A stretch of 64,000 nt of DNA from a virus. Positions within the stretch are counted from its first letter, which is position 1, and each line of letters opens with the position of its first letter. Both the position numbers and the translations under genes were made by a program. The notes beneath the pieces were generated by a model, which was given only the letters and a program-made list of their open reading frames with translations, had not been told where the DNA came from and ran no database searches. Below, one piece after another: positions 1 to 64,000 of the stretch. Where the stretch lies: UHGV virus genome UHGV-0171787, one strand, 5' to 3'.

Positions 1-65
1 TTTTTAAATGAGGACTCCCCCTTTTTAGGAAACGCGCGGAAGCTGCCTAGCCCCACTCGGTCAAA

Positions 66-92
66 TTGAAATTTTAAACTGTTATATATAAG
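66..92 (+). promoter_or_regulatory. Candidate sigma70-like promoter (TTGAAA, ~15-nt spacer, TATAAG)
   Basis: Hexamers read by eye at the left edge of the window upstream of the plus-strand gene block; spacer length not ideal. Confidence 0.2.
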
Positions 93-154
93 CTTGATAA
101 CTTTATTACGGGGTTGGATACTACACATGAAGTAGTTCACTACGTTCAAGTAGC

Positions 155-325
155 CTTAACGTGACATAGCCTTTATGGGAGTGCCTTAATGTGAGGTCCC
201 CTTTATGTCTTAACTTTATCAGAGGGATTTATGACTGAAGATGAATATGGTAGCTTCTCTGAAGAAGACTACGAAAATGAATACAGGTATGCTCACGGGT
301 ATTAATGTGAGGAGGCCTTTACGGG
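155..325 (+). repeat. Three copies of a ~25-bp element (TTAAYGTGA..CCTTTAYGG) at 155-179, 185-207 and 301-325
   Basis: Direct inspection: cttaacgtgacatagcctttatggg / cttaatgtgaggtcccctttatg / attaatgtgaggaggcctttacggg, in non-coding DNA upstream of the first plus-strand genes. Confidence 0.5.
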
Positions 326-384
326 TAGGTAGTCATCAGAGAAGATGATGTGCCCTTTATACTTTCTACTCAGAGGAAAATAAT

Positions 385-495
385 ATGGGATGGTTCCTGT
401 TGGGTTTAATTCTTTTTGCCACTGTTCCTATTGTTGCTGTGTTTGGTTGCATAGCCGCTGACTTATTGGGAATAAAGAAAGGAGATGAATTATGA
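385..495 (+). CDS. Small hydrophobic protein (36 aa, single TM-like segment)
   Basis: ATG with GAGGAA 8 nt upstream; translates MGWFLLGLILFATVPIVAVFGCIAADLLGIKKGDEL; stop overlaps ATG of the 492 ORF (ATGA). Below the ORF-track size cutoff. Confidence 0.35.
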   Translation: MGWFLLGLILFATVPIVAVFGCIAADLLGIKKGDEL

Positions 496-848
496 GATTG
501 GATTTAAGAGGTTGTACTAGGTCAGTTATATTGTTCAGAGGTTATGCTATCAAGATTCCTACTTTTAAATCTTGGAAGCTTTTCTTAAAAGGGATTCTTG
601 CTAACCTACAAGAGAGACATTTCTCTGAGATGAAAGACCCCAACCTTTGTCCTGTAGTCTTCTCTGATAAGTTTGGTTTCTTAGTAATAATGAAGAGGTG
701 TAAGGTGGTTAAGCACAAAGGATTGTGGATGGCAGAGCTTCACACCTTGAAAGGCTCCCTTCCTAAAGAATTTTACCTGTCAGACCTTAAGCCAGAAAAT
801 TATGGATACCTAGGCGGACGGTTGGTTAAATTAGATTATGGAGATTGA
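492..848 (+). CDS. Hypothetical protein
   Basis: ORF track, 118 aa; coupled to the upstream small ORF and overlaps the next ORF start at 845. Confidence 0.45.
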   Translation: MRLDLRGCTRSVILFRGYAIKIPTFKSWKLFLKGILANLQERHFSEMKDPNLCPVVFSDKFGFLVIMKRCKVVKHKGLWMAELHTLKGSLPKEFYLSDLKPENYGYLGGRLVKLDYGD

Positions 849-1072
849 TCATGAATTTAATACTAGACTTTTTATCAGAGGTGATTCCACGGTTCAGAAC
901 AGAGACTTGCGCCTTTGTTAAGATATCCCCTGAAGAATTAGAATGCATCGGTCGTCTGGTTGACTTGGATGACGATGAAGAATTTGATGCAACGATGGAA
1001 GTTAGTAGCCTAGGATGGTTATTCTTCCGAGCGTTCACCACTATCAAACCACACACTTATAAGGAATATTAA
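845..1072 (+). CDS. Hypothetical protein
   Basis: ORF track, 75 aa; 4-nt overlap with upstream ORF. Confidence 0.4.
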   Translation: MIMNLILDFLSEVIPRFRTETCAFVKISPEELECIGRLVDLDDDEEFDATMEVSSLGWLFFRAFTTIKPHTYKEY

Positions 1073-1075
1073 TTT

Positions 1076-1477
1076 ATGCTAGACTTAATCCACACTACTC
1101 GCCCTGATTCTAAAACTAAAACACAACCATCTACTCTGGAAGTAGTTGAATACGAATCTACTAAATATGATCACCTCCCTGACTATGCTCGTGCAATGAT
1201 TGAGATGATTGAAGAAGCTGAATATGAAATGCTCCATGATTACATTACCTCCAAAGATGAATGGCATCGTGATGTTCGCATCGAAGAAGATGGTACAGAA
1301 ACAATTACGTGGATTCACAAGAGTGAGTTAGTAGACGACGCACTGCGAGACTACGAAAAATTTTTGGTCGACGGCTCTATTCTTTTAGAGGAAGAGAAGG
1401 GTGCAGAACTTCCGTGGGAAGGCGAGACGATTGCTCTTGGTAAGATGTTTAACCTGTCCGTTGGTGATTGTAAGTAA
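1076..1477 (+). CDS. Hypothetical acidic protein
   Basis: ORF track, 133 aa; followed by terminator hairpin. Confidence 0.5.
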   Translation: MLDLIHTTRPDSKTKTQPSTLEVVEYESTKYDHLPDYARAMIEMIEEAEYEMLHDYITSKDEWHRDVRIEEDGTETITWIHKSELVDDALRDYEKFLVDGSILLEEEKGAELPWEGETIALGKMFNLSVGDCK

Positions 1478-1482
1478 TGTTT

Positions 1483-1506
1483 GCCTCCTTTGGGAGGCTT
1501 TTTGTG
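1483..1506 (+). terminator. Rho-independent terminator candidate
   Basis: gcctcc-tttg-ggaggc hairpin followed by tttttgtg. Confidence 0.5.
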
Positions 1507-1533
1507 TTGTTGATAATGTAGAAGGAGTATAAA

Positions 1534-2007
1534 ATGTTTGGAGAAAACGGAGAACTCACACCTGCACAGGTAGCTGAGATTACAGGAAGATTACCCGGAG
1601 TAACGGAAGAACTTGAAGTCCGTGGTATGAACCCAAGCAATGGGAAGTTTCAAAAGGGAAATAAATTCGGACGACCCAAAGGTAGTAGAGGTAAACTGAC
1701 ACAATTAATGTTGGACCGTGTTGCTGCAAGTCATTTGTCTCCTGATGAAGTGTTAATTCAAATTTACGAAGATCCTAATATTCCACCTGATCTTAGATTC
1801 AAGGCTGCATCAAAAGTTGCAGATCTGGTATATCCTAAGGCGGCCTCTGTTGAAGTTAAGATTGAGGAAGAGAATGTAATCAACGAAGAATCATTGAATG
1901 CACAAATCAAGGACTTCTTGACTGGAGCACTTGGTATCGATGTTATGCCTCCAGAAGAAGATAACTCTGAGGACGCTGAAAAGGGGGAGGAAGCGGACGA
2001 GAGTTAA
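1534..2007 (+). CDS. Putative small terminase subunit
   Basis: 157-aa ORF immediately upstream of the large terminase, basic N-terminal region and acidic C-terminus; assignment by position only. Confidence 0.4.
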   Translation: MFGENGELTPAQVAEITGRLPGVTEELEVRGMNPSNGKFQKGNKFGRPKGSRGKLTQLMLDRVAASHLSPDEVLIQIYEDPNIPPDLRFKAASKVADLVYPKAASVEVKIEEENVINEESLNAQIKDFLTGALGIDVMPPEEDNSEDAEKGEEADES

Positions 2008-2076
2008 GTAAAGGAAAGAAGGGGAGGTTCTTTGACGAAGGGACTTTCCCTTTTCTATTTTTAAACTGGAGGAAGT

Positions 2077-3618
2077 ATGTCATTAGATAAACAAATTTAT
2101 GAAGCTCTAACTGGTAACAACCTTAGTGTAGATGAAAAGAAAGCACTATTGAATATGTTGAAAGAGCGTGACCAATGGAGGAAGTATAATAGGATTTTGT
2201 CTTTCAAGGCGTATGACTTCCAAAAGAAATTTTATGCAGCAGGATTGAAGCATCGCTTTAGATTCTTGTGTGCAGCGAACCGTGTTGGTAAATCTTATAG
2301 TGAGGCATACGAGTTTGCTTGTCATGTCACAGGTCGCTACCCAACTTGGTGGACAGGATATAAATTTAAAAGACCTATCTTAGCATGGGCAGTTGGTATT
2401 ACAGGGGATTCCACAAGGAAAGTATTGCAAAAGGAATTGTTTGGTACACCTATCGGAAAGGATACAAATTTATTAGGGACAGGTGTCATTCCTCGTGATG
2501 CTATCGTCATTGATACGATAGAACGAGATGGTAACAAACTTCAAATCGTACAAATCAAACATCAAAATGAGAGAGGAGAGTTTGACGGTTTAAGTACATT
2601 AGAATTCCGTTCAACCCAACAGGGTGAACATACATTGATGGGTGCAACAGTTGACTACATTTGGTTAGACGAAGAAGATCCATACGAGTCTATGGCTATA
2701 TTCGCACAGTGTGTCACACGTACACTCACAACTAAAGGTCTAGTTACAATTACAGCTACACCAGAGAACGGTTTAACTGAACTGGTAGATAAATTTATGA
2801 AAGGTGAAGGAGATGAGAACACGGGTTCTCTATATTTCCAGAATGCTTCTTGGTGGGATGCTCATGCAGACCTAGGTGGACATATCACTGACCAAGATAT
2901 AAAAGATATGACTGAAGGTATTCCAGCGTGGCAATTAGAGATGCGTTCAAAAGGTATGCCATTGTTAGGAAGTGGTTTGATTTATGATGTATCGGATGAC
3001 ACAATTAAATGTGAACCATTCGAAATTCCTGATACGTGGAAACGTGTCTGTGCAATTGATATTGGTATTGATCACCCAACTGCTGCTGTTTGGACAGCTT
3101 ACGACGCAAACACGGATACTATCTATGTTTACGACTCATATAAAGAAGGTGGCTTTACTCCAGTGTATCATGCTCCAGCTATTAATGGTCGTGGTCAGTG
3201 GATTCCTGTCATCCTACCGCATGACGCGGACAATATTGAGAAAGGTAGTGGTTCATCTGTTGCTCAATTCTATAAGAATGCAGGAGTTAATGTACAGAGT
3301 GATACCTTCTACAACAAAATTGGAATGGATGGTAAAAAGAACTTCTTTGTAGAACCGGGAATCACAGATATCCGAGAAAGAATGATGAGTGGACGCTTTA
3401 AAATCTTTAACACAGCCGCTAACGCTAAGCTATTCGAAGAGAAAGCTAGATATCACCGTAAGGTTGGTAAGATTATTAAAGAACATGATGACTTAATGGA
3501 TGCAATGCGCTATTCAGCGTGCTCTGTTACACATCGTGGTCGCTCTAAGCATGATGTTAGCTACGGAAGCGCTTCTTTGTATGAGGCAAACGTAAGCAGA
3601 TGGAATCAGAGTTACTAA
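2077..3618 (+). CDS. terL: Terminase large subunit
   Basis: 513 aa; N-terminal ATPase P-loop-like LCAANRVGKSYSE and acidic nuclease-region motifs; sits upstream of portal. Confidence 0.85.
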   Translation: MSLDKQIYEALTGNNLSVDEKKALLNMLKERDQWRKYNRILSFKAYDFQKKFYAAGLKHRFRFLCAANRVGKSYSEAYEFACHVTGRYPTWWTGYKFKRPILAWAVGITGDSTRKVLQKELFGTPIGKDTNLLGTGVIPRDAIVIDTIERDGNKLQIVQIKHQNERGEFDGLSTLEFRSTQQGEHTLMGATVDYIWLDEEDPYESMAIFAQCVTRTLTTKGLVTITATPENGLTELVDKFMKGEGDENTGSLYFQNASWWDAHADLGGHITDQDIKDMTEGIPAWQLEMRSKGMPLLGSGLIYDVSDDTIKCEPFEIPDTWKRVCAIDIGIDHPTAAVWTAYDANTDTIYVYDSYKEGGFTPVYHAPAINGRGQWIPVILPHDADNIEKGSGSSVAQFYKNAGVNVQSDTFYNKIGMDGKKNFFVEPGITDIRERMMSGRFKIFNTAANAKLFEEKARYHRKVGKIIKEHDDLMDAMRYSACSVTHRGRSKHDVSYGSASLYEANVSRWNQSY

Positions 3619-3623
3619 AGTAA

Positions 3624-3655
3624 GGGGGAGGTTTATCCTCCCTTCTTTTATTTAA
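3624..3655 (+). terminator. Terminator-like hairpin between terminase and portal
   Basis: ggggagg-tttat-cctccc followed by ttcttttattt. Confidence 0.35.
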
Positions 3656-3679
3656 GCTATCAACCGAGGGAGAGAATCG

Positions 3680-5923
3680 ATGGCTAAGCAAAAATATAGT
3701 GAAGAGGTGTTGGACGAGTTACGTGTTGACCTTCAACGTCGTTTTAATTATGCTCAAGGCTACGTAGACACAGCTGTTAAGGGCTATGCTCGTGAAGCTT
3801 GGGAATATTTCTATGGTAACTTACCTGCACCAGTAACTGCTGGCAGCTCTAGTTGGGTAGATCGTACTGTTTGGGAATCTGTTAACGGTACATTGCAAGA
3901 TATTATTAACGTATTCTGTTCTGGTGACGAAGCGGTTACTTTCGTAGCTGACAACCAACAGGATTCTGATGCTGCTGATGTAGCAACTAAACTAGTTAAC
4001 CAAATTCTTCTGCGTGATAATCCGGGATATAATATTATCTCTTCTGCTGCACAAGAATGTCTGGTTACTCGTAACTCTTTTATCAAATATTATTGGGATG
4101 AGCAAACTTCTACTCAAACTGAAGAGGCTGAAGGTGTACCACCGGAAGCATTGGCTGCATATGTTCAGGGATTAGAAGCTGGTGGACTCAAGAATCTGGA
4201 AATCTTCACTGAAGAAAATGAAGATGGTACAGTAGATGTTAAAGTTACTTACGAACAAACTGTTAAACGTGTGAAAGTTGAATATGTTCCTTCAGAGCAA
4301 ATCTTTGTTGATGAACATGCTACCTCTTTTGCAGATGCACAATACTTCTGTCATCGTGTACGTCGTTCTAAAGAAGATCTGGTTGCTATGGGCTTCCCTA
4401 AAGATGAGATTGAAGCATTCAACGACTGGACAGATACGATGGATACCACTCAATCTACAGTTGCTTGGTCTCGTACTGACTGGCGTCAGGATATTGATGC
4501 TGATATTGGCACAGATACCGAAGATATTGCTTCTATGGTTTGGGTTTATGAGCACTACATTCGTACAGGTGTTCTAGATAAGAATAAAGAGTCTAAACTC
4601 TATCAGGTTATTCAAGCTGGTGAGCATATCCTTCACACTGAAGAAGTAACTCACATTCCGTTTGTAACCTTCTGCCCATATCCTATTCCGGGTTCCTTCT
4701 ATGGTCAATCGGTCTATGACATTACGAAAGATATTCAAGATTTACGTACCGCGTTAGTTCGTGGTTATATCGATAACGTCAACAATGCTAACTATGGTCG
4801 ATACAAAGCTCTTGTTGGTGCATATGATCGTCGCTCTCTGCTTGATAACCGTCCCGGTGGAGTGGTTGAAATGGAACGTCAGGACGCTATTGACCTGTTC
4901 CCATACCATAACCTACCTCAAGGTATTGATGGCCTCCTAGGTATGTCTGAGGAGCTTAAAGAGACACGTACAGGTGTAACCAAACTAGGTATGGGTATCA
5001 ACCCTGATGTGTTTAAGAATGATAACGCTTATGCAACCGTAGGCTTGATGATGAATGCTGCACAGAACCGTCTCCGTATGGTATGTCGTAACATTGCTCA
5101 CAATGGTATGGTTGAATTGATGCGTGGTATTTACAGCCTTATCAGAGAAAATGGTGAAGTTCCTATCGAGGTACAAACCCCTCGTGGTATGGTTCAGGTT
5201 AATCCGAAACAATTACCAGCTCGTCACAATCTTCAAGTTGTTGTAGCTATCTCCCCTAATGAGAAAGCAGAACGTGCACAGAAACTGATTAGCTTGAAAC
5301 AGCTGATTGCAGCAGATGCACAGTTAGCACCTCTCTTTGGTTTGGAGCAAGACCGTTACATGACTGCACAGATCTTTGAGTTGATGGGTATTAAAGATAC
5401 ACATAAATACCTTCTGCCTCTGGAACAATATCAGCCTCCAGAACCTTCTCCGATGGAAATCCTCCAGCTCGAGATGACTAAAGCACAGGTTGAGAACGTA
5501 CAGGCTTCTTCTCAGAAGATGATTGCTGATGCATTCGACCAACGTGAACGTACTACATTCGAACAGCAGAAAGCTGCGGATGAATTAAGTCTGCGTCAGG
5601 AAGAGTTGCAGTTCAAGCAAGAAAATGCAGCAGATGCAATGACTCTGGAAAACCGTAAAGAAGATAACAATGCTACTCTGGAACAAGCTAAGCACAAGTT
5701 AGCTCTTATGCAACAGCAGGTCCGTCAGTATGAATCTGTACTAAAAGAGTTGCAGATGGTTATGTCTCATCAGGTTGACCAAGAGAAGCTTAATGAACAA
5801 TCACGCATTCAAAACAAGACTTTGGAACTCCAAAAGAAAGAAGCTAATGTAACTAAGAAAGAGCAACAAACTTCTCTCAAAGATTCACGGATTCAAGGCA
5901 AACGTCTTGGAAGTAAAAAGTAA
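3680..5923 (+). CDS. Portal protein with C-terminal coiled-coil/charged tail
   Basis: 747 aa directly downstream of terL; C-terminal 200 aa Gln/Glu/Lys-rich; assignment by size and synteny. Confidence 0.7.
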   Translation: MAKQKYSEEVLDELRVDLQRRFNYAQGYVDTAVKGYAREAWEYFYGNLPAPVTAGSSSWVDRTVWESVNGTLQDIINVFCSGDEAVTFVADNQQDSDAADVATKLVNQILLRDNPGYNIISSAAQECLVTRNSFIKYYWDEQTSTQTEEAEGVPPEALAAYVQGLEAGGLKNLEIFTEENEDGTVDVKVTYEQTVKRVKVEYVPSEQIFVDEHATSFADAQYFCHRVRRSKEDLVAMGFPKDEIEAFNDWTDTMDTTQSTVAWSRTDWRQDIDADIGTDTEDIASMVWVYEHYIRTGVLDKNKESKLYQVIQAGEHILHTEEVTHIPFVTFCPYPIPGSFYGQSVYDITKDIQDLRTALVRGYIDNVNNANYGRYKALVGAYDRRSLLDNRPGGVVEMERQDAIDLFPYHNLPQGIDGLLGMSEELKETRTGVTKLGMGINPDVFKNDNAYATVGLMMNAAQNRLRMVCRNIAHNGMVELMRGIYSLIRENGEVPIEVQTPRGMVQVNPKQLPARHNLQVVVAISPNEKAERAQKLISLKQLIAADAQLAPLFGLEQDRYMTAQIFELMGIKDTHKYLLPLEQYQPPEPSPMEILQLEMTKAQVENVQASSQKMIADAFDQRERTTFEQQKAADELSLRQEELQFKQENAADAMTLENRKEDNNATLEQAKHKLALMQQQVRQYESVLKELQMVMSHQVDQEKLNEQSRIQNKTLELQKKEANVTKKEQQTSLKDSRIQGKRLGSKK

Positions 5924-5932
5924 GGACGTCGA

Positions 5933-6169
5933 ATGAACATTAGGCATCAATTCAATAAAGAGCACGCCGCCGCTTTGGCGGCTCTCAATCTTAACGGCAG
6001 TCTTGACGCAGCATTAGAGGCATTGAAAGAAAGACTCATGACCGAGATAGTTCAAACTGAACCTCATGAGAATAAGAAACGCGAAGATTGTTATCAAAAG
6101 TATAAAATGGTGGGTAGCTTAAAAGAGGTCATAAAAGCTGCTATCAATAGTGCAGGAGATGTTTCATAA
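5933..6169 (+). CDS. Hypothetical protein
   Basis: ORF track, 78 aa; stop overlaps start of next gene (TAATG). Confidence 0.45.
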   Translation: MNIRHQFNKEHAAALAALNLNGSLDAALEALKERLMTEIVQTEPHENKKREDCYQKYKMVGSLKEVIKAAINSAGDVS

Positions 6170-7245
6170 TGCCACAAGATAATTATATTGACCCGAACGA
6201 TTTTAAATCTTTCCTCCAACTGGATGACCTGAAAGGTTCTTTCAAAGAAGAACTCGGTCGATTAGAATCTGAACAAGAGCCAGAAGTGGACATTGACGAT
6301 GAGTTCCCGGAAAAAGACGGTGACGATTTCGACTTTGATACCGACCTTCTCGGTGAAAGCGATGAGCTTAAGTTCGAAGATGAAGATGGTTGGGAAGATC
6401 ATGATGAGGAAGGCGAAGTCGAAGAAGATGAAGATGAATCCTCTGAAGCAGAAGAGCAAGAGGAAGAAGATTCAAGTGATGCAGGGTATGAAGATGATTC
6501 TGCTGACGGTGAAGGTGAAGTCTTTGATGTAGACTACGAAACCGTTATCACCCTTCCTGATGGACGTGAGATGACTATTGAAGAACTTTCTAATGGCTAT
6601 CTTACTGGTGCTGATATGACAGAACGAGAATCAACTCTTCAGCGTCATATGGAAGCATTTGAGGAACGTGTAGTAGGTTTGAAGGATGTATTAGAATTAG
6701 CGTCTTTAGAAGCAGACCGAGTAATTGAAGATTACAATGGTTTTGATTGGGACAAGCTTGCAGTAGAAGATCCTCAAGCATATGTTGAAAACAAACGTTT
6801 CCTAGAGAAGTACACAGCTCGTCGTAACCAGCTTGAACAGGCTCAAGTCCGTATTAAGCAGGAAGCAGCAGCTAAAGAGCAGGAAGCTTTCCAAGCCAAG
6901 AGTGTTGAGTGCGTTAATATTCTGAAACGTGAGATTCCAAATTGGGATGAAAACTTATATCAAAACTTAATGCAATATGCAATTGACTTAGGTGCTACTG
7001 AAGAAGAAATATTGAAGGAAAACCGTCCGTCTATTTTCCTAGCTCTCCACAAAGCATACCAATTTGATAAAGGTAAGCAGCAGGTGATGGCTAAGATTAA
7101 ACGTCCCGGTGCTCCACGCAAGGTTGTGAAGTCTGATGCTGCAAAGTCTCGTACTTCCAATAAGCCCGACAACGCTAAGGTTGCCAAGGCATTCGCAGAG
7201 GGTCGCGTTAGTCACGAAGACGCATTCAAATTCCTCGTAGATTAA
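6169..7245 (+). CDS. Scaffolding protein candidate
   Basis: 358 aa, extremely acidic N-terminal region (Asp/Glu runs) and helical C-terminal half, positioned between portal and capsid genes. Confidence 0.6.
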   Translation: MPQDNYIDPNDFKSFLQLDDLKGSFKEELGRLESEQEPEVDIDDEFPEKDGDDFDFDTDLLGESDELKFEDEDGWEDHDEEGEVEEDEDESSEAEEQEEEDSSDAGYEDDSADGEGEVFDVDYETVITLPDGREMTIEELSNGYLTGADMTERESTLQRHMEAFEERVVGLKDVLELASLEADRVIEDYNGFDWDKLAVEDPQAYVENKRFLEKYTARRNQLEQAQVRIKQEAAAKEQEAFQAKSVECVNILKREIPNWDENLYQNLMQYAIDLGATEEEILKENRPSIFLALHKAYQFDKGKQQVMAKIKRPGAPRKVVKSDAAKSRTSNKPDNAKVAKAFAEGRVSHEDAFKFLVD

Positions 7246-7285
7246 TCGACAAATTAATTATTAATAGTATAGGAGCTAATATAAC

Positions 7286-8347
7286 ATGGCTAGTCCAACT
7301 TTATTTGTATCGTATGACCAGAATGGTAAAAAACTTTCTTTTGCTAACTGGATTTCTGTTCTGTCCCCTCAGGATACCCCGTTCGTATCTATGACCGGTA
7401 AAGAGTCTATCAACCAGACTATCTTTAGCTGGCAGACCGATGCACTGGCAAGCGTTGACGGTAATAACGCACACGTCGAAGGCTCTCGTGCTGAAGACGG
7501 CGAAATGAAACCGACTGTTATCAAATCTAACGTTACTCAGATTCTGCGTAAGGTTGTTCGTGTTTCTGATACTGCTAACACCACCGCTAACTACGGTCGT
7601 GGTCGTGAACTGATGTATCAGCTGGAGAAGAAAGGTAAAGAGATCAAGCGTGACCTCGAGAAAATCCTTCTGTCCGGTCAGGCTCGTACCGACGTTCTGG
7701 CTGACCAGTACCTGACTAACTCTGCAACTGATCCTGCTGTTGTTGGTCTGAATGACACCCATACAGCTCGTAAGACTGGTGCATTCCAGTTCCTGTGTGC
7801 TCACGGTGGTCTGGCTGGTGGTGTTGTTGACAAGACCAAGAATGGTCCTGCTGACCCGGATACTGGTGCAATCACTGTTAAAGTTGCACAGAATGCTTCT
7901 AACCCGACCACTAACATTGGTTTCGACGAAGCTGATATCTTTGATATGACTCTGCAACTGTATACCGCTGGTTCTGAAGCAGATATCATCATGATTAACC
8001 CGGCTCATGCTAAGATCTTCGCTGGTCTGCAAGAAAATACTCAGGGTTCACGTAAGCGTATCTTTGAGAACACCAAGCAGTTCATCTACGAAGTTAACAG
8101 CATCACTGACCCGCTGGGCCAGAGCTACAAAATCATCGTTAACCGTTGGATGCCTACCGATGCAGTTTACTTCTTCCGTAGCGCTGACTGGACTCAGATG
8201 GTTCTGCGTGCTCCGAAACGTACTGAACTGGCTAAAGATGGTTCTTATGAGAAATGGATGATTGAAATGGAAGTTGGTCTGCGTCACCGCAACCCGTATG
8301 CTTCCGGCGTTCTGTTCACTGCTGCGGGAAAGGTAGCGGCGGCGTAA
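7286..8347 (+). CDS. Major capsid protein
   Basis: 353 aa, located after scaffold; size and position typical; strong codon bias consistent with high expression. Confidence 0.7.
   Translation: MASPTLFVSYDQNGKKLSFANWISVLSPQDTPFVSMTGKESINQTIFSWQTDALASVDGNNAHVEGSRAEDGEMKPTVIKSNVTQILRKVVRVSDTANTTANYGRGRELMYQLEKKGKEIKRDLEKILLSGQARTDVLADQYLTNSATDPAVVGLNDTHTARKTGAFQFLCAHGGLAGGVVDKTKNGPADPDTGAITVKVAQNASNPTTNIGFDEADIFDMTLQLYTAGSEADIIMINPAHAKIFAGLQENTQGSRKRIFENTKQFIYEVNSITDPLGQSYKIIVNRWMPTDAVYFFRSADWTQMVLRAPKRTELAKDGSYEKWMIEMEVGLRHRNPYASGVLFTAAGKVAAA
8326..8332 (+). other. Candidate -1 ribosomal frameshift slippery heptamer G_GGA_AAG
   Basis: X_XXY_YYZ heptamer in the capsid reading frame 5 codons before its stop; the -1 frame is open from 8266 through the Ig-like ORF. 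Confidence 0.45.
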
Positions 8348-8349
8348 CA

Positions 8350-9450
8350 GTAGATTCCGTAACTGTTAGTCCTTCGTCGGTTGCAAGCCTTCCGACGGGG
8401 GCTACTCAGCAGTTTACAGCTACAGCAGAAATGAGTGACGGCTCCACAAGCACAACTGGATTTAATTGGTCCGTTGAAGGCGGTGGGGCTATTTCTGTTT
8501 CTGGGCTATACACTGCACCGAGTGCGTCGCAAGAAACCCCAGCAATTATTACGGCAACGAAGTCATCCAAGAAAGGGACGGCTACTGTTAATTCTATCTA
8601 CGAACCAGCGACTATTGTATCAAAAGGTCCTATTACTGGTAAGATTGGTGGCAGCACTACAGCATTCACCACAATGTTTACAGCAACCAACTCAGCATTC
8701 TCTGATTATGAGTTTGAAATCACTCCTCCGTCAGCAGGTTCTTTTAACCTGTCGGGTGTATTTGGTTTAGATGACAATGCATCTGGAACAGTGACTGTAA
8801 AAGCAACGCATAAAACTCAAACCTCAGTTACTGCAACAGGGACAATCAGTGGTGTAATTCCTAAAGCTACTATCACAGGTAAGTCTCTTACCGGTAAGGT
8901 TGGTGGTGATGTGATTCCTTTTACTGACATGTTTACTAGTAACAAACCAGCATCGGAATTTACTTACGCACTGACTCCTGATGGTGAAGTTGGTTCAATC
9001 AACACTACTACTGGTGCACTGACTTTAGCACTGGCTCCTACAGATGAACTTATGAGTGTTAAAGCAACCCATAAAACACAAACTTCTGTAACAGCTACTG
9101 CTACAATTACAGCAACACCGAAGTTGACAGGTCTTGTCCTTTCTTCTGTGACTAACACCACGGTTACTGGAAGCCCTGCGGTTCCGGCTGAATCTGATAC
9201 AATTACTATCACTGATTCAGGTGTTGCAGGTGTTGCTCGTGTAGATGGGGTTCCTCAAGGAGCTTTAACTGGAGCTTTGGCCTATGATGTAGAAGGTACA
9301 GATTCTTCATTGATGACAGTGGATTTAACCAGCAATGTGTTAACTATCACCCTGTCAGCACCGATTACCAGTGAAGATACAAAAATTACCATCCGAACTA
9401 ATCCGGGTTCTGATGTTTTCCGTACTTATATTGTTAAATCTGGTGCATAA
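8350..9450 (+). CDS. Ig-like (Big_2) domain capsid-decoration region, likely C-terminal extension of the capsid protein
   Basis: Big_2-like sequence (VTVSPSSVASLPTGATQQFTATAEMSDGST...) begins upstream of the track ATG at 8431, in the -1 frame relative to the capsid gene; no SD before 8431; internal repeats VKATHKTQTSVTAT. Confidence 0.55.
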   Translation, partial: VDSVTVSPSSVASLPTGATQQFTATAEMSDGSTSTTGFNWSVEGGGAISVSGLYTAPSASQETPAIITATKSSKKGTATVNSIYEPATIVSKGPITGKIGGSTTAFTTMFTATNSAFSDYEFEITPPSAGSFNLSGVFGLDDNASGTVTVKATHKTQTSVTATGTISGVIPKATITGKSLTGKVGGDVIPFTDMFTSNKPASEFTYALTPDGEVGSINTTTGALTLALAPTDELMSVKATHKTQTSVTATATITATPKLTGLVLSSVTNTTVTGSPAVPAESDTITITDSGVAGVARVDGVPQGALTGALAYDVEGTDSSLMTVDLTSNVLTITLSAPITSEDTKITIRTNPGSDVFRTYIVKSGA

Positions 9451-9455
9451 GAATA

Positions 9456-9486
9456 AAGCCGCCTTCGGGTGGCTTTTCTTGTTTTA
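9456..9486 (+). terminator. Rho-independent terminator
   Basis: aagccgcc-ttcg-ggtggctt hairpin followed by tttcttgtttt. Confidence 0.55.
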
Positions 9487-9507
9487 AGACCTATACAAGT
9501 CAGTGTG

Positions 9508-9516
9508 TAATGTATA
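9508..9516 (+). promoter_or_regulatory. Candidate phage promoter element TAATGTATA
   Basis: Same 9-mer also at 24244-24252; both sit 34-39 nt upstream of a plus-strand gene start. Confidence 0.4.
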
Positions 9517-9549
9517 TTCTTTGTCTACATATAACAAGGAGGACAACCT

Positions 9550-10302
9550 ATGGCAATGCCAGATGTGGCCTATCCGATTAACACGTATGGCTGGCTTAAG
9601 AAAGCTGTTGCCTTGTGGGCCGATCGGGACGATGATGAATTTGTCAATCAAATTCCAAACTTTATTAACTTTGCAGAGAAAGAGATCTATCGTAACTTAC
9701 GTATTCCTCCTCTGGAAAAAGAAGTGTATTTAGATATCAAAGATGGAGTGGCTTATATTCCTCCTGATTACTTAGAAGCTCAATGGATGATGAGAGCCAA
9801 AGATGGTGCAATCTTCCAAGTAACATCTCCTGAAGAGATTAGCTATCGTAGACAGCATGGAACAATTAATCCATCTCACTGGAATAACCAACCTGTTAAC
9901 TTTGCTCGTTTCGGGAGTCGTTTCATTTTCTACCCTAGTATTGAAGCAGATACTCCATACTACCCTGATGATGGAAGCCCTTTGATTCCAGCAGAAAACT
10001 CAGTAATTCTTAGTTATTATGCAGATCCACCGGAATTCCACGAAGATACAGATACCAGCGCTATTCTTACTATAGCACCAGAACTTCTTCTGTATTTTAC
10101 CCTACGTCATGCTTGTCTGTTTGTTCAAGATGATAACGGTGTTCAGAAATGGTCAGCATTAGGAAAAGCTATCCTTGATGAAATGGTAGAGCAGAACAAG
10201 AAACAAGAGTACTCAGGTTCACCTATCGCAATTCCGAATAACATGACTCGACTTCAGAGCAGCTTGCCTGATATTTATGGTATTCGCACTTCACGTGTAT
10301 AA
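9550..10302 (+). CDS. Virion structural protein (possible head-tail adaptor)
   Basis: 250 aa with AAGGAGG SD; position between capsid and tail fiber genes. Confidence 0.45.
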   Translation: MAMPDVAYPINTYGWLKKAVALWADRDDDEFVNQIPNFINFAEKEIYRNLRIPPLEKEVYLDIKDGVAYIPPDYLEAQWMMRAKDGAIFQVTSPEEISYRRQHGTINPSHWNNQPVNFARFGSRFIFYPSIEADTPYYPDDGSPLIPAENSVILSYYADPPEFHEDTDTSAILTIAPELLLYFTLRHACLFVQDDNGVQKWSALGKAILDEMVEQNKKQEYSGSPIAIPNNMTRLQSSLPDIYGIRTSRV

Positions 10303-10311
10303 GGAGAAAAC

Positions 10312-13044
10312 ATGATTAGTTACAACAATTCAGCACCTAAAGCGGTAAATAATGTAGGGCAATTCGGTGCTACAGAAGGGTCCATTGGTGCATATAAATC
10401 AGCAGCTGAGTATGCGTCTGATGCTAAATACTGGGCACTTCTATCCCAAACTAAATACTCTTCAGTAGAGGATATTCTGGCTGAAGTAGAACGCCTGTAT
10501 GCTCAAGGTTATCTACTGGAAGAAGATATTAAACAGCTTAAGAGTGACTTTGAGTCACAAGAGCAAGTGCTCTTAGGCTTGATTCAATCCACAGGAACTG
10601 CAATTGACAACACTAATGCAGCAACTGAACTTTCAAAAGAGGCAACTCAAAATGTTCTAGCACAACTTGACATTATCTCTAATATGACAGTTCAAACAAC
10701 GCTACTCCCTCCCGGAAGTTTAGCAACTGGATCTTATGACAACTTAACTGGAGAGTTTTCTTTTGGTATTCCAGAAGGTAAACCGGGCCGTGATGGGACA
10801 GATGGTACGATTTCTGATATCGGCAGTGTTCCTATTGGTACCCCTGTTACTGATGACTTCGGTTTCTATGTAGATCAGGATGATGGTGGTTTATACCGAG
10901 CCAATATGTCTGATATTGCCAACCTAGTGCCTTCTATCCGATCTATCTCTATCAACGGCGGTGCAGAGCAGACGGGTACTGTATCTTTTAACTCTGTATC
11001 TAGTTTTAACACTCGTACCGGAGATGTTGTATCACAAACTGGTGATTATGAAGTAAGTCAAATCACAGGGGCGGCTGCTAGTGGTGATAATTCAGATATT
11101 ACATCCCTTTCTGGCCTTACTACAGCAATATCTGTTTCACAGGGTGGTACAGGGGCTACATCTGCTGAGAATGCTCGAGTAAATCTTGGACTCGGTTCAG
11201 TGTCTGTGGAAAATGTAACCCCTTTAACTAAAGGAGGTACAGGAGCTACTACACCTTCTGGTGCACGTAGTAATCTTGGCTTAGGTTTAGTTTCAACTGA
11301 ATCTATCGTGCCAATCACTAAAGGTGGTACAGGGGCTACATCTGCTGAGAATGCTCGATTGGCATTGGTTGCAGCTAAAAGCGGTGCTAACTCAGATATT
11401 ACATCAATGACAAATAGCGTCACTTTTACCCAGCCAATATCTATTGCCGATGGGGTAAGTGCTACAAACGCTGTGAACCTCGGTCAAATTTCCTCAAATC
11501 AAGGGGCTTCTTTAATTGGTGTTAAGCAACCCTTTACAAACACAGTAGCTCGGACACAATACGACAAGAATGCGGAGATGATATCCATTCGTGACTTCCA
11601 TCAGAGCACTGACCCTGACTGGACGCTTGCGTTTAATCGTGCGTCAACAGTATCTGCACAGCAGGGGAAAATTATATTCGTACCTGCCGGTGAGTACAAA
11701 ATATCAGATTCTATCCTTCTCTATGATTCGGAAGATGTTTACAACGAGAAATATTATCAGCCACCAGGGAGCCGATTTGTCGGGGAGGGCCGCGCATCTA
11801 TTATTCGCAAGACAGCGGTAGGGACTCAGGACATTAACGCTGTTTTCTACAACAAAGGTAAGCGCGGTAATGTTGTCCGTGGACTGCGCATTCTGGATGA
11901 GACAACGGATAGTTACGGGTATTACACACCCAATACAGCTGTATACCAGGAATTTAGCGATCTGTTTATCCTGGCACAAAAATGGGGAATGTATTTTGGA
12001 GGTAATACCTTTGTTGGTGTTTCCCTCCGCGAAATCGTTGTCCAAGGTTCAAACGCTACGGGTATATATGGTGGTATTCATATCCATGGCGGGACGAGCT
12101 ACGTAGTATCTCAATGTAATGTGTTTAAAGCGAACTACTGTTCCTTTGAGTTGACTGGCTCATACTGCGAAGTGGGACCATTAGCATCTGATGATTGCAC
12201 TGGGACTCCGTATATTTTTAACGCAGGCTCGTACAGCGTTTCATCTTTAGGCTGTGAGCAGCCTTCGCGCCAGAACAGTGGAACAATTATTAAGGGAACC
12301 GGGGCTAACTTGCAGATAGACAATATACATCTGTATGACCAAACGCAGATTGCCGGTAGCTACATGTTTGACCTATCCGGCTATGCGAAAGTAAGTATTA
12401 AGCAACTAATCACCAGCTCAACCACTACTTTCAATGGTGCGATGGCCCGTTTAAACAACGGTGCTAAGTTAGAAATCGTGTACAGCAATAAGGTTGAAAC
12501 GTCGTGGCCTCAAAGGAATTCTTATGACACAACAACAACAACTTTCGCTACGTTAGGAAGTCTTGGTGGTGTGGCAACCATCCCGACATTCGGAACTACT
12601 ATGTGCCGAGATATAGCTCTACCAAATCCGAACCAGGAGAATGGTCCCTACTATCGTATTGTTGGTGGTCAATATGGAACTCGTGGTTGTATTGGAACTA
12701 TATTCACTCTACGTAGTGGTACTGGTATGACTCCTATCGCAGGTGCTTATAATCTTAACACAGTAAGCAGTAACACTGCTACGAACGCAAAATTAGTTAA
12801 AGCTGCTCATTGCGACACTGAAGCCCTCAAAGACTATGATAAATGGTTCACTGGTACGTACGAAGGGACGTCTTATCTATTTATCCGTATGCCTATTGAA
12901 GGCGGGGATCGCAACCTCGGGACATTCTTCTCTGGTGTTGTTTTTGGACAAGATCGAAATATGTTCAAAACCTTGTTAGGGAGTGAGATCTCCGGACTAA
13001 CTGAATATTCGTCGGGTAGTATTCTTACCGCGCAGGCAACTTAA
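10312..13044 (+). CDS. Tail fiber / tailspike protein with repeated GGTGAT..NLGLG motifs
   Basis: 910 aa; three 60-aa-period repeats including an exact 36-bp DNA repeat (11143-11178 and 11323-11358); C-terminal region beta-helix-like. Confidence 0.7.
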   Translation: MISYNNSAPKAVNNVGQFGATEGSIGAYKSAAEYASDAKYWALLSQTKYSSVEDILAEVERLYAQGYLLEEDIKQLKSDFESQEQVLLGLIQSTGTAIDNTNAATELSKEATQNVLAQLDIISNMTVQTTLLPPGSLATGSYDNLTGEFSFGIPEGKPGRDGTDGTISDIGSVPIGTPVTDDFGFYVDQDDGGLYRANMSDIANLVPSIRSISINGGAEQTGTVSFNSVSSFNTRTGDVVSQTGDYEVSQITGAAASGDNSDITSLSGLTTAISVSQGGTGATSAENARVNLGLGSVSVENVTPLTKGGTGATTPSGARSNLGLGLVSTESIVPITKGGTGATSAENARLALVAAKSGANSDITSMTNSVTFTQPISIADGVSATNAVNLGQISSNQGASLIGVKQPFTNTVARTQYDKNAEMISIRDFHQSTDPDWTLAFNRASTVSAQQGKIIFVPAGEYKISDSILLYDSEDVYNEKYYQPPGSRFVGEGRASIIRKTAVGTQDINAVFYNKGKRGNVVRGLRILDETTDSYGYYTPNTAVYQEFSDLFILAQKWGMYFGGNTFVGVSLREIVVQGSNATGIYGGIHIHGGTSYVVSQCNVFKANYCSFELTGSYCEVGPLASDDCTGTPYIFNAGSYSVSSLGCEQPSRQNSGTIIKGTGANLQIDNIHLYDQTQIAGSYMFDLSGYAKVSIKQLITSSTTTFNGAMARLNNGAKLEIVYSNKVETSWPQRNSYDTTTTTFATLGSLGGVATIPTFGTTMCRDIALPNPNQENGPYYRIVGGQYGTRGCIGTIFTLRSGTGMTPIAGAYNLNTVSSNTATNAKLVKAAHCDTEALKDYDKWFTGTYEGTSYLFIRMPIEGGDRNLGTFFSGVVFGQDRNMFKTLLGSEISGLTEYSSGSILTAQAT

Positions 13045-13048
13045 AAAT

Positions 13049-13072
13049 AAGGCCCTGTTTGGGGCCTTTTAG
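13049..13072 (+). terminator. Rho-independent terminator
   Basis: ggccc-tgtttg-gggcc hairpin followed by tttt. Confidence 0.5.
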
Positions 13073-13139
13073 CAGTATCACACTGCGATAAGTAATGAAT
13101 ATACTATACTTAAGAGGTTAAATAATAGGAGGATGATAG

Positions 13140-13358
13140 ATGAAAATAATGAAACAAGTTACATACGGATTAGCGTGTCTAAGCACCGGGTTTGTGATTT
13201 CAACCGCACTTCCAGTAACAGCAGGACACTCTCTGATTACTACCTCTGCACCAGCAGAGAAGCTTAGCTCTCATTGTAAGCAACGTACTATACAAAATAA
13301 CCTCGTTGTTATCTGCCCTGATGCTGAATCTAACGCCCTGAGAAAGATGCTACCTTAA
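13140..13358 (+). CDS. Small protein with N-terminal hydrophobic segment (possible holin or secreted protein)
   Basis: 72 aa, AGGAGG SD, one hydrophobic stretch, four Cys; lies immediately upstream of the lysozyme gene. Confidence 0.4.
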   Translation: MKIMKQVTYGLACLSTGFVISTALPVTAGHSLITTSAPAEKLSSHCKQRTIQNNLVVICPDAESNALRKMLP

Positions 13359-13385
13359 TAAAGGGACTACAAAAGGAGGTTAGAA

Positions 13386-13877
13386 ATGGATAACGTCGCA
13401 TTGCCACCTGTACATTTAAACTTAAGCCCAGCTGGAATGGAATTCATCATGAAGCATGAGGGTATGAGAACTAAGGCTTATAAGGATTCCGCAGGTATCT
13501 GGACGATATGTGTAGGGGCTACGCGCGATATGAATGGTTATCCGGTTAGGCAAGGATTAACATATTCTATAGAGGATTGTCTAGCTCTGCTAGATAGAGA
13601 CACACAAGACTCTGTTCGTGCTACTCAGAAAAACATAAAGGTTCCTTTGCTTGTTCATGAGTTCGATGCACTCACCTCTTTCAACTTCAATGTTGGCAGT
13701 GGGGCTTTGAGCACATCTAAGCTGAGGAAGGTTATCAATGGAGAAGTCAAAGGTGATATTTATTCCGAATTTCTTCGTTGGGATAAAATCACGGTTAAAG
13801 GAGAGAAACGGAGAAGTCCGGGTCTTCATAACAGAAGGGTTGCAGAAGCTGATCTTTATACAGAAGCTAAATATTAA
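13386..13877 (+). CDS. Lysozyme, glycoside hydrolase family 24 (T4 lysozyme-like)
   Basis: 163 aa; HEGMRTKAYKDSAGIWTICVGAT matches the Glu-8aa-Asp-5aa-Thr catalytic motif of GH24 lysozymes. Confidence 0.8.
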   Translation: MDNVALPPVHLNLSPAGMEFIMKHEGMRTKAYKDSAGIWTICVGATRDMNGYPVRQGLTYSIEDCLALLDRDTQDSVRATQKNIKVPLLVHEFDALTSFNFNVGSGALSTSKLRKVINGEVKGDIYSEFLRWDKITVKGEKRRSPGLHNRRVAEADLYTEAKY

Positions 13878-13889
13878 TGGAGGTGCCTC

Positions 13890-14693
13890 TTGGCTATTGA
13901 AACTAATGCGGTAGTAGTTACCGACTTAAACCCTCTCTATCCTCGTGATAGAGATTATATCTATGAAGGTGCAGCCCAGCTGCGCCTAGTTAAACAGGTA
14001 TTACAGAACACGTTCCCTAATTTGACAGAACCTATGACTGTTAATTCTGATACGCTAGCCGCTATCTCTGATAAGATTTCTTTTGCTGGAGATTATATGG
14101 ACGTTGGTGGTCTAATGATTAAGAATGGTACAGCAGGTACTGGAAATAATGATTTTACAACCAAAGCTCAAATGGAAGCTTTTATGCTTAACTGGATGCA
14201 AAACAAGATTTACAGGGTTGGGTCTTATTATATCACTGAGGAAGATATCAATCCGGGAGATTCTACATCTCTAGGGTTTGGTATCTGGACAGCTGTTACT
14301 GGTGTTATTATGGGTGCCGGGGTTGTGAATCCTGATGGGACAGTCCCTAATGCTCAGCGTGTGGAGTTTACTGCTGGTGCTACTGGTGGTCGTGTCTACA
14401 ACACGATTAAGACGGAGAATCTGCCATTGACCACAATCTCTGGTTCTAGTTTCTCTCTTTCTAATTATACACACACCCATACAACAACGTTTGGACGAGG
14501 TGATGCCAGTGGTCACAACAGCTCTCCTAACTGGTACAGTCCGGGAAGCGGTTATTCTGCTGTAACAAGCTCTGATACCCACACCCACTCTATTACGGGC
14601 GAAGCAACATTTGGTTATGATGACGTATCTCGTCAACCCATAAATACGTTACCACCTTTCCGTGCAGCATATATTTGGAGACGTATCAGCTAA
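13890..14693 (+). CDS. Tail fiber-like protein with His-box (HxH) motifs
   Basis: 267 aa; YTHTHTTTF and DTHTHSI motifs reminiscent of tail-fiber His boxes; Gly/Thr-rich. Confidence 0.45.
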   Translation: MAIETNAVVVTDLNPLYPRDRDYIYEGAAQLRLVKQVLQNTFPNLTEPMTVNSDTLAAISDKISFAGDYMDVGGLMIKNGTAGTGNNDFTTKAQMEAFMLNWMQNKIYRVGSYYITEEDINPGDSTSLGFGIWTAVTGVIMGAGVVNPDGTVPNAQRVEFTAGATGGRVYNTIKTENLPLTTISGSSFSLSNYTHTHTTTFGRGDASGHNSSPNWYSPGSGYSAVTSSDTHTHSITGEATFGYDDVSRQPINTLPPFRAAYIWRRIS

Positions 14694-14702
14694 GGAGGAA
14701 GT

Positions 14703-17660
14703 ATGGCTCTCTACCCAATAAAATCTTTGGGTGCGGTTGGTGTTATTGCCGACCAATCTCCTACAGATCTGGCTCCTAATGCATTCACTAATGCAATCAA
14801 TGCTCGGTTTGTAGAACAGCGTGTGTTTAAGACGGGGGGCTCTGCCCCTCTTTCTTACGTTGAGAGTGATAAAGGAATAAAACCATTATCATTCACTTCA
14901 ATGCCTTTTGACTACTTCAGTGCTAACAACAGTTTCTTGCTGGTAGGTACAGATAAGAGTATTTTTAGGCTAAATAATGAATCTATGATTGATGTTAGTC
15001 GAAGAGTGGCCACAGTCACCAAAAAGGCTGTGTCTTACATTAAGATAAACCCTGTGCTAACAGAGATTGTCCCCAAAGAAACATCTGTCATTATGAGTTT
15101 TAATGAAAGCAAAGTTCTCGAGGTATCTCTTCTTCCAGAGGGTGTTACTACTCCATCTCTTGTGTGGGAAGTTAGCAATCCTTCTTATGGTTCAATACTA
15201 GTTGACCCTGACGATAACAAGAAGGCTACATTGAGCGTCTTGTCTAATGAGGGAAGCTTCACTGTCACCATCTCTAATGAAGAGGAATCTGTTACTGCCA
15301 GTATTTCCGTAAAAGTTGTTGATTCGGATTCTGGTATATTTCTTAACCGAGACTCTGTCCAACTCCGGAAAGGTGGGACAACTACCCTTACAGCAACAAC
15401 AAGTAAGACCCCTCTAACATGGACTTCTTCTAACCCAGCCATTATCTCTGTAGCGCCTAATGGTGACACTACTACCGCAGTGTTAACCGCTCAAGGAGTA
15501 GGTAATGCACTGATAACTGTAAGCAACGGGTCTAAGACCTCAGAATGTTCTGTTAGCGTTATTAATCAGATTGACAGTATATCTTTGAGTCAAACAGACT
15601 TACAAATTAACCGTGGGACGTCTTATGTCTTATATGCTAGCTTGACCCCATCAAATGCTGCAAATCAGAAAATAACTTGGACCTCCTCTAATCCAAATGT
15701 TGCCACTGTTTCAGGAACTAGCCTTCAAGGAACTATCTCTGGACTCACAGCTGGGTTTACAGTTATAACAGCAACTACGGAAGAAGGCGAGAGGACAGCC
15801 ACCTGTAATGTCAGGGTTGAGTTATCAAGCAGGACTCTTTTTGCTGCTGCATCGGCTCCTCCTGAAGAGTCTAGTTCTACGGATTCAGATATTGACACCT
15901 CAGCTATGTCAGAGGGGAACTCTTTTTATGACTACTCTATGGTTGATGGCGTTGAAGCCTATTCAATAAATGAAGTCATGTCTAGATCAACTCAGCTTGA
16001 ATCCTTAACTCTTGATATTGTGGATACTGAAATTGATGTTGGGGATGAGTTAGTAATAACTGCAACGGCAGCCCCTGAAGGGGAGTATCTTTATAGTTGG
16101 GTGGTAGACCAGCCGGGGTACATATCCTCTACTTCCACTACCGAGCCTTCCTTTACTTTAACTGCAATTAAGACTGGCAAAGTGAAGATAACCTGTACTG
16201 CTAGTCAAGTAGCTCGTAGAGATTATGAAGCGTTTGAAGAATACCCTTGGTATAATACCATCATCTCTAACTGTGCAGTGTTCACTACTCACTATGAAAC
16301 ACCTCAAGTAAAAGAGTTTGCCTCTGAATACTTCACAGATCTTCCGGGGTGGGGAGAGCAGACGATAGTTGATGCTAATGGGAACCCTTCTGTTGTAAAA
16401 TATAACTGGAAGTGCGAAAGGATTCGTGCATTCAATAATCGCCTATTTGCTCTTAATATGCGAGAGTCTAATGCATCAGGGGTTACTACTCACTACCCTC
16501 TTCGACTTCGCTGGTCTAACTATGCTAATGAGAACAAGGCACCTACCTTGTGGGATGACTTTGCTTATGACAGATATGTGACTTCAGATTTAGCAGCAAA
16601 TGTTGTAGGTCAAACTGAGGCTCTAGAAAATGGATATGCCGGATACATAGATTTAGCTGACTCAAACGGTAGCTTAGTTGAGATTCTTCCTCTTAAGGAT
16701 TATCTATTTATCTATACGGAGTTTGAGACTTACATTGGATCCCCAACTAACAACACATATCAACCTCTAATGTTCAAGAAGCTCTTCAATGATTCTGGAA
16801 TCTTAGCACCTGAGTGTGTGGTTGAAGTTGAGAGTGGTCACTTTGTTGTTACTCAGAATGATGTTATTCTACACAATGGTGCAACTAAGAAGTCTATTGC
16901 ATCCAACAGGGTCAAGAATATGCTTATCAACGAGGTGTGTTTAGTAAACCCTTTAGCCACTAAGGTTCACCTACATCAAGATAAGAAGGAAGTGTGGATT
17001 CTCTATGTTGGACCCGGAGAACCCGCTGGGAGTTTTGCTTGTACAAAAGCTGCCGTATGGAACTACGAGTTTGATACATGGTCTTTCCGTACAATCCCAT
17101 TCTCTCATTGCATTGGTTTGGTGGATCCTCCGACTTTAGAAAAAGGTCCTACTTGGGTTGATTTCCAAGAGTACACTTGGGATGATCCCTCAATCAATGA
17201 ACTTGTGTGGAGAAAGGATTCTACTAACTTCCGTCAGAGAGTCACTGTAGTAGGTTCTTGGATGAAAGGCTTTTACCAAGTAGATGTAGGTCCTTATGAC
17301 TACTCATATGATAGGTTGAATGACGTTGTTGTCAAGAAGCCATTAGAGATGAGATTGGAGAGAACTGGTATAGACTTTGACAATGTAACTAACGAGTGGA
17401 ATCAGAAGCACATAAACAGGTTCCGCCCACAAGTAACAGGGTCAGGTACATACATATTCCAAGCGGGTGGTAGTCAGTATTCTGACCAAGAAGATAGACA
17501 CATTCATAGTGAAAAGTCTTATACGATCGGTGTTGACAGACATATAGGTGTCCGACTGAACCATCCGTATCTATTCTATAATGTTATAGATAATGATGTT
17601 AACAGTAATGCAGCTATCAATGGACTAACTATTGAGTTTGCTGTTGGCGGGCGAAGATAA
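14703..17660 (+). CDS. Large virion (tail) protein with Big_2 Ig-like domains
   Basis: 985 aa; several Big_2-like segments (e.g. ITWTSSNPNVATVSGT..GFTVITATT). Confidence 0.6.
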   Translation: MALYPIKSLGAVGVIADQSPTDLAPNAFTNAINARFVEQRVFKTGGSAPLSYVESDKGIKPLSFTSMPFDYFSANNSFLLVGTDKSIFRLNNESMIDVSRRVATVTKKAVSYIKINPVLTEIVPKETSVIMSFNESKVLEVSLLPEGVTTPSLVWEVSNPSYGSILVDPDDNKKATLSVLSNEGSFTVTISNEEESVTASISVKVVDSDSGIFLNRDSVQLRKGGTTTLTATTSKTPLTWTSSNPAIISVAPNGDTTTAVLTAQGVGNALITVSNGSKTSECSVSVINQIDSISLSQTDLQINRGTSYVLYASLTPSNAANQKITWTSSNPNVATVSGTSLQGTISGLTAGFTVITATTEEGERTATCNVRVELSSRTLFAAASAPPEESSSTDSDIDTSAMSEGNSFYDYSMVDGVEAYSINEVMSRSTQLESLTLDIVDTEIDVGDELVITATAAPEGEYLYSWVVDQPGYISSTSTTEPSFTLTAIKTGKVKITCTASQVARRDYEAFEEYPWYNTIISNCAVFTTHYETPQVKEFASEYFTDLPGWGEQTIVDANGNPSVVKYNWKCERIRAFNNRLFALNMRESNASGVTTHYPLRLRWSNYANENKAPTLWDDFAYDRYVTSDLAANVVGQTEALENGYAGYIDLADSNGSLVEILPLKDYLFIYTEFETYIGSPTNNTYQPLMFKKLFNDSGILAPECVVEVESGHFVVTQNDVILHNGATKKSIASNRVKNMLINEVCLVNPLATKVHLHQDKKEVWILYVGPGEPAGSFACTKAAVWNYEFDTWSFRTIPFSHCIGLVDPPTLEKGPTWVDFQEYTWDDPSINELVWRKDSTNFRQRVTVVGSWMKGFYQVDVGPYDYSYDRLNDVVVKKPLEMRLERTGIDFDNVTNEWNQKHINRFRPQVTGSGTYIFQAGGSQYSDQEDRHIHSEKSYTIGVDRHIGVRLNHPYLFYNVIDNDVNSNAAINGLTIEFAVGGRR

Positions 17661-17666
17661 TAACAA

Positions 17667-17694
17667 GGGAGCTTCGTGCTCCCTTTTCTTGTTT
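17667..17694 (+). terminator. Rho-independent terminator
   Basis: gggagc-ttcgt-gctccc followed by ttttcttgttt. Confidence 0.5.
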
Positions 17695-17710
17695 ATTATA
17701 AGGAGGGTCT

Positions 17711-18679
17711 ATGGGTGCTGGTGGCTTTCGTAAGAATACCGGAAGAAACAACACAACACAACCTTACAGTGTGGGCTTTCTAAACACCTCTGAGAGTGTA
17801 GAAACTAACAACGTTGCAATATATGATGAACTACAGAACATTAGCACTGCAACTAACCAAATGTTCCAAGCTATAGATGAAATCCATGAGGAGATTGATG
17901 TTCGTATTAAAGCTCTTCATGCTATGAATTTACAATTTGATGAATTAGAGAATCGTGTTACGACAGAGATTGAGACTGCCATCGCAGATATTATAACACA
18001 AATGGGTAACCTATCCACCGATGATATTTGGGATAATTCAGTTAGTCCTCCTGTTAAGTTAGATTCAACTATGTCTGGTATTAAGACTTCTATAGAAGGT
18101 AACACAGCATCTATACAGACTGTTGAAGGGATTGTTAATGATCAAGGACAAGAGATTGCCCTTATCCAATCTGACCTGACGAACGGAACAGGTAGTGCAT
18201 CTCAGTATATGAAGCTCACTGAGTACGAGGCTACTTGGGGCGTTAACTCCACGGTGAATGGTAAGACAGCAGGGGTAAAACTGACAAATAATGGTTCTAC
18301 AAGCCAATTCCAAGTCACTGCTGATAAATTCCTTGTTTCCGATGGCACATCAGGGAGTACTCCTTTTAAAGTAGTTGGTGGAAGGGCAGTTATGGAGTTT
18401 GCTGATATTACTAACGTTGTGATAACAACTGCTCAGATAGCAACAGCTAGGATTCAGTGGGCACAAATTGATAACGTTAGCATAACAAATGCACAGATTA
18501 CAAGTTTGTCCGCTGATAAGATAACAGCTGGGTCAATGTCAGGAACTAATTGGCGTCTTACGGTTGGTGGTGATTTTGTTTTGGGTAGGACTTCTAGTTC
18601 TCAGCTTTGGATGAATGGTAGTCGTATCGACTTCTATGATGCAAGTGGTACTCTTCGTATTAGAATAGGGAGTTGGTAA
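17711..18679 (+). CDS. Virion structural protein
   Basis: ORF track, 322 aa; within the structural block. Confidence 0.5.
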   Translation: MGAGGFRKNTGRNNTTQPYSVGFLNTSESVETNNVAIYDELQNISTATNQMFQAIDEIHEEIDVRIKALHAMNLQFDELENRVTTEIETAIADIITQMGNLSTDDIWDNSVSPPVKLDSTMSGIKTSIEGNTASIQTVEGIVNDQGQEIALIQSDLTNGTGSASQYMKLTEYEATWGVNSTVNGKTAGVKLTNNGSTSQFQVTADKFLVSDGTSGSTPFKVVGGRAVMEFADITNVVITTAQIATARIQWAQIDNVSITNAQITSLSADKITAGSMSGTNWRLTVGGDFVLGRTSSSQLWMNGSRIDFYDASGTLRIRIGSW

Positions 18680-18680
18680 T

Positions 18681-19715
18681 ATGGCGTATGGAATATGGAC
18701 AACGCCAGTCGGACCGGGACCAGCTTCTCCGGCTGAGCTTTTTATTGATAGTGATTCTACTTTCCCTCAATTCAAGAACAGGGTTAGTGGTAATTACAAC
18801 TTTAATGGGGGTAGTAGAGATTTCCCTATTTCTGGATGGGATGGCTCAGGCCAAATCGTTGTAGTCCCCACCGGCTCTTTGTGTTGGCAATGGGAAGTCC
18901 CTCCTAATCTTGTCCCTGATGTGTATGTTGTAAACAATATCAGTATTGTAAATAACTCAACTTTCAGGGTTAGTATAAACATGAATCCCGGAAGTAATCC
19001 ACTGTTTGACGTGGCTTTCAATGTATACCAAATATGGCCTAGAGCCAATAGAAACTATGGTATAACCTTTTCAAACACAGCTGATTACTTCTCTATATCA
19101 GATGCTGGAGTTGTTGGTCAATGTATTTGGGCTTGGGAAGGAAACATTAATGGCTCTATGCAAATACCAGCAATCAGTGGTTTTGATATGTCTAGAGCTT
19201 CAGTGTTTGCTAACTGGTCTGGAGGACAAGGTTTACTCTATGATGCTGGGAGTCGTAATATCAGGGTTTACCAAAACAGAACCTATGATAACGGAAACAA
19301 CAACCAAACAGGAACAATTAATAATGTGAGAGTTGCAGTGTTCTGTAACGGGGCTGGTGTTCCTACTCACAATGGTGGATTAAACATATATTCACCTAAT
19401 GGTTCTCAGTGTGTATTTTCTACTTACAGAACACCTTTTATGGTTGATCGTTTTATGGCTATGAGTGGAGGGAATACTGGACTTACATATCCTATGATAC
19501 CTCTGACGAACGGGGCAGGTTCTATTAGGGGTCAGGCGGGGAGTTGGTATTTCCAACATGCTAGATCTCATACGATGAACGGCTCTTCTTTTGGTACAGG
19601 GTATGGTCGATATATGTTCCAGTGGGATAGAAACTACGATATGGGTGGTGGTGGGGCTATCTCCCTTCAGATTCCAGTCCTAGATGCTAGGAAGATTTTT
19701 AGAAGCATACAATAA
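18681..19715 (+). CDS. Virion structural protein
   Basis: ORF track, 344 aa; start 2 nt after the previous stop. Confidence 0.5.
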   Translation: MAYGIWTTPVGPGPASPAELFIDSDSTFPQFKNRVSGNYNFNGGSRDFPISGWDGSGQIVVVPTGSLCWQWEVPPNLVPDVYVVNNISIVNNSTFRVSINMNPGSNPLFDVAFNVYQIWPRANRNYGITFSNTADYFSISDAGVVGQCIWAWEGNINGSMQIPAISGFDMSRASVFANWSGGQGLLYDAGSRNIRVYQNRTYDNGNNNQTGTINNVRVAVFCNGAGVPTHNGGLNIYSPNGSQCVFSTYRTPFMVDRFMAMSGGNTGLTYPMIPLTNGAGSIRGQAGSWYFQHARSHTMNGSSFGTGYGRYMFQWDRNYDMGGGGAISLQIPVLDARKIFRSIQ

Positions 19716-19724
19716 GGAGAACTT

Positions 19725-20507
19725 ATGGCAATTAGAATGGGTATAGAAGAATTAGACCCGATGGTTCAACAGGCTTCAAAGAAGTATGGTATACCAGCTG
19801 CTTTGATTCATGCTGTAATTCAAAGGGAGTCTAGTGGTCGTCCTAAGGTGGCTTCCGGAACTGGTCCTGTTGGTTTGATGCAGATCAGTAAAGGGTTAGC
19901 TAAAGATTACGGTTATAAACTAGAAGATAGGCTTGACCCAGCTAAGAATATCGACATGGGTGCTCGCTATATCAGAGATAACCTTAAAGCTTTTAATGGT
20001 GATGTTAAGAAAGCAATGGTTGGTTATTCAGAAGGTATTGGTGGAGCTAAGCAGATGTTCGCTGGTAAAAGAGGGTTTACTCCTCAGGCTCTCGACTCTA
20101 TGAATAATAAGCACTTCCTTCCTTTCTACGGTGATGCAGCTTCTCAGATTGCTAACCCTATTGGAGCTTTACAAGCTATCCAACCAGTCAACCAGTTTAA
20201 TCCTGACTTACTAGACAGAGAGAAAGCTGCACAAGCTCCAACTCAGGCGGAGATTGCTGCTTCTAAGACAGGAGCTTTAGGAGGTAATCCGGTAGAGTTT
20301 TACTCTGATGAAGTGCAGGAAGGGGAAGATCAGAAGCCTCAACAGAACTTTGGTAATGCAGTATTAGGAGTAGCTGCTATGCTTGCTGGTAAACCTCCTA
20401 CTTCTCAAACAGTTCAGAGGGCAAGTGCACCACATGCAGCAGGTTCTCAGTACAGTCCACAAACACAAGCAGTGCTTAGACGTTTGGCTAGCATTGGTGT
20501 AAAGTAA
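19725..20507 (+). CDS. Lytic transglycosylase (SLT domain) virion protein
   Basis: 260 aa; IQRESSGRP...GLMQI motif typical of the SLT family catalytic region. Confidence 0.7.
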   Translation: MAIRMGIEELDPMVQQASKKYGIPAALIHAVIQRESSGRPKVASGTGPVGLMQISKGLAKDYGYKLEDRLDPAKNIDMGARYIRDNLKAFNGDVKKAMVGYSEGIGGAKQMFAGKRGFTPQALDSMNNKHFLPFYGDAASQIANPIGALQAIQPVNQFNPDLLDREKAAQAPTQAEIAASKTGALGGNPVEFYSDEVQEGEDQKPQQNFGNAVLGVAAMLAGKPPTSQTVQRASAPHAAGSQYSPQTQAVLRRLASIGVK

Positions 20508-20526
20508 TAATCTTTAAGGAGGACTT

Positions 20527-21579
20527 ATGTCTTTATTTGGAAAATCAGCTTCTAGCAAAACCACAGTGGCCCCTTCCTCTCAGGTTGATGCCCTGCTGAA
20601 GCAGATTGTTGCTAATGCTCAGAAGATGCAGAACAACGATCAGGGATTCATCTCCCAACAGCTGGCTGGGTTTAATAACAATCAACAAGGTGCTCTGAAC
20701 AACTTATCAGCTTCTACAACTCAGAAGCAACTGGCTGACATGTACACACCTCGTACACAGCAAGGGCTGGACCAACTTAACTCTCTTGCTCAACAGTATC
20801 AGAATATTGTCAATGGTGGTGGAGTGACAGCCGAGGGGGTTAATAACTTTAGTAAAGGGTTAAATAATTCTGCTCTTGCTCAAGCAACTAGTAAAGCAGC
20901 TTCTAATGTATCTCTCGGAAATGGTTCTGACTCAGGTTCTCTCCGTAGAGCTGCTGCTCAGGGTGCTGCTCTGAACGGTGCTAATACAAACTTAGCTCGT
21001 ACTATCAGTGGTAAGAATATGGGAATCAGTGCCCTGCAACAAGACCAGAACTTCCAGAGAGGTTTGCTTGGTGCTCAGTCTGGTCTAGCTGGACAGAATC
21101 TCAATCTTGGTGCTCAAGGTGTTCAGGCAACTCAACAAGCTATTCAGAATCAACTTATGGCTGGCAATCTACAACAGCAACAGGCTCAAGCACAAGCTGA
21201 TATCAATTGGCAGAACGCTATTGGTTCTCAGCAGTACGGATGGAATCAGCTTAACAACCAACTTAATGTATTAAATAGTGTAAGCCCAATGGCTGGATAT
21301 ACAATTAAGAATGCCGCTCCGGGCGTTAACGTAGGACAACAGCTCCTAGGTGCTGGTATCACTGGTTTAGGTATTGCGGGTCGTATGGGTGCTTTCTCTC
21401 CTAACCAACAGACTCAGAATGCTTGGAGTTCATATAACAACTCGGGTGGGCAATCTGGAATGGCTGGTCCTATGATTGGAGGTTCTAATCTTTCTCAACA
21501 GAGGGGTCAGTCTAACTGGTTATCCACGGCAGGGAGTAATATCTTAGGTGGGGTCTTGGGGGCATTTGGAGCAAACTAA
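20527..21579 (+). CDS. Gly/Gln/Asn-rich internal virion protein
   Basis: 350 aa low-complexity; N-terminus MSLFG..GFNNNQ..ALNNL is paralogous to the next gene. Confidence 0.5.
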   Translation: MSLFGKSASSKTTVAPSSQVDALLKQIVANAQKMQNNDQGFISQQLAGFNNNQQGALNNLSASTTQKQLADMYTPRTQQGLDQLNSLAQQYQNIVNGGGVTAEGVNNFSKGLNNSALAQATSKAASNVSLGNGSDSGSLRRAAAQGAALNGANTNLARTISGKNMGISALQQDQNFQRGLLGAQSGLAGQNLNLGAQGVQATQQAIQNQLMAGNLQQQQAQAQADINWQNAIGSQQYGWNQLNNQLNVLNSVSPMAGYTIKNAAPGVNVGQQLLGAGITGLGIAGRMGAFSPNQQTQNAWSSYNNSGGQSGMAGPMIGGSNLSQQRGQSNWLSTAGSNILGGVLGAFGAN

Positions 21580-21591
21580 AGGAGAATATCT

Positions 21592-22560
21592 ATGTCACTT
21601 TTTGGTGGAGGCGGAAGTAAAACTACTTCCCAAATGATTCGCCCTGAATACATTCAACAGTATATTGACCAGCTTAATAAGCAGATTGGTAATACTAGTT
21701 CAGGGGATTATGTTTATCGAGATAATGTAGGGTTTAATAACAATCAGACAGAGGCACTTAATAACCTAGCACAATCTGGCGCTTTAGGCACTCTCTCACA
21801 GCAATATATGGATGCAGCAGGTCAAGGCTTGGGTTATCTAGATAATGCCTATAAAGGCTATCAGAGCCTCTCTGGACAAGGTGGGATTACTGGAGAACAA
21901 ATTGGTGCTCTCGCTGGTCAACTGTATGATGATGATGCTGTGCAAGCAGCTATTACAGCTAATAACGAGCAGGTTCAACAGAACTTGGCACGTAATGCTC
22001 TTCCTCAATTAGCTCAACAGTATGCTGGTCAGCAAGGCTCAGGTGCTCGTATGGCTAAATCTTTTGCCCAAGGTGATGCTCTGAATCAGATGCAAGGGCA
22101 AGCAACAGATATTACCAACAGTGCCTATAACTCTGCTATCAACCAAGCTGAAAGCATTCTCTCTGGTAATAGACAGAATCAGGCAGCTGCTCTCTCTGGT
22201 CTTTCTACTATTGGTTCTAACCTTTCTAACCTAGGTCAGCAGGGTGCTAATTTGTCTCAACAGCAAATAATGAATCAATGGAATGCAGGGTTGCAGCAAC
22301 AACAGCAACAACAGAATGAATATGATAATGCCTACCAGAACGCTCAGAACGCAGCTAATTGGGGATGGCAAGATATCAACAACCAACTCGGTGCAGCAGG
22401 TGTACTTAACGGTGCTCTCGGACAAACTACAACTACTAAAACATCTGGTGGTAGTGGTGGCTTCTTAGGTGGGGCCATGAGCGGTGCAGCAGCAGGCTCT
22501 GCGTTTGGGCCTTGGGGTGCATTAGCTGGGGGTGTAATCGGTGGGTTGGCTAGTACTTAA
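21592..22560 (+). CDS. Gly/Gln/Asn-rich internal virion protein (paralog of 20527-21579)
   Basis: 322 aa; shares the MSLFG..VGFNNNQTEALNNLAQS N-terminal pattern with the upstream gene. Confidence 0.5.
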   Translation: MSLFGGGGSKTTSQMIRPEYIQQYIDQLNKQIGNTSSGDYVYRDNVGFNNNQTEALNNLAQSGALGTLSQQYMDAAGQGLGYLDNAYKGYQSLSGQGGITGEQIGALAGQLYDDDAVQAAITANNEQVQQNLARNALPQLAQQYAGQQGSGARMAKSFAQGDALNQMQGQATDITNSAYNSAINQAESILSGNRQNQAAALSGLSTIGSNLSNLGQQGANLSQQQIMNQWNAGLQQQQQQQNEYDNAYQNAQNAANWGWQDINNQLGAAGVLNGALGQTTTTKTSGGSGGFLGGAMSGAAAGSAFGPWGALAGGVIGGLAST

Positions 22561-22573
22561 TTAGGAGATAAAT

Positions 22574-24223
22574 ATGCAACAGACAACTTACGCTCAGGTC
22601 AGAAGTCGTGACCCGAGAAATACTTTCTATGGTGTTAATCCGGGAGCGGCTTCGGCCTCTCCTTATATGGCTAGACCCGTTCAGACAGCAGATATTTCTA
22701 TGTATCAACGACCTGCTGTACCTGCTGGGTTATCTGCTCTAGTAGGTCAGGCTTCAGTTGATCATCAGAATATGTTAAATCCTGTTCAGAGTAATGGTCT
22801 TCCTTCTGACATTCCGAATGATGTACAACCTCAAGCACAACAGGCTGTAACTCTTCCTGAGTTTGAGAATCAAGAAACCATGCAAGCTGCTGGGCTTTCT
22901 CCTTCTTCTATTCCTCCAGAATCAGAACCTCTTCCGGTAACACCTCCTACTAAACCGTTAGAAGCTGGTCCTATGGAGTTTACTCCTTCTCAGGTGGAAC
23001 AGGCACAAGGTGTGGTTAACACTCTTGCTCAAGGACAAGACACTGGTGATGGGATGGCTGCTGCTACTCGCGCTAAAGATCAAGAGCGTGTTAACAATGA
23101 TATCTTGCAAGTTGCTAAAGCTAAAGACCCTTCAGAAGCTTGGAACAAGCTACAGAAAGAGCCATTCTATCAGAACTCTAGTTTCTATACAGGTTTGATG
23201 GGTGTAGGTCTTTCCATTATGTCAGGTAAATCCCCTATCGAAGCTTTCCAAATTGGTCAGGGAATGGCTAATCAAGATGAGACTAAGAAGCAATTGGAAG
23301 CTAACCGTGATGCATTGGTTGAGCAAGGTTTCTCTCAAGACTCTATTGCTGCTGCTATTGCAAGCGGTGACCCTTCTCTTCTGAAGATGAAAACTAAAGA
23401 CCCACTCCAACAGGAGGCTCTGTATGCTGCTCGTGAAGAACGACAGAATGCTGAATGGGATAGACGTCAACGGATTCAAGAGCAGACTATGCGTGAGCGT
23501 GCTGATGAGACTCGTCGTGCCGCTGAAGAAAGGGCTAACCTGAACTTTGAACGTCAGAAAGAGTTGATTGGCTTCCGTGATAAGGTTAAGGCTGAACGTG
23601 CTGAACAAGCTGCTCAGAGTTTTAACTTTAACCCGAAAGAAGTTCGTCTTGCTCAGAACACAGCTGAAGGTACAGTTGCTAAGCAGTGGGCGGAGAAAGG
23701 TGGTCTATTTAATCAATCCAACAAAGACTTGGATTTGGCTGACAAAGCAGTTAAAGATAAAGATTATCAGACAGCTCGTTCTGCTTACATGCAGGCTATC
23801 ATGAACTCCGCAAGGGCTGAAATCGGTGCTACTCGTTCACTTACTGAAGAGGACTTGGGACACTTCGCAGAAGACCCGTCGGTCTTTGTTCGTGTTGGCA
23901 ACAAGTTTGCACTGAAGTCTGGATGGCGTCCTACTGATGCTGCTCTTTCTTATGCTCGTAAGCAAGCTAACGTTGGTCACACCTCTGCAATGAAAGGTGT
24001 TGCTGATGCTAAGAAAGCGACAATTGAAGCTTACATCGGTTCTGGTATGGATAAGAAGAGAGCTACTGCATTGGTTAACCGTGCAATTCCTTCTGGTGGT
24101 TTCTATGACCCTCTAGGTGTTTTCTCTGAGCAAGCGGAAGAATCTGTTGGGGGTGCAGCAACCAACCCTAAGCTTAATGGTGCTTTATCAGCTGTCGAAG
24201 ACACTAGCTGGTTCACTCAATAA
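22574..24223 (+). CDS. Internal virion protein
   Basis: 549 aa, Pro/Gln-rich N-terminal region, charged helical C-terminal half. Confidence 0.5.
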   Translation: MQQTTYAQVRSRDPRNTFYGVNPGAASASPYMARPVQTADISMYQRPAVPAGLSALVGQASVDHQNMLNPVQSNGLPSDIPNDVQPQAQQAVTLPEFENQETMQAAGLSPSSIPPESEPLPVTPPTKPLEAGPMEFTPSQVEQAQGVVNTLAQGQDTGDGMAAATRAKDQERVNNDILQVAKAKDPSEAWNKLQKEPFYQNSSFYTGLMGVGLSIMSGKSPIEAFQIGQGMANQDETKKQLEANRDALVEQGFSQDSIAAAIASGDPSLLKMKTKDPLQQEALYAAREERQNAEWDRRQRIQEQTMRERADETRRAAEERANLNFERQKELIGFRDKVKAERAEQAAQSFNFNPKEVRLAQNTAEGTVAKQWAEKGGLFNQSNKDLDLADKAVKDKDYQTARSAYMQAIMNSARAEIGATRSLTEEDLGHFAEDPSVFVRVGNKFALKSGWRPTDAALSYARKQANVGHTSAMKGVADAKKATIEAYIGSGMDKKRATALVNRAIPSGGFYDPLGVFSEQAEESVGGAATNPKLNGALSAVEDTSWFTQ

Positions 24224-24243
24224 GACCTAAGTCCTGCCTTCTA

Positions 24244-24252
24244 TAATGTATA
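24244..24252 (+). promoter_or_regulatory. Candidate phage promoter element TAATGTATA
   Basis: Second copy of the 9-mer found at 9508; lies 39 nt upstream of the ATG at 24291. Confidence 0.4.
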
Positions 24253-24290
24253 TAGGGGGTAGGACATTTTTATTTATAAAAGGAGACGTT

Positions 24291-27200
24291 ATGGCTAACA
24301 TTAAACCGTGGGAAGAAGCTTCCAAAGCTCCTGCGTATCTGAATGCCTCTCCGGAGCAACAAGCTCAAATGAGAGAACAATATAAGGCAGCAGGTGGCTC
24401 TATTCCTGAGGAACAACCAGTAGCACAACCACAACAAGAAGAACGTGGTGCTATAGGTGAGTTTGCTCAAGGTGTGTCAAATGCTCTTCAGTCCGGCAGT
24501 GCTAACATCTCTGCTAATCTTGCTAGGGGTATTGGAGGCTTAGTTGAGATTGGTGAAGATCTAACTGGAGCACAAACCGGTTACGGGAAGCGTATGCAAG
24601 AGAACGCTCAAAATCTCTTGAAAGAACGTATGGATAAGATTGAGGATGGGATTGGTAAATCTGCTGGTCAGTATGCTGGGGTGGTTGCCGACATTGGTCT
24701 GACAGTTGCTAACCCATTAGTTGCCGCTGCTATCATCGCAGGTCGTGAGACAGGTCGTGCATATGCAGACCAAACCCCTGAAGAGGGGGAAGATAAGTCT
24801 GTTCTAGATGCAGCCCTAGTTGGTGGTGCTAACTATGCAGCTCAAAGAATCCTTCCGGGTGCTGTTGGGACAGCTGAATCAGCTCTTGGTCGTATCGGTC
24901 AGAACGTTGCTAGTAACGCAGTGGCTGGTGCTAAAGGTGGTGCTCTTGTTGGTGCTGCTGAGGTTCAGAACAAGTATGGTGATGACAATGATCTAGCTAA
25001 GACATTGGAAGGTGTTATCGAAGAAGGTGCTATGGGTGCTGCATTCGGTGGTGCAGTTGGTGGGGTTCATGGTTTGATTAGCCGTCCGGATTCTGCTGTC
25101 TTCAGGAATACTCCAGAGTATGCGAAGACTGATATTGCTGCTGATGACGAACTGATTCGTAGTGCTAAGAATGTTGATGAATTGAAAGAGGCTTACTCTA
25201 AAGCTGAAACTGCTAACGCTGCTTCTGCTCTGAACCTTCTCGATGAGAATGGATTCCGTATTACAGATGCTGTTGCTGTAGATTCTCCTGCTGCTCAGCG
25301 TATTCTTAATACTGACCAAGCTCGTGCTGAGAAAGCTGCTTCCGTTCAGAAAGAGCATTCCAACATTCCGGGCCTTAATCCTTTAGCTTCTCCTGCTAAG
25401 ACTCGTGGTAAAGCATTCGCTGATAATGAGCACAACCAGAAGCAGGCTGTTGCTATGAAGGATGCAATGGCTGACTACACCAAAGACAACACGAAAGCTC
25501 TTACAGATGTTCTGGATAACCTAGATCGTGAATTAACTTCTCTCCGAGCTTCTGGTGATTTTACTGGTAGTCCGATTGATATTAAGAACCGTACACAAGC
25601 CGACCGTGATTTCATTGATGCTTACAAGACTTTCTACAATGAAGCAAATCGATTCAAAGCTCGTGATGGTGAAGACTTTAATAACTTTGTAGAGAAAGCT
25701 GCTGAACTACAGAAGATGGCTGATAATGTTTCTCCAGAGATGAAGAAAGCTATTGGTGGGTTGAAGAAACTGAAAGGTATGCCTGAAGGTTTTAATCCTA
25801 TCCAAGATGCTTACACTCTGAACAATACAGCTAAGTTCATGAGCAATCAAGATCGTGGTTGGACTTCCCTGACTGATGATGGCTTCCGTGAGGCTTCTTC
25901 ACCTAGTCTGGTAATGAACACTCTTGGTGCTGCTAAGTATGCTCTGAATCGCTTCTCTTCTCAGCGTGCTCGTTCTCAGCGTGTTAAGCAACAAGAGTCT
26001 AACAGCGAAGCTATCCGCTCTCTGGCTCGTGGTGATTTGGAAGTTGCTCGTGCTAAATCTACTGCTGATGAAGCTCGCGCTAAGATGGAAGAAGAACCAG
26101 TTGTTGATGACATTAAATTTAAGATGCAAAATGATGTAGAAACCGAACCGGTTCGGGAGCCTTCTTCTAGTACTGTGACGGAAGAAAATCTTCCTTCTTC
26201 TGTTCCTCAAGAAGCCCCTCTTACGGCTCGTGATTTAGTTGCTCAAAGACGTGCAGTTAAGCAGGTGGAACAGCGTCGTGCGCAAGAAGAGGCCGCACAG
26301 GCTCCAGAATCGACCGTAGAGGAACCAACCATCAAAGCTGAGCCATTACCTGCCCGTGCCCCTAAAGCTCCTAAGGAAGCTGTACAGGATGTTAAACCAT
26401 CAATTGGTGTAGAACGTTTAGCTGCCATGTCCAGTGCTGCTCGTCAAGCTACTAAAGATCGTGCAGAACGTTTTGCTCGTTCTCTGTACTCTAAGGCTGC
26501 TAAGGCTAAAGCAACTGCTGAGAACTTCTTATCTTACAAGGGTGATCCTAAGGAGTTGATGCGTCGTATTCGTCAGGAAGATAATGCTATCAACACTGAA
26601 CGTCATGAAGAAATGGCTCGTAACCAGCTGGCTTCTCAGCAAGGCATTGCTACTGCTAAGAACAACACGGTACGAACTAATTTTGCTGAATGGGTTAAGG
26701 AACGTGGTCTTCCAGAAGACATTGCTACTAAGGCATTACGTGCTGAAGAGAAAGGTTTAGGTGGGAACGTAACTAACTTGGATAGCCTGAAACGTCGTGC
26801 AGAAAGGTTATATCAGAAGCAGCGTGAGGATGAGTTTGATAGGCTGTATCAACAAGCTCTTGAAGAGAACAAAGCTTTCGATAATAAGAATGCTCCTAAG
26901 CTGGTTGACCAGAAGAAAGAGCTTCAGTCTGAGATTGATGCTTTAATTGATTCAGAACCTTTACGTCCTGCTCAGAAAGATGCTATGCGTAAGCTGATGA
27001 ATGACTTTGTAGATGGGAAGTTTAAATCTTCAGAGAAGGCTGGTAGGGAAGAGGCTTTGGAAGTTGGTCAGATGAAGGATATTTGGGATGGGTTTATCAA
27101 CACCTATAACAGAGAAGTGAATGCCTTCAACAGAGCTAATAAGAACTCTCAGTATGAAGCTTTTGCTAAACACATACAGGCTCGTGAAGAACGTCTTGCT

Positions 27201-28598
27201 ACTCTGAAAAATAAAGCTCAGGCTCGTTCAGATGCCAAGGCTGCTGTTGAGAATGAACGTAAAACTCTAGAAGCTATTGCAGCTCAAAAGAGTGAGATTG
27301 AGAAGATGATGGAAGGTTTACCTAAACCTGTTCGTGAGGCTCAGGAATCTCGTACATTGAAACAGTTGGCTGCTCACCACGACAAGAACTCTCCAGTTCC
27401 TCCAGAGAAGTTCCGTAGTTACATTGAACGTATCCATAACGCCGAGTCAGATTACCTTGATCGTCAGCGTCGTTTAACTGATGCAGAGGAAGATGCTCGT
27501 CAGGCTAAATGGAATAGGATGTATGAGCAAGCGGAAGAGATGAATCGTAAGTTTGATGTGGACAAGAGAGTTAAGCGCAGTGAAGAGCTTAAAGCGGCCC
27601 AAGAGCGTGAGAATGACCTTATGGCAGTACAACGTCAACGTGATGACATCCATCGCCGCCTGATGCGTACTATGGAAGATAAGGGCATATCTAGAGAGGA
27701 TGCTGAAGCATTTGCTGGTTCCTACATGGACAACCGTTATGCACTTCTTGAGAAGCCTATGACTCCTACTGAACATCAGAATGCTCGTTCTCGTATCGAA
27801 GCTGATGTTGAGAAATTCGCTAAGAAGTACGAATCAATGACTCCTATCGAGAAAGAGATTGTTAAGGTTACTGGAGATACTGAAGGTAAGCTTGATAACT
27901 TGGATGCGGATACTAGGAAGGCTATTGAGGAGGCTCAGAAGGTTGACTCCGATATTAAGAAACTGCAAGAGGAAGAATTGGAGATGGAGAAGATTCGTTC
28001 TGCTCTGCCTGATGATGAAAAATCTCAAGCAAATTCTGATATCTTGGAAAGCATTAAACAGCAGGAAGAAGCCTTTGCTGATAAAGCAGAGAAAGCTTTC
28101 TTGAATGGGAAGAGCTTGGACGAATTAGTCAGTGTGGCTGAAGTTTTAGACAGAGTGCATGGTGCAGACAAGGCTGGTAACAACCGTCGCTTTGTACGTG
28201 CATTGCAGACTGCTGCTGAAAACAAGAAGAAGTATGGAGATAATCCGGTAGCTTGGTTTAGTGCTGATGATTATTCTGCCATTGCTAAACTTGGTGCTTC
28301 TTCCGCAGGTGGTAACAAATCCAGAGCACTGGAGAAGATTTTTGGTTCTACAGCTGAACAGGCTAAGAGTAAGTTGCTTGGTAGGGATGATGTAGCGAAG
28401 ATGAGACGTGTGATTGAAGAGAACCCTGATATTAAGATTCCTTCTTACAAGACAACGAATCGTACTGAGTACTTGCAGTTCTTGGAGAAGTTTAATGACG
28501 AAGGGAAGCCGAAGATTAAACGTGGCTCATTGTCAGAGAAGCTTGAACGCAGTAAGCGTCAATCGAGACTCCGTGTAAGAGTTCGACCTAAGGAGTGA
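24291..28598 (+). CDS. Giant internal virion / ejection-type protein
   Basis: 1435 aa from the ATG with AAGGAG SD at 24291 (track start at 24246 is an upstream extension); long charged coiled-coil regions; last gene of the structural block. Confidence 0.6.
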   Translation: MANIKPWEEASKAPAYLNASPEQQAQMREQYKAAGGSIPEEQPVAQPQQEERGAIGEFAQGVSNALQSGSANISANLARGIGGLVEIGEDLTGAQTGYGKRMQENAQNLLKERMDKIEDGIGKSAGQYAGVVADIGLTVANPLVAAAIIAGRETGRAYADQTPEEGEDKSVLDAALVGGANYAAQRILPGAVGTAESALGRIGQNVASNAVAGAKGGALVGAAEVQNKYGDDNDLAKTLEGVIEEGAMGAAFGGAVGGVHGLISRPDSAVFRNTPEYAKTDIAADDELIRSAKNVDELKEAYSKAETANAASALNLLDENGFRITDAVAVDSPAAQRILNTDQARAEKAASVQKEHSNIPGLNPLASPAKTRGKAFADNEHNQKQAVAMKDAMADYTKDNTKALTDVLDNLDRELTSLRASGDFTGSPIDIKNRTQADRDFIDAYKTFYNEANRFKARDGEDFNNFVEKAAELQKMADNVSPEMKKAIGGLKKLKGMPEGFNPIQDAYTLNNTAKFMSNQDRGWTSLTDDGFREASSPSLVMNTLGAAKYALNRFSSQRARSQRVKQQESNSEAIRSLARGDLEVARAKSTADEARAKMEEEPVVDDIKFKMQNDVETEPVREPSSSTVTEENLPSSVPQEAPLTARDLVAQRRAVKQVEQRRAQEEAAQAPESTVEEPTIKAEPLPARAPKAPKEAVQDVKPSIGVERLAAMSSAARQATKDRAERFARSLYSKAAKAKATAENFLSYKGDPKELMRRIRQEDNAINTERHEEMARNQLASQQGIATAKNNTVRTNFAEWVKERGLPEDIATKALRAEEKGLGGNVTNLDSLKRRAERLYQKQREDEFDRLYQQALEENKAFDNKNAPKLVDQKKELQSEIDALIDSEPLRPAQKDAMRKLMNDFVDGKFKSSEKAGREEALEVGQMKDIWDGFINTYNREVNAFNRANKNSQYEAFAKHIQAREERLATLKNKAQARSDAKAAVENERKTLEAIAAQKSEIEKMMEGLPKPVREAQESRTLKQLAAHHDKNSPVPPEKFRSYIERIHNAESDYLDRQRRLTDAEEDARQAKWNRMYEQAEEMNRKFDVDKRVKRSEELKAAQERENDLMAVQRQRDDIHRRLMRTMEDKGISREDAEAFAGSYMDNRYALLEKPMTPTEHQNARSRIEADVEKFAKKYESMTPIEKEIVKVTGDTEGKLDNLDADTRKAIEEAQKVDSDIKKLQEEELEMEKIRSALPDDEKSQANSDILESIKQQEEAFADKAEKAFLNGKSLDELVSVAEVLDRVHGADKAGNNRRFVRALQTAAENKKKYGDNPVAWFSADDYSAIAKLGASSAGGNKSRALEKIFGSTAEQAKSKLLGRDDVAKMRRVIEENPDIKIPSYKTTNRTEYLQFLEKFNDEGKPKIKRGSLSEKLERSKRQSRLRVRVRPKE

Positions 28599-28599
28599 T

Positions 28600-28648
28600 A
28601 AAAGAAAAGCCCTCAAGGTGAAATCCAAGAGGGCTTTATTTATTTCTA
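28600..28648. terminator. Bidirectional terminator at the convergence of the two gene blocks
   Basis: aagccctc...gagggctt hairpin flanked by an A-run upstream and ttatttatttc downstream. Confidence 0.5.
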
Positions 28649-28884
28649 GATCTTCTTGTAGGTGATAGTTCCTTCTTTAACAGCTTTATCATAAGCTGCT
28701 TTGAATTTTTCTATCATAGCGATTTTACTCTGTTTTATCTTTTCAAAATCCATCAAATTCATCCTCATACATCCCAATTTTCCTCAGAAGTCTGGGTGTT
28801 CATCTTCAAAGCACCCTGAGACACCGCCATAGAACCAATCGGATTTACTGCCAAGAATAACAACTTCTTCATTCATATTTCCTC

Positions 28885-29112
28885 CTAGATCAAATCATAA
28901 TATTGAATAATATCTGAGAGCTTGAACTCTCGAATCTCATCTTTCTCTATATCAATTGCTGTCATAATCCAACAAGGTTTGCCACCGTTATGAAAACGGG
29001 AGCTAGCAACGGAGGTTCGGAGTGGAATAACGGACCGGTCAGCAACCTCGCCTCTCCAATTGCGATAGCGAAAGCGAAGCACTTGTTGCGTAGATTTTTG
29101 ATCATTACTCAT
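28885..29112 (-). CDS. Hypothetical protein
   Basis: Track ORF trimmed to the ATG at 29112 (AAGGA SD); conserved-looking C-terminal part. Confidence 0.4.
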   Translation of the reverse strand: MSNDQKSTQQVLRFRYRNWRGEVADRSVIPLRTSVASSRFHNGGKPCWIMTAIDIEKDEIREFKLSDIIQYYDLI

Positions 29113-29506
29113 TTCCTTTTTTGAATTGTTTTCTTGCATCATTCTCTTCTTTTGTTTTAATCTTATGACAAGGGTCTTTACACAGAACCTGAAAACCTTC
29201 TTTCTCACACAGAGCACGAGAGATGATCTCATCCCAAGTTGCTTCATGGTCAAGAGGGACTATAGGCTCTATGTGGTCAATAGCCATATCCTTTACAGGG
29301 TGGTCAGAACCACACATGGCACACTTAAAGTGCATTGCCAGTCTACCTGTCTTCGGGTTAATCTTCTGCTCTGTCTTGGAGTCTGCTAGTGCATCAAACA
29401 TGGGCTTCCACTTTCTAGTCAGAGAACGAATCCCTGACTTGATGAATGAGTTGTAACGAGCTTCAGTCCACGTTCCACTACAGCGTGTCTTCTCAGACTT
29501 CGCCAT
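29105..29506 (-). CDS. HNH (His-Me finger) endonuclease-like protein
   Basis: 133 aa; Cys pairs and DH motif (HFKCAMCGSDHPVKDMAIDHIEP ... CKDPCH). Confidence 0.5.
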   Translation of the reverse strand: MAKSEKTRCSGTWTEARYNSFIKSGIRSLTRKWKPMFDALADSKTEQKINPKTGRLAMHFKCAMCGSDHPVKDMAIDHIEPIVPLDHEATWDEIISRALCEKEGFQVLCKDPCHKIKTKEENDARKQFKKGNE

Positions 29507-29672
29507 AATCAGCTTCTTCCCAAACTCGTTTGTTTACACGATGACTTACTTTACCCTCACGAGGAATACGACCAGTCCGCTGATCAAATAGTTGATGTTT
29601 AATTTTTTGGTCTTTACGGGATTCACGATTGGAGGAGTTTTCATCATATGAACGATAATCAAATTTACCCAT
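29493..29672 (-). CDS. Hypothetical small protein
   Basis: Internal ATG with AAGGA SD (MGKFDYRSY...); track start overlaps the upstream gene and is rejected. Confidence 0.35.
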   Translation of the reverse strand: MGKFDYRSYDENSSNRESRKDQKIKHQLFDQRTGRIPREGKVSHRVNKRVWEEADYGEV

Positions 29673-29682
29673 TATAATATCC

Positions 29683-30504
29683 TTATTTCCAAGTTTTTTC
29701 GAGCCATGACCAATCAAATAGGTCTTCCGGAGTCTGACCAACAAATAGAAGCCGAGCATTCTCAAGCATCTTCTCTTCATCTTCAGTATCGAACTTCTTA
29801 TAATATTCCATTCGTACTATATGATACATGGTCCACTTATCTGTAACATCAGCCAGTAATTTAGCTGCTGCCCTCTTCCCTATGCCTTGACGTCGAAGCT
29901 GAAGCTTACCACCCCACATAACCTCTTTACGTTCCCCACATCCGGGAATATTATCCGTACCATCCCCAATCAACATTTGATAGAAGAAGTTTTGCCATGA
30001 GACTAAATCAGATACGTAGTGAGGGGGTACCTCTTTCTGCCTTTCTCCACAAGCCCAGCGATAGTGCCATCCGGGGGTTATTAATAAATCTTTGTCTCTA
30101 GTACAAATGATAGTGTTCTTGTCTCTACGTTGCCTTTCAGCTAGTGCATCATCAGCCTCTCTCCCAAATACATCTATGTATTCATATTTACCTTTAATAT
30201 AATCACCAACATTTTGCCAGTGAAAAGGTCTTTCTCCGGGAGGTCTATTTGCTTTGTAGTCTTGCTGCTTAGCGACATCGAAACGGAAGTTACCACCTTC
30301 GCTGAAGTAGAACACAACCTTACTACAACCTGAGCGAGCAATGATAGTATCTATCTTGTACTGAAGTCGTTCAATCATGAAATTATAGTCAACTGGAACA
30401 CGTCCTGTGTCAAGAAAGGGATGCTCCTGAGTAAGAGCACCTACTTCATAACGAAGAACATCCGCGTCCACAATTGCTACTTCAGGGAGCTTAACATCTC
30501 CCAT
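29683..30504 (-). CDS. 5'-3' exonuclease / flap endonuclease (PIN-like, T5 D15 / PolI N-terminal family)
   Basis: 273 aa; acidic motifs IVDADVL, EADDALA, TRDKDL, GDGTDNIPG. Confidence 0.75.
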   Translation of the reverse strand: MGDVKLPEVAIVDADVLRYEVGALTQEHPFLDTGRVPVDYNFMIERLQYKIDTIIARSGCSKVVFYFSEGGNFRFDVAKQQDYKANRPPGERPFHWQNVGDYIKGKYEYIDVFGREADDALAERQRRDKNTIICTRDKDLLITPGWHYRWACGERQKEVPPHYVSDLVSWQNFFYQMLIGDGTDNIPGCGERKEVMWGGKLQLRRQGIGKRAAAKLLADVTDKWTMYHIVRMEYYKKFDTEDEEKMLENARLLFVGQTPEDLFDWSWLEKTWK

Positions 30505-30505
30505 A

Positions 30506-31676
<1,171 letters not shown>

Positions 31677-31922
31677 AATGCATCTCTTTATAAACCGTTT
31701 CTGTATTCTTCTTCCAGTCGGATAAACCGGTAAGAACTCTCTGAGCAACTTCATCAGCTGCCTTACTTCTTTCAATCTCTAACTCTTGTTGATGCTTCTC
31801 TCTATCAAGATTGTTACTATCTGTTCGGTATTCATTGAACTTCATACCTCCAAAGAACACGAGAGCAGAGAAGATGATAAAACCTACATTATCACTTAAT
31901 GTACTTTTCATATTGTCTCCAA

Positions 31923-31947
31923 CGAAAAAAGCCACCCGAAGATGGCT
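31923..31947 (-). terminator. Rho-independent terminator (minus strand)
   Basis: agcca-cccgaaga-tggct hairpin preceded on plus by aaaaaa (U-run in the minus transcript); just downstream of the SSB stop. Confidence 0.45.
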
Positions 31948-31968
31948 AAGCTATAACAAGGAGAGTTA

Positions 31969-32715
31969 TTAGAATGGGCTATCGTTGTCGTCTTCGTAAG
32001 TAGAAGCAGGTTCTTTATCAATCGTAGGGATTGAAGGAGTAGCTTCTTTCTGTTCTGTTTCAGAAGCACGAGTAATTTCACGACCAGCCAGAGGCATGTT
32101 CTTAGCGTCAATAGCTTGGGTAAGCAGGTTGCGCTGGAACGGGAACATCAGTTGATAGGATGCTACGTTCTCATCGGTTTCAGCATACGGTTCGAAGAAT
32201 ACCAGAGGACTACGAGCTTCACCAACTGCTGCACGATATTTGGTTGGGATTGGAGAAATGGTCTTGATGGAGTTTTTAACTTCACCAGCTTTGTTAGTGT
32301 AAGAATTAACCAGAATGTTAACAGGCTGACCTAACAACACATCCTTAAACCAAGACAGATCACCTTTCAGTGCTTGGATGCTTGGGTCAATCATCTTGCA
32401 GAGATCAAGGATACCAGAGTTCTTGGCTCGTGGGTTTACATCATAGCTCTTGAACTGGCAAGCCGGACGCGGTTCTAATGCCTTACCATCGGAATCTTTA
32501 CCAGTAGCATCAACACCAATCAGCTCGAAAGCCAAATCCATACGGAAAGCCGGATTCTTAGGGGTTACTGCTTTGGTCTTCGGGTCAATCCAAGGGTCAC
32601 GATTGTGAACACCCAAACCTACTACACGAACGATACGTGCTTCGTATTCACCATCAGGGATTACATCGTAGTTGGATTTACGGGAAGCAGTTGCGATAGT
32701 TGGGATCATGCTCAT
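31969..32715 (-). CDS. ssb: Single-stranded DNA-binding protein candidate
   Basis: 248 aa; acidic C-terminal tail ending YEDDNDSPF, the hallmark of SSB C-termini (E. coli SSB, T7 gp2.5). Confidence 0.55.
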   Translation of the reverse strand: MSMIPTIATASRKSNYDVIPDGEYEARIVRVVGLGVHNRDPWIDPKTKAVTPKNPAFRMDLAFELIGVDATGKDSDGKALEPRPACQFKSYDVNPRAKNSGILDLCKMIDPSIQALKGDLSWFKDVLLGQPVNILVNSYTNKAGEVKNSIKTISPIPTKYRAAVGEARSPLVFFEPYAETDENVASYQLMFPFQRNLLTQAIDAKNMPLAGREITRASETEQKEATPSIPTIDKEPASTYEDDNDSPF

Positions 32716-33281
32716 TATTAATTTCCTTATTTAATTTGAAAGATTGTTGCTCTCTTTGAGCGGTTATGTATAATATACATTACATATATAGTGTAGGAAC
32801 TACCGGAAGGTAGTAGGTTTTGTCCAAACAAAAGTCTCTTTAGAGTTATTTGTTGGGGACTGTCTCTTATAAACCCGAGACTGTCTAGCAGTTACATAAG
32901 CTCTAGCTTTTTCTGTAGCTGCATACTTATGATTAAATTTCATGGTAGTATATCTCTAAGTGCTATAATATATATAAGTTATAGCTGATAAAGTTATTGC
33001 ACGGGACTGACGACGATAAGGCGCAGACGACAACCTCTCATAAGTTTGTAAGAAATTGAGAGACTACCGGAAGGGCAGGAGCCACCTGCGAGATAAAAAT
33101 AGAGAATTAAGGAATCCTTGATTTAGGTTGTAGGGACTCCTAGGGACTTTGATTCTCTATTTAAAAGAATAAATAATTATTACATCTAACACTAAACAAA
33201 CTGAAACAAAGATAAGAAACTTCTTATAAATACTCATTACTTATCACTTAAACAGTTAACTAGCCTCTGATATAAAGAAGT
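32716..33281. other. AT-rich 565-bp intergenic region with repeated ACTACCGGAAGG motif
   Basis: ctacc-ggaa-ggtag hairpin at ~32800 and a second actaccggaagg at ~33065; several TATAAT-like hexamers. Confidence 0.3.
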
Positions 33282-33470
33282 TTAAATCAAGCATCCATCA
33301 CAAACATAATCTCCACTAAGAGATTCTTGTAGCAAGCGATTTTGTTCCTCTGAATATAGAGAATCTACTAATTCTTTTAACTCTGAAAGAGTAATGAAAT
33401 CAATAGTATTTCCATTATCTAAAATAGAAGAGTTGAGTATATATTCATTATCTTTAATTTTATTGATCAT
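33282..33470 (-). CDS. Hypothetical small protein
   Basis: ORF track, 62 aa; ATGA overlap with an upstream 46-aa ORF. Confidence 0.4.
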   Translation of the reverse strand: MINKIKDNEYILNSSILDNGNTIDFITLSELKELVDSLYSEEQNRLLQESLSGDYVCDGCLI

Positions 33471-33607
33471 TTTTCTATTCCTTTTACTTCAGCGTATACT
33501 TTAACTTCTCCCTTAAGGATTACCTTGGAAGCATTAGCGCTTTCTTCGGAGTGGTGTACAACGGTCATCTCTTTCTTTCCAATCTTATATGTGTGAATCC
33601 AAATCAT
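33467..33607 (-). CDS. Small ORF (46 aa), translationally coupled
   Basis: Hand-translated MIWIHTYKIGKKEMTVVHHSEESANASKVILKGEVKVYAEVKGIEK; stop TGA overlaps the next ATG. Confidence 0.3.
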   Translation of the reverse strand: MIWIHTYKIGKKEMTVVHHSEESANASKVILKGEVKVYAEVKGIEK

Positions 33608-33658
33608 TATTTCTTAATCCTTTTAGACAAGAAAAGCCGCCCTAAGGCAGCTTCTTAT

Positions 33659-33835
33659 TTAACTGTTCACTTTAGCTTCAAGTGTTTCGTTTTCAATACT
33701 CAAGTCAATCACTACACCAGTAAGCTCAACGACTGCTTGGCGAAGGGCATCTTTACCCATAGAGTGTACTTGAGATAAGAAGAAAGCTTTCCCTTCTTCA
33801 GTGGATAGGGTTTCTTTCAGTTCAGTTGCAGTCAT
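33659..33835 (-). CDS. Small ORF (58 aa)
   Basis: Hand-translated MTATELKETLSTEEGKAFFLSQVHSMGKDALRQAVVELTGVVIDLSIENETLEAKVNS; GAGGAA SD; terminator-like hairpin downstream. Confidence 0.35.
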   Translation of the reverse strand: MTATELKETLSTEEGKAFFLSQVHSMGKDALRQAVVELTGVVIDLSIENETLEAKVNS

Positions 33836-34028
33836 TCTTTTCCTCTCTCTCTTTCCATAGTTCAGCTAATTCTAAATAGTATTGTGCTTCATCAGCACGT
33901 CCTTGTTCATTACAGATGGCGCTTTGACGATAACACCAATCCGATGGCATCTCTTCCACTTCAATCTCCTTATGATGAACTAATCAATAAGACTAGTTCA
34001 TTTGTGTTCCTGTCTTTCAGTTCTGCCT

Positions 34029-35873
34029 TTAGTGCGTATGCATCCAATTTAATCCAATCTGACAATCAGAAGCCAGAGGACATTCCATGTTCAAGTACTC
34101 ACCAGCCTTCTTAACACAAAGCTCAGTGTGCTCTTTGAGTTTCTGTACATCATTACGATTTACTGAGAATTGGCCCTCATCGTGCATATCAATTACCTTA
34201 GCACAACGAACCCCATCCTTCTCAATCCACTTGTTAAGGAACATCATAGCATATTTCATAACAACAGCACCAGCACATTGCAGGAGTGTGTTAAGGGCTT
34301 TATGAACCATAACTTTACCAGTGGCATCTCTTCTCATTGTAATCTTACGACCATCAACTCCAATCAAGTATCCTTGAGCAGCTTTCTCTGTCATACGATC
34401 AATGAGGATTGCAATACACGGGTTCTCTGCTAAGAAACGCGCTCGCATCACTGAACCTTCGTCAGCCCCACCACCTACAATTGAACCAAGCTTAGCATCA
34501 CCAGCACCGTAGTTGAATGCATAGATAAATGTCTTAGCGTTGTCACGAGTAGGAAGACCAGCAAGTTTCTGGTTGTGGGAGTGGATATCACCTTCAAGGA
34601 GAATATCACGATACATAACAGCAGAAGCTAAACCGCGTTCTGCCAGAGCTTTCTTAGCTGGGTTATTCTCTTCGATTGCTTCAGCAAGCATATCTCTACA
34701 CTCTTTGATGAGGTAGTGAGCGAGCATACGAAGTTCAAGTCCAGAACCATCATACCCTAAGAATATTTCTTTACCAGCGGGTATGTAATATTTGTAAGCA
34801 CCTACAGGTTTGTCTTTCTTCCCCGGCTTACCTTTCTCGTAAATTACGTTAGTACCTTTTCGTATATAACAATCATCAGGAACAACGTTAGTAATAACGA
34901 AAGGACGAGAGTGATCACTGTCTGAGTTATAGTCAGACTCAAACAAACTGCGACACTCATGACCAAACAAACCACGGGAGGGAATATTAACCACGATACG
35001 ATGTTTGAATCGAAAAGTCGGCGTAGCACAGCTGTTAGCTTCTGCCGAAAGTTTACCATCTTTGCGTTCCTTTGCTATGAGTCCGCTGATAAGGCCTAGC
35101 CTGTGAGCCGCTACAACACGTCTCTTAAGCAAACTTCCGACACTCCCTAGCTCACCCCCTAATCCTTCTTCAAGGGTCTCCTCGAGGTTTGTAGGAGCTG
35201 TAGGCCACTTGTTTGAGGTAGCTAGTGCTATCTTAATCTCGTCAAAAGTGATAGGCCTACGTCGGTTAGGATTTAAACCTAAACCAAATACATAAGCCTT
35301 CATGTAGTTCTTAGTCTTAAACCTAAAATGCTTCTCTAAGAACTTCCTGATATCAGCGTCAACCATCTCGGCTGTCTGCTTCTGTTTAGCATTACCTCGC
35401 ATCCAAGCTGAATACCATGCTTGGTATGTTCCATACTTTCTCATATCTTTCTTAATTTCAAAAGTATTCCAAGGCTTCTTAGATACGTTAAACTCTGGAG
35501 GAAGAAAGCCCTCATCCATAAGAGCTTCTTTAACTCGTGCATCCTTCGATGGGTCAAAGTCTACGTATTCGACACAGGTAAAAGCTCCACCAATGTCTTC
35601 TCTCTTCAGCCCAACCCTATCGCAATAAGCTTGAGGCCACTTCTGCAAAGCCCCAGACTTCTTAAATGGCTTCATATAAGTAGAGCCATCTAATCTCATC
35701 TTAGGTAAGAGAGGAATTAGTTCTTTATCAATATTAACAATAATCTCTTTAAGGAGGTGAACATACCACCGAGCATTTCTTCGGTTGAAACTCACTCCGT
35801 GCTTTGCTTGCTTAGAGATTATATCAGCGACAGTCATCTCTGTCAAAAATGGGAGAGCGTCCGGGTTGCTCAC
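34029..35873 (-). CDS. DNA polymerase, family A polymerase domain (no fused proofreading domain)
   Basis: 614 aa; motif A DGSGLELR, motif B RDNAKTFIYAFNYGAG, motif C HDEGQF. Confidence 0.85.
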   Translation of the reverse strand: MSNPDALPFLTEMTVADIISKQAKHGVSFNRRNARWYVHLLKEIIVNIDKELIPLLPKMRLDGSTYMKPFKKSGALQKWPQAYCDRVGLKREDIGGAFTCVEYVDFDPSKDARVKEALMDEGFLPPEFNVSKKPWNTFEIKKDMRKYGTYQAWYSAWMRGNAKQKQTAEMVDADIRKFLEKHFRFKTKNYMKAYVFGLGLNPNRRRPITFDEIKIALATSNKWPTAPTNLEETLEEGLGGELGSVGSLLKRRVVAAHRLGLISGLIAKERKDGKLSAEANSCATPTFRFKHRIVVNIPSRGLFGHECRSLFESDYNSDSDHSRPFVITNVVPDDCYIRKGTNVIYEKGKPGKKDKPVGAYKYYIPAGKEIFLGYDGSGLELRMLAHYLIKECRDMLAEAIEENNPAKKALAERGLASAVMYRDILLEGDIHSHNQKLAGLPTRDNAKTFIYAFNYGAGDAKLGSIVGGGADEGSVMRARFLAENPCIAILIDRMTEKAAQGYLIGVDGRKITMRRDATGKVMVHKALNTLLQCAGAVVMKYAMMFLNKWIEKDGVRCAKVIDMHDEGQFSVNRNDVQKLKEHTELCVKKAGEYLNMECPLASDCQIGLNWMHTH

Positions 35874-35889
35874 TTTATACTCCTTTAAA

Positions 35890-36294
35890 TTATTGGTAAA
35901 GTAAATCTGTAAATGCTTGATTGTCAGCTATTGCATCTAGGTCATTAGGAGATACTCGGATAGTGTTACCTTCAACTCTCCACGGAGTTGGCGTAGGTGA
36001 AGACCTAACTTCAAGAGGCTGCTCTCTGACTAGATGGGCCATGACCTCCTGATCGGCAACTTCCTCTCTTTCTCGAATATCTCTCTGGATGTAGGCCAGC
36101 TTCATGCCCCAAGCTTCTTCAAACTCTTGAGGGTGTTTATCACTGATCACTACATATCGACGATTGACGGAAAACCTTCTTGCTTTCAAAATAAGATTGC
36201 AAAGATCTTCTACTTCATCTTCTTCTAGGTTGTTATAAATATCATCCCACTTCACTACACAGAAGCGGTTTTGGTGTCTAGTTGGTAGTGGCAT
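35890..36294 (-). CDS. Hypothetical protein
   Basis: ORF track, 134 aa. Confidence 0.45.
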   Translation of the reverse strand: MPLPTRHQNRFCVVKWDDIYNNLEEDEVEDLCNLILKARRFSVNRRYVVISDKHPQEFEEAWGMKLAYIQRDIREREEVADQEVMAHLVREQPLEVRSSPTPTPWRVEGNTIRVSPNDLDAIADNQAFTDLLYQ

Positions 36295-36297
36295 AGC

Positions 36298-36582
36298 TTA
36301 ACCTTTCGGGAATGGCATTAAAGATTCCATAGCAGATTTAATTTCGCTATTGATTCGAGCATCACGATAAGAGATAAATTTACCTTTGCTATCACGTAAC
36401 ATTACATGGGTTCTGGCTGTTTCGTGAGGAAGCAGTGTGATACTGGTTGGGATAGTATCAATCCCTACAGGTAGTTTGTAAATAGTCTTACTCTCAGCTA
36501 GTAGGTAAGACCAAGTACATGGTTTCTTCTCCGGATGGTTAGGGTATGTATCTCTAATCTGAACCATAGCTAATTTATTCAT
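36298..36582 (-). CDS. Hypothetical protein, paralog pair member
   Basis: 94 aa; shares TARTxVxLRxxxGKFISY...PFPKG with the adjacent gene. Confidence 0.5.
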   Translation of the reverse strand: MNKLAMVQIRDTYPNHPEKKPCTWSYLLAESKTIYKLPVGIDTIPTSITLLPHETARTHVMLRDSKGKFISYRDARINSEIKSAMESLMPFPKG

Positions 36583-36583
36583 A

Positions 36584-36835
36584 TTAAACTCCTTTAGGAA
36601 ATGGGATGAGGTTTTCTATTGCAACACGGAAAGGTTTTTCTACATTCTTATTTTTATAAGAGATGAACTTCCCATCAGCCCCACGAAGGATTACGTTAGT
36701 GCGAGCTGTATTGGGATCTAGATTGATCATAGAGGTGATGTTCTTTTTTGAGTTGTTGTAGTTGTTATCGAAAGTCCACTTATCCAGATGATTAGCTATT
36801 ACATCAATAATAGTTACAGTTTTTACAATAGACAT
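36584..36835 (-). CDS. Hypothetical protein, paralog pair member
   Basis: 83 aa; paralog of 36298-36582. Confidence 0.5.
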   Translation of the reverse strand: MSIVKTVTIIDVIANHLDKWTFDNNYNNSKKNITSMINLDPNTARTNVILRGADGKFISYKNKNVEKPFRVAIENLIPFPKGV

Positions 36836-36870
36836 ATTTGTTACCTAAGAAATTTAATTTAGTTTATATA

Positions 36871-36899
36871 AAAGAAAAGGCCACCCGATTGGGTAGCCT
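36871..36899 (-). terminator. Rho-independent terminator (minus strand), GGCCACCCGATTGGG family
   Basis: aaaagaaaaggccacccgattgggtagcc; hairpin followed by a U-run in the minus transcript; near-identical to the element at 59541. Confidence 0.55.
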
Positions 36900-36903
36900 C
36901 ATA

Positions 36904-37221
36904 TTACGATGAGCTTAAAGCTCCTTTGCGAGATCCAGCTGCTTTTCCAGCTCGATCACCACTTTTGCCGCCGTTTGAACGGTTTGAGCTGACTGATTCA
37001 ACACGTAAGTTGCTTGACGCATTAGAGCCTCCAGACTTGATAGCTCGTTTGTGTCCAACATCTTTACCTCTGACAGCAGCTTTTCCATCGCGCTTTTCAA
37101 CGATGCGACGTGCACGGTGGCGCTGAGCATCTCCGCTCTTGCTCCCAATGCCTGTCTCACCACGGGCAATTGCGGTACGTCTTTCTTGTGCATAATCTCT
37201 CTTTCCTACATGGTCTGCCAT
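36904..37221 (-). CDS. Basic Lys/Arg/Gly-rich protein
   Basis: 105 aa; strong AAGGAG SD 6 nt upstream; preferred over the overlapping alternative frame 36915-37193. Confidence 0.5.
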   Translation of the reverse strand: MADHVGKRDYAQERRTAIARGETGIGSKSGDAQRHRARRIVEKRDGKAAVRGKDVGHKRAIKSGGSNASSNLRVESVSSNRSNGGKSGDRAGKAAGSRKGALSSS

Positions 37222-37277
37222 TTAGAACTCCTTAATATATCAGTGTACACTAAGGAGTATACATTATAAGTTACTGT

Positions 37278-38015
37278 TTAAGCTTTCTTTTCCATTGCTT
37301 TAACAATCGCCTTACAGAAACCAGAACGAACAATGTCATCCGATTCGCCGTCTACAATCTCAGCAAACTCATACAGATCGTGTTCATCAATAAAGTTAGT
37401 AGCCCAAGTTAGACCACTCTCGCGACCACGCATATCATGCTGGTTTGTATCACCCATGCAGAACAATTGAGAGGTTTCTCCCAATCGAGTCATGATAGAG
37501 AAGGCTTCATCTTTAGTGGTGTTCTGGAACTCATCCACGATAACAATGGCATCATTGAAGGAACGACCACGGAGATATTCCAGAGGTACAAATTCAATGT
37601 TACCATTTCCGATCTGGCATTCATAGAATCCCTTACCATATCGCTGAGTGATAACATCAATGATAGGCATCAGGTAAGGTTCAAATTTCTCACGCATTCC
37701 TCCCGGAAGTAATCCAAGAGAATTACCCATACCAACTGAAGGACGACTAAGAATGATCTTTTGAATCTTACCGCTCTTCAGTGCATCGATAACTGTGGAG
37801 GTAATTACAAAGGTCTTACCACAGCCCGCAGGAGCGTCTGTGAACACAACTTGCTTAGTCTTGATAGCATTGAGTAGCTCAGACTGAAACTGGTTCTGAG
37901 GGACTACAGGCTTTGCTAAAACCACCTCTTCATACTCTCGCTTACCCTTACGAGTAACGAGTGCTTCCCGACGAAGGTCTTTCCGTGATTCTTTCCGTGA
38001 TTGACGACGACTCAT
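37278..38015 (-). CDS. phoH: PhoH-like ATPase
   Basis: 245 aa; Walker A DAPAGCGKTF, Walker B IVIVDEFQN and GD..Q motif. Confidence 0.8.
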   Translation of the reverse strand: MSRRQSRKESRKDLRREALVTRKGKREYEEVVLAKPVVPQNQFQSELLNAIKTKQVVFTDAPAGCGKTFVITSTVIDALKSGKIQKIILSRPSVGMGNSLGLLPGGMREKFEPYLMPIIDVITQRYGKGFYECQIGNGNIEFVPLEYLRGRSFNDAIVIVDEFQNTTKDEAFSIMTRLGETSQLFCMGDTNQHDMRGRESGLTWATNFIDEHDLYEFAEIVDGESDDIVRSGFCKAIVKAMEKKA

Positions 38016-38197
38016 TTACGCTCTCCAATTTCTTCGTAATGACACTCAGTAGTTAAGCAGTCTTTACAGATTGCTGTATAAACCCTGACGTTAGTAAATC
38101 GTTTGTTCTTCCCTTTGGTTGGAGAGTCTTTGGCAAGCTCTCTGATAACCTTGTTACTTAAATGAAGGTTTGTTCCTTCACATCTAGAGCACTTCAT
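38012..38197 (-). CDS. Small zinc-ribbon protein
   Basis: 61 aa; CxxC ... CxxC (CSRCEG ... CKDC). Confidence 0.45.
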   Translation of the reverse strand: MKCSRCEGTNLHLSNKVIRELAKDSPTKGKNKRFTNVRVYTAICKDCLTTECHYEEIGERK

Positions 38198-38513
38198 GGT
38201 TCATATCTTTATGAATCCTGTAAACAGCTGTCGCCATACAAGCAACAGCCTCATTGTGTGGGAGGTGCATCCCTGTAGAACCATCCCAATCTTTGAACTC
38301 ATTGTCAAAGACTCCAGTAGGTTCTGGATACAGAGCTTGCAGCTCAACCAAATCATTAGCAACTTGTTGCCATTTATCATCAGACCAGATAGGGTCATCC
38401 AACCAGTAATACAAATAGGAATGGATGATCAATTGCCTTCTGTGCCGATTAATTATTTCAGCGGGACTTATCTCACTTCCGTTTGAAGTCCTAAATGTAT
38501 TACTGTCAATCAT
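38184..38513 (-). CDS. Hypothetical protein
   Basis: ORF track, 109 aa. Confidence 0.45.
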   Translation of the reverse strand: MIDSNTFRTSNGSEISPAEIINRHRRQLIIHSYLYYWLDDPIWSDDKWQQVANDLVELQALYPEPTGVFDNEFKDWDGSTGMHLPHNEAVACMATAVYRIHKDMNHEVL

Positions 38514-38515
38514 GA

Positions 38516-39172
38516 TTACTTATTCCAAGTAGTTGATAAGGCTTTCCAAGAGATTGGATAGAGCTTCTTCATCTCTTCATCAATAGTTTGTGCAAATAGT
38601 CGGACCTCATACTGAGCGTGTTCTGACAGACGTTGACGGCATACTTCTGACCAGCCATATAAGGAGCCAGTCCAGATCCACTCCGTCGTCATTCCCTGAG
38701 GTAGGACAAACCGAGCTTGCTCAGGGGCAATCAGGTCAATCAGTTTTTCATAATTACTAACAGCTACTTCATATGCCTCGTTAATCAGTGTGAGAGCTTC
38801 TGCACGGGCTTCGTCTTGTAATAGGATACCAGAACCTTTGTGAAGGTCTTCAGGTCGGGAGAAGATCTCTTGTGGAATGAATACATCAACGTCTCCATCT
38901 TTATATCGACGGCTCATCTCATTCCAGCTAAACCCCGTCTGATGTTTTCCTAGCTGGCGAGCAATAGCAATAGGTGCTACACATCGGAAGGTTACTTGTG
39001 GGTGCCTAAAAGGAGTCACATGTTTTTCACGAGCGAGGAAGTTGATGAGACGTTCATCACGTTCATTTAAATCACCTTCACGGGTTACTCCAAAGGATAC
39101 ACGAGCTGCATTTACTACAGTTTTATCCGAGCCTAAAAACTCTACCAGTTCTGCTTTAAGCTGATCATTCAT
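38516..39172 (-). CDS. thyX: Flavin-dependent thymidylate synthase ThyX
   Basis: 218 aa; RHPQ...SWNEMSRRY resembles the ThyX signature. Confidence 0.7.
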   Translation of the reverse strand: MNDQLKAELVEFLGSDKTVVNAARVSFGVTREGDLNERDERLINFLAREKHVTPFRHPQVTFRCVAPIAIARQLGKHQTGFSWNEMSRRYKDGDVDVFIPQEIFSRPEDLHKGSGILLQDEARAEALTLINEAYEVAVSNYEKLIDLIAPEQARFVLPQGMTTEWIWTGSLYGWSEVCRQRLSEHAQYEVRLFAQTIDEEMKKLYPISWKALSTTWNK

Positions 39173-39203
39173 TACTTTTTCTCTCCATCCATGAATTTCC
39201 TTA

Positions 39204-39413
39204 TTAATATTCTTTTACATAATAAACCACTAAGGTTCCCATCTCTGACAATGTTGATTTATGTAAGCTTACTTTACTATAAATCTTTGGAGACATCTTA
39301 AGAGCCTTCTTAAAACGGCGAGCGTCTTTACGAGTAGCAAAGTGCTCTGTAACAGGTATAGCCGGGTCTTGGTAGAGGTAGTATACCACCGTCCAATATT
39401 TTTTCATAATCAA
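39204..39413 (-). CDS. Hypothetical protein
   Basis: ORF track, 69 aa; 4-nt overlap with thioredoxin gene. Confidence 0.4.
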   Translation of the reverse strand: MIMKKYWTVVYYLYQDPAIPVTEHFATRKDARRFKKALKMSPKIYSKVSLHKSTLSEMGTLVVYYVKEY

Positions 39414-39682
39414 ACACCTAGGGCAGTAGTTAAGAATGCTTTCAGGTTTGCTTCGGTTTGCATACCAGAGAGGCTGTAATGTGCACCACTGTTACGGTCA
39501 GGTACAACGAAAGCAGGGATGCTACGAACTCCGTACTTAACAGCTTGTTCACGACCATCACCTTCAAGGATGTTAATCTCTTCCACTTCTACATCGAACT
39601 CCTTAACAACCTTCTCAAAGATAGGAGCCATTGCTTTACATGGAGCACACTGATCACTATAAAACTTAATCACTTTAGACAT
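39410..39682 (-). CDS. Thioredoxin/glutaredoxin-like protein
   Basis: 90 aa; CAPC active-site motif near the N-terminus. Confidence 0.7.
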   Translation of the reverse strand: MSKVIKFYSDQCAPCKAMAPIFEKVVKEFDVEVEEINILEGDGREQAVKYGVRSIPAFVVPDRNSGAHYSLSGMQTEANLKAFLTTALGV

Positions 39683-39690
39683 GTAAACCC

Positions 39691-39870
39691 TTATGCAGTC
39701 AGGAGGTGAAGCAGGAATGGGATAACAACAGCTACAATAACCATGATGGTTGATGCTGTTTGAAGCTCACCTTTCTTGTCAGGGGTTTCTTCAATAAGCT
39801 TACCAGAAGCCCAATAAACACCACCACCAATAAAGATAGCCCAAATACCCCATACGATTGCTGATAACAT
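39691..39870 (-). CDS. Small two-TM membrane protein (59 aa)
   Basis: Hand-translated MLSAIVWGIWAIFIGGGVYWASGKLIEETPDKKGELQTASTIMVIVAVVIPFLLHLLTA; AAGGA SD; below track cutoff. Confidence 0.4.
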   Translation of the reverse strand: MLSAIVWGIWAIFIGGGVYWASGKLIEETPDKKGELQTASTIMVIVAVVIPFLLHLLTA

Positions 39871-39930
39871 ATATCTATATCCTTATAAATAAGTTCGCCC
39901 CACCTCGGGTTAGGAGACAGGGCGTAGGTT

Positions 39931-40494
39931 TTAGTAAGACACATCACCACTTGAATGGGACATGTTGCTCTTGACAAAGTAACAATACTTGCCAAGACCT
40001 TCATTAATTTCTTGAAGCATACTCTGATCAACTGGATAAGTAGCTAAATCGCCATCAAACTCATCCATCTTCTCAATAATACACATCAAGGTCATGCACA
40101 TATCAGAGAGCATACCATCCATGTCTAGATCAGCATTACCCTCTGAGAACCAAGCATGAGAGAGGTAGTTAGCTGCTGTAGCATCCACTTTAACACAGTG
40201 GTAGCGCATACGTTCAGCAATACGATCTCCTACTTGTCGTGCGTAATCTTCCAGCTCGTCAAACATACCATGAACACCCTGAAACCCTGCACCAGAGACG
40301 TTCCAGTGGTAGTTCTTAGCTTTGATATGCAAGAGTTCCATGTTAGCTTGTAAGCAGCTCAGGATGTGTTCTAGGCTGTTTCCGCTAATCATGCCTTGCA
40401 TCGTTTCAAGGCGAGAGATTGAAAGCTCAGACCGGTCTAACACACTATAGCTGTCACGACCAATCTCAGGTAAATCAAAAACATTCTTATGCAT
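39931..40494 (-). CDS. Dps/ferritin-like protein
   Basis: ATG at 40494 (MHKNVFDL...); NYHWNVSGAGFQGVHGMFDELEDYARQVGDRIAERM matches the Dps family helix pattern. Confidence 0.6.
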   Translation of the reverse strand: MHKNVFDLPEIGRDSYSVLDRSELSISRLETMQGMISGNSLEHILSCLQANMELLHIKAKNYHWNVSGAGFQGVHGMFDELEDYARQVGDRIAERMRYHCVKVDATAANYLSHAWFSEGNADLDMDGMLSDMCMTLMCIIEKMDEFDGDLATYPVDQSMLQEINEGLGKYCYFVKSNMSHSSGDVSY

Positions 40495-40816
40495 TTGGCT
40501 TTTCTCCATCAAGTTCAACTGAATTAGCAACGTTACGTTCCAGATTGTCAATTACCTGCTGGGTAATTACGATGCAGTTCTGTGGATCTACTGACTTAGA
40601 ACGCCCCATTTCAGGGTCATACACCTTAACACGCTTAGCAGTTGAACCTGTAACCTGAAGAACCTTCAACAGATATCCCTGATTACCAATAGACCAAGCA
40701 ACAACATCACGATTCTTGATAAAGCGACCAAGCATATCACGATGATAAAACTGTTGCATCACCTTGGATTTTGTAATCTCTTCAGTGGGCGGGGCCACTT
40801 TACTCAAATCTAACAT
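40487..40816 (-). CDS. Hypothetical protein
   Basis: ORF track, 109 aa; stop overlaps Dps-like start. Confidence 0.45.
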   Translation of the reverse strand: MLDLSKVAPPTEEITKSKVMQQFYHRDMLGRFIKNRDVVAWSIGNQGYLLKVLQVTGSTAKRVKVYDPEMGRSKSVDPQNCIVITQQVIDNLERNVANSVELDGEKPNA

Positions 40817-40888
40817 AACTCTCTCCTGTAAAATACAAATTCTTATTGTACTCTATATACATTTGAGAGTTACCATATCTACTACCAA

Positions 40889-41116
40889 TTAGTAGTGTAC
40901 TTTTCCACTGAGATAAACACGACCAGAGGAATATTCTCTGGCCTTATGGATGCTAACGCTCTTAGTTAAGTCCCCATGAAACATAGACTTTTTAAAATCT
41001 CGAGCCCGTTGACGAGTAGGTAATGAGGTCATAGTCGTACAACCAGATGACCACTTAATCTTCACTAACCAGAACTTTTTCATAATGATATCACACACCT
41101 TTAGACGCAACCACAC
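40889..41116 (-). CDS. Hypothetical protein
   Basis: ORF track, 75 aa. Confidence 0.4.
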   Translation of the reverse strand: MWLRLKVCDIIMKKFWLVKIKWSSGCTTMTSLPTRQRARDFKKSMFHGDLTKSVSIHKAREYSSGRVYLSGKVHY

Positions 41117-41624
41117 CTTCAGAGTTATTATAACGACCCTTCACTGCATAAGAATGCTCTCCTGCATGAGAGTGCTCAAACATAACCATCTGACCAACAC
41201 GCATACCAGAACGGATTCTTAAGCTGTGATGTTTGGTCACATTATGAAATTCAAACGTCAATTTACTGTTATTAAACCCCCCATCTGCCCACCCGGCGTG
41301 AAGATGGTTCAAACCACAACGAGCCATAGATGAACGAAGAACAAACAAGCTTGAGATGTTATCTGGAAGGTTAAACTCTTCCATAGAGTGAGCCAAGAAG
41401 AACTGACCCGGAGTAATAACCAAACCCTCTTCAGGAATCTTTACTTCCTTCCACTGAAGATTCTCTTTCGCATCAATATCAACGATGCCATCAGCCTGTT
41501 CTTCAACAAGGATAGTATCACCAATACGGATATCCACACTAGCAGCGTTAACATACTTATGCTCCGCATCCAAATAGCCATTGTCAATTACATCGTGCAG
41601 TTCAACACTTCCTAGTAAACTCAT
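41091..41624 (-). CDS. dcd: dCTP deaminase
   Basis: 177 aa; dUTPase-fold Dcd-like sequence. Confidence 0.75.
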   Translation of the reverse strand: MSLLGSVELHDVIDNGYLDAEHKYVNAASVDIRIGDTILVEEQADGIVDIDAKENLQWKEVKIPEEGLVITPGQFFLAHSMEEFNLPDNISSLFVLRSSMARCGLNHLHAGWADGGFNNSKLTFEFHNVTKHHSLRIRSGMRVGQMVMFEHSHAGEHSYAVKGRYNNSEGVVASKGV

Positions 41625-41645
41625 TCTTATTCCTTAGTTATTTGT

Positions 41646-51055: not shown

Positions 51056-52159
51056 TTACAGCGCTTGTTCTAACTGGTTTTCCAAATGGTCTGGAATGTA
51101 CTCTGTAATATTGATATCGCTGTGACCTGACTCACGTAGTAAGTCAAAGATCTCACGGATACGTTGCTCTGGTGCAGATCGTACAGTAGATAGGTCTGTT
51201 GTATTAAGCATGACCAAAATCTCTTGGTACAATCTGTTAGCGTTACCTCGGACATACCCAAGGAATCCGTAGAAGTCTGGAATAAGACGTAAGTCGACAA
51301 GAACTTCCCCGTTGGGATTGGTTCGACGTAAACGAATACGACCAGACTGCTCTACTTCATGAGAACGGCAATACAAAACATCACGGGCCATACAATACCC
51401 AGAATGCAAATCCAATTCATCCAGATTATAATCCAGAGGAAGGTAAGGAAGCATTGGGGCGAATCGTACAGTATTTAAATGCTCAACAAACTGATCATTG
51501 CTCATATCTTCGTTATCTAAAGCCAGCTTCTTCAACATCAAGAAGCGGTTAACCAGATTGAGAAGTTGACCACGTTTCCACTTAGGCTCACTGATACGGA
51601 ACTCAATTGAACCGTACTGGGCAAGTGGCAGAAGGTTCAGGGATGTATACTTATCCCACGAACGAACTAGACGGTTGAAGAACTCTTCACCATCGTAGTT
51701 AAATGCGTCAGAGGCATTCATCACCTGTGCTTGTACTACTGCGAAAGCAGGGCAGAAGTTGCTACGGTAACGATGGTAGCCTGAACACTTGAACAACATC
51801 TTTTCATAGAAGGTCCAAGCGAGAATGGTTTTCTTGAGGATATTACTATCAGCATCCCTCATATCCATATGAACGTGAGTAGAGCAACGCCAAGTCCCCT
51901 CGGCGTGCGATTCAGCTACTGCTTCACTCAGGTTGTTGATAGCGTCTAACAACTCCTGTCCATTATAAGGTCGTGAACATACCATTTCACAACCATTACG
52001 CAGGGAACCATCCTCTGTACAATCCCACATATCTGCTTCGATATGGTCGGAGCCTTCGAGTTCTAGTTCGATACCGACACCGCACTGAAGTGCAATTGAA
52101 CTATGCGCCTCAGTTAAACGACCTTCTCGATATCCAAAAGTTTGCGCTACAGTTGTCAT
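51056..52159 (-). CDS. Amidoligase-like protein (glutamine synthetase-like carboxylate-amine ligase family)
   Basis: 367 aa; GIELELEG ... DGSL ... CSTHVHMDM pattern of the putative amidoligase family. Confidence 0.5.
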   Translation of the reverse strand: MTTVAQTFGYREGRLTEAHSSIALQCGVGIELELEGSDHIEADMWDCTEDGSLRNGCEMVCSRPYNGQELLDAINNLSEAVAESHAEGTWRCSTHVHMDMRDADSNILKKTILAWTFYEKMLFKCSGYHRYRSNFCPAFAVVQAQVMNASDAFNYDGEEFFNRLVRSWDKYTSLNLLPLAQYGSIEFRISEPKWKRGQLLNLVNRFLMLKKLALDNEDMSNDQFVEHLNTVRFAPMLPYLPLDYNLDELDLHSGYCMARDVLYCRSHEVEQSGRIRLRRTNPNGEVLVDLRLIPDFYGFLGYVRGNANRLYQEILVMLNTTDLSTVRSAPEQRIREIFDLLRESGHSDINITEYIPDHLENQLEQAL

Positions 52160-52773
52160 AACGAATCCACCAACGTAATATTATAATTGCTAAGGTTTTC
52201 AGAGATGTGATGAAAATATTCCAGAAGTCGCATCGGTTGCTGACCGTAAGAGTCACGAGGTGCTTCCAGATCTACCTGACCTACCCGTGCACCTTTATAG
52301 TGCACTTTACCATCTGTAGGATTGATGTAAATGTAACGAGTAACCAATCCATCAAATTCAGGATTGAACAGACTGTAAACCATTTCCCCAGAGATAGCAC
52401 GACCAACACCCGGAGCATTTCGAATCTTATTACCCATCAAACCCTTCGCTCTCTGACGAACAGGGTTGATGTGAGTCCAGCTTACAGTGTTACCATTATG
52501 GAACAGATAACCAACATCAGGTGATTCAAGAATCAAGGTTGGGTCGAACACTGGAATATTTATCGTAGTGTTTCGGAGATCCCCATGCTCGTTCTTGTGC
52601 CACTGCTCTACAACAAAATACAGAGCTTGTTCTGCTTCGTGAGAGAAATCATCGCTGCGGAAGTTACCGCTCTGCTCAACACCAATCACAAAACACGGAA
52701 GGTTGATATTGCCTGCTCGTTTAGCAATCCATGTACCATTATAGTAATGAGAAAAATCAGCTACTAAGCTCAC
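52156..52773 (-). CDS. Hypothetical protein (enzyme-cluster member)
   Basis: ORF track, 205 aa; 4-nt overlap with the amidoligase gene. Confidence 0.45.
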   Translation of the reverse strand: MSLVADFSHYYNGTWIAKRAGNINLPCFVIGVEQSGNFRSDDFSHEAEQALYFVVEQWHKNEHGDLRNTTINIPVFDPTLILESPDVGYLFHNGNTVSWTHINPVRQRAKGLMGNKIRNAPGVGRAISGEMVYSLFNPEFDGLVTRYIYINPTDGKVHYKGARVGQVDLEAPRDSYGQQPMRLLEYFHHISENLSNYNITLVDSL

Positions 52774-52782
52774 GATAACCTC

Positions 52783-53589
52783 TTATGCTACCTGAAGGAG
52801 TTTGATCTGCTGGTCAGCTTCTTTAACGTTGTTCCCGTTAATGATTTCATGAAGCTTCTCAATCGGAAGGCGAGAGTGCAATGCCATCAGAGTGGACATG
52901 TCACACTGCTGAACAACCTTGTCAACCTGATCGTAAACAAACTTACGATTTTCACGATCACTAATCCAGAAGTTGGACAGCGAACGGTATTCAATACCAT
53001 AGTCTTTATAACGGATTGCAGATGCTTTACCATAGAGTTCTTTACGGCGAGTATCTTTGTCCATAATTACTGCTGGAAGAGACAGGAAGTAGTCACACAG
53101 CACACCCAGCATCATCTGAGTTTGCAGAGTGATATCCAAAGCACCAACTACGCCAAGATGTACGTGACCACCGGCAGTACGAAGCCCTTTGTTCTGAGAA
53201 GTCGGGGATGGATTCTTCTGACCAGTGAAAGCGTTGAAATCAGGAGTACACCCGAAGATGAACGCTGATTCATTGAAAGTCTTCATCTCTTCTTCAGTGA
53301 AGATGTGAGAGCTAACACCCGGAGCTGTTTCCATGTCAAGTTTGTTCAGGACACTGTTGGTGAGATCAATACCACGTTGCATGTTGTCGTTAAACGCTTC
53401 AAAGCTGCTCTGTGGGTCAATATCAAACTCAGCCAGTACGTTGTCCTCTTGAAGACGAACATCCTTAGCCAGAGTGATCTTATCGTCCTTAGAACAACCT
53501 AACAGACCAGCTACCGAGGTAATGATACCATTACTGGTGCGAACGAACATCTCGGGATCGCTCCCAATAAGGAATTTGCGCTTAGTCAT
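52783..53589 (-). CDS. Hypothetical protein, possibly a second divergent carboxylate-amine ligase
   Basis: 268 aa; LIGSDPEMFV and GGHVHLGV motifs loosely parallel the acidic and HxH motifs of the adjacent amidoligase. Confidence 0.4.
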   Translation of the reverse strand: MTKRKFLIGSDPEMFVRTSNGIITSVAGLLGCSKDDKITLAKDVRLQEDNVLAEFDIDPQSSFEAFNDNMQRGIDLTNSVLNKLDMETAPGVSSHIFTEEEMKTFNESAFIFGCTPDFNAFTGQKNPSPTSQNKGLRTAGGHVHLGVVGALDITLQTQMMLGVLCDYFLSLPAVIMDKDTRRKELYGKASAIRYKDYGIEYRSLSNFWISDRENRKFVYDQVDKVVQQCDMSTLMALHSRLPIEKLHEIINGNNVKEADQQIKLLQVA

Positions 53590-54553
53590 TGTAATACTCC
53601 ACTAGTTCAGAAAAGAGAGATGAGATTGTGTTACCAACTTCTTCAAGAGTAAGACCAGAACTTGGGCCAGTACGCTGAATCAGTCGGGCTGTAAAGTTTT
53701 GTACTGTAATGCTTTCCAACTTATTGTCTATTGTTTCACGTTTGTGACCATGACAGTTGGACCAGAGTCTTAACCACCCTGACATTGTTTCATACTCGTC
53801 TGGGTCTTGATCTTTATCAAGAGCAAATCCTCGTAAGGCCTCTGGGTTATGGTTACGAACATAACCATTCTCATTGTAACCAACACCGAAGGGGTTTTGA
53901 ACCCATACTTGCTTCGTGTACTCATCAGAGTCTACAACCAAAGGAAGGAATGCTGCTGCTGACATACCATTTTCGATAACAATGGCTGTGTTCTCACCAC
54001 TCCCATTGGAGGTTCCTCGTTGAGACCATCTACCGAAGAAGTCACGGCCCAATCCAGCTAACACTAGAGCGATGCCGATGCGTTTACGCTTCAGCCACTC
54101 TTCCCTGTCTTCAATTCCTTCTGCTAGGAAATCCATTCCACGATACTGCCCTTCCAGAATACTACGGAAGAGCATAAGTCCTGTGAAGATCTGATCTGCT
54201 GGATGCTCACGAAGGTTGACAGCAACACTATTCGCTGAAGTGATTGTAAATACGTCACGATAGCAAGACATGGAGTTCATAATGTCTGCTGTTTCAACCA
54301 AGTTCTTTTCAATCTCAGATGCAGGGTGATTGTGAAAAGAGTGAGTCCAGTAATTCAACATCTCCAATTGCAAGTTAATACCACGGTTGAAGCGTCTATA
54401 ACGCCCATCTTCCGTGATAACTTCGCCATCAATATCATTTACGCATTGGCCTTGCATGTAGTTGTGGACACCGAAGCACCCACGACCTAAGAACTTCTGT
54501 TCCCCTAAATCCTGTTGAAGATTCAGAGGTACGATCGTTGTGGAGATTGACAT
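53582..54553 (-). CDS. Hypothetical protein (enzyme-cluster member)
   Basis: ORF track, 323 aa; overlaps neighbours by a few nt. Confidence 0.45.
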   Translation of the reverse strand: MSISTTIVPLNLQQDLGEQKFLGRGCFGVHNYMQGQCVNDIDGEVITEDGRYRRFNRGINLQLEMLNYWTHSFHNHPASEIEKNLVETADIMNSMSCYRDVFTITSANSVAVNLREHPADQIFTGLMLFRSILEGQYRGMDFLAEGIEDREEWLKRKRIGIALVLAGLGRDFFGRWSQRGTSNGSGENTAIVIENGMSAAAFLPLVVDSDEYTKQVWVQNPFGVGYNENGYVRNHNPEALRGFALDKDQDPDEYETMSGWLRLWSNCHGHKRETIDNKLESITVQNFTARLIQRTGPSSGLTLEEVGNTISSLFSELVEYYND

Positions 54554-54555
54554 AA

Positions 54556-55761
54556 CTAACCTTTTATTTTCCTAAAAAATAATCCGCTCATAACACCATC
54601 CCATTCAGAAGATGGAACCACTGAATACTCCGAACTTCGGTCCAGAGTTCCACTACTAAATCGCTGAACAATGTTATAGATGTTGAACATATCTTTAGTC
54701 TCAATACGATTACCGTAGATTAACTTTTCAGCTGTTCTTTCATTTTTAGACACGCGACGGGTAAAGTTAACCAAAAGGTTATCACCTTTAAGTATCTCTG
54801 ACCCATCTTTTACTAGATCGGGATGCATCACTGGCAAGAACATTGAGTTGTTCACTCGTAATTCTGCTGTTTCATCATTCTCATAATGAATCCACTTAAA
54901 ATCTTCATCACGAAAGTGACCGCATCCATCTCTGTATGACTGTTGACGCCAAGGCACTTGAAATGCTTCAGCGTATTTATCAGCCATACCAACTGTAAAT
55001 AGCGACGCTGGGAAGATACAAGCATCCCAATCATTACCAACCAGAGTTGCTTTCGTTTCACCCAAGAGGTTAGTGTAAGTGCTAACCATTCGTGAGTAAA
55101 CATAAGCCTGAAGGATTGTCCAGCCTTCAACCAACCATTTATGGAGGAAGGTTTCAACTTGACTCTCTTCATCTTCACAATAGAAGGTTCGATCTAACAT
55201 CAAATAGAACAGACAGCGATCAGCAGGAACATTTTCAGTTGCTACACCCATAAAACCTTTCTCGTGCCAGCGTAAACAGGAGGGACGATCTTTGTCCACA
55301 AATGCTTCCATAGCTTCCAGTACAGCACGAGGTGTGGTTCGATGCTCAGGGTTTTTGTCATTCCAACGTTCAATGTTGTTTTTAAGCTCGCCTTCGTAAT
55401 CAATAGCACCCCAACCCAAAGCTGCGGATACAGGTTTTTCATCACGCCAACGTATAAAACCTAACATCTTCATGTGAGTTCCGGAGTTCCAGATATGCTT
55501 AATTTTACACATATCCATTTCTTTACTTAACAGGAACTCTTCCCCATCAGAACTACGAACGTTATCTTTTTCATGCCACACTCGAACGTGCATATTCCAC
55601 CCATGAGTTGCCTCATACATGTTAAGGTCGAAGTAGTCACCATCTTCGTCATCGTTTTCATCAACGCCACCGTTATAGTTGCGAAGCTGAAGGAACCCAT
55701 AACAAGGAGGGTTGACCGTTAAAACATTACCTTCAGTATCTTCTAATGTTACTGGAAACAT
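54556..55761 (-). CDS. Hypothetical protein (enzyme-cluster member)
   Basis: ORF track, 401 aa. Confidence 0.45.
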   Translation of the reverse strand: MFPVTLEDTEGNVLTVNPPCYGFLQLRNYNGGVDENDDEDGDYFDLNMYEATHGWNMHVRVWHEKDNVRSSDGEEFLLSKEMDMCKIKHIWNSGTHMKMLGFIRWRDEKPVSAALGWGAIDYEGELKNNIERWNDKNPEHRTTPRAVLEAMEAFVDKDRPSCLRWHEKGFMGVATENVPADRCLFYLMLDRTFYCEDEESQVETFLHKWLVEGWTILQAYVYSRMVSTYTNLLGETKATLVGNDWDACIFPASLFTVGMADKYAEAFQVPWRQQSYRDGCGHFRDEDFKWIHYENDETAELRVNNSMFLPVMHPDLVKDGSEILKGDNLLVNFTRRVSKNERTAEKLIYGNRIETKDMFNIYNIVQRFSSGTLDRSSEYSVVPSSEWDGVMSGLFFRKIKG

Positions 55762-55772
55762 TATACCAACCT

Positions 55773-56135
55773 CTATTGGTTTTTAATCAACTCAATCGAC
55801 TTACGGATATAAAGAATATCTCGGAAGTTTCGATAGTTGTTCATAAATTGGTGCTTCTGGAAAGTAGCTTCTTCCAGAGCTTTCTTTGCTTCTTCGTAGT
55901 TTTTACGGGCAAGATGTACAACCCGCTCTGGTAACACATTTGCACGACGGATGATATACTTGTGAGCTTTCATGTTGCTTTGCTCACGAGCAATCTTACT
56001 TTTAGCAACTTTGATACCATTTGCAATCCAAGCAAGTTCTTGCTCAAGCTCATCGTTGGACATACCACCGAGGTTTGATGCAACCTTGTTCAGAGTTTCA
56101 ATATTAACGTTGCCCTTAATGGGACGTGTATTCAT
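55773..56135 (-). CDS. Hypothetical protein
   Basis: ORF track, 120 aa; charged helical. Confidence 0.45.
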   Translation of the reverse strand: MNTRPIKGNVNIETLNKVASNLGGMSNDELEQELAWIANGIKVAKSKIAREQSNMKAHKYIIRRANVLPERVVHLARKNYEEAKKALEEATFQKHQFMNNYRNFRDILYIRKSIELIKNQ

Positions 56136-56137
56136 AC

Positions 56138-56290
56138 TTACTCCTGTTGTTTACACTCGTCAGTAACCCACTGATAAGTGGATTGCCCAGAAAAGAAACA
56201 CTGAATAAATCCAGATGTTCTCTGCGTTACCAGTGCTAGTGCACAAATCACTACCGCTGCTGCTAGCAGTTTTAAACCTAATTTAGACAT
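56138..56290 (-). CDS. Small signal-peptide/TM protein (50 aa)
   Basis: Hand-translated MSKLGLKLLAAAVVICALALVTQRTSGFIQCFFSGQSTYQWVTDECKQQE; GAGGA SD; stop 2 nt from the next ATG. Confidence 0.4.
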   Translation of the reverse strand: MSKLGLKLLAAAVVICALALVTQRTSGFIQCFFSGQSTYQWVTDECKQQE

Positions 56291-56487
56291 ATTTCCTCTC
56301 ATTGAATTTAAAAAAGGACTCTCCGAAAAGAGCCAAGCTTTAAATCCAAAAAAAAGATATTACCCAATATCTGTGGATAACCTGCTCTTAAAATATCTAT
56401 CCGACGGATGTTTGAGGAACACTCCTCGCCCTAGCATCGGCCCCATACGGGAAATATATTAAGATTAGGTTAGTTGAGTTAGAATAA

Positions 56488-56515
56488 CTCACATAGCCCT
56501 CCGAAGAAGGCTATA
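56488..56515. repeat. Hairpin element CTCACATAGCCCT...GGCTAT (copy 1)
   Basis: Shares the 13-mer ctcacatagccct with the element at 59978; stem atagcc/ggctat with a 10-nt loop. Confidence 0.4.
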
Positions 56516-56556
56516 GGCGTTACTACAACTAAAAATCACCTGATTTTACAAAATCA

Positions 56557-56790
56557 TCACTCGCCTTTCTTAGCACGATCTTTGGCAGTTTTGCCAGTGC
56601 GGATGCGATAGGAAACGTTAACCAGAGTGCCACCATCAACTACGGTAACGCTCTTGTTTTTAGCCAGATCAAATACAGTCTTCTCTGTGCCACCCAAGCG
56701 AATCTGCTTAGGCTCGCTGAAGGTTTGGGTTGATTTGGATTGGAACTGGAACGGTTGACGGATTGCATCGATTGCGCTTACTTTAGACAT
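56557..56790 (-). CDS. Hypothetical protein
   Basis: ORF track, 77 aa. Confidence 0.4.
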   Translation of the reverse strand: MSKVSAIDAIRQPFQFQSKSTQTFSEPKQIRLGGTEKTVFDLAKNKSVTVVDGGTLVNVSYRIRTGKTAKDRAKKGE

Positions 56791-57021
56791 AGGGGAAATT
56801 CCTTAAAAAGTTATGGCTGCGTAGAGGGAATTCCCTACGCAAATTGGGCCGCCTACAGAGAGGCGTCATAGTACTAAAAGGAGGAGAGAAGAAGGCTTAT
56901 TTAGCTACCTTTTTCTGTCCATTTACGAACCAGATAATTGAACCGTCAGGCTGTCGTTGACCGAAGCCTTTCTGGGTAATCATATCGTCATAAGAATATG
57001 CTTTACGTCTCATTTGTTTTC

Positions 57022-57270
57022 CTATGGAGTTAAGATAATTTCAGCCTTACTAAACTTCTCACCAACAACCATATCTCCAGAGATGACACGTAGTTCTCCA
57101 GTACCCAAATTAACAGCTCCAGCAGGTTGGCAACCTCTGCTCTTAGCTGTCATCATGTAAATCTTTTTATTCTGGCACTCTTGAAGTGTGAACACATCAG
57201 ACATGTTTAGATCTTTAACACGAAGAACTATCTTTTCTATGGAATCAACCTTGATACTGATAGTGCTCAT
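57022..57270 (-). CDS. Hypothetical protein
   Basis: ORF track, 82 aa. Confidence 0.4.
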   Translation of the reverse strand: MSTISIKVDSIEKIVLRVKDLNMSDVFTLQECQNKKIYMMTAKSRGCQPAGAVNLGTGELRVISGDMVVGEKFSKAEIILTP

Positions 57271-57275
57271 TGGTA

Positions 57276-57521
57276 TTACTCCTGAACCACTGACATGCGA
57301 ATCATTTCCACCTGAGTATCAGCACCTTTAGCACATAAGACCCCTGTGAGAAGATTTACCACAGTAATCCAACCGTTAACTACACTAATATTGCTAGAAG
57401 TGTTTTCAACTCTCATGTAATATTGAGGAGATGCTGAGCCACGTTGAATTACGAATGGGTTTCCGGGAATGATAGTAGACAAGGAAACAGTATTATCTTT
57501 AATCTTGGGAATGATCTTCAC
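57276..57521 (-). CDS. Hypothetical protein
   Basis: ORF track, 81 aa. Confidence 0.4.
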   Translation of the reverse strand: MKIIPKIKDNTVSLSTIIPGNPFVIQRGSASPQYYMRVENTSSNISVVNGWITVVNLLTGVLCAKGADTQVEMIRMSVVQE

Positions 57522-57529
57522 ATTGATTC

Positions 57530-57841
57530 CTATTTAAGTTTGAGGCTAATATTAAGGTGCATACATGCCCTGTTCTGTACAGCAGCATAACTTCTACCGA
57601 GCATGTCAGCCATTCTCTGAATAGACATGAACCCGGCATTACGGATAACAAACTGATCTTCTTCTTCAGACCACTTTAATCGAGCTTTAGCGCGAGAGAT
57701 TTTAAAACGAGAGCACGCAGCATTAATAATCTGTGCTGTTGTTCCCATCATCTCTGCTACTTCTTCAACTGTGTGATCTTTAATCAGAGTCTTTAGCAAA
57801 TCAATTTGCCAAGGAGTCCATTGAATCTGTGCAGGTTTCAT
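57530..57841 (-). CDS. Putative DNA-binding protein with two HTH-like segments
   Basis: 103 aa; two helix-turn-helix-like stretches (VEEVAEMMGTTAQIINAACSRF and IQRMADMLGRSYAAVQNRA). Confidence 0.4.
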   Translation of the reverse strand: MKPAQIQWTPWQIDLLKTLIKDHTVEEVAEMMGTTAQIINAACSRFKISRAKARLKWSEEEDQFVIRNAGFMSIQRMADMLGRSYAAVQNRACMHLNISLKLK

Positions 57842-58135
57842 ATACCCTCCAATTAAACATTTATATAAGACTTGCTTAGATAAAGATTCAATAAATAGGG
57901 GGAGGGGACGAATCCTCCCTTATCCTATTAGTTACTATTGCATGTAAGATCTAACAATCGGTTGCCTTTGTAGGAATAAGCGTTATGCTAATCCAGCACT
58001 AAACTCCCGCCCCCTTAGTGGGCTGGGTTATTAAAGGGTAACGCCCTTATGGGCTAGTTACATGAATGTTAGTTTGATAGGAGATCTGAAGTCCTATCTC
58101 AAAGGACTCTCGTAAGAATCCTTCACGATAAGTTC

Positions 58136-58333
58136 TTAATACACTAAGCCGTGTAAAAGAAACACCCTCTTTGTAAGCTCTGCTTTAGCTCTGTAATAAG
58201 CCCTAGAACCTAACAGACGGCTCTTAACAAAGAACTTAATGTCATTGCTAACATCTTGTATTAAACGCTCCTGTACAGCTTCTGAGGAGCTATTAATCGA
58301 ATCAATTAACACCTTTGTAGATGTGTAATTCAT
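58136..58333 (-). CDS. Hypothetical protein
   Basis: ORF track, 65 aa. Confidence 0.35.
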   Translation of the reverse strand: MNYTSTKVLIDSINSSSEAVQERLIQDVSNDIKFFVKSRLLGSRAYYRAKAELTKRVFLLHGLVY

Positions 58334-58432
58334 GTCACTACTCCCTACTAATTACAGCCTGTAAGGGCCACACAGACGATGAAGATACAGATTAAGGATA
58401 TTACACCACCCCAACTCATAACACACCTCATT

Positions 58433-58948
58433 CTATTTAGTTAACCAAAAACCTTTCGGCTTTTTAACAACACCAAGAATCCTACATCTCTTATGGACAG
58501 CCGAATCACTAACACTCAGTAACCTCCCTACTACGTACACGGGGTAAATGTCTATTAAAGACTGAAGAGATTCTTTTGTTATTTCAAACCGTCTGCTATC
58601 TAATTTGGCACAAAGCTGTGAGCAAAACCTTTGGTTGCTATTCTCTGAAACAAGGTAAATCTCTCCACAAAAAGAACATAATCTTTCTTCCATAACAGCC
58701 CCATGATGATGCCTGCTATGCTCCTCATAAGTCATGATTTCTAAATTAGATGGTTCGTTGTTTAACTTATTCTCATCCTTGTGATGAACCACTAGGTCAG
58801 AGTTCAGTTCGACACCGTAGAAATTTTGAGCAACATACCTATGAACATACACCTTTCCAGCTTTATTGGCCATAGGGTGTGTTGGTTGGTACACATACAA
58901 ATAACCAACACCTTTATCAACAACTGCTTTACTTAGATCTAGCTTCAT
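58433..58948 (-). CDS. HNH homing endonuclease
   Basis: 171 aa; VHHKDENKLNNEPSNLEIMTYEEHSRHHH HNH motif plus C-terminal CxxC pair. Confidence 0.65.
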   Translation of the reverse strand: MKLDLSKAVVDKGVGYLYVYQPTHPMANKAGKVYVHRYVAQNFYGVELNSDLVVHHKDENKLNNEPSNLEIMTYEEHSRHHHGAVMEERLCSFCGEIYLVSENSNQRFCSQLCAKLDSRRFEITKESLQSLIDIYPVYVVGRLLSVSDSAVHKRCRILGVVKKPKGFWLTK

Positions 58949-58968
58949 AATACCTCAAGAACTCTTAG

Positions 58969-59047
58969 CGAGGGTGACAGGACTCGAACCTGCATACTCC
59001 ATTTACTTCTTTAACGACCACTTAGAAGGCGGGGAAGATACACCCTC
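58969..59047 (-). tRNA. tRNA-like element (canonical T-arm and 7-bp acceptor stem; interior does not fold as a standard cloverleaf by eye)
   Basis: Minus-strand GAGGGTG...GCAGG-TTCGAGT-CCTGT-CACCCTC: perfect 7-bp acceptor pairing and GGTTCGAGTCC T-arm; a possible anticodon arm with UCU; no convincing D-arm found. Confidence 0.35.
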
Positions 59048-59068
59048 ACTAAGAGCTCTCGTTAATCC

Positions 59069-59320
59069 TCAAGCACAAGCAGGGAGTGTGATGATCTTAT
59101 ACTTACCTTCAAACTCTCCAAACAAACCCAAGAATGTAGGACTGTAGGTTCCAGTACAAACAAACTCATCAAACAATTCGTTATAGCTAGGCTTAATCTT
59201 CCAAGCCCATACATAACCCATCCTATCAATCGCAATGTAACGAGTGTTCAGAGGAACAGTCATCATCACACCATCAACTTCAATCACTTTAGTTATTGGT
59301 GCAGCTTGAAAGTTTTTCAT
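59069..59320 (-). CDS. Hypothetical protein
   Basis: ORF track, 83 aa; start overlaps the stop of an upstream small ORF (ATGA). Confidence 0.45.
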   Translation of the reverse strand: MKNFQAAPITKVIEVDGVMMTVPLNTRYIAIDRMGYVWAWKIKPSYNELFDEFVCTGTYSPTFLGLFGEFEGKYKIITLPACA

Positions 59321-59493
59321 ACTTTACCTTTGATAAAAATATCATTACCACAGACACAGCATGAACGAACAACAGTAGCGCCACGCTGAACGATACGAAC
59401 CTCTTCCTTAACCAGATTAATACGAGCACCGCAGCAAGGAGAATTGACATAAGAGTAACCAGCTTGTGTATTCTTGATTGTTTGCTTAGACAT
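59317..59493 (-). CDS. Small Cys-rich (zinc-ribbon-like) protein, 58 aa
   Basis: Hand-translated MSKQTIKNTQAGYSYVNSPCCGARINLVKEEVRIVQRGATVVRSCCVCGNDIFIKGKV; GAGGAAG SD; ATGA overlap with the downstream gene. Confidence 0.4.
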   Translation of the reverse strand: MSKQTIKNTQAGYSYVNSPCCGARINLVKEEVRIVQRGATVVRSCCVCGNDIFIKGKV

Positions 59494-59540
59494 TTTTAGC
59501 TTCCTCTTGTTAGTTTAAGTAAGAGTTGTCCCTTAATTAA

Positions 59541-59580
59541 AACAACAAAGGCCACCCGATTGGGCAGCCTTTTTATTTGT
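59541..59580 (-). terminator. Rho-independent terminator, GGCCACCCGATTGGG family (bidirectional-looking)
   Basis: aacaacaaaggccacccgattgggcagcctttttatttgt; hairpin flanked by A-rich and T-rich runs. Confidence 0.5.
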
Positions 59581-59977
59581 TAGCTGTTATAAGTCCAACC
59601 ACCTTGCTTGTTACGAATGGCAGACATTGCATGAAGCCAGAAGTCTTCCAGTTTCAGAGCACCGTTAGCTACTGCATCCATACGTTCAGGGCGGTTCATA
59701 CGTTTGGTTGATACTTTCATACCTATCTCTCTTTGTTAGTGGAGGCATTATTGCCAGTTGATATAGCGGATAGCTCTCACTATAGAGCCAACTACTCTAC
59801 AAACTGGTGAAGACTCCCTACCCCTAGGAAGTCTCCTGAATCCCAAACCAATACGTACCCCTACATATCGGAAAGTCTTTCGAAAATTAACAGGTTTTAG
59901 TCTAGCACCGGATGTTCGAGCAAGCTCTCCCTAGCGGTGTGGCATATGCCTGAATTAATAAGTTAATGAGGAACACC

Positions 59978-60010
59978 CTCACATAGCCCTCTGATGAATA
60001 CAAGGGCTAT
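59978..60010. repeat. Hairpin element CTCACATAGCCCT...AGGGCTAT (copy 2)
   Basis: Perfect 8-bp stem atagccct/agggctat with a 12-nt loop, starting 10 nt beyond the stop of gene 60020-60316. Confidence 0.4.
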
Positions 60011-60019
60011 AAGTCGGTG

Positions 60020-60316
60020 TTACTTATCAGCTTCAATCTCTTGATGCTTAGCAATAGCTACTCGCAAGTCTTCATTAGCACGAGCAAGGCGTAAGACTTC
60101 GTGGTTGAGATTCTGAAGACGGTTGTTTCTGTCTTCAACTTGCATAACAAGATCATTAAGAGTTACTTTAACTTTCTCGCTATACATTTCATCTACTTGA
60201 ATCAGAGATTTATACTTTCTCTCCCAGCTTGCTGCTTTGTTTCTAAGAATAATAAATCCTATAACACTGATAGTTAAACAGCTTACAAAAAGGAATTTAT
60301 ATACTTCTAAAGTCAT
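60020..60316 (-). CDS. Hypothetical protein with N-terminal TM and coiled coil
   Basis: 98 aa; hydrophobic N-terminus then charged helix. Confidence 0.45.
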   Translation of the reverse strand: MTLEVYKFLFVSCLTISVIGFIILRNKAASWERKYKSLIQVDEMYSEKVKVTLNDLVMQVEDRNNRLQNLNHEVLRLARANEDLRVAIAKHQEIEADK

Positions 60317-60515
60317 ATTATTTACCCTTTATCAGAGATTAAAAGTAATATTATTTAAGTAAGTTATATTTAGTAAACTTATTTTCTAAGAAATTTTCAA
60401 AGGGTCTATATACAGAGCATTACTCATAGTCCCAGAATACTACCATCTTTTTCAATAAATTTACTAAGTGGTTGGTTTATAAAGGAATTTAGTTTGTCAA
60501 ATCTGGCACTAGTGA

Positions 60516-60905
60516 TTATTCCCTAGAGCTATTATCGAATACTAAATCACCACAATACATAGGATTGGCATACCATTTTGGCACCCCTTCGCTCTTACTC
60601 TGAAAGTAAGTCCCACTGTACAGCGGAACATAATTCTTCTTAAGGGCACGTTTAGCTAGCTGCTCACTTTCTCCAATGGCTTGCTTAGTCATCGGATTTT
60701 TATCACGAATCAGCTTCACATAACGTTTATAAGGTTTCTCCTGTTTTAATAGTACCGGAATCCACTCAAACTGGTTCTTTTGTCTTATCACCTGTTCAGC
60801 GGTCAGTTTTCGTTGAGCCATTCTATTTATTACGGTATCCGCAACCATAGCTTTACATGCGGTTGGCTGATTCCCTGCCTCATAATAAATAGTCAATGTC
60901 AACAT
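60516..60905 (-). CDS. Cell-wall hydrolase-like protein (SleB / Hydrolase_2-like)
   Basis: 129 aa; YYEAGNQPTACKAMVADTVINRM resembles the N-terminal motif of the SleB-type hydrolase family. Confidence 0.45.
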   Translation of the reverse strand: MLTLTIYYEAGNQPTACKAMVADTVINRMAQRKLTAEQVIRQKNQFEWIPVLLKQEKPYKRYVKLIRDKNPMTKQAIGESEQLAKRALKKNYVPLYSGTYFQSKSEGVPKWYANPMYCGDLVFDNSSRE

Positions 60906-60979
60906 TAGCTGGGCCGTTGTTATCAGAACTTGCTACCTCCTTTGTTTATAGGCCCCCAATTGTGGGGGCCTTCAGTCTG

Positions 60980-61390
60980 TCATTCAATAACTTTGTAAGA
61001 TATTACGTCGCCACCGTTTTTGTGTATGTTCCAGTTCACATCTTCGGACTTTATGACCTCTTTTCCGCCATCCCGATATATAACACTAACAATTTTACCG
61101 GTGGCTGGGTTTTCTCCGCCTCCCCAATAGCTCCACCATTTAGAGGACTCTTCATTTTCATCGGTTGTGACAGACTCTATTGCTTTGTATTTTCCGACTG
61201 TGGACCCTGAAGAGTTCATAGCGTAGACTACGCTATACACTAAAGCGTCGCCTACTTCCTTTAAGTGTAAAGTGAACGGTCCATCAGAATCAACCGCATC
61301 TATTTTATTGCTTTTAGCGTGGTAGGAGAAAGTTTTAACCTCATATAGAGATTCTGACCCATCGTTACGCATAGCTTTTAATGTAAACAT
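60980..61390 (-). CDS. Hypothetical protein
   Basis: Track ORF trimmed to the internal ATG at 61390 with AAGGAG SD 7 nt upstream (MFTLKAMRNDGS...). Confidence 0.45.
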   Translation of the reverse strand: MFTLKAMRNDGSESLYEVKTFSYHAKSNKIDAVDSDGPFTLHLKEVGDALVYSVVYAMNSSGSTVGKYKAIESVTTDENEESSKWWSYWGGGENPATGKIVSVIYRDGGKEVIKSEDVNWNIHKNGGDVISYKVIE

Positions 61391-61629
61391 ATTATTCTCC
61401 TTCTTCGTAGTTAAGAAATAATCTCGTTTTACAGGCATAAAAAAGCCCCAGCCGTAGCCGGGGCAAACCTGAAAGCAACACATGACCGTTGCTATAAATA
61501 CACTCGCAAATGCACTTACAGCAACGCAAAAAGCCGCTCAAAGGCGGCTATGCGGAAGCTTCAAATGGGGAGAGGGCACGACGCTACAGAAAGAGCGTCA
61601 CAGTACTAAAAGAGGGGGCTATATTCCTA

Positions 61630-62073
61630 CTACTTAACCCTTGCTTCTTTGATGGGGTCGATGTATTTCTCAACTCCCCACTTGTGTTTACTATCTGCGT
61701 AGAATACATCAGGTGCACACTGGCTAGTCTTAGGAAAAGCCTGCGGGTCTTTCGTGCTACCCTTAAACTTCTGTTTACCACGGGTGCGACCATTACAGAA
61801 GATTTCTAACTTCTTCTCCTCTTCTGTTTTAGCTCCCCCGCTCTGTAATAAAGAGCGTTTATGATCGGCTAACAATAACGCATCAGCACGATGGACACGA
61901 TGGCCTACACGTTTTGTCACACTGGAAGGAACATGGGATTCAGCCTCAACCTTTGCAGCACGACGTTTTAAACTACGCTTACTAACGTGATTGGTTGCCT
62001 TTGGTTTCTCTTTCTCCAGTTCAGAGATAGAAAAACAACGACCGCCCTTCATGCTGATTTTAGATTTAGCCAC
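61630..62073 (-). CDS. Basic hypothetical protein
   Basis: ORF track, 147 aa, Lys/Arg-rich. Confidence 0.4.
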   Translation of the reverse strand: MAKSKISMKGGRCFSISELEKEKPKATNHVSKRSLKRRAAKVEAESHVPSSVTKRVGHRVHRADALLLADHKRSLLQSGGAKTEEEKKLEIFCNGRTRGKQKFKGSTKDPQAFPKTSQCAPDVFYADSKHKWGVEKYIDPIKEARVK

Positions 62074-62142
62074 AATCTTATTCCTTTTAGTGATAAGTTA
62101 TATCGGGCAAGCCCATCAAGGCGATAGGCTTGAACAAACAAC

Positions 62143-62349
62143 TTAATTAAGTAAACCGAACGACTTCCAACTACGTGTTAAAACTGTACCATCATCCATC
62201 TTAACGGACATATTGAGAAATTTCTTTCCTTGTGTACTAATCGTTGCAACTACTCCCGTCATTGCCTTACCTTTATTTAAGTATCGGTATGAAACACGAC
62301 GCCCAAGAAGGGCTATAGGAGTCTTACTAAAAGGTTTAATATTAATCAT
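62143..62349 (-). CDS. Hypothetical protein
   Basis: ORF track, 68 aa; 4-nt overlap with the upstream ORF. Confidence 0.4.
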   Translation of the reverse strand: MINIKPFSKTPIALLGRRVSYRYLNKGKAMTGVVATISTQGKKFLNMSVKMDDGTVLTRSWKSFGLLN

Positions 62350-62570
62350 GCTGCTTGATACCTTTTCATATATTCGATGCGGTGGGAATGTGTGTATGAC
62401 GCTTTAATTGCCATTGCTCTGACTTCTTCTAAGCGTTGGTTTTCGTAAACCTTCTTTGCTTCTTCATGGTTATGTCGTTTCTGGAGAATCTTACTACATT
62501 TACGATGGTTTCCCGTGCTGCGATGTTTCTCACAAATAGGACACTTACCAAAGCCTTCACTAATGATCAT
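62346..62570 (-). CDS. Small zinc-finger-like protein
   Basis: 74 aa; CPICEKH ... HRKC motif. Confidence 0.4.
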   Translation of the reverse strand: MIISEGFGKCPICEKHRSTGNHRKCSKILQKRHNHEEAKKVYENQRLEEVRAMAIKASYTHSHRIEYMKRYQAA

Positions 62571-62830
62571 TTTCTCAATCCTACCTTACGTAGTACACGG
62601 CCTAACGTTGTTTCTTGCGTGATGGTATAACTAATCGCTTCACGTTCTAACGTCTCAATCTTCATTGGCGACGGATACCATTCACCGGTAAGCATACATT
62701 TATATTCAATGCCATACTTCTTAGATAGGCGGTAATGTTGACCGTTTCGAAGGTTTCTGTAGATCGTGGTATGTGTAGTTAACATAGTCATCACCTTTGA
62801 TTGGATTCTTTGATTAATGCACTGAATCAA
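62567..62830 (-). CDS. Hypothetical protein
   Basis: ORF track, 87 aa. Confidence 0.4.
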   Translation of the reverse strand: MIQCINQRIQSKVMTMLTTHTTIYRNLRNGQHYRLSKKYGIEYKCMLTGEWYPSPMKIETLEREAISYTITQETTLGRVLRKVGLRK

Positions 62831-62840
62831 TGCACTGATA

Positions 62841-62875
62841 AAAGAAAAGGCGCTACCCGTTAAGATAGCGCCTTA
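62841..62875 (-). terminator. Rho-independent terminator (minus strand)
   Basis: aaaagaaaaggcgcta-cccgttaagat-agcgcc; U-run in the minus transcript; follows the stop of gene 62897-63805. Confidence 0.45.
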
Positions 62876-62896
62876 TGTTTATTTAAATTGTCTTAC

Positions 62897-63805
62897 TTAT
62901 GCTGCCTGACGTGCTGCCATAATTTCAGCCGCTTTGCGCAGTACTTCTTCCTCTTCTGCTTTCGCAGCTTGCTCGGTACGAGTAGCAACCGTTGAAGAGA
63001 TACGACCGCGCAGACTTTCTAACTTCTCCTGCATAGCTGCAACAGCCTTTTCCATTTCATCAGCGTATGAATCAAGTGATTCCAATTCCTTGCTTGATGC
63101 GTTCATCAGGTAGTCATCAGAGATTGCTACCGTTGAGGCCGTGACTTTCTTGATGAGTGAATCAAAGGACTTTTTAACTTTGCCGACTTCTTCGCTCAGG
63201 GCAATAGTGTTATCACTAGTTGCGCCGTTGCGCTCATCAGCTAGTAATTTAGCTTCAATACGGATTGCATTCAAGCGTTCAACCAAAGCGTAAATATCTT
63301 GGTTAAAATCTTCCTTGTTTTTCGCCGGGATTTGCAGGTGTGCCGCTACGTTGTCGTTGCAACCTTTGTAGAAGTTAGGATTATCAACTTCAATTTCACG
63401 ACCTAAAGCAAAGTTTTCGAAAGCGTTTGACCAGCGAGCGCGGTTTTGTTCCATTTTGGTCTTAATCTGCGCTTCTTTCGCATCTTCTTTCGCTTTCGCT
63501 TCACCTTCCAGATTAATCCACTTTTTACGACCATTTGCCGCATCGGTGTTAAACTTGATAGGGGTTAAGAAAGTGATTGCGGTAGCAATAACATCCATAT
63601 CGCGGAAGCGTTCAGTTAACAGGAAATCAACCGCCGTCTGTAATACGTCCAGTTTCTTACCGTTGCTGCGGAAGTGCTGCAAATGACCTAACAGGAAGTT
63701 AGAAACATCTTGTTTGATCGCCGCGTTATTGCTACGAATGTTGTTAGCCAGAGCATTAAAACCGGATTCGTTAACCAGAGTAAAGATTTTAGCCATGATA
63801 TTCAC
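62897..63805 (-). CDS. Hypothetical early protein
   Basis: ORF track, 302 aa; first large gene at the start of the minus-strand block. Confidence 0.5.
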   Translation of the reverse strand: MNIMAKIFTLVNESGFNALANNIRSNNAAIKQDVSNFLLGHLQHFRSNGKKLDVLQTAVDFLLTERFRDMDVIATAITFLTPIKFNTDAANGRKKWINLEGEAKAKEDAKEAQIKTKMEQNRARWSNAFENFALGREIEVDNPNFYKGCNDNVAAHLQIPAKNKEDFNQDIYALVERLNAIRIEAKLLADERNGATSDNTIALSEEVGKVKKSFDSLIKKVTASTVAISDDYLMNASSKELESLDSYADEMEKAVAAMQEKLESLRGRISSTVATRTEQAAKAEEEEVLRKAAEIMAARQAA

Positions 63806-64000
63806 CTTTCAATTGTAAGGGCACTTTGCCCCGCTCTCTATGAGCTTGCTTAAGTCACTATTAACTTAACTCTAACCACTCACTATTAAGTAGTTATAGG
63901 TAAGTGGAGCGGTCTTATCAGGAATTAACCTTGCCGCTCCCTTATCCGTGATGTTTCATCTGGTATCTTTAATTAGTCGCTATAAACAAAGCCGACCTGA

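What the first reader, a model, noticed from the sequence alone, without database searches (positions are those of the whole stretch)
155..325. Three copies of a 25-bp bipartite element at the left edge of the structural module
cttaacgtgacatagcctttatggg (155-179), cttaatgtgaggtcccctttatg (185-207) and attaatgtgaggaggcctttacggg (301-325) share TTAAYGTGA...CCTTTAYGG with a variable 4-5 nt core. The two conserved halves are too close together for a -35/-10 pair. Candidates are a promoter array of a distinct class, binding sites for a regulator or terminase, or part of a packaging or terminal-repeat region.
Basis: seen in the sequence. Interest (0 to 1): 0.5.

Follow-up and report, generated by a model that had tools for sequence, protein, structure and literature searches.

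The report
Repeated protein-site array near phage end
The three "bipartite" elements are real. They belong to a tandem array of a short two-part DNA site that all phiEco32-like coliphages keep just inside the left genome end; it is probably a docking array for an unidentified protein, and it is not a set of promoters.

Summary
The window is a phiEco32-like Kuravirus, and base 1 lies inside the 193-bp direct terminal repeat (DTR). The three copies are exact and occur nowhere else in the window or in the whole phiEco32 genome.

Twenty relatives show that the true unit is a 14-16-bp tandem repeat, RTGR-N5-CCTTWA-YR. Its two conserved halves are centred 10 bp apart. There are 4-8 units per phage, all on one strand, lying between the left early promoter (or gene 1) and the phi32_4 homologue. 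The cores stay fixed while the spacers and the DNA between units vary, and small ORFs come and go between units.

They are not phage-sigma (gp36) promoters. They lack the invariant -9A and -7A. SU10, whose sigma factor is identical, has AACGTG, AACATG and GGTATG at the same places. They are not sigma-70 promoters, show no RNA or DNA structure signal, and match no Rfam family.

The best reading is a phased array of sites for one sequence-specific DNA-binding protein. It would act in genome-end or packaging biology, or in control of the left early operon. The closest analogue is the T7 CCTAAAG repeat arrays next to its terminal repeats. No paper I could read describes the array. Function is inferred, not shown. 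Interest is moderate.

The parts
1..48 (.). Last 48 bp of the 193-bp direct terminal repeat (context)
   Evidence: Window 1 aligns to phiEco32 position 146. The DTR is annotated 1-193 in YF01 and Paul. Sequence comparison.
66..94 (+). Putative left early sigma-70 promoter (TTGAAA 66-71; extended -10 TGtTATATA 80-88) that would transcribe the array (context)
   Evidence: Read from the sequence. The same stretch is annotated as a promoter in phage 4E8 and listed as a potential sigma-70 promoter in SU10 Table S2. No transcription start data.
101..117 (+). Degenerate unit CTTTATTACGGGGTTGG in the window-specific segment 98-152 that replaces gene 1
   Evidence: Segment 98-152 matches none of 93 related records.
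128..150 (.). Small palindromic module TGAAGTAGTTCACTACGTTCAAG
   Evidence: Folds as a weak hairpin. The same 23-mer is present in inverted orientation inside the ECBP2 array.
154..169 (+).
170..183 (+). Unit B1: CCTTTATGGGAGTG (14 nt); right half of copy 1
184..199 (+). Unit A2: CCTTAATGTGAGGTCC (16 nt); left half of copy 2
200..213 (+). Unit B2: CCTTTATGTCTTAA (14 nt); right half of copy 2
231..305 (+). 24-codon acidic mini-ORF (MTEDEYGSFSEEDYENEYRYAHGY) inserted between units; its stop TAA lies in copy 3
   Evidence: Translation. Present or absent among relatives, with homology breaks at 231 and 293/294.
301..326 (+). Only TGA..GCCTTTACGGGT is invariant in 15 relatives
333..348 (.). Degenerate copy of the GTCATC-AAA-GATGAC palindromic module
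   Evidence: Intact copies in ES17, O18-011, SGF2, Bas93, Bas89 and KBNP1711.
345..361 (+). In the 15 relatives aligned it sits just upstream of the next ORF's ribosome-binding site
   Evidence: (D6).
368..387 (+). Conserved ribosome-binding site TCAGAGGA and ATG of the next ORF (385-495, 36-aa membrane peptide)

Best explanation
The elements are units of a lineage-specific tandem array of an asymmetric two-part DNA site, RTGR-N5-CCTTWA-YR. The window has five full sites at 161-361 plus degenerate ones. I propose that one sequence-specific DNA-binding protein recognises each site through two successive major grooves on one face of the helix. On this view the 14/16-bp phasing loads several copies of the protein side by side, so the array works as a cis-acting docking platform at the left end of the genome.

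Among possible roles I favour loading of the packaging or end-processing machinery. The candidate is the small terminase gp6, encoded 1.2 kb downstream. The analogy is with lambda cosB and the T7 short-repeat arrays. The second choice is an operator or roadblock controlling the left early operon.

Shown here:
- the repeat, its geometry and its clustering;
- its conservation against variable spacers across three genera;
- its absence elsewhere.

Inferred, not shown:
- that a protein binds;
- which protein it is;
- which process it serves.
For: - Fixed geometry. In 86 non-redundant unit contexts from 21 phages, T and G sit at -8/-7 from CCTTWA in 77-78 cases and TGA in 56. None of 44 CCTTWA sites elsewhere in the window has TGA there. 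The five intervening positions carry almost no information. The centres of the halves are 10 bp apart.
- Regular 16/14/16/14 start-to-start spacing, all on one strand.
- Extreme clustering (P = 3e-11), with no other copy in 77.5 kb of phiEco32.
- Present in all 21 left ends examined, from Kuravirus, Nieuwekanaalvirus and Suseptimavirus, even though the DNA between units is mosaic.
- Absent from the distant relatives 7-11 and GAP52, from unrelated viral contigs and from E. coli genomes.
- Links to the genome end. Sixteen of 20 relatives carry one inverted TG-N6-CCTTTA copy inside the DTR. Two units are fused to ACGGGK, a motif with 10 of its 21 + strand copies in the ~1-kb concatemer junction (P = 4e-14).
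- Precedent. T7 has CCTAAAG heptamers in its terminal repeat, in a 13-bp-period array just inside it, and next to the right repeat.
- RNA and promoter readings fail.
Against: - No binding, packaging or expression data exist for this array.
- The distance from the DTR boundary to the first unit varies from 106 bp (window) to about 440 bp (O18-011). An early promoter and often a gene lie in between. That is unlike lambda cosB or the T7 array and argues against a cut-positioning role.
- The last unit is tied to the ribosome-binding site of the next ORF, and units overlap stop and start codons of small ORFs. This fits an expression-level or linker role equally well.
- Unit number varies from 4 to 8. 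LAMP lacks the CCTTTACGGGT units.
- Units and orthologues share ancestry, so the counts are not independent observations.
- Similarity between the conserved DTR segment (window 5-29) and the units is not significant (p = 0.06-0.25).
- The 14/16-bp spacing is not in helical phase.
Confidence: 0.42

Rival explanations
1. The units are intercistronic punctuation or linkers of a fast-changing early operon. They would be conserved stop/restart and ribosome-loading sequences on the mRNA (TAA, RTGA, a U-rich tract before the Shine-Dalgarno sequence). They would also serve as short homologies at which small ORFs are gained and lost, as described for the promoter/stem-loop linkers of T4-type phages (from memory). 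No dedicated DNA-binding protein is needed.
For: - Homology blocks between the window and 20 relatives break at unit edges: 97/98, 152/153, 205-207, 231, 293/294, 384-387.
- The TAA of the first unit is the stop codon of gene 1 in phiEco32 and SU10.
- The ATG of a unit starts the membrane ORF in WFI101126, SGF2 and ECBP2, and the acidic ORF in HC-25922.
- The SU10 unit CCTTTATGACTAAG looks like the head of a unit joined to the last codons of that membrane ORF.
- The window has a chain of mini-ORFs and two ATGTGA start-stops.
- The last unit lies at a fixed distance from the TCAGAGGA ribosome-binding site.
- TTAACTTTA at 210-218 equals the T7 gene 10 translational enhancer nonamer (from memory).
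Against: - Translation signals do not need TG held exactly 8 nt before CCTTWA, nor an invariant CCTT.A.
- Most units are followed by no ORF of any length.
- Spacings between units are not multiples of three, and the reading frame is not kept.
- The Shine-Dalgarno-like GAGG is not conserved in the N5 spacer.
- In LAMP and Bas93, gene 1 stops before the first unit, yet that unit is intact.
- Simple scars should drift; the cores do not.
Confidence: 0.25
2. The elements are promoters: weak or variant promoters for the phage sigma factor gp36 (-10 element AATGTG in place of AATGTA), or a further phage-specific class.
For: - Copies 2 and 3 carry AATG, the four bases contacted by the gp36 N-terminal domain (-14A, -13A, -12T, -11G; PMC12276001).
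- Copy 2 has TAG at -35 to -33, as in promoter P68.
- All copies point towards genes.
Against: - All six gp36 promoters in this window read AATGTA[T/G]A. The copies read AACGTGAC, AATGTGAG and AATGTGAG, so they miss invariant -9A and -7A, and copy 1 also misses -12T.
- None has both -37G and -34A, whose mutation abolishes transcription.
- At the same positions SU10, with a sigma factor 100% identical to gp36, has AACGTG, AACATG and GGTATG. Most relatives are similar.
- By contrast, true gp36 promoters are found at the expected places in every phage of the phiEco32 subgroup (PMC8948821).
- The six experimentally mapped promoters do not include this region.
- The CCTTWA half would fall at the transcription start, where promoters are not usually conserved.
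- No sigma-70-type hexamer pair is found.
Confidence: 0.05
3. The array is a set of iterons of a replication origin, or a cluster of site-specific nicking sites like the TACT/RTGMC nicks of phage tf, placed near the genome end.
For: - Direct repeats on one strand are typical of both.
- Units contain RTGAC, which matches the 3' half of the tf nick consensus (PMC3517423).
- The left non-coding region of the distant relative GAP52 carries three perfect DnaA boxes, so origins may lie at this end in the wider group.
Against: - No initiator gene, AT-rich unwinding region or DnaA box lies next to the array.
- The 14/16-bp spacing is unlike iterons in helical phase.
- tf nick sites are spread along the genome rather than clustered, and need TACT, which is absent here.
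- Nothing is known about nicks in phiEco32-like DNA.
Confidence: 0.06
4. The array has no present function. It would be the remnant of local duplications and ORF deletions, kept similar by recombination between phages.
For: - Unit number and order vary between phages.
- Small palindromic modules and ORFs come and go.
- The region is the most mosaic part of the left end.
Against: - The cores are held in three genera whose surrounding DNA is only 70-85% identical or not alignable. The N5 spacers have diverged freely.
- The small-genome phages LAMP and Bas93, which have lost much else, keep the array.
Confidence: 0.1

Closest known systems
Phage T7 short-repeat arrays next to the terminal repeats (the repeats Dunn and Studier 1983 described flanking the terminal repetition; names and literature from memory, sequences checked)
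   Same: - A virulent coliphage (podovirus) with short exact direct terminal repeats.
- A conserved 6-7-nt C/T/A-rich core (T7 CCTAAAG; here CCTTWAY) followed by variable bases.
- Tandem units on one strand with a 13-16-bp period, just inside the left repeat.
- The motif also occurs inside the terminal repeat.
- Function is not established in either phage, as far as I recall for T7.
   Different: - The T7 array abuts the repeat and lies upstream of the early promoters. This one starts 106-440 bp away, downstream of an early promoter and usually of a gene.
- T7 has the same heptamer on the right flank. Here the right flank carries a different motif, ACGGGK with 29-bp spacing.
- Here the site is two-part (RTGR + CCTTWA), and units alternate between 16 and 14 bp.
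- The motifs differ; homology between the two arrays was not assessed.
Lambda cosB (three gpNu1 R sites) and pac-type small-terminase recognition arrays (from memory)
   Same: Several short repeated sites lie between the terminase cut site and the small-terminase gene, on the side of the genome that carries the packaging genes.
   Different: - Binding by the small terminase is untested here.
- The distance to the cut site is variable rather than fixed.
- An early promoter, ORFs, a terminator and a late promoter lie between the array and the terminase genes.
- No IHF-like site was recognised.
phiEco32 gp36 middle/late promoters (tAATGTAtA; PMC8948821, PMC12276001, PMC4281155)
   Same: The left half of copies 2 and 3 (TTAATGTGA) shares TAATGT with the -10 element, in the same phage.
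   Different: - Fails the invariant -9A and -7A.
- Not conserved in relatives with the same sigma factor.
- Carries a conserved second half where the transcription start would be.
- Not among the six mapped promoters.
Promoter/stem-loop linkers (PeSLs) of hyperplastic regions in T4-type phages (Arbiol et al. 2010, from memory)
   Same: Short conserved repeats bound variable small early ORFs and coincide with mosaic break points.
   Different: The units contain neither a promoter nor a stem-loop. They also occur back to back with no ORF between them.

Membership tests
gp36 (phiEco32 sigma) promoter | -10 element tAATGTAtA with AATGTA and -7A invariant | tested here: not met
   All six promoters in the window read AATGTA[T/G]A. 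The copies read AACGTGAC, AATGTGAG and AATGTGAG.
gp36 (phiEco32 sigma) promoter | -35 region contacts at -37G and -34A (PMC12276001) | tested here: not met
   Copy 1 has G/C, copy 2 C/A, copy 3 A/C at -37/-34. Only 3 of the 6 genuine promoters have G/A in exact register, so this test is soft.
gp36 (phiEco32 sigma) promoter | Conserved at the same genome position in all phages of the phiEco32 subgroup (PMC8948821) | tested here: not met
   Orthologous units read AACATG, GGTATG or AAGATG in most relatives. These include SU10, whose sigma factor is identical.
gp36 (phiEco32 sigma) promoter | Transcription start 6-8 nt downstream; transcription dependent on gp36 holoenzyme | not testable with these tools
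   Needs 5' end mapping or in vitro transcription. Pavlova et al. 2012 was not available.
Sigma-70 promoter | TTGACA-like and TATAAT-like hexamers 16-18 bp apart | tested here: not met
   The scan finds no candidate within the tandem units 150-345. Its only hit in the array region starts in the last unit (TTTATA, 356-384) and runs into the ATG at 385.
T7-type short-repeat array flanking a terminal repeat | Tandem units on one strand: a conserved short core plus a variable spacer, period about 13-16 bp | tested here: met
   16/14/16/14 spacing in 21 phages. T7 has a 13-bp period.
T7-type short-repeat array flanking a terminal repeat | Directly adjacent to the terminal repeat, upstream of the first promoters | tested here: not met
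   The first unit is 106 bp (window) to about 440 bp from the DTR boundary, downstream of the putative left promoter.
T7-type short-repeat array flanking a terminal repeat | Copies of the same motif inside the terminal repeat and on the other flank | tested here: inconclusive
   One inverted TG-N6-CCTTTA copy lies in the DTR of 16 of 20 relatives, 8 nt outside this window. The right flank has ACGGGK repeats instead of CCTTWA. The DTR segment at 5-29 is not significantly similar to the units.
Small-terminase recognition array (cosB/pac type) | Repeated sites between the cut site and the small-terminase gene | tested here: met
   DTR boundary at 48, array at 154-361, putative small-terminase gene at 1534-2007 directly upstream of the large-terminase gene.
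Small-terminase recognition array (cosB/pac type) | Specific binding by the small terminase; required for packaging | not testable with these tools
   Needs EMSA, footprinting and a packaging or transduction assay. gp6 has no informative family or solved-structure match.
Small-terminase recognition array (cosB/pac type) | Fixed distance and orientation relative to the cut site | tested here: not met
   Orientation is constant but the distance varies about four-fold among relatives.
Structured RNA / known RNA family | Stable or conserved secondary structure, or an Rfam match | tested here: not met
   No Rfam hit at or below E = 0.1 in 1-1700. RNA fold of 140-390 has z = -0.12. DNA folds of the units are not better than shuffles.
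Replication-origin iterons | Direct repeats in helical phase next to an AT-rich region and an initiator gene or DnaA boxes | tested here: not met
   14/16-bp spacing. No such neighbours in 1-1500.
T4-type PeSL linkers | Early promoter plus stem-loop in each linker | tested here: not met
   No promoter pair and no stem-loop in the units. The shared trait, flanking variable ORFs, is met.

The most novel reading that the evidence does not exclude
The array is the loading site of the small terminase of a direct-terminal-repeat podovirus. It would work together with the inverted copy inside the DTR and the ACGGGK repeats that span the concatemer junction. The 14/16-bp phasing would reflect DNA wrapping around the small-terminase ring. 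That would be the first defined packaging recognition signal for the phiEco32 group, and one that lies inside an early operon rather than in non-transcribed DNA.
Probability: 0.2. Interest if true: 0.55.

Novelty: new member of a known kind. Interest (0 to 1): 0.38.

Why it matters
phiEco32 is a model for phage-encoded sigma factors, and its relatives are used in phage therapy work. The papers I could read on this group map promoters and terminal repeats but do not mention this array.

If a protein docks on it, the array gives a concrete handle on one of two open questions. One is how terminal-repeat podoviruses recognise concatemers for packaging, which is poorly defined outside T7 and T3. 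The other is how the left early operon is controlled.

It also has practical uses:
- It marks where small ORFs are gained and lost, which helps annotation. The GenBank CDS phi32_1 appears to read through the array in the wrong frame.
- It marks a region to leave untouched, or to exploit, when engineering these phages.

If it proves to be only a linker, it is an ordinary feature of a mosaic region.

Tried and rejected
- gp36 promoter: rejected on sequence and on conservation in relatives.
- Sigma-70 promoter: no hexamer pair.
- Known RNA family or structured RNA/DNA: no Rfam hit, z-scores near 0.
- Coding repeat (CCT-TTA as Pro-Leu): spacings are not multiples of three and the frame changes between phages.
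- boxA-like NusB/S10 site (TGCTCTTTA versus TGCCCTTTA): a resemblance from memory only; most units differ further; dropped.
- CsrA, Hfq, Rho rut and RNase E motifs: considered from memory. GGA is not conserved and the region is not C-rich and G-poor; dropped.
- Host transcription-factor sites (CRP, TyrR, CpxR, DnaA, IHF, matS, SlmA): no consistent match by eye. Nothing similar occurs in 5,426 E. coli genomes.
- A copy of the element in the conserved DTR segment at window 5-29: alignment not significant.
- Co-variation of ACGGGK versus ATGGGT between DTR and array: seen in Bas86, HC-25922 and ECBP2 but contradicted by 4E8. It is explained by two lineages, so it is not used as evidence.
- Analogous array in 7-11 and GAP52: absent; they have other repeats.
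- The array in unrelated viral contigs: only single chance matches.
- Function of neighbouring proteins (Pfam, PHROGs, PDB): uninformative.
- Pavlova 2012 and Savalia 2008 could not be read.
- Literature searches for T7 packaging signals gave nothing usable.
- The prophage sRNA paper on Kuraviruses is unrelated to this region.

Full report
**What the window is**

Megablast of 1-6000 finds 100 phage records, all phiEco32-like coliphages (Kuravirus and allies), at about 97% identity. Window position 1 aligns to phiEco32 position 146. phiEco32, YF01 and Paul have 193-bp direct terminal repeats (DTRs) (PMC9965538). The first 48 bases of the window are therefore the end of the left DTR, and the finding lies 106 bp inside the unique sequence.

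**The observation**

The three quoted strings are at the stated coordinates.
- TTAAYGTGA-N5-CCTTTAYG matches with no mismatch at 156, 186 and 302. With up to 3 mismatches only one further hit appears. The expectation is 0.57, and none of 100 shuffles reached 4.
- A six-base spacer finds nothing.
- In the complete phiEco32 genome the same three copies (414, 444, 626) are the only ones.

The repeat is real, exact and strictly local.

**What the repeat really is**

I fetched the left ends of 20 relatives from three genera. When each sequence is broken at CCTTWA, the 25-bp "bipartite element" turns out to be two neighbouring units of a tandem repeat.
- 16-nt units such as CCTTAACGTGACATGG alternate with 14-nt units such as CCTTTATGACATGC. 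This gives start-to-start spacings of 16, 14, 16, 14.
- Each phage has 4-8 units, all on the + strand.
- I compiled 86 non-redundant unit contexts. CCTT.A defines the units. Beyond that, T and G occupy -8 and -7 in 77-78 of 86, R occupies -9 and -6, and S occupies -1. The spacer positions carry almost no information.
- TGA sits exactly 8 nt before the core in 56 of 86 units. It does so in none of the 44 CCTTWA sites elsewhere in the window.
- The site is therefore RTGR-N5-CCTTWA-YR, with the two halves centred 10 bp apart.

The window has five such sites (161, 175, 191, 307, 345), all within 200 bp on one strand. Six of the 19 CCTTWAYR copies on the + strand fall in 210 bp (P = 3e-11).

In an alignment of the orthologous copy 3 from 15 phages, only TGA..GCCTTTACGGGT, ATGA...GCCCTTTAT and the ribosome-binding site TCAGAGGA are invariant.

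**Setting**

- A putative sigma-70 promoter lies at 66-94 (TTGAAA; TGtTATATA). It is conserved, is annotated in phage 4E8, and is listed as a potential promoter in SU10.
- In relatives it is followed by gene 1, a 54-aa zinc-ribbon ORF, and then by the array.
- Next come the phi32_4 and phi32_5 homologues, a terminator (window 1483-1498), and the true late promoter TAATGTAGA (1514-1522) in front of the putative small-terminase gene.
- SU10 authors class the equivalent genes as early.
- The window has lost gene 1. Its segment 98-152 matches none of 93 related records. It is built from a degenerate unit and a small palindrome.
- Homology blocks between the window and its relatives break at 97/98, 152/153, 205-207, 231, 293/294 and 384-387, which are unit edges.
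- Small ORFs (a 24-codon acidic one at 231-305, a membrane peptide in relatives) are present or absent between units.

**Are they promoters?**

The phage sigma factor gp36 recognises tAATGTAtA, with AATGTA centred at -11.5. It contacts -14A, -13A, -12T and -11G, plus -37G and -34A (PMC12276001; PMC8948821).
- The six mapped promoters are all present in the window: 1515, 9509 and 24245 on the + strand, and 40863, 37265 and 32781 on the - strand. All read AATGTA[T/G]A (matched to SU10 Table S2).
- The three copies read AACGTGAC, AATGTGAG and AATGTGAG, and none has both -35 contacts.
- SU10 encodes a sigma factor 100% identical to gp36. At the orthologous sites it has AACGTG, AACATG and GGTATG.
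- No sigma-70 hexamer pair lies within the tandem units.

I reject the promoter reading, leaving about 5% for a weak phage-specific activity in the subset of phages that has AATG.

**RNA readings**

There is no Rfam match. The RNA fold of 140-390 is no better than shuffles (z = -0.12). DNA folds of the units are unremarkable. Spacings are not multiples of three, so the repeat is not a peptide repeat.

**Links to the genome end**

- In phiEco32, one further RTGR-N5-CCTTWA site lies inverted inside the DTR (122-138, eight bases before the window starts). An inverted TG-N6-CCTTTA copy is there in 16 of 20 relatives.
- A second motif, ACGGGK, has 10 of its 21 + strand copies in the ~1-kb concatemer junction (P = 4e-14). 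Three lie left of the right DTR at exactly 29-bp spacing. Four lie in the DTR. Two are fused to array units as CCTTTACGGGT.
- T7, checked directly, has CCTAAAG three times in its terminal repeat, about twelve times at 175-355 with a 13-bp period, and again left of the right repeat.

Against a cut-positioning role, the distance from the DTR to the array varies from 106 to about 440 bp, and a promoter lies between them. The conserved DTR segment at window 5-29 is not significantly similar to the units.

**Interpretation**

Several features together are the signature of a site read by a macromolecule of fixed shape:
- two short conserved blocks one helical turn apart;
- free spacers and a strict single orientation;
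- regular phasing;
- retention in a region that is otherwise in flux.

The most likely reader is a DNA-binding protein loaded several times side by side. I cannot say which protein. Candidates are the putative small terminase gp6, the gene 1 zinc-ribbon protein (absent from this phage), or an unknown early or middle protein. A host factor is less likely, since nothing similar exists in E. coli genomes. Family and structure searches of the neighbouring proteins were uninformative.

The main rival is that the units are punctuation and recombination linkers of a mosaic early operon.
- In its favour: their TAA and RTGA serve as stop and start codons of neighbouring ORFs, break points fall on them, and the last unit is tied to a ribosome-binding site.
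- Against it: that view does not explain the fixed TG-to-CCTTWA register or the back-to-back units with no ORF between them.

The two readings are not exclusive. A conserved protein-site array would also act as a recombination hot spot.

**Distribution and novelty**

The array is absent from the distant relatives 7-11 and GAP52, which have other repeats in a long non-coding left region. It is also absent from unrelated viral contigs. The genome papers on SU10, SU7 and YF01 and the transcription papers on 7-11 and gp79 do not mention it. The two original phiEco32 papers could not be read. I class it as a new member of a known kind: a short direct-repeat array near the terminal repeat of a podovirus. 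It is of moderate interest, and its function is open to simple experiments.

Noticed in passing
window 108-113, 295-300, 321-326; phiEco32 (L003/L004) 37, 66, 80, 93, 323, 619, 645, 77013, 77042, 77071: The motif ACGGG(G/T) is concentrated, on the + strand only, in the ~1-kb concatemer junction: 10 of 21 copies (P = 4e-14). Spacing is exactly 29 bp on the right flank and between the first two DTR copies. Suseptimavirus-type phages use ATGGGT instead. It is a second candidate end-recognition repeat.
   Followed up: partly
phiEco32 L001 122-138 (8 nt left of window position 1), minus strand: One inverted copy of the two-part site (ATGGGAATGCCTTTACC) lies inside the DTR. TG-N6-CCTTTA is conserved there in 16 of 20 relatives. 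The left early promoter is therefore bracketed by an inverted site and the direct array.
   Followed up: partly
window 44-54; L004 37355-37368: Both DTR boundaries share the same local sequence: GCT^AGCC on the left, and GCT^AGGC (phiEco32) or CCT^AGCC (window) on the right. This suggests that terminase nicks at one short sequence on both sides.
   Followed up: no
window 98-152: Gene 1, the 54-aa zinc-ribbon ORF found in all 20 relatives examined, is missing. The replacing 55 bp match none of 93 related records. They consist of a degenerate unit and a palindrome.
   Followed up: partly
window 128-150 and 333-348; ECBP2 L017, ES17 L009, SGF2 L019, O18-011 L011: Two small palindromic modules, TGAAGTAGTTCACTACGTTCAAG and GTCATC-AAA-GATGAC, are inserted at different unit positions in different phages. 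One occurs in both orientations. They behave like miniature insertions.
   Followed up: partly
window 210-218: TTAACTTTA is identical to the T7 gene 10 'epsilon' translational enhancer nonamer (from memory). It sits 4 nt before the Shine-Dalgarno sequence of the 24-codon acidic ORF (231-305).
   Followed up: no
window 175-213 and 305-310: There is a chain of minimal ORFs (ATG GGA GTG CCT TAA; ATG TCT TAA). Two ATGTGA start-stop pairs overlap the preceding TAA as TAATG.
   Followed up: no
phiEco32 L001 296-496 versus 253-417: GenBank CDS phi32_1 (296..496) is in a different frame from the conserved zinc-ribbon ORF (253..417) and reads through the repeat array. It is probably a mis-called gene.
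   Followed up: partly
GAP52 L023 462-474, 554-566, 621-633: Three copies of ACTTATCCACAGG carry the perfect DnaA box TTATCCACA. They lie in the 1.7-kb non-coding left region of this distant relative and may mark a host-DnaA-dependent origin.
   Followed up: no
window 1483-1522: An intrinsic terminator (GCCTCC-TTTG-GGAGGC plus a T run) is followed 15 nt later by the gp36 late promoter TAATGTAGA. This is the real boundary between the left early operon and the packaging/structural module.
   Followed up: yes

Follow-up and report, generated by a model that had tools for sequence, protein, structure and literature searches.

The window analysed here, a stretch of 64,000 nucleotides, derives from a Kuravirus, i.e. 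a phiEco32-like podophage of E. coli; the genome shares at most about 92% identity with any record searched. All features described below lie on the + strand. The major capsid protein is encoded in the 0 frame at positions 7286..8347 (353 amino acids, 38.7 kDa), and a Shine–Dalgarno sequence, AGGAG, can be read at 7271..7275, 10 nt 5′ of the ATG at 7286. The protein has the HK97 fold and belongs to the SU10_MCP family; PF17236 is the only Pfam family that it matches (E=3e-77, 260 bits against a threshold of 24.1, residues 12–344), and its identity to Kuravirus major capsid proteins is 93–99%. Its C-terminus reads ...FTAAGKVAAA*, and the TAA at 8345..8347 ends this short, major product.

Close to the stop codon, a slippery heptamer, G_GGA_AAG, lies in the capsid frame at 8326..8332, with four sense codons (GTA GCG GCG GCG) between it and the TAA. 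It is conserved, and is named in the GenBank record of phage Paul and in three papers. The open stretch of the −1 frame spans 8266–9450; at the heptamer it runs onward for 374 codons, against the 4 that remain in the 0 frame. As a string, GGGAAAG is not enriched in the window (6 occurrences observed, 7.4 expected). The XXXYYYZ heptamers on both strands of the window number 358, and 23 of these are in frame with an ORF whose preceding 100 codons or more are open. Only at 8326–8332 does the 0 frame then end within 40 codons while the −1 frame continues for at least 60.

Joining 7286–8332 to 8332–9450 gives a product of 721 amino acids and 75.7 kDa; the computed difference from the short product (75.7 vs 38.7 kDa) is 36.9 kDa. 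The −1-frame extension (8332..9450), delimited by its reading frame and substitution bias, comprises 372 codons and a stop. The translated junction is ...NPYASGVLFTAAGK|GSGGVTVDSVTVSPSS... and reads ...AAGK-GSGG-VTVDSVTVSP...; the predicted peptide spanning it is ...FTAAGKGSGGVTVDSVTVSPSSVASLPTGATQQFTATAEMSDGSTSTTGFNWSVEGGGAISVSGLYTAPSASQETPAIITATK, with the junction at AAGK|GSGG. The Gly/Ser linker GSGG (8332..8343) is recognised by comparison with relatives, in which both its sequence and its length differ (GGG, GGS, GGSG, VGSA).

Past the heptamer, the first ATG, GTG or TTG in the −1 frame is the ATG at 8431..8433, 105 nt from the start of the heptamer. It serves gene callers as a start and is rejected here as a real one. 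The preceding 18 nt (tttacagctacagcagaa) contain no Shine–Dalgarno sequence, and no promoter-like site was found on the + strand between the capsid and Ig-like ORFs. The extension is reached by frameshifting only, and AGGAG at 7271..7275 is the only ribosome entry site serving the short and the long capsid products; in the Paul record, the homologous site is annotated as the RBS of both CDSs. The capsid transcription unit ends at an intrinsic terminator directly 3′ of the extension stop (9455..9486), made up of a 9-bp stem and the T-run after it; the records of Paul, SU10 and Privateer show a terminator in the homologous position.

The original prediction was built on these same landmarks: a capsid ORF ending at 8347, a −1 frame open from 8266, G_GGA_AAG at 8326–8332 near the capsid stop, a first ATG at 8431 without Shine–Dalgarno sequence, and a shifted product of the form capsid-KGSGG-Ig-like. 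Checked against the DNA, every one of its statements about the sequence proved correct.

Ig-like domains of the extension

The extension consists of four tandem Ig-like β-sandwich domains, and Pfam recognises Big_2 in the first only. This domain 1 (8350..8601, extension residues 7–90) is delineated by Pfam, AlphaFold and Foldseek. The match to PF02368 covers extension residues 7–83 (nt 8350–8580) and profile positions 2–74 of 79, and scores 25.1 bits, above the gathering threshold of 22.8 (E=1.7e-5). It appears only if residues 1–93 of the extension are scanned alone; since a Pfam scan of the whole 372-aa extension returns zero families, the match is marginal. In the AlphaFold model of the extension, which is all-β (pLDDT 87), strands at residues 7–14, 19–21 and 25–34 precede Met34, the residue encoded by ATG 8431; these are three β-strands of domain 1. 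The earlier claim that a Big_2 domain starts well upstream of this ATG therefore stands, and so does the assignment itself for domain 1, but where one Ig-like (Big_2) domain had been proposed, the extension holds four.

Domains 2 (8611..8859, residues 94–176, pLDDT ~95) and 3 (8872..9117, residues 181–262, from the pairwise repeat and AlphaFold) are repeat copies A and B of an Ig-like β-sandwich. Direct pairwise comparison finds them 43% identical (E=5e-12); self-BLAST of the extension gave the identity match alone and missed this internal repeat. Domain 2 also matches phrog_13745, 'Ig domain containing protein'. The C-terminal β-sandwich, domain 4, spans 9133..9441 (residues 268–370; pLDDT 67–93). 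When the whole chain is submitted to Foldseek, the matches are tandem Ig- or cadherin-like arrays, including a Big_2 segment of LigA (8gyr_A; TM 0.59 on target).

The heptamer and the −1 frame in relatives

In all 15 of the Kuravirus and Nieuwekanaalvirus genomes compared, the heptamer is in frame and lies 9–15 nt 5′ of the capsid stop. It is likewise invariant and in frame in Proteus phage Privateer. The codons that flank it vary across relatives, with the heptamer itself constant. SU10 is the one genome examined in which the −1 frame is closed; the heptamer is kept, but a 1-nt insertion closes this frame after 13 codons. In the distant relatives SE131 and APT65, the capsid–Ig fusion is one continuous ORF.

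Among the relatives there is no conserved start codon in the −1 frame, and no Shine–Dalgarno sequence at any of those that occur. The first start is an ATG at +105 in the clade of the window and a GTG at +30 in phiEco32; in ECBP2, there is none before +144. In the phiEco32, ECBP2 and ManiMatter lineages, a Lys codon (AAA or AAG) stands in the place of ATG 8431.

The distribution of variable sites follows the two reading frames. Upstream of the heptamer, such sites occupy third positions of the 0 frame (5/10, vs 0/10 and 0/10 at the other two). In 8348–8430, a region that can be reached from no start codon, the counts at −1-frame codon positions 1, 2 and 3 are 6/27, 5/28 and 17/28. Across the heptamer, the third-position bias moves from the 0 to the −1 frame; this is coding selection in the −1 frame.

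RNA structure near the heptamer

Classical stimulators of frameshifting are hairpins or pseudoknots 5–9 nt downstream of the slippery site, or an SD-like sequence upstream of it; they are common, not obligatory. The lambda G/GT frameshift is not known to need a strong stimulatory structure. Around the present heptamer, no convincing stimulatory element was found by folding against shuffled sequences, by comparison with relatives or by a search for upstream SD-like sequences, none of which is visible in the 20 nt preceding the heptamer.

Hairpin 1 (8341..8371) starts 8 nt past the heptamer; its 10-bp stem contains one bulge and has the core UAACAGU/ACUGUUA. At −8.2 kcal/mol (z=−0.2) its stability does not exceed that of shuffled sequence, and it is regarded as a weak candidate stimulator. 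Its core is invariant in relatives, which consequently provide no covariation information. RNAalifold gives an alternative in which ACUGUUAG pairs over a long range with sequence further downstream; this pairing and hairpin 1 exclude each other.

Hairpin 2 (8372..8400) adjoins hairpin 1 and lies 39 nt past the heptamer. It is formed by cgtcgg (8374–8379) and ccgacg (8391–8396), extended to 9 bp, and is predicted at −12.7 kcal/mol (z=−2.0). It is kept in relatives, where two of its pairs show compensatory changes: one G–C pair becomes U–A in three distinct sequences, and another G–C becomes U–G. The hairpin put forward by the original prediction is thus present and conserved, but the part of classical stimulator is denied to it because some 40 nt from the heptamer is too far. 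In distant relatives, downstream hairpins are present and are not significant against shuffles. The SU10 paper draws a further hairpin, CUGCUGC/GCGGCGG, with the heptamer in its loop (here −10.8 kcal/mol, z=−1.5). This was not taken as a stimulator because its 5′ arm precedes the heptamer and would already be covered, or have been passed, by the slipping ribosome.

A wider role can be imagined in which the hairpins at 8341–8400, as a conserved stimulator or attenuator in an unusual position, set how much long capsid protein is made relative to short, and the gain and loss of Ig modules fits each phage to its host surface or niche. Among relatives, the Ig-like extension varies in length from 173 to 541 aa, against a capsid body that is 93–99% identical. 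Neither a ratio set by hairpins nor niche adaptation through Ig modules has been described mechanistically for Kuraviruses; the combined proposal is possible but unlikely.

Probable frameshifting, its alternatives and its known counterparts

A −1 programmed frameshift at G_GGA_AAG very probably yields a minor capsid–Ig-like fusion protein in the source phage. This reading is supported by the invariance of the heptamer, the lack of a conserved start codon, the frame switch in the substitutions, the beginning of domain 1 ahead of Met-8431, and the literature. Two other routes into the −1 frame are ruled out: transcriptional slippage, given an A-run of just 3 nt, and termination–reinitiation, because the −1 frame has no start codon near the 0-frame stop.

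Ribosomes would initiate at the capsid ATG at 7286, and most would stop at the TAA at 8345, releasing the 38.7-kDa major capsid protein. A minority would slip at 8326–8332, with tRNA-Gly in the P-site moving from GGA to GGG and tRNA-Lys in the A-site from AAG to AAA, and would then read the −1 frame to 9450, giving a 75.7-kDa minor capsid protein. The long form would comprise the whole HK97-fold body (residues 1–349), the Gly/Ser linker and the four Ig-like domains. With its capsid body intact, this form should be built into the prolate shell alongside the short one and display the Ig-like array outside. From the identical lambda G-GT heptamer, we infer that slipping may occur at a frequency of a few percent; an estimate of the copy number of the long form per virion would be of the same conditional kind. 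By analogy with what has been proposed for phage Ig-like domains, the extension may provide weak adhesion to glycans or surfaces.

Three other readings of the locus have been weighed. It is very unlikely that the Ig-like protein is the product of an independent gene, starting at ATG 8431 and decorating the capsid non-covalently, with the heptamer incidental. An ATG-initiated ORF of 339 aa (34.2 kDa) does exist, many GenBank records give homologues as a separate 'Ig domain containing protein', and the authors of the SU10 structure allow that gp10 may be a minor capsid protein in its own right. However, ATG 8431 lacks a Shine–Dalgarno sequence, it is replaced by a Lys codon in the phiEco32, ECBP2 and ManiMatter lineages, annotated starts vary by record, and the 83 nt 5′ of the ATG (8348–8430) evolve as −1-frame coding sequence. 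A start at Met34 would also remove three β-strands of domain 1, and would leave a free Ig-like array without evident capsid-binding module. The single-base indel by which SU10 loses its extension in the same stretch, together with the continuous ORFs that encode the capsid–Ig fusions of SE131 and APT65, could be taken to mean that the frame change is a sequencing indel splitting one capsid–Ig ORF, or that the extension is an unexpressed, decaying remnant. Either is hardly credible: the heptamer and the two-frame arrangement recur in 15 independently sequenced genomes (with the −1 frame closed in SU10), the extension is under purifying selection and folds as four confident domains in the AlphaFold model, and the short form is required as the bulk shell protein.

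Frameshifting could also occur without stable decoration of the mature head, if the long product acted in assembly only, were lost, or were present in too few copies. The cryo-EM shell of SU10 is uniform and without extra density, and SDS–PAGE of this phage lacks a long band. SU10 does not have the capacity to make the long form, because its −1 frame runs into a stop after 13 codons. Mass spectrometry detects the long form in purified Privateer virions, and it is reported for those of phiEco32; flexible domains at low occupancy would presumably average out in symmetric reconstructions. A frameshift product that fails to decorate the head is, on this evidence, quite improbable.

A frameshifted capsid protein with an Ig-like extension is not new; it has already been published and annotated for Kuravirus, and the frameshift has been described for phiEco32, SU10, Paul, YF01 and Privateer. 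The joined CDS in the GenBank record of Paul carries the comment 'Frameshift at GGGAAAG; Frameshift in PhiEco32 major capsid protein product as well'. The same GGGAAAG site is given in the SU10 paper of 2014 (PMC4281155), the Privateer paper of 2021 (PMC7881722), in which mass spectrometry and SDS–PAGE detected the long form in virions, and the YF01 paper of 2023 (PMC9965538). For phiEco32, the presence of the long product in virions is cited in the Privateer paper (PMC7881722).

The closest counterparts are phiEco32 gp11/gp12, Paul CPT_Paul_009/010 and YF01 gp8, which share with the source phage the genus, the capsid family, GGGAAAG at homologous codons, the −1 frame, a Gly-rich linker, a first Big_2 domain and a terminator after the extension. 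They differ only in the length and modules of the extension: that of the source phage has 372 aa and four domains, against ~175 aa for phiEco32 and ~541 aa for both Paul and YF01. At the DNA level, the extension shares 84% identity with Paul, with a gap. Proteus phage Privateer (Grimontviridae) also combines an SU10_MCP-type capsid protein (57% identical) with GGGAAAG and a −1 extension, of 169 aa, and its long form has been seen in virions by mass spectrometry. In Privateer, however, the heptamer adjoins the stop (G_GGA_AAG_TAA), and the extension is shorter and divergent.

T7 and T3 10A/10B are alike in having a −1 shift near the 3′ end of a podophage major capsid gene. They differ in capsid sequence family and slippery sequence and have no four-domain Ig-like array; the T7 10B extension is short (~50 aa). 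No T7-like phage is among the tblastn matches listed for the capsid protein, and the resemblance concerns the mechanism rather than membership of a common family. In T7 and T3, a minor capsid species with a C-terminal extension co-assembles with the major form, as cited in the Privateer and YF01 papers (PMC7881722, PMC9965538). Lambda G/GT uses the identical G_GGA_AAG, decoded by E. coli ribosomes, with a slip rate of ~3.5% as quoted in the YF01 paper (PMC9965538); its genes are those of tail-assembly chaperones, not of a capsid protein, and its product is no virion decoration. T4 Hoc differs in being a separate decoration protein rather than a frameshift fusion. More generally, Ig-like domains of the Big_2 and other types are reported at the C-termini of phage capsid and tail proteins, often through programmed frameshifts (Fraser et al. 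2006, J Mol Biol 359:496). Weak adhesion of such domains to surface carbohydrates has been proposed, as cited in the YF01 paper (PMC9965538); the model of phage adherence to mucus belongs, with T4 Hoc, to the same group of counterparts.

To capsid decoration by frameshifting as already known, the source phage adds one length variant, with four Ig-like modules. The finding raises no new biological question, and its practical value lies in annotation. In the majority of GenBank records for these phages, the long isoform appears as two genes, a 'major head protein' and a truncated 'Ig domain containing protein'; automatic gene calls on the window divide it likewise, and the second ORF then begins within a domain. 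The locus should be annotated as a joined CDS, 7286..8332 with 8332..9450.

Reading frames at the capsid locus

Between 3680 and 13044, the window codes for a portal protein, a small ORF, a scaffolding protein, the capsid protein, the Ig-like ORF, an adaptor protein and a tail fibre, in an order collinear with that of phiEco32-like podophages. The segment comprising capsid and extension has matches in 126 phage records, the best being Escherichia phage Paul (Kuravirus; 90% identity over the full length). No record searched is more than ~92% identical to a 24-kb internal segment; the window therefore represents a Kuravirus without an entry of its own in the searched collection; it is a new species-level member of Kuravirus.

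The capsid ORF (7286–8347, + strand) encodes 353 amino acids, matches Pfam SU10_MCP (E=3e-77) and ends where originally predicted. The slippery heptamer GGGAAAG is located on the same strand at 8326–8332, in the phase G_GGA_AAG, and is followed by GTA GCG GCG GCG and TAA; the slippery site predicted near the capsid stop is indeed in phase, four codons ahead of TAA. The −1 frame (+ strand) is open from 8266, as had been proposed, through to 9450. Its first start codon, ATG at 8431, is preceded by tttacagctacagcagaa, which agrees with the claim that it has no Shine–Dalgarno sequence. The fusion product reads ...FTAAGK up to the junction and GSGGVTVDSVTVSPSS... beyond it, with calculated masses of 38.7 kDa for the short and 75.7 kDa for the fused product. 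Copies of GGGAAAG in the window are at chance level (6 versus 7.4 expected). Among 358 XXXYYYZ sites on both strands of the window, 8326–8332 is the only one that lies in frame within a long ORF, with the 0 (capsid) frame ending at most 40 codons on and the −1 frame continuing for at least 60; here it continues for 374 codons.

The capsid locus was compared across 26 relatives, comprising phage genomes and viral contigs. G_GGA_AAG is found in frame, 9–15 nt ahead of the capsid stop, in 15/15 Kuravirus/Nieuwekanaalvirus loci, and in all of these but SU10 the −1 frame stays open for another 173–541 codons. The heptamer is invariant and its flanking codons are not conserved: 0-frame tails past the heptamer read VAAA, VAA, AAA, AVAA, VVAA, VEAA, AGA or LDPQQ, and −1 linkers GSGG, GGG, GGS, GGSG or VGSA. 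No conserved initiation codon was found in the −1 frame among the compared relatives; counted in nucleotides from the heptamer start, the window's clade has its first at +105 (ATG) and phiEco32 at +30 (GTG), with none before +144 in ECBP2. The substitution pattern changes from the 0 to the −1 frame at the heptamer. In 8296–8325, variable columns are exclusively 0-frame third positions (5/10 versus 0/10 and 0/10), and in the stretch from the 0-frame stop to the first ATG (8348–8430) they are chiefly −1 third positions (17/28 versus 6/27 and 5/28). A coding-like stretch that has no start of its own and adjoins the upstream ORF via a slippery heptamer is the hallmark of programmed frameshifting.

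Across the genus, the capsid body (7286–8332) is 93–99% identical. The extension (8333–9450) varies in length from 173 to 541 aa, its DNA is 74–84% identical to that of the nearest relatives, and modules are gained and lost; it is a hypervariable, modular tail attached to a conserved gene.

The Ig-like extension and nearby RNA structures

Pfam Big_2 (PF02368) matches extension residues 7–83, counted from the heptamer junction (nt 8350–8580), with 25.1 bits (gathering score, 22.8), only if a 93-residue segment is scanned by itself. With all 372 aa of the extension as query, no Pfam family was found, so that the Big_2 match is marginal at sequence level. A confident AlphaFold2 model based on 31 homologues (mean pLDDT 87.4) is all-β, with four predicted β-sandwich domains (residues ~7–90, 94–176, 181–262 and 268–370). 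Domains 2 and 3 are duplicated in tandem (43% identical, E=5e-12); the duplicated Ig-like module of ~85 aa occupies 8611–9117, and VKATHKTQTSVTAT ends both copies. With four Ig-like modules, the window lies between phiEco32 (~2) and Paul/YF01 (~6). Foldseek matches of the model in the PDB are tandem Ig-like or cadherin-like arrays, including S-layer proteins, protocadherins, Sidekick Ig1–4, a LigA Big_2 segment (TM 0.59 on target) and SU10's own Ig-like nozzle domains. The proposal that the Ig-like domain starts upstream of ATG 8431 is borne out by the Big_2 match and by three predicted β-strands of domain 1 (7–14, 19–21 and 25–34) preceding Met-8431, which is extension residue 34. A + strand terminator, with a 9-bp stem and then a T-run, lies directly 3' of the extension stop codon; no promoter-like site was found on the + strand between capsid and extension.

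The hairpin put forward as a stimulator (8372–8400, + strand; 9-bp stem, −12.7 kcal/mol, z=−2.0) is real and is kept in other lineages, where one pair changes from G–C to U–A in three distinct sequences and another from G–C to U–G, representing only two or three independent events. Downstream structures act on the slipping ribosome at a spacing of 5–9 nt. This hairpin begins 39 nt past the heptamer, which is too distant for a classical stimulator, and is the sole weak part of the original prediction. Another hairpin (8341–8371, + strand; −8.2 kcal/mol, z=−0.2) starts 8 nt past the heptamer; it is at the right distance, yet weak and not better than shuffled sequence, and its covariation is not assessable because the core is invariant. 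The two-hairpin fold is stabler in phiEco32 and ECBP2 (z=−2.6). No SD-like element is visible in the sequence upstream of the heptamer. A stimulator may not be needed, since lambda G-GT shifts frame at an identical heptamer without a required structure. The slip there is ~3.5%, as quoted in the YF01 paper (PMC9965538). A possible hairpin at 8316–8342 (CUGCUGC/GUAGCGG; −10.8 kcal/mol, z=−1.5) holds the heptamer in a 7-nt loop and is the counterpart of a stem-loop that the SU10 2014 paper (PMC4281155) put forward.

Alternative explanations and the published record

The long capsid–Ig fusion very probably arises by a −1 slip at 8326–8332, as the invariant heptamer, the frame switch, the missing conserved start and the domain extent all support. 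Independent initiation of the Ig-like protein at ATG 8431 is contradicted on several grounds: besides having no Shine–Dalgarno sequence, this codon is not conserved among relatives (the phiEco32, ECBP2 and ManiMatter lineages have a Lys codon in its place), coding selection extends upstream of it, and, judging from the model, its product would be truncated, with a broken first domain. Reinitiation after capsid termination was rejected, there being no start codon available. Transcriptional slippage at the heptamer is implausible with an A-run of just 3 nt. Against a sequencing artefact or pseudogene stand purifying selection and the fact that 15 genomes, sequenced independently, share the two-frame arrangement.

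The frameshift in the window is the known Kuravirus capsid frameshift. The phage Paul GenBank entry has a joined CDS with the comment 'Frameshift at GGGAAAG; Frameshift in PhiEco32 major capsid protein product as well (PMID: 18294652)', and the SU10 genome paper (PMC4281155) describes GGGAAAG as a ribosomal slippage site joining head protein and Ig-like domain, 'as in phage phiEco32'. For Privateer (PMC7881722), the same signal and two capsid bands are described, mass spectrometry detected the long form in virions, and the frameshifted product is stated to have been seen in phiEco32 and SU10; in the YF01 paper (PMC9965538), the two isoforms and the heptamer are described along with an extension length that varies across the group. 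In practical terms, the correct annotation is a joined CDS, 7286..8332 with 8332..9450.

In SU10, cryo-EM showed a uniform shell, with no long band on the gel. Its −1 frame is closed after 13 codons (GKGGGVTVDTVYC*) by a 1-nt insertion 26 nt past the heptamer (alignment A1, column 66), confirming the sequence basis given by the YF01 authors (PMC9965538); SU10 thus does not speak against the mechanism in phages with an intact frame. The insertion (KM044272, 4391–4440) shifts the Ig-like ORF (4536–4934) into the capsid 0 frame, behind TAA and TAG, and gives rise to an almost perfect palindrome, AACAGTAGACA-C-TGTCTACTGTT; either a genuine mutation that removed the extension or a sequencing error could account for the insertion. 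A less likely alternative for the window's phage is that the long form is made but does not decorate the surface stably.

Capsid loci of more distant relatives

More distant relatives have two to four capsid paralogues in tandem, one with a long in-frame C-terminal extension (Salmonella phage SE131, 1485–4261; Aeromonas phage APT65, 551–4745; the 125-kb viral contig L019, 27–4407). SE131 gp028 (586 aa) is annotated 'Ig domain containing protein'. Here, duplication and in-frame fusion appear to replace frameshifting for making a minor decorated capsid subunit.

In L014–L016 (~4410–4930) and Aeromonas phage LAh_8 (L007/L017, ~3410–3690), the homologous position has G_GUA_AAG, which departs from the canonical X_XXY_YYZ heptamer. 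For 168 or 89 codons the −1 frame is still open; it has no nearby ATG and encodes ...GKGVSAPTGVTVSPAT..., which resembles Big_2; frameshifting may occur at this weaker site (A_AAG single slip). A GC-rich hairpin (AGCGCCC-CUAC-GGGCGU) lies 5–6 nt downstream in L014–L016 (−12.7 kcal/mol, z only −1.2), and in LAh_8 the −1 ORF carries an annotation of its own, 'putative tail protein'. In L019 (4397–4531), the fourth capsid paralogue ends with A_AAA_AAG, a dnaX-type heptamer, 3 nt before the stop, and its −1 extension comprises 41 codons.

Follow-up and report, generated by a model that had tools for sequence, protein, structure and literature searches.

Sites and genes in the window

The window (the whole stretch of 64,000 nucleotides analysed here) comes from a phiEco32-like coliphage (Gordonclarkvirinae) whose DNA identity to database phages is about 92-94%. 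Its genome layout resembles that of phiEco32, with the late genes on one strand and the middle and early genes on the other. The nine-nucleotide word TAATGTATA occurs in it four times exactly, at the positions orthologous to the phiEco32 promoters P13 and P26 on the plus strand and P40 and P58 on the minus strand, and one-mismatch copies, TAATGTAGA and AAATGTATA, stand at the positions orthologous to P6 and P68 (Table 1). AATGTA is invariant in 6/6 elements. The same six variants follow each other in the same order in phiEco32, and the proteins encoded downstream are 94-99.6% identical to their phiEco32 counterparts.

Table 1. Features of the putative phage promoter system, by position in the window. 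Identities are those of the downstream product to the named phiEco32 protein.
Feature	Coordinates	Strand	Predicted start near	Gene downstream	Product identity	Basis or remark
P6-type element TAATGTAGA (late)	1514-1522	+	1529	1534-2007	98.7%, phi32_6	variant as in published P6
Intrinsic terminator ending head-gene transcripts, just upstream of P13	9455-9476	+				terminator scan
TAAGACCTA upstream box of P13 (-38 to -30)	9485-9493	+				conserved in five genomes
P13-type element TAATGTATA (late)	9508-9516	+	9523	9550-10302	98.8%, phi32_13	ortholog of P13
Candidate seventh promoter TAATGAATA, with A instead of T at -10	13093-13101	+		13140-13358 (holin)		conservation, five genomes
TAAGACCTA upstream box of P26	24221-24229	+				its TAA doubles as the stop codon of the preceding gene
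Terminator-like hairpin, 15 bp, loop ATGTA being the core of the P26 element	24231-24265	+				terminator scan
P26-type element TAATGTATA (late)	24244-24252	+	24259	24291-28598	94.4%, phi32_26	ortholog of P26
Phage sigma factor gene, gp36 ortholog	30772-31416	-				214 aa
P40-type element TAATGTATA (middle)	32774-32782	-	32767	31969-32715(-)	99.6%, phi32_40	ortholog of P40
P58-type element TAATGTATA (middle)	37258-37266	-	37251	36904-37221(-)	97.1%, phi32_58	ortholog of P58
P68-type element AAATGTATA (middle)	40856-40864	-	40849	40487-40816(-)	96.3%, phi32_68	variant as in published P68
gp79 co-factor ortholog gene	47051-47299	-				82 aa, 100% identical to phi32_79

An earlier note on this DNA had picked out the copies at P13 and P26, and both were confirmed on the plus strand. 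Its placing of each just after a terminator or gene end was also borne out: the first follows a terminator with a 9-bp stem, a TTCG loop and a T-rich tail, and the second a stop codon (24221-24223). The offsets of 34 and 39 nt that it gave agree with the measured spacing, 33 nt from the end of the first motif to the ATG at 9550 and 38 nt from the end of the second to that at 24291. The large gene after P26 starts at 24291, not at the ATG of the ORF lister (24246), which lies inside the motif. However, the two copies are only two of six promoter copies (four exact, two with one mismatch), and the range of 9500-24300 that had been assigned to the system was too narrow, containing 2/6 sites and leaving the sigma gene outside. 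The description as a late-gene element fits P6, P13 and P26 but not P40, P58 and P68, which are classed as minus-strand middle promoters (the middle or late class of each promoter was taken from papers later than the original mapping).

Just upstream of the P6 element lies another terminator (1483-1498). The context of P6 is identical in phiEco32 and the element is conserved in SU7 and ECBP2; the KBNP1711 copy, TAATGTAAG, retains the AATGTA core alone.

The corresponding phiEco32 promoters have been characterized in depth. Those of phi32_gp36 share a single consensus, tAATGTAtA, with the start 6-8 bp downstream (PMC8948821), and six of them were mapped upstream of genes 6, 13, 26, 40, 58 and 68 (PMC8948821 and its supplementary table); the consensus and its phiEco32 locations are likewise given in PMC4331800 and PMC12276001. 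In the cryo-EM structure 9M7Y, in which the promoter is P68, gp36 reads -14A, -13A, -12T and -11G of AATGTA and touches the -35 region too, via a sigma-4-like domain, with contacts at -37G and -34A, the A at -34 being read by Y186 (PMC12276001). Dependence on the gp36 holoenzyme and stimulation by gp79 were shown on phiEco32 P26 and P68, and P26 is described as a late promoter activated by gp79 (PMC12276001). Matching sites were already reported in the phiEco32-subgroup phages examined in the 2022 paper (PMC8948821). Set against this system, the window has the same six positions and the same variants, with differences that are without substance. A purine lies 7 nt past the motif end in 6/6 window sites, which is consistent with the published start spacing.

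The sigma factor and gp79

The sigma-like ORF named in the earlier note is real and lies on the minus strand. Its product is 97.2% identical to phiEco32 gp36 (6 differences in 214 aa) and matches chain F of PDB 9M7Y with E = 2e-143. The published DNA-, clamp- and flap-contact residues of gp36 are unchanged (20/20), and the DNA-reading residues E79, H80, Y83, R84, W90, S91, S94, N95, Y186 and R187 are kept. The only Pfam match was Sigma70_r2, below threshold (E = 0.0024, 18.1 bits against a cut-off of 24); no match to region 4 was found, and the protein falls short of the Pfam threshold for sigma-70/ECF regions 2 and 4. As the gp36 structure contains sigma-2-like and sigma-4-like folds (9M7Y, PMC12276001), the window protein is a sigma factor by structure and function, yet a sequence outlier to the Pfam sigma-70/ECF families.

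The co-factor gp79 is also encoded in the window, and its function was assigned from PMC12276001 and PMC8948821: it shuts off sigma-70 transcription, and the promoters are recognised by the gp36 holoenzyme. As to the claim that the window encodes no phage RNA polymerase, no such family was found in the nine ORFs scanned, large function-unknown ORFs included. The published consensus, the close relationship to phiEco32, the orthologous sigma and the orthology of P13 and P26 support the proposal in that note that host polymerase with a phage sigma uses TAATGTATA in the manner of phiEco32-type phages.

The -35 region

Upstream of the element, A at -34 is the only invariant column among the six window sites (6/6), and it is present in 29/29 promoter copies across five genomes. 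G at -37 occurs in only 3/6 window promoters, while a G at -35, -36 or -37 is always present. P68 in the window reads GGTAGT at -37 to -32 and has both the -37G and the -34A contact. With G at -37, reported to be essential on P68, missing from the other half of the window promoters, the -35 contact must differ between sites. Exact copies of TAAGACCTA are found at 9485 and 24221 only, each beginning 23 nt before the motif, and the box of P13 includes the invariant A at -34. These positions may form a loose -35-like signal, an invariant A at -34 with a G 1-3 bases upstream, of which TAAGACCTA would be the version at P13 and P26.

Conservation among relatives

Conservation was compared at orthologous positions in Kuravirus, Suseptimavirus and Nieuwekanaalvirus, with genomes including phiEco32, SU7, ECBP2 and KBNP1711, and in all three genera the positions examined still carry the motifs. 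In SU7, however, the gene treated as the gene-58 ortholog showed no motif ahead of it. Between phiEco32 and the window, the sequence upstream of P40 and of P58 is non-homologous through mosaic gene content, with similarity setting in at the motif. At P58 each of four genomes has its own unrelated flank, yet A at -34 and G at -36 occur in every one.

A viral contig collection was also scanned with gp13 and the sigma, which mostly returned the same reference genomes; three distant contigs were informative (L011-L013 from IMG/VR, uncultured). With gp13 identity of only about 53%, they have the same order as the window (terminator, element, then a gp6-like or gp13-like gene) and likewise A at -34 and A at +1. 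The element at their P6 and P13 positions is AATGAATA, with A instead of T at -10.

Placement statistics and alternative readings

The genome-wide motif search with strand and position statistics that the earlier note had suggested found the six sites to be intergenic and on the same strand as their genes. TAATGTATA occurs 4 times against 0.74 expected (about 5-fold), but 1/100 shuffles also reached four copies, and its one-mismatch class as a whole is at chance level (20 against 19.8 expected). These counts would suit an A+T-rich 9-mer that recurs by chance in spacers of similarly A+T-rich sequence. However, the signal sits in placement and orientation rather than in the raw count: 4/4 exact copies and 6/7 matches to [TA]AATGTA[TG]A are non-coding, and 7/7 of these matches run in the sense direction of the surrounding genes. 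The probability of at least 6/7 non-coding placements is about 2e-5 (our own arithmetic, assuming 12% non-coding; the share in the window is about 10%, an approximate value as the gene model overextends ORF 5' ends and wrongly dropped gene 68). We therefore judged chance recurrence very unlikely. Since the sites are conserved at orthologous positions in three genera, within unrelated flanks, and match an experimentally mapped consensus, it is refuted in practice, and we give it next to no weight.

Ordinary host promoters were considered as well, either sigma-70 or extended -10 (TGTATA(T/A)T resembling TGnTATAAT), in which case the phage sigma would be irrelevant. The motif is A+T-rich and includes TATA, and a sigma-70 consensus scan gave weak 9/12 matches overlapping P6 (1490-1517) and the holin-upstream candidate described below (13077-13105). 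The scan reported no such match at P13, P26, P40, P58 or P68, the window shows no excess of sigma-70-like sites, and the invariant AATG at -14 to -11 differs from the sigma-70 -10 hexamer. Since the literature also has the gp36 holoenzyme recognising these promoters and gp79 turning sigma-70 transcription off, we regard this reading as very improbable. The word might alternatively recur as part of RNA hairpins or terminators, or as a binding site for another protein. Short inverted repeats do overlap the P40 copy, and at P26 a strong hairpin with a T-rich tail, ATTTTTATTT, has the motif in its loop and upper stem (RNA fold -22.8 kcal/mol, z = -5.3). Across three genera, both sequence types of the P26 hairpin retain 15/15 pairs, and 5/5 differences preserve the pair via G-U wobble; with two distinct sequences only, there was no double compensatory change, and this support from pair conservation is suggestive only. 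However, a convincing hairpin exists at P26 only, the other five copies lying downstream of terminators or gene ends, and a hairpin role would leave the fixed start-codon distance, the strand bias, the A at -34 and the structure-defined contacts unexplained. It is thus a similarly improbable account of the recurrence, and at P26 hairpin and promoter roles can coexist.

An unbiased k-mer count of oriented non-coding DNA placed AATGTATA and TAATGTATA among the top words; AACTTAT, raised by the same count, was dropped as its context was inconsistent. A literature search for TAAGACCT returned unrelated primer sequences only. Some motif matches were rejected as promoters: TAAAGTATA at 33495(-), which falls within a short upstream ORF with a stop codon overlapping the following ATG; AAATGTATA at 60181(-), the sole coding-region family match, with T at -34; and the other one-mismatch matches, which are either coding or antisense.

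A proposed model of transcription

With the sequences, placement, orthology and conservation of the sites as observed, we put at about 93% the probability that the recurring word is the -10-like element (-15 to -7) of promoters used when E. coli core RNA polymerase is combined with the phage sigma of the window. The start sites, sigma dependence and timing in the scheme proposed here are carried over from phiEco32. Host sigma-70 polymerase would transcribe the minus-strand early genes first, from promoters that probably lie outside the window, past its right end, and then read on into the middle region, which encodes gp79 and the sigma. gp79 would then bind the polymerase clamp, displace region 4 of sigma-70 and anchor the phage sigma's C-terminal domain. 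The N-terminal domain of this sigma would read A-14, A-13, T-12 and G-11 of AATGTA, with the DNA opened from -11, and its C-terminal domain would contact the -35 region (G-37, A-34). Transcripts would start about 7 nt past the element (predicted positions in Table 1), covering the packaging, head, tail and large virion protein genes on the plus strand and middle genes on the minus strand. P40, being on the strand of the sigma gene and upstream of it, may give positive feedback on sigma synthesis, though this would need read-through, since a terminator-like hairpin (31947-31930) separates gene 40 from the sigma gene.

The promoter system of the window is already known in detail, and the initial observation is correct but ordinary. 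Its discovery value is small, as publications on phiEco32 already cover the sigma, co-factor, consensus and six positions and include an atomic structure of the open complex. Its use is practical: the six or seven sites provide a ready transcription map, with operon boundaries and middle and late classes, for annotating the window phage.

T4 late promoters (TATAAATA) are a comparable case, as the phage sigma-like factor gp55 reads a single extended -10-type element. The proteins of T4 (gp55, AsiA/MotA) are unrelated to those of the phiEco32 type and the consensus is different, and gp36 additionally contacts the -35 region. gp79 was likened to T4 AsiA/MotA sigma appropriation in a 2025 paper (PMC12276001). 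Salmonella phage 7-11 likewise has a phage sigma, gp47, that steers the host core enzyme to late genes, and their genome positions are similar, but its promoter is bipartite (GTAAtg-16-aCTA), whereas the window sites are of the single-element phiEco32 type; its sigma is only about 15% identical, and it has neither gp79 nor a middle class (PMC8948821).

Candidate additions to the regulon

Outside the six published sites, one further element was identified upstream of the holin gene. Although the flanks around it diverge, its sequence, GTAATGAA, is conserved in 5/5 genomes and in three genera, as are the G at -36, the A at -34 and an A at the predicted +1, and it lies 35-41 nt before the ATG. 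A terminator-like hairpin precedes it (listed as 13049-13068 (-), the stem being read on the plus strand). From this conservation, TAATGAA(T/A)(A/C) may be a non-canonical seventh promoter driving the holin and endolysin cassette. The comparison of promoters adds small testable details to the structural model, namely the universal A-34, the variable G-37 and the A-at--10 variant before the lysis genes.

A regulon extending beyond the published six, with this seventh promoter, the loose -35-like signal and an antisense P40 promoter lost here, is a tentative proposal that we hold at somewhat below even odds. All three may be undescribed, as judged from the phiEco32 promoter literature consulted. 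The antisense site is a perfect copy next to P40 in phiEco32, whereas the window has a degenerate TAATATATA at 32966. A search of Rfam with the spacer next to P40 gave nothing convincing (best E = 0.5). In relatives, the conserved antisense consensus promoter may fire into a nearly invariant 110-nt non-coding block, and in the window phage it may have been inactivated.

The phage sigma factor and its published promoters

Used as queries, 8-kb and 25-kb pieces of the window matched ~100 phiEco32-like coliphages at 92–94% identity, including LAMP, Bas92-94, 172-1, NJ01 and ES17, which belong to the subfamily Gordonclarkvirinae. The sigma-like ORF reported in the earlier note gave only a sub-threshold Pfam match (Sigma70_r2). 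It differs from the phiEco32 sigma factor gp36 at 6 of 214 positions (97.2% identity), gives a match to PDB 9M7Y chain F (E = 2e-143) and carries 20/20 reported contact residues (DNA, clamp helices, flap tip) unchanged. We also compared phiEco32 (Kuravirus), SU7 and ECBP2 (Suseptimavirus) and KBNP1711 (Nieuwekanaalvirus); the sigmas of the latter three are 80% identical and keep every contact residue except M138, which is L in SU7 and ECBP2. The ortholog of gp79, the gp36 co-factor, is 100% identical. No RNA polymerase family was found in the nine ORFs scanned, large ORFs of unknown function among them, in agreement with the earlier note.

The molecular details of this promoter system have already been published. 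The gp36 promoters are defined by one element of high conservation, tAATGTAtA; experiments located six of them, ahead of genes 6, 13, 26, 40, 58 and 68 (P6 to P68), with transcription starting 6–8 bp past the element, and all phiEco32-subgroup phages examined had similar sequences where expected (Lavysh et al, 2022, PMC8948821). The supplementary table of that study gives TAATGTAgA for P6, TAATGTATA for P13, P26, P40 and P58, and aAATGTATA for P68, and the same six sites were recovered computationally (Guzina and Djordjevic, 2015, PMC4331800). In the open complex solved on P68, where AATGTA is centred at -11.5, the gp36 N-terminal domain reads -14A, -13A, -12T and -11G, with the fork held by W90 and Y83, while R187 and Y186 of the C-terminal domain contact -37G and -34A, respectively; gp79 both stabilises the C-terminal domain and displaces region 4 of sigma-70 (Xu et al, 2025, PMC12276001). 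P68 is classed there as a middle promoter and P26 as a late one.

Six orthologous sites in the window

We searched phiEco32 and the window for the family pattern [TA]AATGTA[TG]A. It recovered the six known sites in phiEco32 and six in the window, with identical variants in identical order, plus one match in coding sequence (see the table). The 9-mer TAATGTATA has four exact copies, all in intergenic spacers on the same strand as the neighbouring genes and ending 33–58 nt ahead of a Shine-Dalgarno-equipped start codon (33 nt at P13, ATG at 9550; 38 nt at P26, ATG at 24291). An alternative start of the large gene at 24246 was rejected, as that ATG sits inside the motif and the true start is 24291.

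The two positions in the earlier note correspond to P13 and P26, and they do follow a terminator and the stop codon of the upstream gene, respectively; the observation is confirmed but incomplete, since P40 and P58 are further exact copies. An association with late genes holds for P13 and P26, upstream of plus-strand genes. The element is not late-specific, because P40, P58 and P68 are middle promoters on the opposite strand. The interpretation as a phiEco32-type sigma-promoter system is supported by the published consensus, the same six sites and the closely similar sigma.

Features of the window (the perfect antisense copy is from L001)
Feature	Coordinates	Strand	Sequence	Downstream protein identity to phiEco32	Predicted start
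P6	1514	+	TAATGTAGA	98.7%	~1529
Terminator before P13	9455-9476
P13	9508-9516	+	TAATGTATA	98.8%	~9523
Holin-upstream variant	13093-13101	+	TAATGAATA
P26 hairpin	24231-24265
P26	24244-24252	+	TAATGTATA	94.4%	~24259
Sigma-like ORF	30772-31416	-
Hairpin between P40 and sigma gene	31947-31930
P40	32774-32782	-	TAATGTATA	99.6%	~32767
47-codon ORF	32800-32943	-
Antisense copy, window	32966-32974	+	TAATATATA
Antisense copy, L001	36704-36712	+	TAATGTATA
Conserved non-coding block	~33060-33170
Spacer containing the block	32716-33281
Sigma-70 consensus	35818-35846	-
P58	37258-37266	-	TAATGTATA	97.1%	~37251
P68	40856	-	AAATGTATA	96.3%	~40849
Group I intron	44043-44295	-
gp79 ortholog	47051-47299	-
Coding match	60181

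Chance and alternative readings

The count of the motif in the window was raised only mildly (TAATGTATA, 4 versus 0.74 expected, with four reached in 1/100 dinucleotide shuffles), and one-mismatch variants were at chance level overall (20 versus 19.8 expected), but 6/7 family matches are non-coding and 7/7 lie on the sense strand. Non-coding sequence makes up ~10% of the window under a crude gene model, and by our own arithmetic, with this share set at 12%, such placement has P ~2e-5. Conservation is the stronger evidence against chance. Of the orthologous positions compared in phiEco32, SU7, ECBP2 and KBNP1711, all retain the element with two exceptions: the KBNP1711 P6 copy is TAATGTAAG, with the AATGTA core alone kept, and the motif was not found upstream of the SU7 gene taken as the gene-58 ortholog. 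At P40 and P58, the upstream flanks are non-homologous between genomes and similarity begins at the motif. Placement and conservation together exclude a chance recurrence of the word.

The rival reading as host sigma-70 promoters is unlikely: weak 9/12 matches to that consensus overlap P6 and the holin-upstream variant, but the other five sites have none, and sigma-70-like sites are not enriched in the window. The word could also be part of a hairpin or another binding site, as its position within a convincing hairpin at P26 might suggest, but P26 is the only site with one.

The -35 region and predicted starts

When the six window sites were aligned, numbering the first base of the element -15, the sole invariant column upstream of the element was -34, an A that Y186 reads (PMC12276001). 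It is kept in 29/29 promoter copies from the five genomes, four unrelated P58 flanks included, and is T at the lone coding match. G at -37 occurs in the window at P6, P40 and P68 only, each site having G at -35, -36 or -37, and the predicted +1, 7 nt past the element, is a purine at every site. P13 and P26 share TAAGACCTA exactly at -38 to -30; the window has no other exact copy of this word, both begin 23 nt upstream of the element, and it is conserved in five/five genomes. GGTAGT at -37 to -32 is found at P68, and at P40 in the window only. This sharing of TAAGACCTA, the P26 hairpin, the holin variant and the antisense copy are small additions to the published description.

The P6 element ends just 11 nt from the ATG (1514-1536(+)), and an AGGAG ribosome-binding site (1523-1527) lies upstream of the predicted start. 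Because this spacing, conserved in the five genomes, leaves a predicted leader of ~5 nt, it implies that gene 6 would be translated near-leaderlessly from P6.

A candidate seventh promoter and distant relatives

The holin-upstream variant follows a terminator-like hairpin, and the holin ATG lies 38 nt past its end. Although the flanks diverge, five/five genomes keep GTAATGAA here and, with it, the bases at -36 (G), -34 (A) and +1 (A). Judging from these sequence features, the site is a candidate for a seventh, weaker promoter through which the sigma may drive the lysis cassette; the published six do not include it, and we found no mention of it in the accessible literature.

In three IMG/VR contigs from distant, uncultured relatives (L011-L013, 82–90 kb; gp13 ~53% identical), AATGAATA replaces AATGTATA at both the P6-like and P13-like positions and A at -34 is kept. 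A at -10 is therefore a natural variant in the wider family. The promoter sequences, the one side compared, suggest that promoter and sigma may have changed together.

Proposed transcription programme

Sequence, placement, orthology and conservation were observed directly, and the transcription steps are inferred from phiEco32. The minus-strand early genes would be transcribed by host sigma-70 polymerase; no strong sigma-70 promoter was found on the minus strand in 44–64 kb of the window, which fits early promoters past the right-hand end, where those of phiEco32 lie (PMC8948821). Read-through would yield gp79 and the sigma, gp79 would shut off sigma-70 and stabilise the phage sigma on core polymerase, and this holoenzyme would initiate ~7 nt past each element. 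The sigma gene is downstream of P40 and shares its strand, so positive feedback on sigma synthesis is possible, with the terminator-like hairpin between them counting against it.

Within the DNA polymerase gene, close to its start, lies a perfect 12/12 match to the sigma-70 consensus (TTGACA-17-TATAAT, TG-extended), identical in phiEco32; the other genera keep the TGnTATAAT part but not the -35 hexamer.

Hairpins, antisense copy and intron

At P26, the element supplies the loop (ATGTA) and the top of the stem of a strong 15-bp hairpin (-22.8 kcal/mol, z = -5.3) followed by a T-rich tail, and 5/5 inter-genus differences preserve the pair via G-U wobble. Transcripts from upstream would meet this predicted terminator, and those from P26 would lack the 5' arm because the predicted start falls in the 3' arm. 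Intrinsic-terminator-like hairpins are 2–3x commoner than in shuffled sequence (32 versus 11.9, 31 versus 14.0, 26 versus 13.5), and several directly precede sigma-dependent promoters, which gives an operon punctuation of terminator, then promoter.

On the strand opposite P40, ~72 nt away, phiEco32, SU7, KBNP1711 and ECBP2 carry a perfect TAATGTATA, antisense to middle genes and pointing into a 110-nt non-coding block nearly invariant across genera. Unlike that of phiEco32, the window copy is altered (G-11 to A, the loss of a base gp36 reads) and displaced from P40 by a ~120-nt insertion with a 47-codon ORF.

The ~110-nt block, within a 566-nt spacer, is nearly invariant in three genera, exceeding the neighbouring genes in conservation. 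It contains a 10-bp inverted repeat (AATAGAGAAT / ATTCTCTATT) flanking two GTCCCTA direct repeats, has no Rfam match and folds as plus-strand RNA with z = -3.0; a small RNA, a replication origin and a protein-binding site are possibilities.

The primase/helicase gene, uninterrupted by a group I intron in phiEco32, is split in the window by one of 253 nt (Rfam RF00028, 86 bits): its two parts correspond to phi32_75 residues 1-416 (at 45543-44296, 100% identical) and 417-596 (at 44042-43503, 98.9% identical). Just 1/98 related database records (VTCCBPA_211) spans the intron segment.

Follow-up and report, generated by a model that had tools for sequence, protein, structure and literature searches.

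Mitochondria are known to encode tRNAs that lack the D-arm, for example, the mammalian tRNA-Ser(AGY), the Ascaris tRNA-Ser(UCU) and the 'armless' tRNAs of nematodes and mites (PMC7609411). Among viral RNAs, the csRNA 'DNAVirus_2961', an IMG/VR motif from a survey of structured RNAs in viruses, overlaps ARAGORN tRNA-Arg calls only sometimes, and the survey interprets its structure no further than as 'tRNA or tRNA-like' (PMC10690425). Phages go unmentioned in a 2020 review of non-canonical tRNAs. No published description of a phage tRNA-Arg lacking the D hairpin was found in the literature, including by searches with exact sequence strings. Additionally, homing endonucleases occur in the tRNA regions of phages, such as SegB in T4 and F-TflI, F-TflII and F-TflIV in T5.

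Here, we describe a minus-strand element at positions 58969-59047 of a 64,000-nt stretch of the viral genome UHGV-0171787, hereafter called the window. Comparison of sequences suggests that this element is probably a functional gene for a non-canonical tRNA-Arg(UCU) that is restricted to phages and has a rewired core.

Layout of the element and its response to standard detectors

The element occupies the gap between two minus-strand open reading frames, ORF 59069-59320 and the HNH_3 ORF 58433-58948, and this gap is free of genes, as a preliminary description of the locus had stated. A plus-strand ORF overlapping the element (58974-59147) was dismissed as a mechanical artefact. The gene comprises 78 nt plus a discriminator G, giving 79 nt, and CCA is not encoded. 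Read on the minus strand from 59047 to 58969, it begins with the 5' strand of the acceptor stem (GAGGGTG, 59041-59047), which pairs perfectly over 7 bp with the 3' strand (CACCCTC, 58970-58976) preceding the discriminator. The connector U8-A9-U10 (TAT, 59038-59040) leads to CTTC (59034-59037), the 5' strand of a nested 'D-like' helix that continues straight into the anticodon stem and is paired with GAAG (59006-59009). The anticodon arm (CCCGC and GTGGT around CTTCTAA, 59017-59033) is followed on the 3' strand by a 7-nt bulge (CGTTAAA, 59010-59016) that separates the anticodon stem from the nested helix and that we propose as an analogue of the variable loop. The segment between GAAG and GCAGG, TAAATGGAGTAT, is a 12-nt linker (UAAAUGGAGUAU, 58994-59005) that abuts the T-arm on its 5' side; the D-loop-like UAAnUGGAGUAU is located between the nested helix and the T-arm. 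The T-arm itself (GCAGG, TTCGAGT and CCTGT, 58977-58993) has a 5-bp stem with one G-U pair and a 7-nt loop. Both the perfect acceptor pairing and the textbook T-arm claimed earlier are thus present.

The anticodon UCU (Arg) lies at 59024-59026 on the minus strand (element positions 22-24) in a 7-nt loop, CUUCUAA, in which U33 and A37 are present. As had been noticed by eye, this displaced Arg-type hairpin is the sole anticodon-like arm, and its anticodon is shifted by 12 nt towards the 5' end relative to a standard tRNA. The anticodon stem of the window copy is weak, with the pairs C.U, C-G, C-G, G.U and C-G, that is, one mismatch, one G.U pair and three C-G pairs. The preliminary description could fit no standard D-arm, and indeed a D hairpin (a stem 10-13/22-25 closing its own loop) cannot be drawn in the element. 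The acceptor and anticodon stems are just 7 nt apart, and the D-type partner strand falls after the anticodon arm. As this partner is reached only beyond the anticodon stem and the 7-nt bulge, the 'D-stem' encloses the anticodon arm.

Standard detectors respond poorly to this design. ARAGORN called no gene in the whole window in its standard, intron and tmRNA modes or in three mitochondrial modes (-mt, -mtmam and -mtx). The preliminary description had suggested this check, organellar and tmRNA modes included, and had named the absence of a tRNA call in every search mode as part of what would refute the element; such a rule would wrongly discard the finding, since ARAGORN is blind to the design. 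At a lowered threshold (-ps90), the program forced a 93-nt fold with flanking sequence used as the acceptor stem, which is an artefact, and its 'tRNA-Arg' calls at four family loci (L056, L142, L172 and L176; 90-96 nt) represent the same mis-fold. In the search against Rfam, also suggested earlier, the tRNA model (RF00005) aligned to the acceptor and T arms only, the latter with high posterior probability, and the score of 28.1 bits fell below the gathering score of 29. Other family members scored 29.7-38.6 bits and canonical tRNAs 45-70 bits. At E<=10, Rfam returned this sub-threshold hit and noise only, with no match to YrlA, tmRNA or the tRNA-like families of clan CL00001. Annotators have labelled family members as 'none', 'tRNA-OTHER', 'tRNA-TERM', 'tRNA-Leu' or 'hypothetical protein'.

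Covariation, distribution and arginine anticodons of the family

A covariance model (R1) was built from 63 other sequences, with the window copy and its nearest relative (L003, Bas94) excluded. It recognised the window copy over its full length (positions 1-79) with 92.6 bits (E~1e-25), within the range of family members (85-100 bits), whereas canonical tRNAs reached at most 29 bits and the canonical Kuravirus tRNA-Arg 17.9 bits. In the alignment of 65 distinct sequences, 94.4% of cells were paired and double changes occurred in 19 of 21 pairs; none of 500 shuffles reached the observed values, and slid controls were 33-45% paired. Compensatory changes were seen in all four helices. All 7 acceptor pairs covary (99.3% of cells paired), the T stem shows double changes at four of its five pairs (98.8% of cells paired), and covariation extends to all five pairs of the anticodon stem. 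The nested helix of 3-4 bp (11-14/39-42), which encloses the anticodon arm, had 0 mismatches in 195 cells. Its pair 11-42 was CG in 65/65 sequences, pair 12-41 took four forms (UA 40, GC 14, AU 10 and CG 1), pair 13-40 took three (CG 54, GC 6 and UA 5), and 14-39 appeared as A.C, C.A, CG or AU; the strands thus ranged over CTT/AAG, CTC/GAG, CGC/GCG, CAC/GTG, CGG/CCG, CAG/CTG, CAT/ATG and CCC/GGG. RNAalifold recovered the three standard helices and missed the 3-bp nested helix, which was specified by hand. A mutual-information search of the family for further tertiary or pseudoknot pairs yielded only 14-39. A linker mini-hairpin of two pairs (43-53, 44-52) could form in the main subfamily; it is unconserved in the others and was dropped.

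The connector U8-A9-U10 (alignment columns 8-10) is invariant across the family, its 5' side being absent from most search patterns. The linker is conserved in the family as a UAA(N)UGGA type and the bulge in the main subfamily as C-R-T-T-A-A-N, the conservation of TGGA, GTAA and CDTTAA owing partly to the search patterns used. In other subfamilies, the bulge after the anticodon stem is shorter than 7 nt.

These data bear directly on the possibility of a pseudogene, in decay from the canonical tRNA-Arg(UCU) of sister phages, or of a chance resemblance. The 79-nt layout occurs in at least 65 distinct sequences of unrelated phages, with the compensatory changes described above, and bears no sequence similarity to the canonical Kuravirus gene from which it would have decayed. 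The mismatch within the anticodon stem might be read as decay; however, the same C.U at 15-31 is common to 14 family members, and a genuinely decayed copy (L156) looks different, with a broken T-arm and 49.8 bits on R1. Apart from that mismatch, a pseudogene or chance reading could draw on the silence of ARAGORN, the sub-threshold Rfam score and the locus, which in Kuraviruses is a rearrangement hot spot with HNH insertions. Judged by the comparative data, the window element is neither a product of chance nor a decayed gene; that reading is in practice refuted, and we give it hardly any credence. The option of a 'degenerate tRNA' raised in the preliminary description is therefore rejected, as the family is conserved, covarying and phage-wide. 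Nor had a genuine tRNA been mis-folded by eye: the drawing was correct, because the same layout, with compensatory changes in every helix, recurs across 65 distinct homologues. Of the remaining options, a genuine tRNA is best supported, with the proviso that its core is truly non-canonical and not a hidden cloverleaf, and a tRNA-like structure with another role survives as a minority rival.

Patterns of the main subfamily matched 84-86 contigs in IMG/VR. More than 200 phages in GenBank matched, including Felix O1 and phi92 and phages of Asteriusvirus, Klebsiella, Streptomyces and Stenotrophomonas. No match to the element was found in 5,426 E. coli genomes, and among 185,579 genomes of prokaryotic species the design was almost absent, with only 5 matching MAG contigs. 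At the same locus, sister Kuraviruses have canonical tRNA-Arg(TCT) genes of two kinds that are unrelated in sequence, and phage TH42 carries the non-canonical gene followed by a 3' remnant of canonical tRNA-Arg. In phage tRNA clusters of 15-26 genes, the element is present and canonical Arg-TCT is absent, even in clusters that have ACG, TCG, CCT or GCG genes. On one contig (L166), canonical Arg-TCT directly adjoins the non-canonical copy; the two side by side indicate that they are not strictly interchangeable.

With the anticodon left free in the search, the main subfamily gave TCT (94), CCT (2) and TCG (1). Across all subfamilies, 88 unique sequences carried TCT (67), ACG (13), CCT (4), TCG (2), CCG (1) and GAT (1), so Arg anticodons are found in 87/88 unique sequences of this layout, the exception (L266) bearing the Ile-type anticodon GAT on the same scaffold. 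Of 92 copies, 62 encode CCA and 89 have G or A as the discriminator. Among canonical phage tRNA-Arg genes, 37/40 have GGA in the D-loop region, versus 137/878 other tRNAs. The codons AGA and AGG are used 8.3 and 4.5 times per 1000 codons in the window ORFs; in E. coli, their usage is about 2 and about 1 per 1000 codons, respectively.

The anticodon data weigh on the rival of a tRNA mimic, which would be made without decoding and would present its Arg-type anticodon loop and GGA as bait. Such an RNA might act as a decoy or inhibitor of a host nuclease or defence directed at tRNA-Arg, titrate or regulate arginyl-tRNA synthetase (ArgRS) or an enzyme that modifies tRNA, or serve as a scaffold in the manner of Y RNA. 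Phage tRNAs are known to interact with tRNA-targeting defences, and no elongator tRNA known from bacterial ribosomes has a comparable core; nevertheless, five different Arg anticodons would be unexpected for a decoy of one nuclease. The retention of canonical Arg-TCT beside the non-canonical copy on one contig would suit a mimic, whereas filling exactly the missing UCU slot of near-complete phage tRNA sets, or replacing canonical tRNA-Arg(UCU) at the same locus, would not be expected of one. Similarly, the long terminal stem of the CCA-less members recalls Y RNA/YrlA modules, but two thirds of the copies combine an encoded CCA with an Arg-type discriminator, and Rfam offered no match beyond tRNA, YrlA and tmRNA included. 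A mimic is therefore an unlikely explanation, although the one of the rivals to which we give most weight.

The leader-trailer stalk and the HNH gene

The 5' leader strand (CGAGAGCTCTTAGT, 59048-59061, minus strand) pairs with the trailer strand (GCTAAGAGTTCTTG, 58956-58969, minus strand) and lengthens the acceptor stem by 14 bp. The trailer extends from the discriminator to the ribosome-binding site (GAGG) of the HNH gene. Folded with its flanks, the element reached -46.2 kcal/mol (z = -5.6) and formed a continuous helix of 21 bp. Leader and trailer constitute an inverted repeat (I1) with compensatory changes relative to the Kuraviruses Bas93 and 1-6af. The extension was found in 12/27 CCA-less members (13 with L003, in which it is mismatched), 0/49 CCA-encoding members and 0/362 canonical tRNAs. 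Most copies that have the extension stand alone between ORFs, with a tRNA within 300 nt in 3/10 cases versus 32/47 for CCA-encoding copies. An intrinsic terminator was rejected as a reading of the long stem since no consistent T-run follows it, and no sigma-70-like promoter was found directly upstream. Complete pairing of the 5' leader with the trailer could be an obstacle to RNase P.

The adjoining HNH_3-family endonuclease gene (58433-58948, minus strand; 171 aa), already noted in the preliminary description, starts 20 nt after the tRNA, and its product matched Pfam PF13392 with 47.2 bits (gathering score 24.8; E=1.6e-12). Its closest homologues, in two unrelated Salmonella phages, SSBI34 and 7t3 (52-54% identity), likewise follow members of the same RNA family at a distance of 15-25 nt, and SSBI34 has the same trailer/HNH arrangement as the window. 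On this comparison, the HNH neighbour is more than incidental and is a conserved partner of the RNA family.

This linkage, kept in three unrelated phages, might also indicate that the long hairpin works in cis, as a site of mRNA processing or stability, in translational control of the downstream gene, or as an HNH homing or recognition site, with the tRNA-like head as a relic. The 21-bp helix reaching the HNH ribosome-binding site, the stem covariation among Kuraviruses and the mostly solitary position of the extended copies are in line with this idea. A relic predicts that the stem should be better conserved than the interior, whereas the reverse was observed, the anticodon loop included. Moreover, 49 of 76 distinct contexts have neither the extension nor HNH, stand in tRNA clusters and encode CCA. 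A role of the stalk in cis fits the tRNA explanation and does not displace it, and we consider a purely cis-acting hairpin highly improbable.

Proposed function and relation to known systems

If the element is a tRNA-Arg(UCU), its anticodon would decode AGA and probably AGG too. The nested helix is predicted to stack on the anticodon stem, and these 5+4 pairs, together with a possible U10.U43, would approximate the 10 layers of a normal anticodon stem, pair 26-44 and D stem. The linker would serve as a D-loop analogue, its GGA being equivalent to G18-G19-A20 and probably taking the same tertiary role: the GG would dock on the T-loop to form the elbow, and the following A may act as A20, the main ArgRS identity element. 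This A20-like base, along with C35, U36 and G73, might permit charging by the host ArgRS. The gene would be transcribed within a minus-strand operon, the 14-bp leader-trailer helix may act as a processing stalk or folding clamp, and the ends would presumably be trimmed by RNase P and a 3' nuclease, with CCA added by the host CCA-adding enzyme. The tRNA would thus supply decoding of AGA/AGG, which the phage uses about four times as much as E. coli.

A broader proposal, which we put forward tentatively and at somewhat less than even chances, is that these genes represent a second architecture, evolved in phages, of one particular elongator tRNA, whose spread among unrelated lineages reaches from coliphages to phages of Streptomyces. 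It would be a strand-swapped tRNA-Arg without a D hairpin, charged by ArgRS via the relocated A20-like GGA, whose core would escape host action on canonical tRNA cores, and with the stalk and HNH gene it would form a mobile tRNA cassette. On this proposal, it would also be the first class of armless-type tRNAs at work on bacterial ribosomes outside organelles. The restriction to virulent phages suggests that the core may evade tRNA-directed defence nucleases or infection-induced tRNA decay.

If the RNA is charged and used, the cloverleaf would not be obligatory for a bacterial-type elongator tRNA, and well-known phages such as Felix O1 and phi92 would harbour a sequence-diverse natural set of rewired tRNAs. 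It would be a new natural substrate whose handling by ArgRS, RNase P, EF-Tu and the ribosome would have to be explained, and a ready scaffold for tRNA engineering. A decoder of AGA/AGG (and CGN) would also have been systematically overlooked in phage tRNA inventories and codon-usage analyses, because ARAGORN skips the element and annotators mislabel it. The restriction to phages also raises the question of what selects for a non-canonical core, escape from tRNA-targeting immunity of the host being one example.

Compared with canonical tRNA-Arg(UCU) (E. coli argU, phage T4 and the Kuraviruses O18-011 and IMEP8), the element shares the 7-bp acceptor, the 5-bp T stem with its TTCRANY loop, the 5-bp anticodon stem with the loop C-U-UCU-A-A, the G/A discriminator and, often, an encoded CCA. 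A UGGA motif resembling G18-G19-A20 and the same slot in Kuraviruses and phage tRNA clusters are also shared. Unlike the canonical tRNA, the element has no D hairpin and forms a three-way rather than a four-way junction; the strand matching D-stem 22-25 precedes the anticodon stem, whereas the 10-13 strand and the D-loop-like segment come after it. The swap of the D-stem strands brings the anticodon 12 nt closer to the 5' end.

The lack of a D hairpin and the three-helix architecture are shared with the D-arm-lacking mitochondrial elongator tRNAs, in which an extended anticodon helix and connectors hold the anticodon-CCA distance, as may be the case here. In those tRNAs, however, the replacement loop is 5' of the anticodon stem and T-arm/elbow contacts are usually reduced, whereas the phage element has a 5' connector of 3 nt, a long GG-bearing connector 3' of the anticodon helix and a canonical T-arm, and it is encoded by phages of bacteria, not by organelles. 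As far as DNAVirus_2961 can be compared by its description, the likeness is that ARAGORN calls four family loci, as 90-96 nt mis-folds.

Bacterial Y RNA/YrlA likewise places a tRNA-like head, which mimics the acceptor and T-arm, on a long stem in which the 5' and 3' ends are joined, and some Y RNAs are phage-encoded. YrlA is not known to have a conserved anticodon arm, whereas conservation in the phage family is highest in the anticodon loop, and most of its members have CCA and no long stem. Finally, as at the SegB and F-Tfl loci, a free-standing endonuclease gene directly adjoins tRNA genes, at a locus that differs greatly among related phages and where the replacement of a gene has left part of a tRNA behind (TH42). 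Unlike SegB and the F-Tfl enzymes, the endonuclease here is a predicted HNH_3 protein, and its three closest relatives are all linked to non-canonical tRNA-Arg.

Architecture and covariation of the tRNA-like element

The minus-strand element at 58969-59047 reads GAGGGTG-TAT-CTTC-CCCGC-CTTCTAA-GTGGT-CGTTAAA-GAAG-TAAATGGAGTAT-GCAGG-TTCGAGT-CCTGT-CACCCTC-G. It has a perfect 7-bp acceptor stem, a textbook T-arm and a single anticodon-like hairpin with a canonical loop (C32 U33 UCU A37 A38). Because this hairpin begins just 7 nt past the acceptor stem, there is no space for a D hairpin. Rereading the minus strand confirmed the features recorded in the preliminary description, which had also proposed searches with standard tRNA finders. 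Of these, ARAGORN called no tRNA or tmRNA across the entire 64-kb window, nor any on the element region in its intron, tmRNA and three mitochondrial modes; a lowered threshold forced a 93-nt artefact there. The Rfam tRNA model aligned only the acceptor and T arms and gave 28.1 bits, below the gathering score of 29. Family members elsewhere scored 29.7-38.6 bits with this model, versus 45-70 bits for their canonical neighbours.

A structure specified by hand, not predicted, was tested on an alignment of 65 distinct family sequences, covering the acceptor stem (1-7/72-78), a nested helix (11-14/39-42), the anticodon stem (15-19/27-31) and the T stem (55-59/67-71). Standard pairs filled 94.4% of cells, and 19 of 21 pairs showed compensatory double changes. 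None of 500 shuffles matched any observed measure, and sliding the partners by 1-3 columns lowered pairing to 33-45%. The nested helix, which encloses the anticodon arm, is the novel part of the structure. Its first three pairs had no mismatches in the 65 sequences: 11-42 (C-G in all 65), 12-41 (U-A 40, G-C 14, A-U 10, C-G 1) and 13-40 (C-G 54, G-C 6, U-A 5). Pair 14-39 (A.C 38, C.A 12, C-G 5, A-U 5, U.G 2) behaves like a non-Watson-Crick closing pair. The covariation thus upholds the fold first drawn by eye, namely an acceptor stem, a T-arm, a displaced UCU hairpin and no D-arm.

A covariance model built from 63 sequences, with the window copy and its closest relative left out, recovered the window copy over its full length at 92.6 bits (E~1e-25), within the 85-100 bits of family members. 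The canonical Kuravirus tRNA-Arg scored 17.9 bits, and no other canonical tRNA within the 565 kb of phage DNA searched exceeded 29 bits. Failure of the standard finders might be expected of a pseudogene or a chance resemblance, a reading that the covariation and the model score make close to negligible.

The tertiary picture as a whole is a model inferred from this pairing. A cloverleaf runs through positions 8-9, the D 5' strand, D loop, D 3' strand, position 26, anticodon arm, variable loop and T arm. In the element, by contrast, 8-9-10 are followed by a strand continuous with the 5' strand of the anticodon stem, then the anticodon arm, a 7-nt bulge, the complementary strand, UAAnUGGAGUAU and the T arm. 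In effect, the 12 nt normally located 5' of the anticodon arm (D 5' strand plus D loop, with G18-G19-A20) would have moved to its 3' side, and this 12-nt segment exactly matches the 12-nt displacement of the anticodon. The nested helix would stack on the anticodon stem; with 5+4 pairs, and U10.U43 as a possible further one, the stack would have about 10 layers, like the normal anticodon/D stack. The 7-nt bulge would then exit at the normal variable-loop site, leaving the GG-containing linker free to contact the canonical T-loop.

Distribution and probable arginine identity of the family

Many phages share the 78-79-nt layout. BLAST and pattern scans found it in phi92-like, Felix O1-like, Asteriusvirus jumbo, Klebsiella, Proteus, Vibrio, Streptomyces and Stenotrophomonas phages, and in 84-86 IMG/VR contigs. 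Most public records carry no annotation, and the remainder are labelled 'tRNA-OTHER', 'tRNA-Undet', 'tRNA-TERM', 'tRNA-Leu', 'unknown' or 'hypothetical protein'. The copy in Salmonella phage Felix O1 (AF320576.1, 25951-26032), for example, is identical to the L080 query and falls under a feature labelled 'unknown'; it is carried by 121 Felixounavirus records, nearly all lacking annotation. Cellular genomes almost never carry the family: when one genome per species was scanned for 185,579 bacterial and archaeal species, five matches resulted, all on MAG contigs, and 5,426 complete E. coli genomes gave none.

An apparent pseudogene of the main subfamily, in which the T-arm and the 3' strand of the acceptor are destroyed (49.8 bits), occurs on MAG contig CALFYC010000064.1 (L156; 1458-1540 and 2103-2179), with an intact short-bulge variant (65.6 bits) about 600 nt away. 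On two viral contigs that bear the non-canonical tRNA-Arg, ARAGORN called further RNA genes: a phage-encoded tmRNA (tag ANSMNASAFALAA; L035, 6424-6703) on the one of 64 kb and a CTA-anticodon, amber-suppressor-like 'tRNA-Pyl' (L047, 2109-2182) on the one of 231 kb. In the phi92-like loci L004/L005 (1243-1329 and 2133-2208), the phi92 'hypothetical tRNA' PHI92_t002 was called tRNA-Met(CAT) by ARAGORN, and an annotated tRNA-Lys(TTT) was called 'tRNA-???' with a 2-base anticodon; these odd calls suggest more irregular tRNAs in this cluster.

With anticodon positions left unconstrained, the main subfamily yielded 94 TCT, 2 CCT and 1 TCG. Scanning for the D-loop-like motif abutting the T-arm at other spacings revealed further subfamilies with shorter bulges, and the 88 unique scaffold sequences carried TCT (67), ACG (13), CCT (4), TCG (2), CCG (1) and GAT (1). 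With five arginine anticodons from two codon boxes and almost no others, the scaffold is linked to arginine identity, not to a single codon or nuclease target. One 170-kb IMG/VR contig (L169) has two copies about 220 nt apart (3788-3865 and 4087-4164), one with TCG and the other with TCT.

A20 is the main ArgRS identity element. Of 40 canonical phage tRNA-Arg, 37 had GGA (G18-G19-A20) in the D-loop region, versus 137 of 878 other tRNAs from the same loci, and UGGA is kept in all scaffold members, although the search patterns demanded it. CCA is encoded in 62/92 family copies, and the discriminator is G or A in 89/92. E. coli uses AGA and AGG at about 2 and 1 per 1000 codons, whereas the window ORFs use them at 8.3 and 4.5, several-fold more. 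Phage clusters of 15-26 tRNA genes contain the element and lack a canonical Arg-TCT; some also hold canonical Arg-ACG, TCG, CCT or GCG, and in phi92-like phages the element's cluster has no other Arg tRNA at all.

Two loci run counter to this pattern. On one contig (L166), the element's trailer stem is followed after 8 nt by a canonical Arg-TCT, an arrangement compatible with a non-decoding tRNA mimic; given the anticodon spectrum and the clusters lacking Arg-TCT, we regard such a mimic as unlikely. The other (L266, an IMG/VR contig, minus strand of the locus) has the loop CTGATAT and the anticodon GAT (Ile), the sole non-arginine member, which could reflect an anticodon switch or a different identity. 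The element almost certainly belongs to a class of D-hairpin-less tRNAs that is conserved, restricted to phages and specific for arginine, and judging from these comparisons it probably works as a tRNA-Arg(UCU); explanations other than those discussed here carry very little weight.

Structurally, the element adds a new variant to a known kind of molecule, the tRNA. It is relevant to biologists working on tRNAs and phages, and standard laboratory phages allow it to be tested directly. No description of the architecture turned up in full-text literature searches, which also used exact sequence strings; most subscription journals lay outside their scope, and an earlier description is possible. 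A 2020 review of non-canonical tRNAs gives D-arm loss for mitochondria only and does not mention phages (PMC7609411). In an automated survey of viral structured RNAs, motif DNAVirus_2961 'only sometimes' overlaps ARAGORN tRNA-Arg calls (PMC10690425) and may be the same RNA.

The Kuravirus locus and the leader-trailer stalk

The window belongs to a Kuravirus, a phiEco32-like E. coli podophage (Gordonclarkvirinae). At this locus, sister genomes have one tRNA gene, a canonical tRNA-Arg(TCT) in two unrelated sequence versions, represented by O18-011 (L001:2172-2247) and IMEP8 (L002:1155-1231). Homologues of the element (84-88% identity) occur in seven Kuravirus-like records (Bas94, Bas93, 1-6af, 1-6bf, FH3, TH42 and HC-25922). 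In Escherichia virus TH42 (MT446413.1; L202, 1514-1650), the element and its flanking stem are followed by the last ~33 nt of an O18-011-type canonical gene, comprising the 3' third with T-arm, 3' acceptor strand and CCA. This arrangement is the footprint of a cassette replacement, with one gene caught in the course of replacing the other.

An 83-aa ORF (59069-59320, minus strand) flanks the element in the window. Upstream of the small-ORF block holding the tRNA is a terminator-like hairpin (59547-59572, minus strand; 11 pairs, then a T-rich tail), with no sigma-70-like promoter between this hairpin and the tRNA. Elsewhere in the window, a DNA primase/helicase gene (ORFs 44293-45543 and 43500-44045) is split by a group I intron (44095-44305, minus strand; Rfam RF00028, 86.3 bits, E=1.4e-20). 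The intron is missing from most related Kuraviruses, since their alignments fall into two pieces skipping ~250 nt; VTCCBPA_211 is one relative covering the region.

The 14 nt preceding G1 pair with the 14 nt beginning at the discriminator, so that stalk and acceptor form an uninterrupted helix of 21 bp (-46.2 kcal/mol, z = -5.6). The stalk is kept with compensatory changes in Bas93, 1-6af and TH42, and its sequences are unrelated from lineage to lineage. Extensions of at least 12 bp occur in 12/27 CCA-less family contexts (13 counting Bas94, with mismatches). The CCA-encoding contexts have no extension (0/49), and none of 8 bp or more was seen in canonical tRNAs of the same loci (0/362). Copies with a stalk tend to stand alone between ORFs; a tRNA lies within 300 nt in 3/10 of them, versus 32/47 CCA-encoding copies. 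The trailer strand stops at the GAGG ribosome-binding site of the gene that follows, both in the window and in Salmonella phage SSBI34. This position and the long helix would suit a primarily cis-acting hairpin, which is nevertheless very improbable for a family with conserved arginine anticodons and stalkless CCA-encoding members. For a tRNA-Arg, the stalk might speculatively be a processing or folding device that frees a CCA-less tRNA from a polycistronic mRNA, by analogy with rRNA processing stalks.

The adjoining HNH endonuclease gene

The homing-endonuclease neighbour already noticed in the preliminary description is a 171-aa HNH_3 ORF (58433-58948, minus strand; Pfam E=1.6e-12). It has no close relative in Kuraviruses, and the same-locus HNH genes of Bas93 and O18-011 share only ~30% identity with it. 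Homologues in the Salmonella phages SSBI34 (Vequintavirinae), 7t3, PHA46 and SE_PL match it best (52-54% identity); the last three phages are 337-349 kb in size. In SSBI34 and 7t3, the HNH gene begins 15-25 nt downstream of a family member (100.7 and 92.3 bits with the covariance model, respectively), and PHA46, judged by coordinates, has the same layout (element 326645-326726, HNH 326745-327257).

More distant homologues also adjoin tRNA genes. The HNH gene of Stenotrophomonas phage SOVA965 comes after four tRNA genes and lies between tRNA-Met and an unannotated short-bulge class member directly after it (L328, PP079418.1, 1223-1297; anticodon TCT, CCA encoded), and that of Erwinia phage Hallingskeid follows tRNA-Gly. 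This recurrence across phages suggests that tRNA-plus-HNH behaves as a travelling module. The T4 SegB and T5 F-Tfl enzymes are endonucleases located in tRNA regions, and the tRNA-plus-HNH pairing resembles them in this placement.
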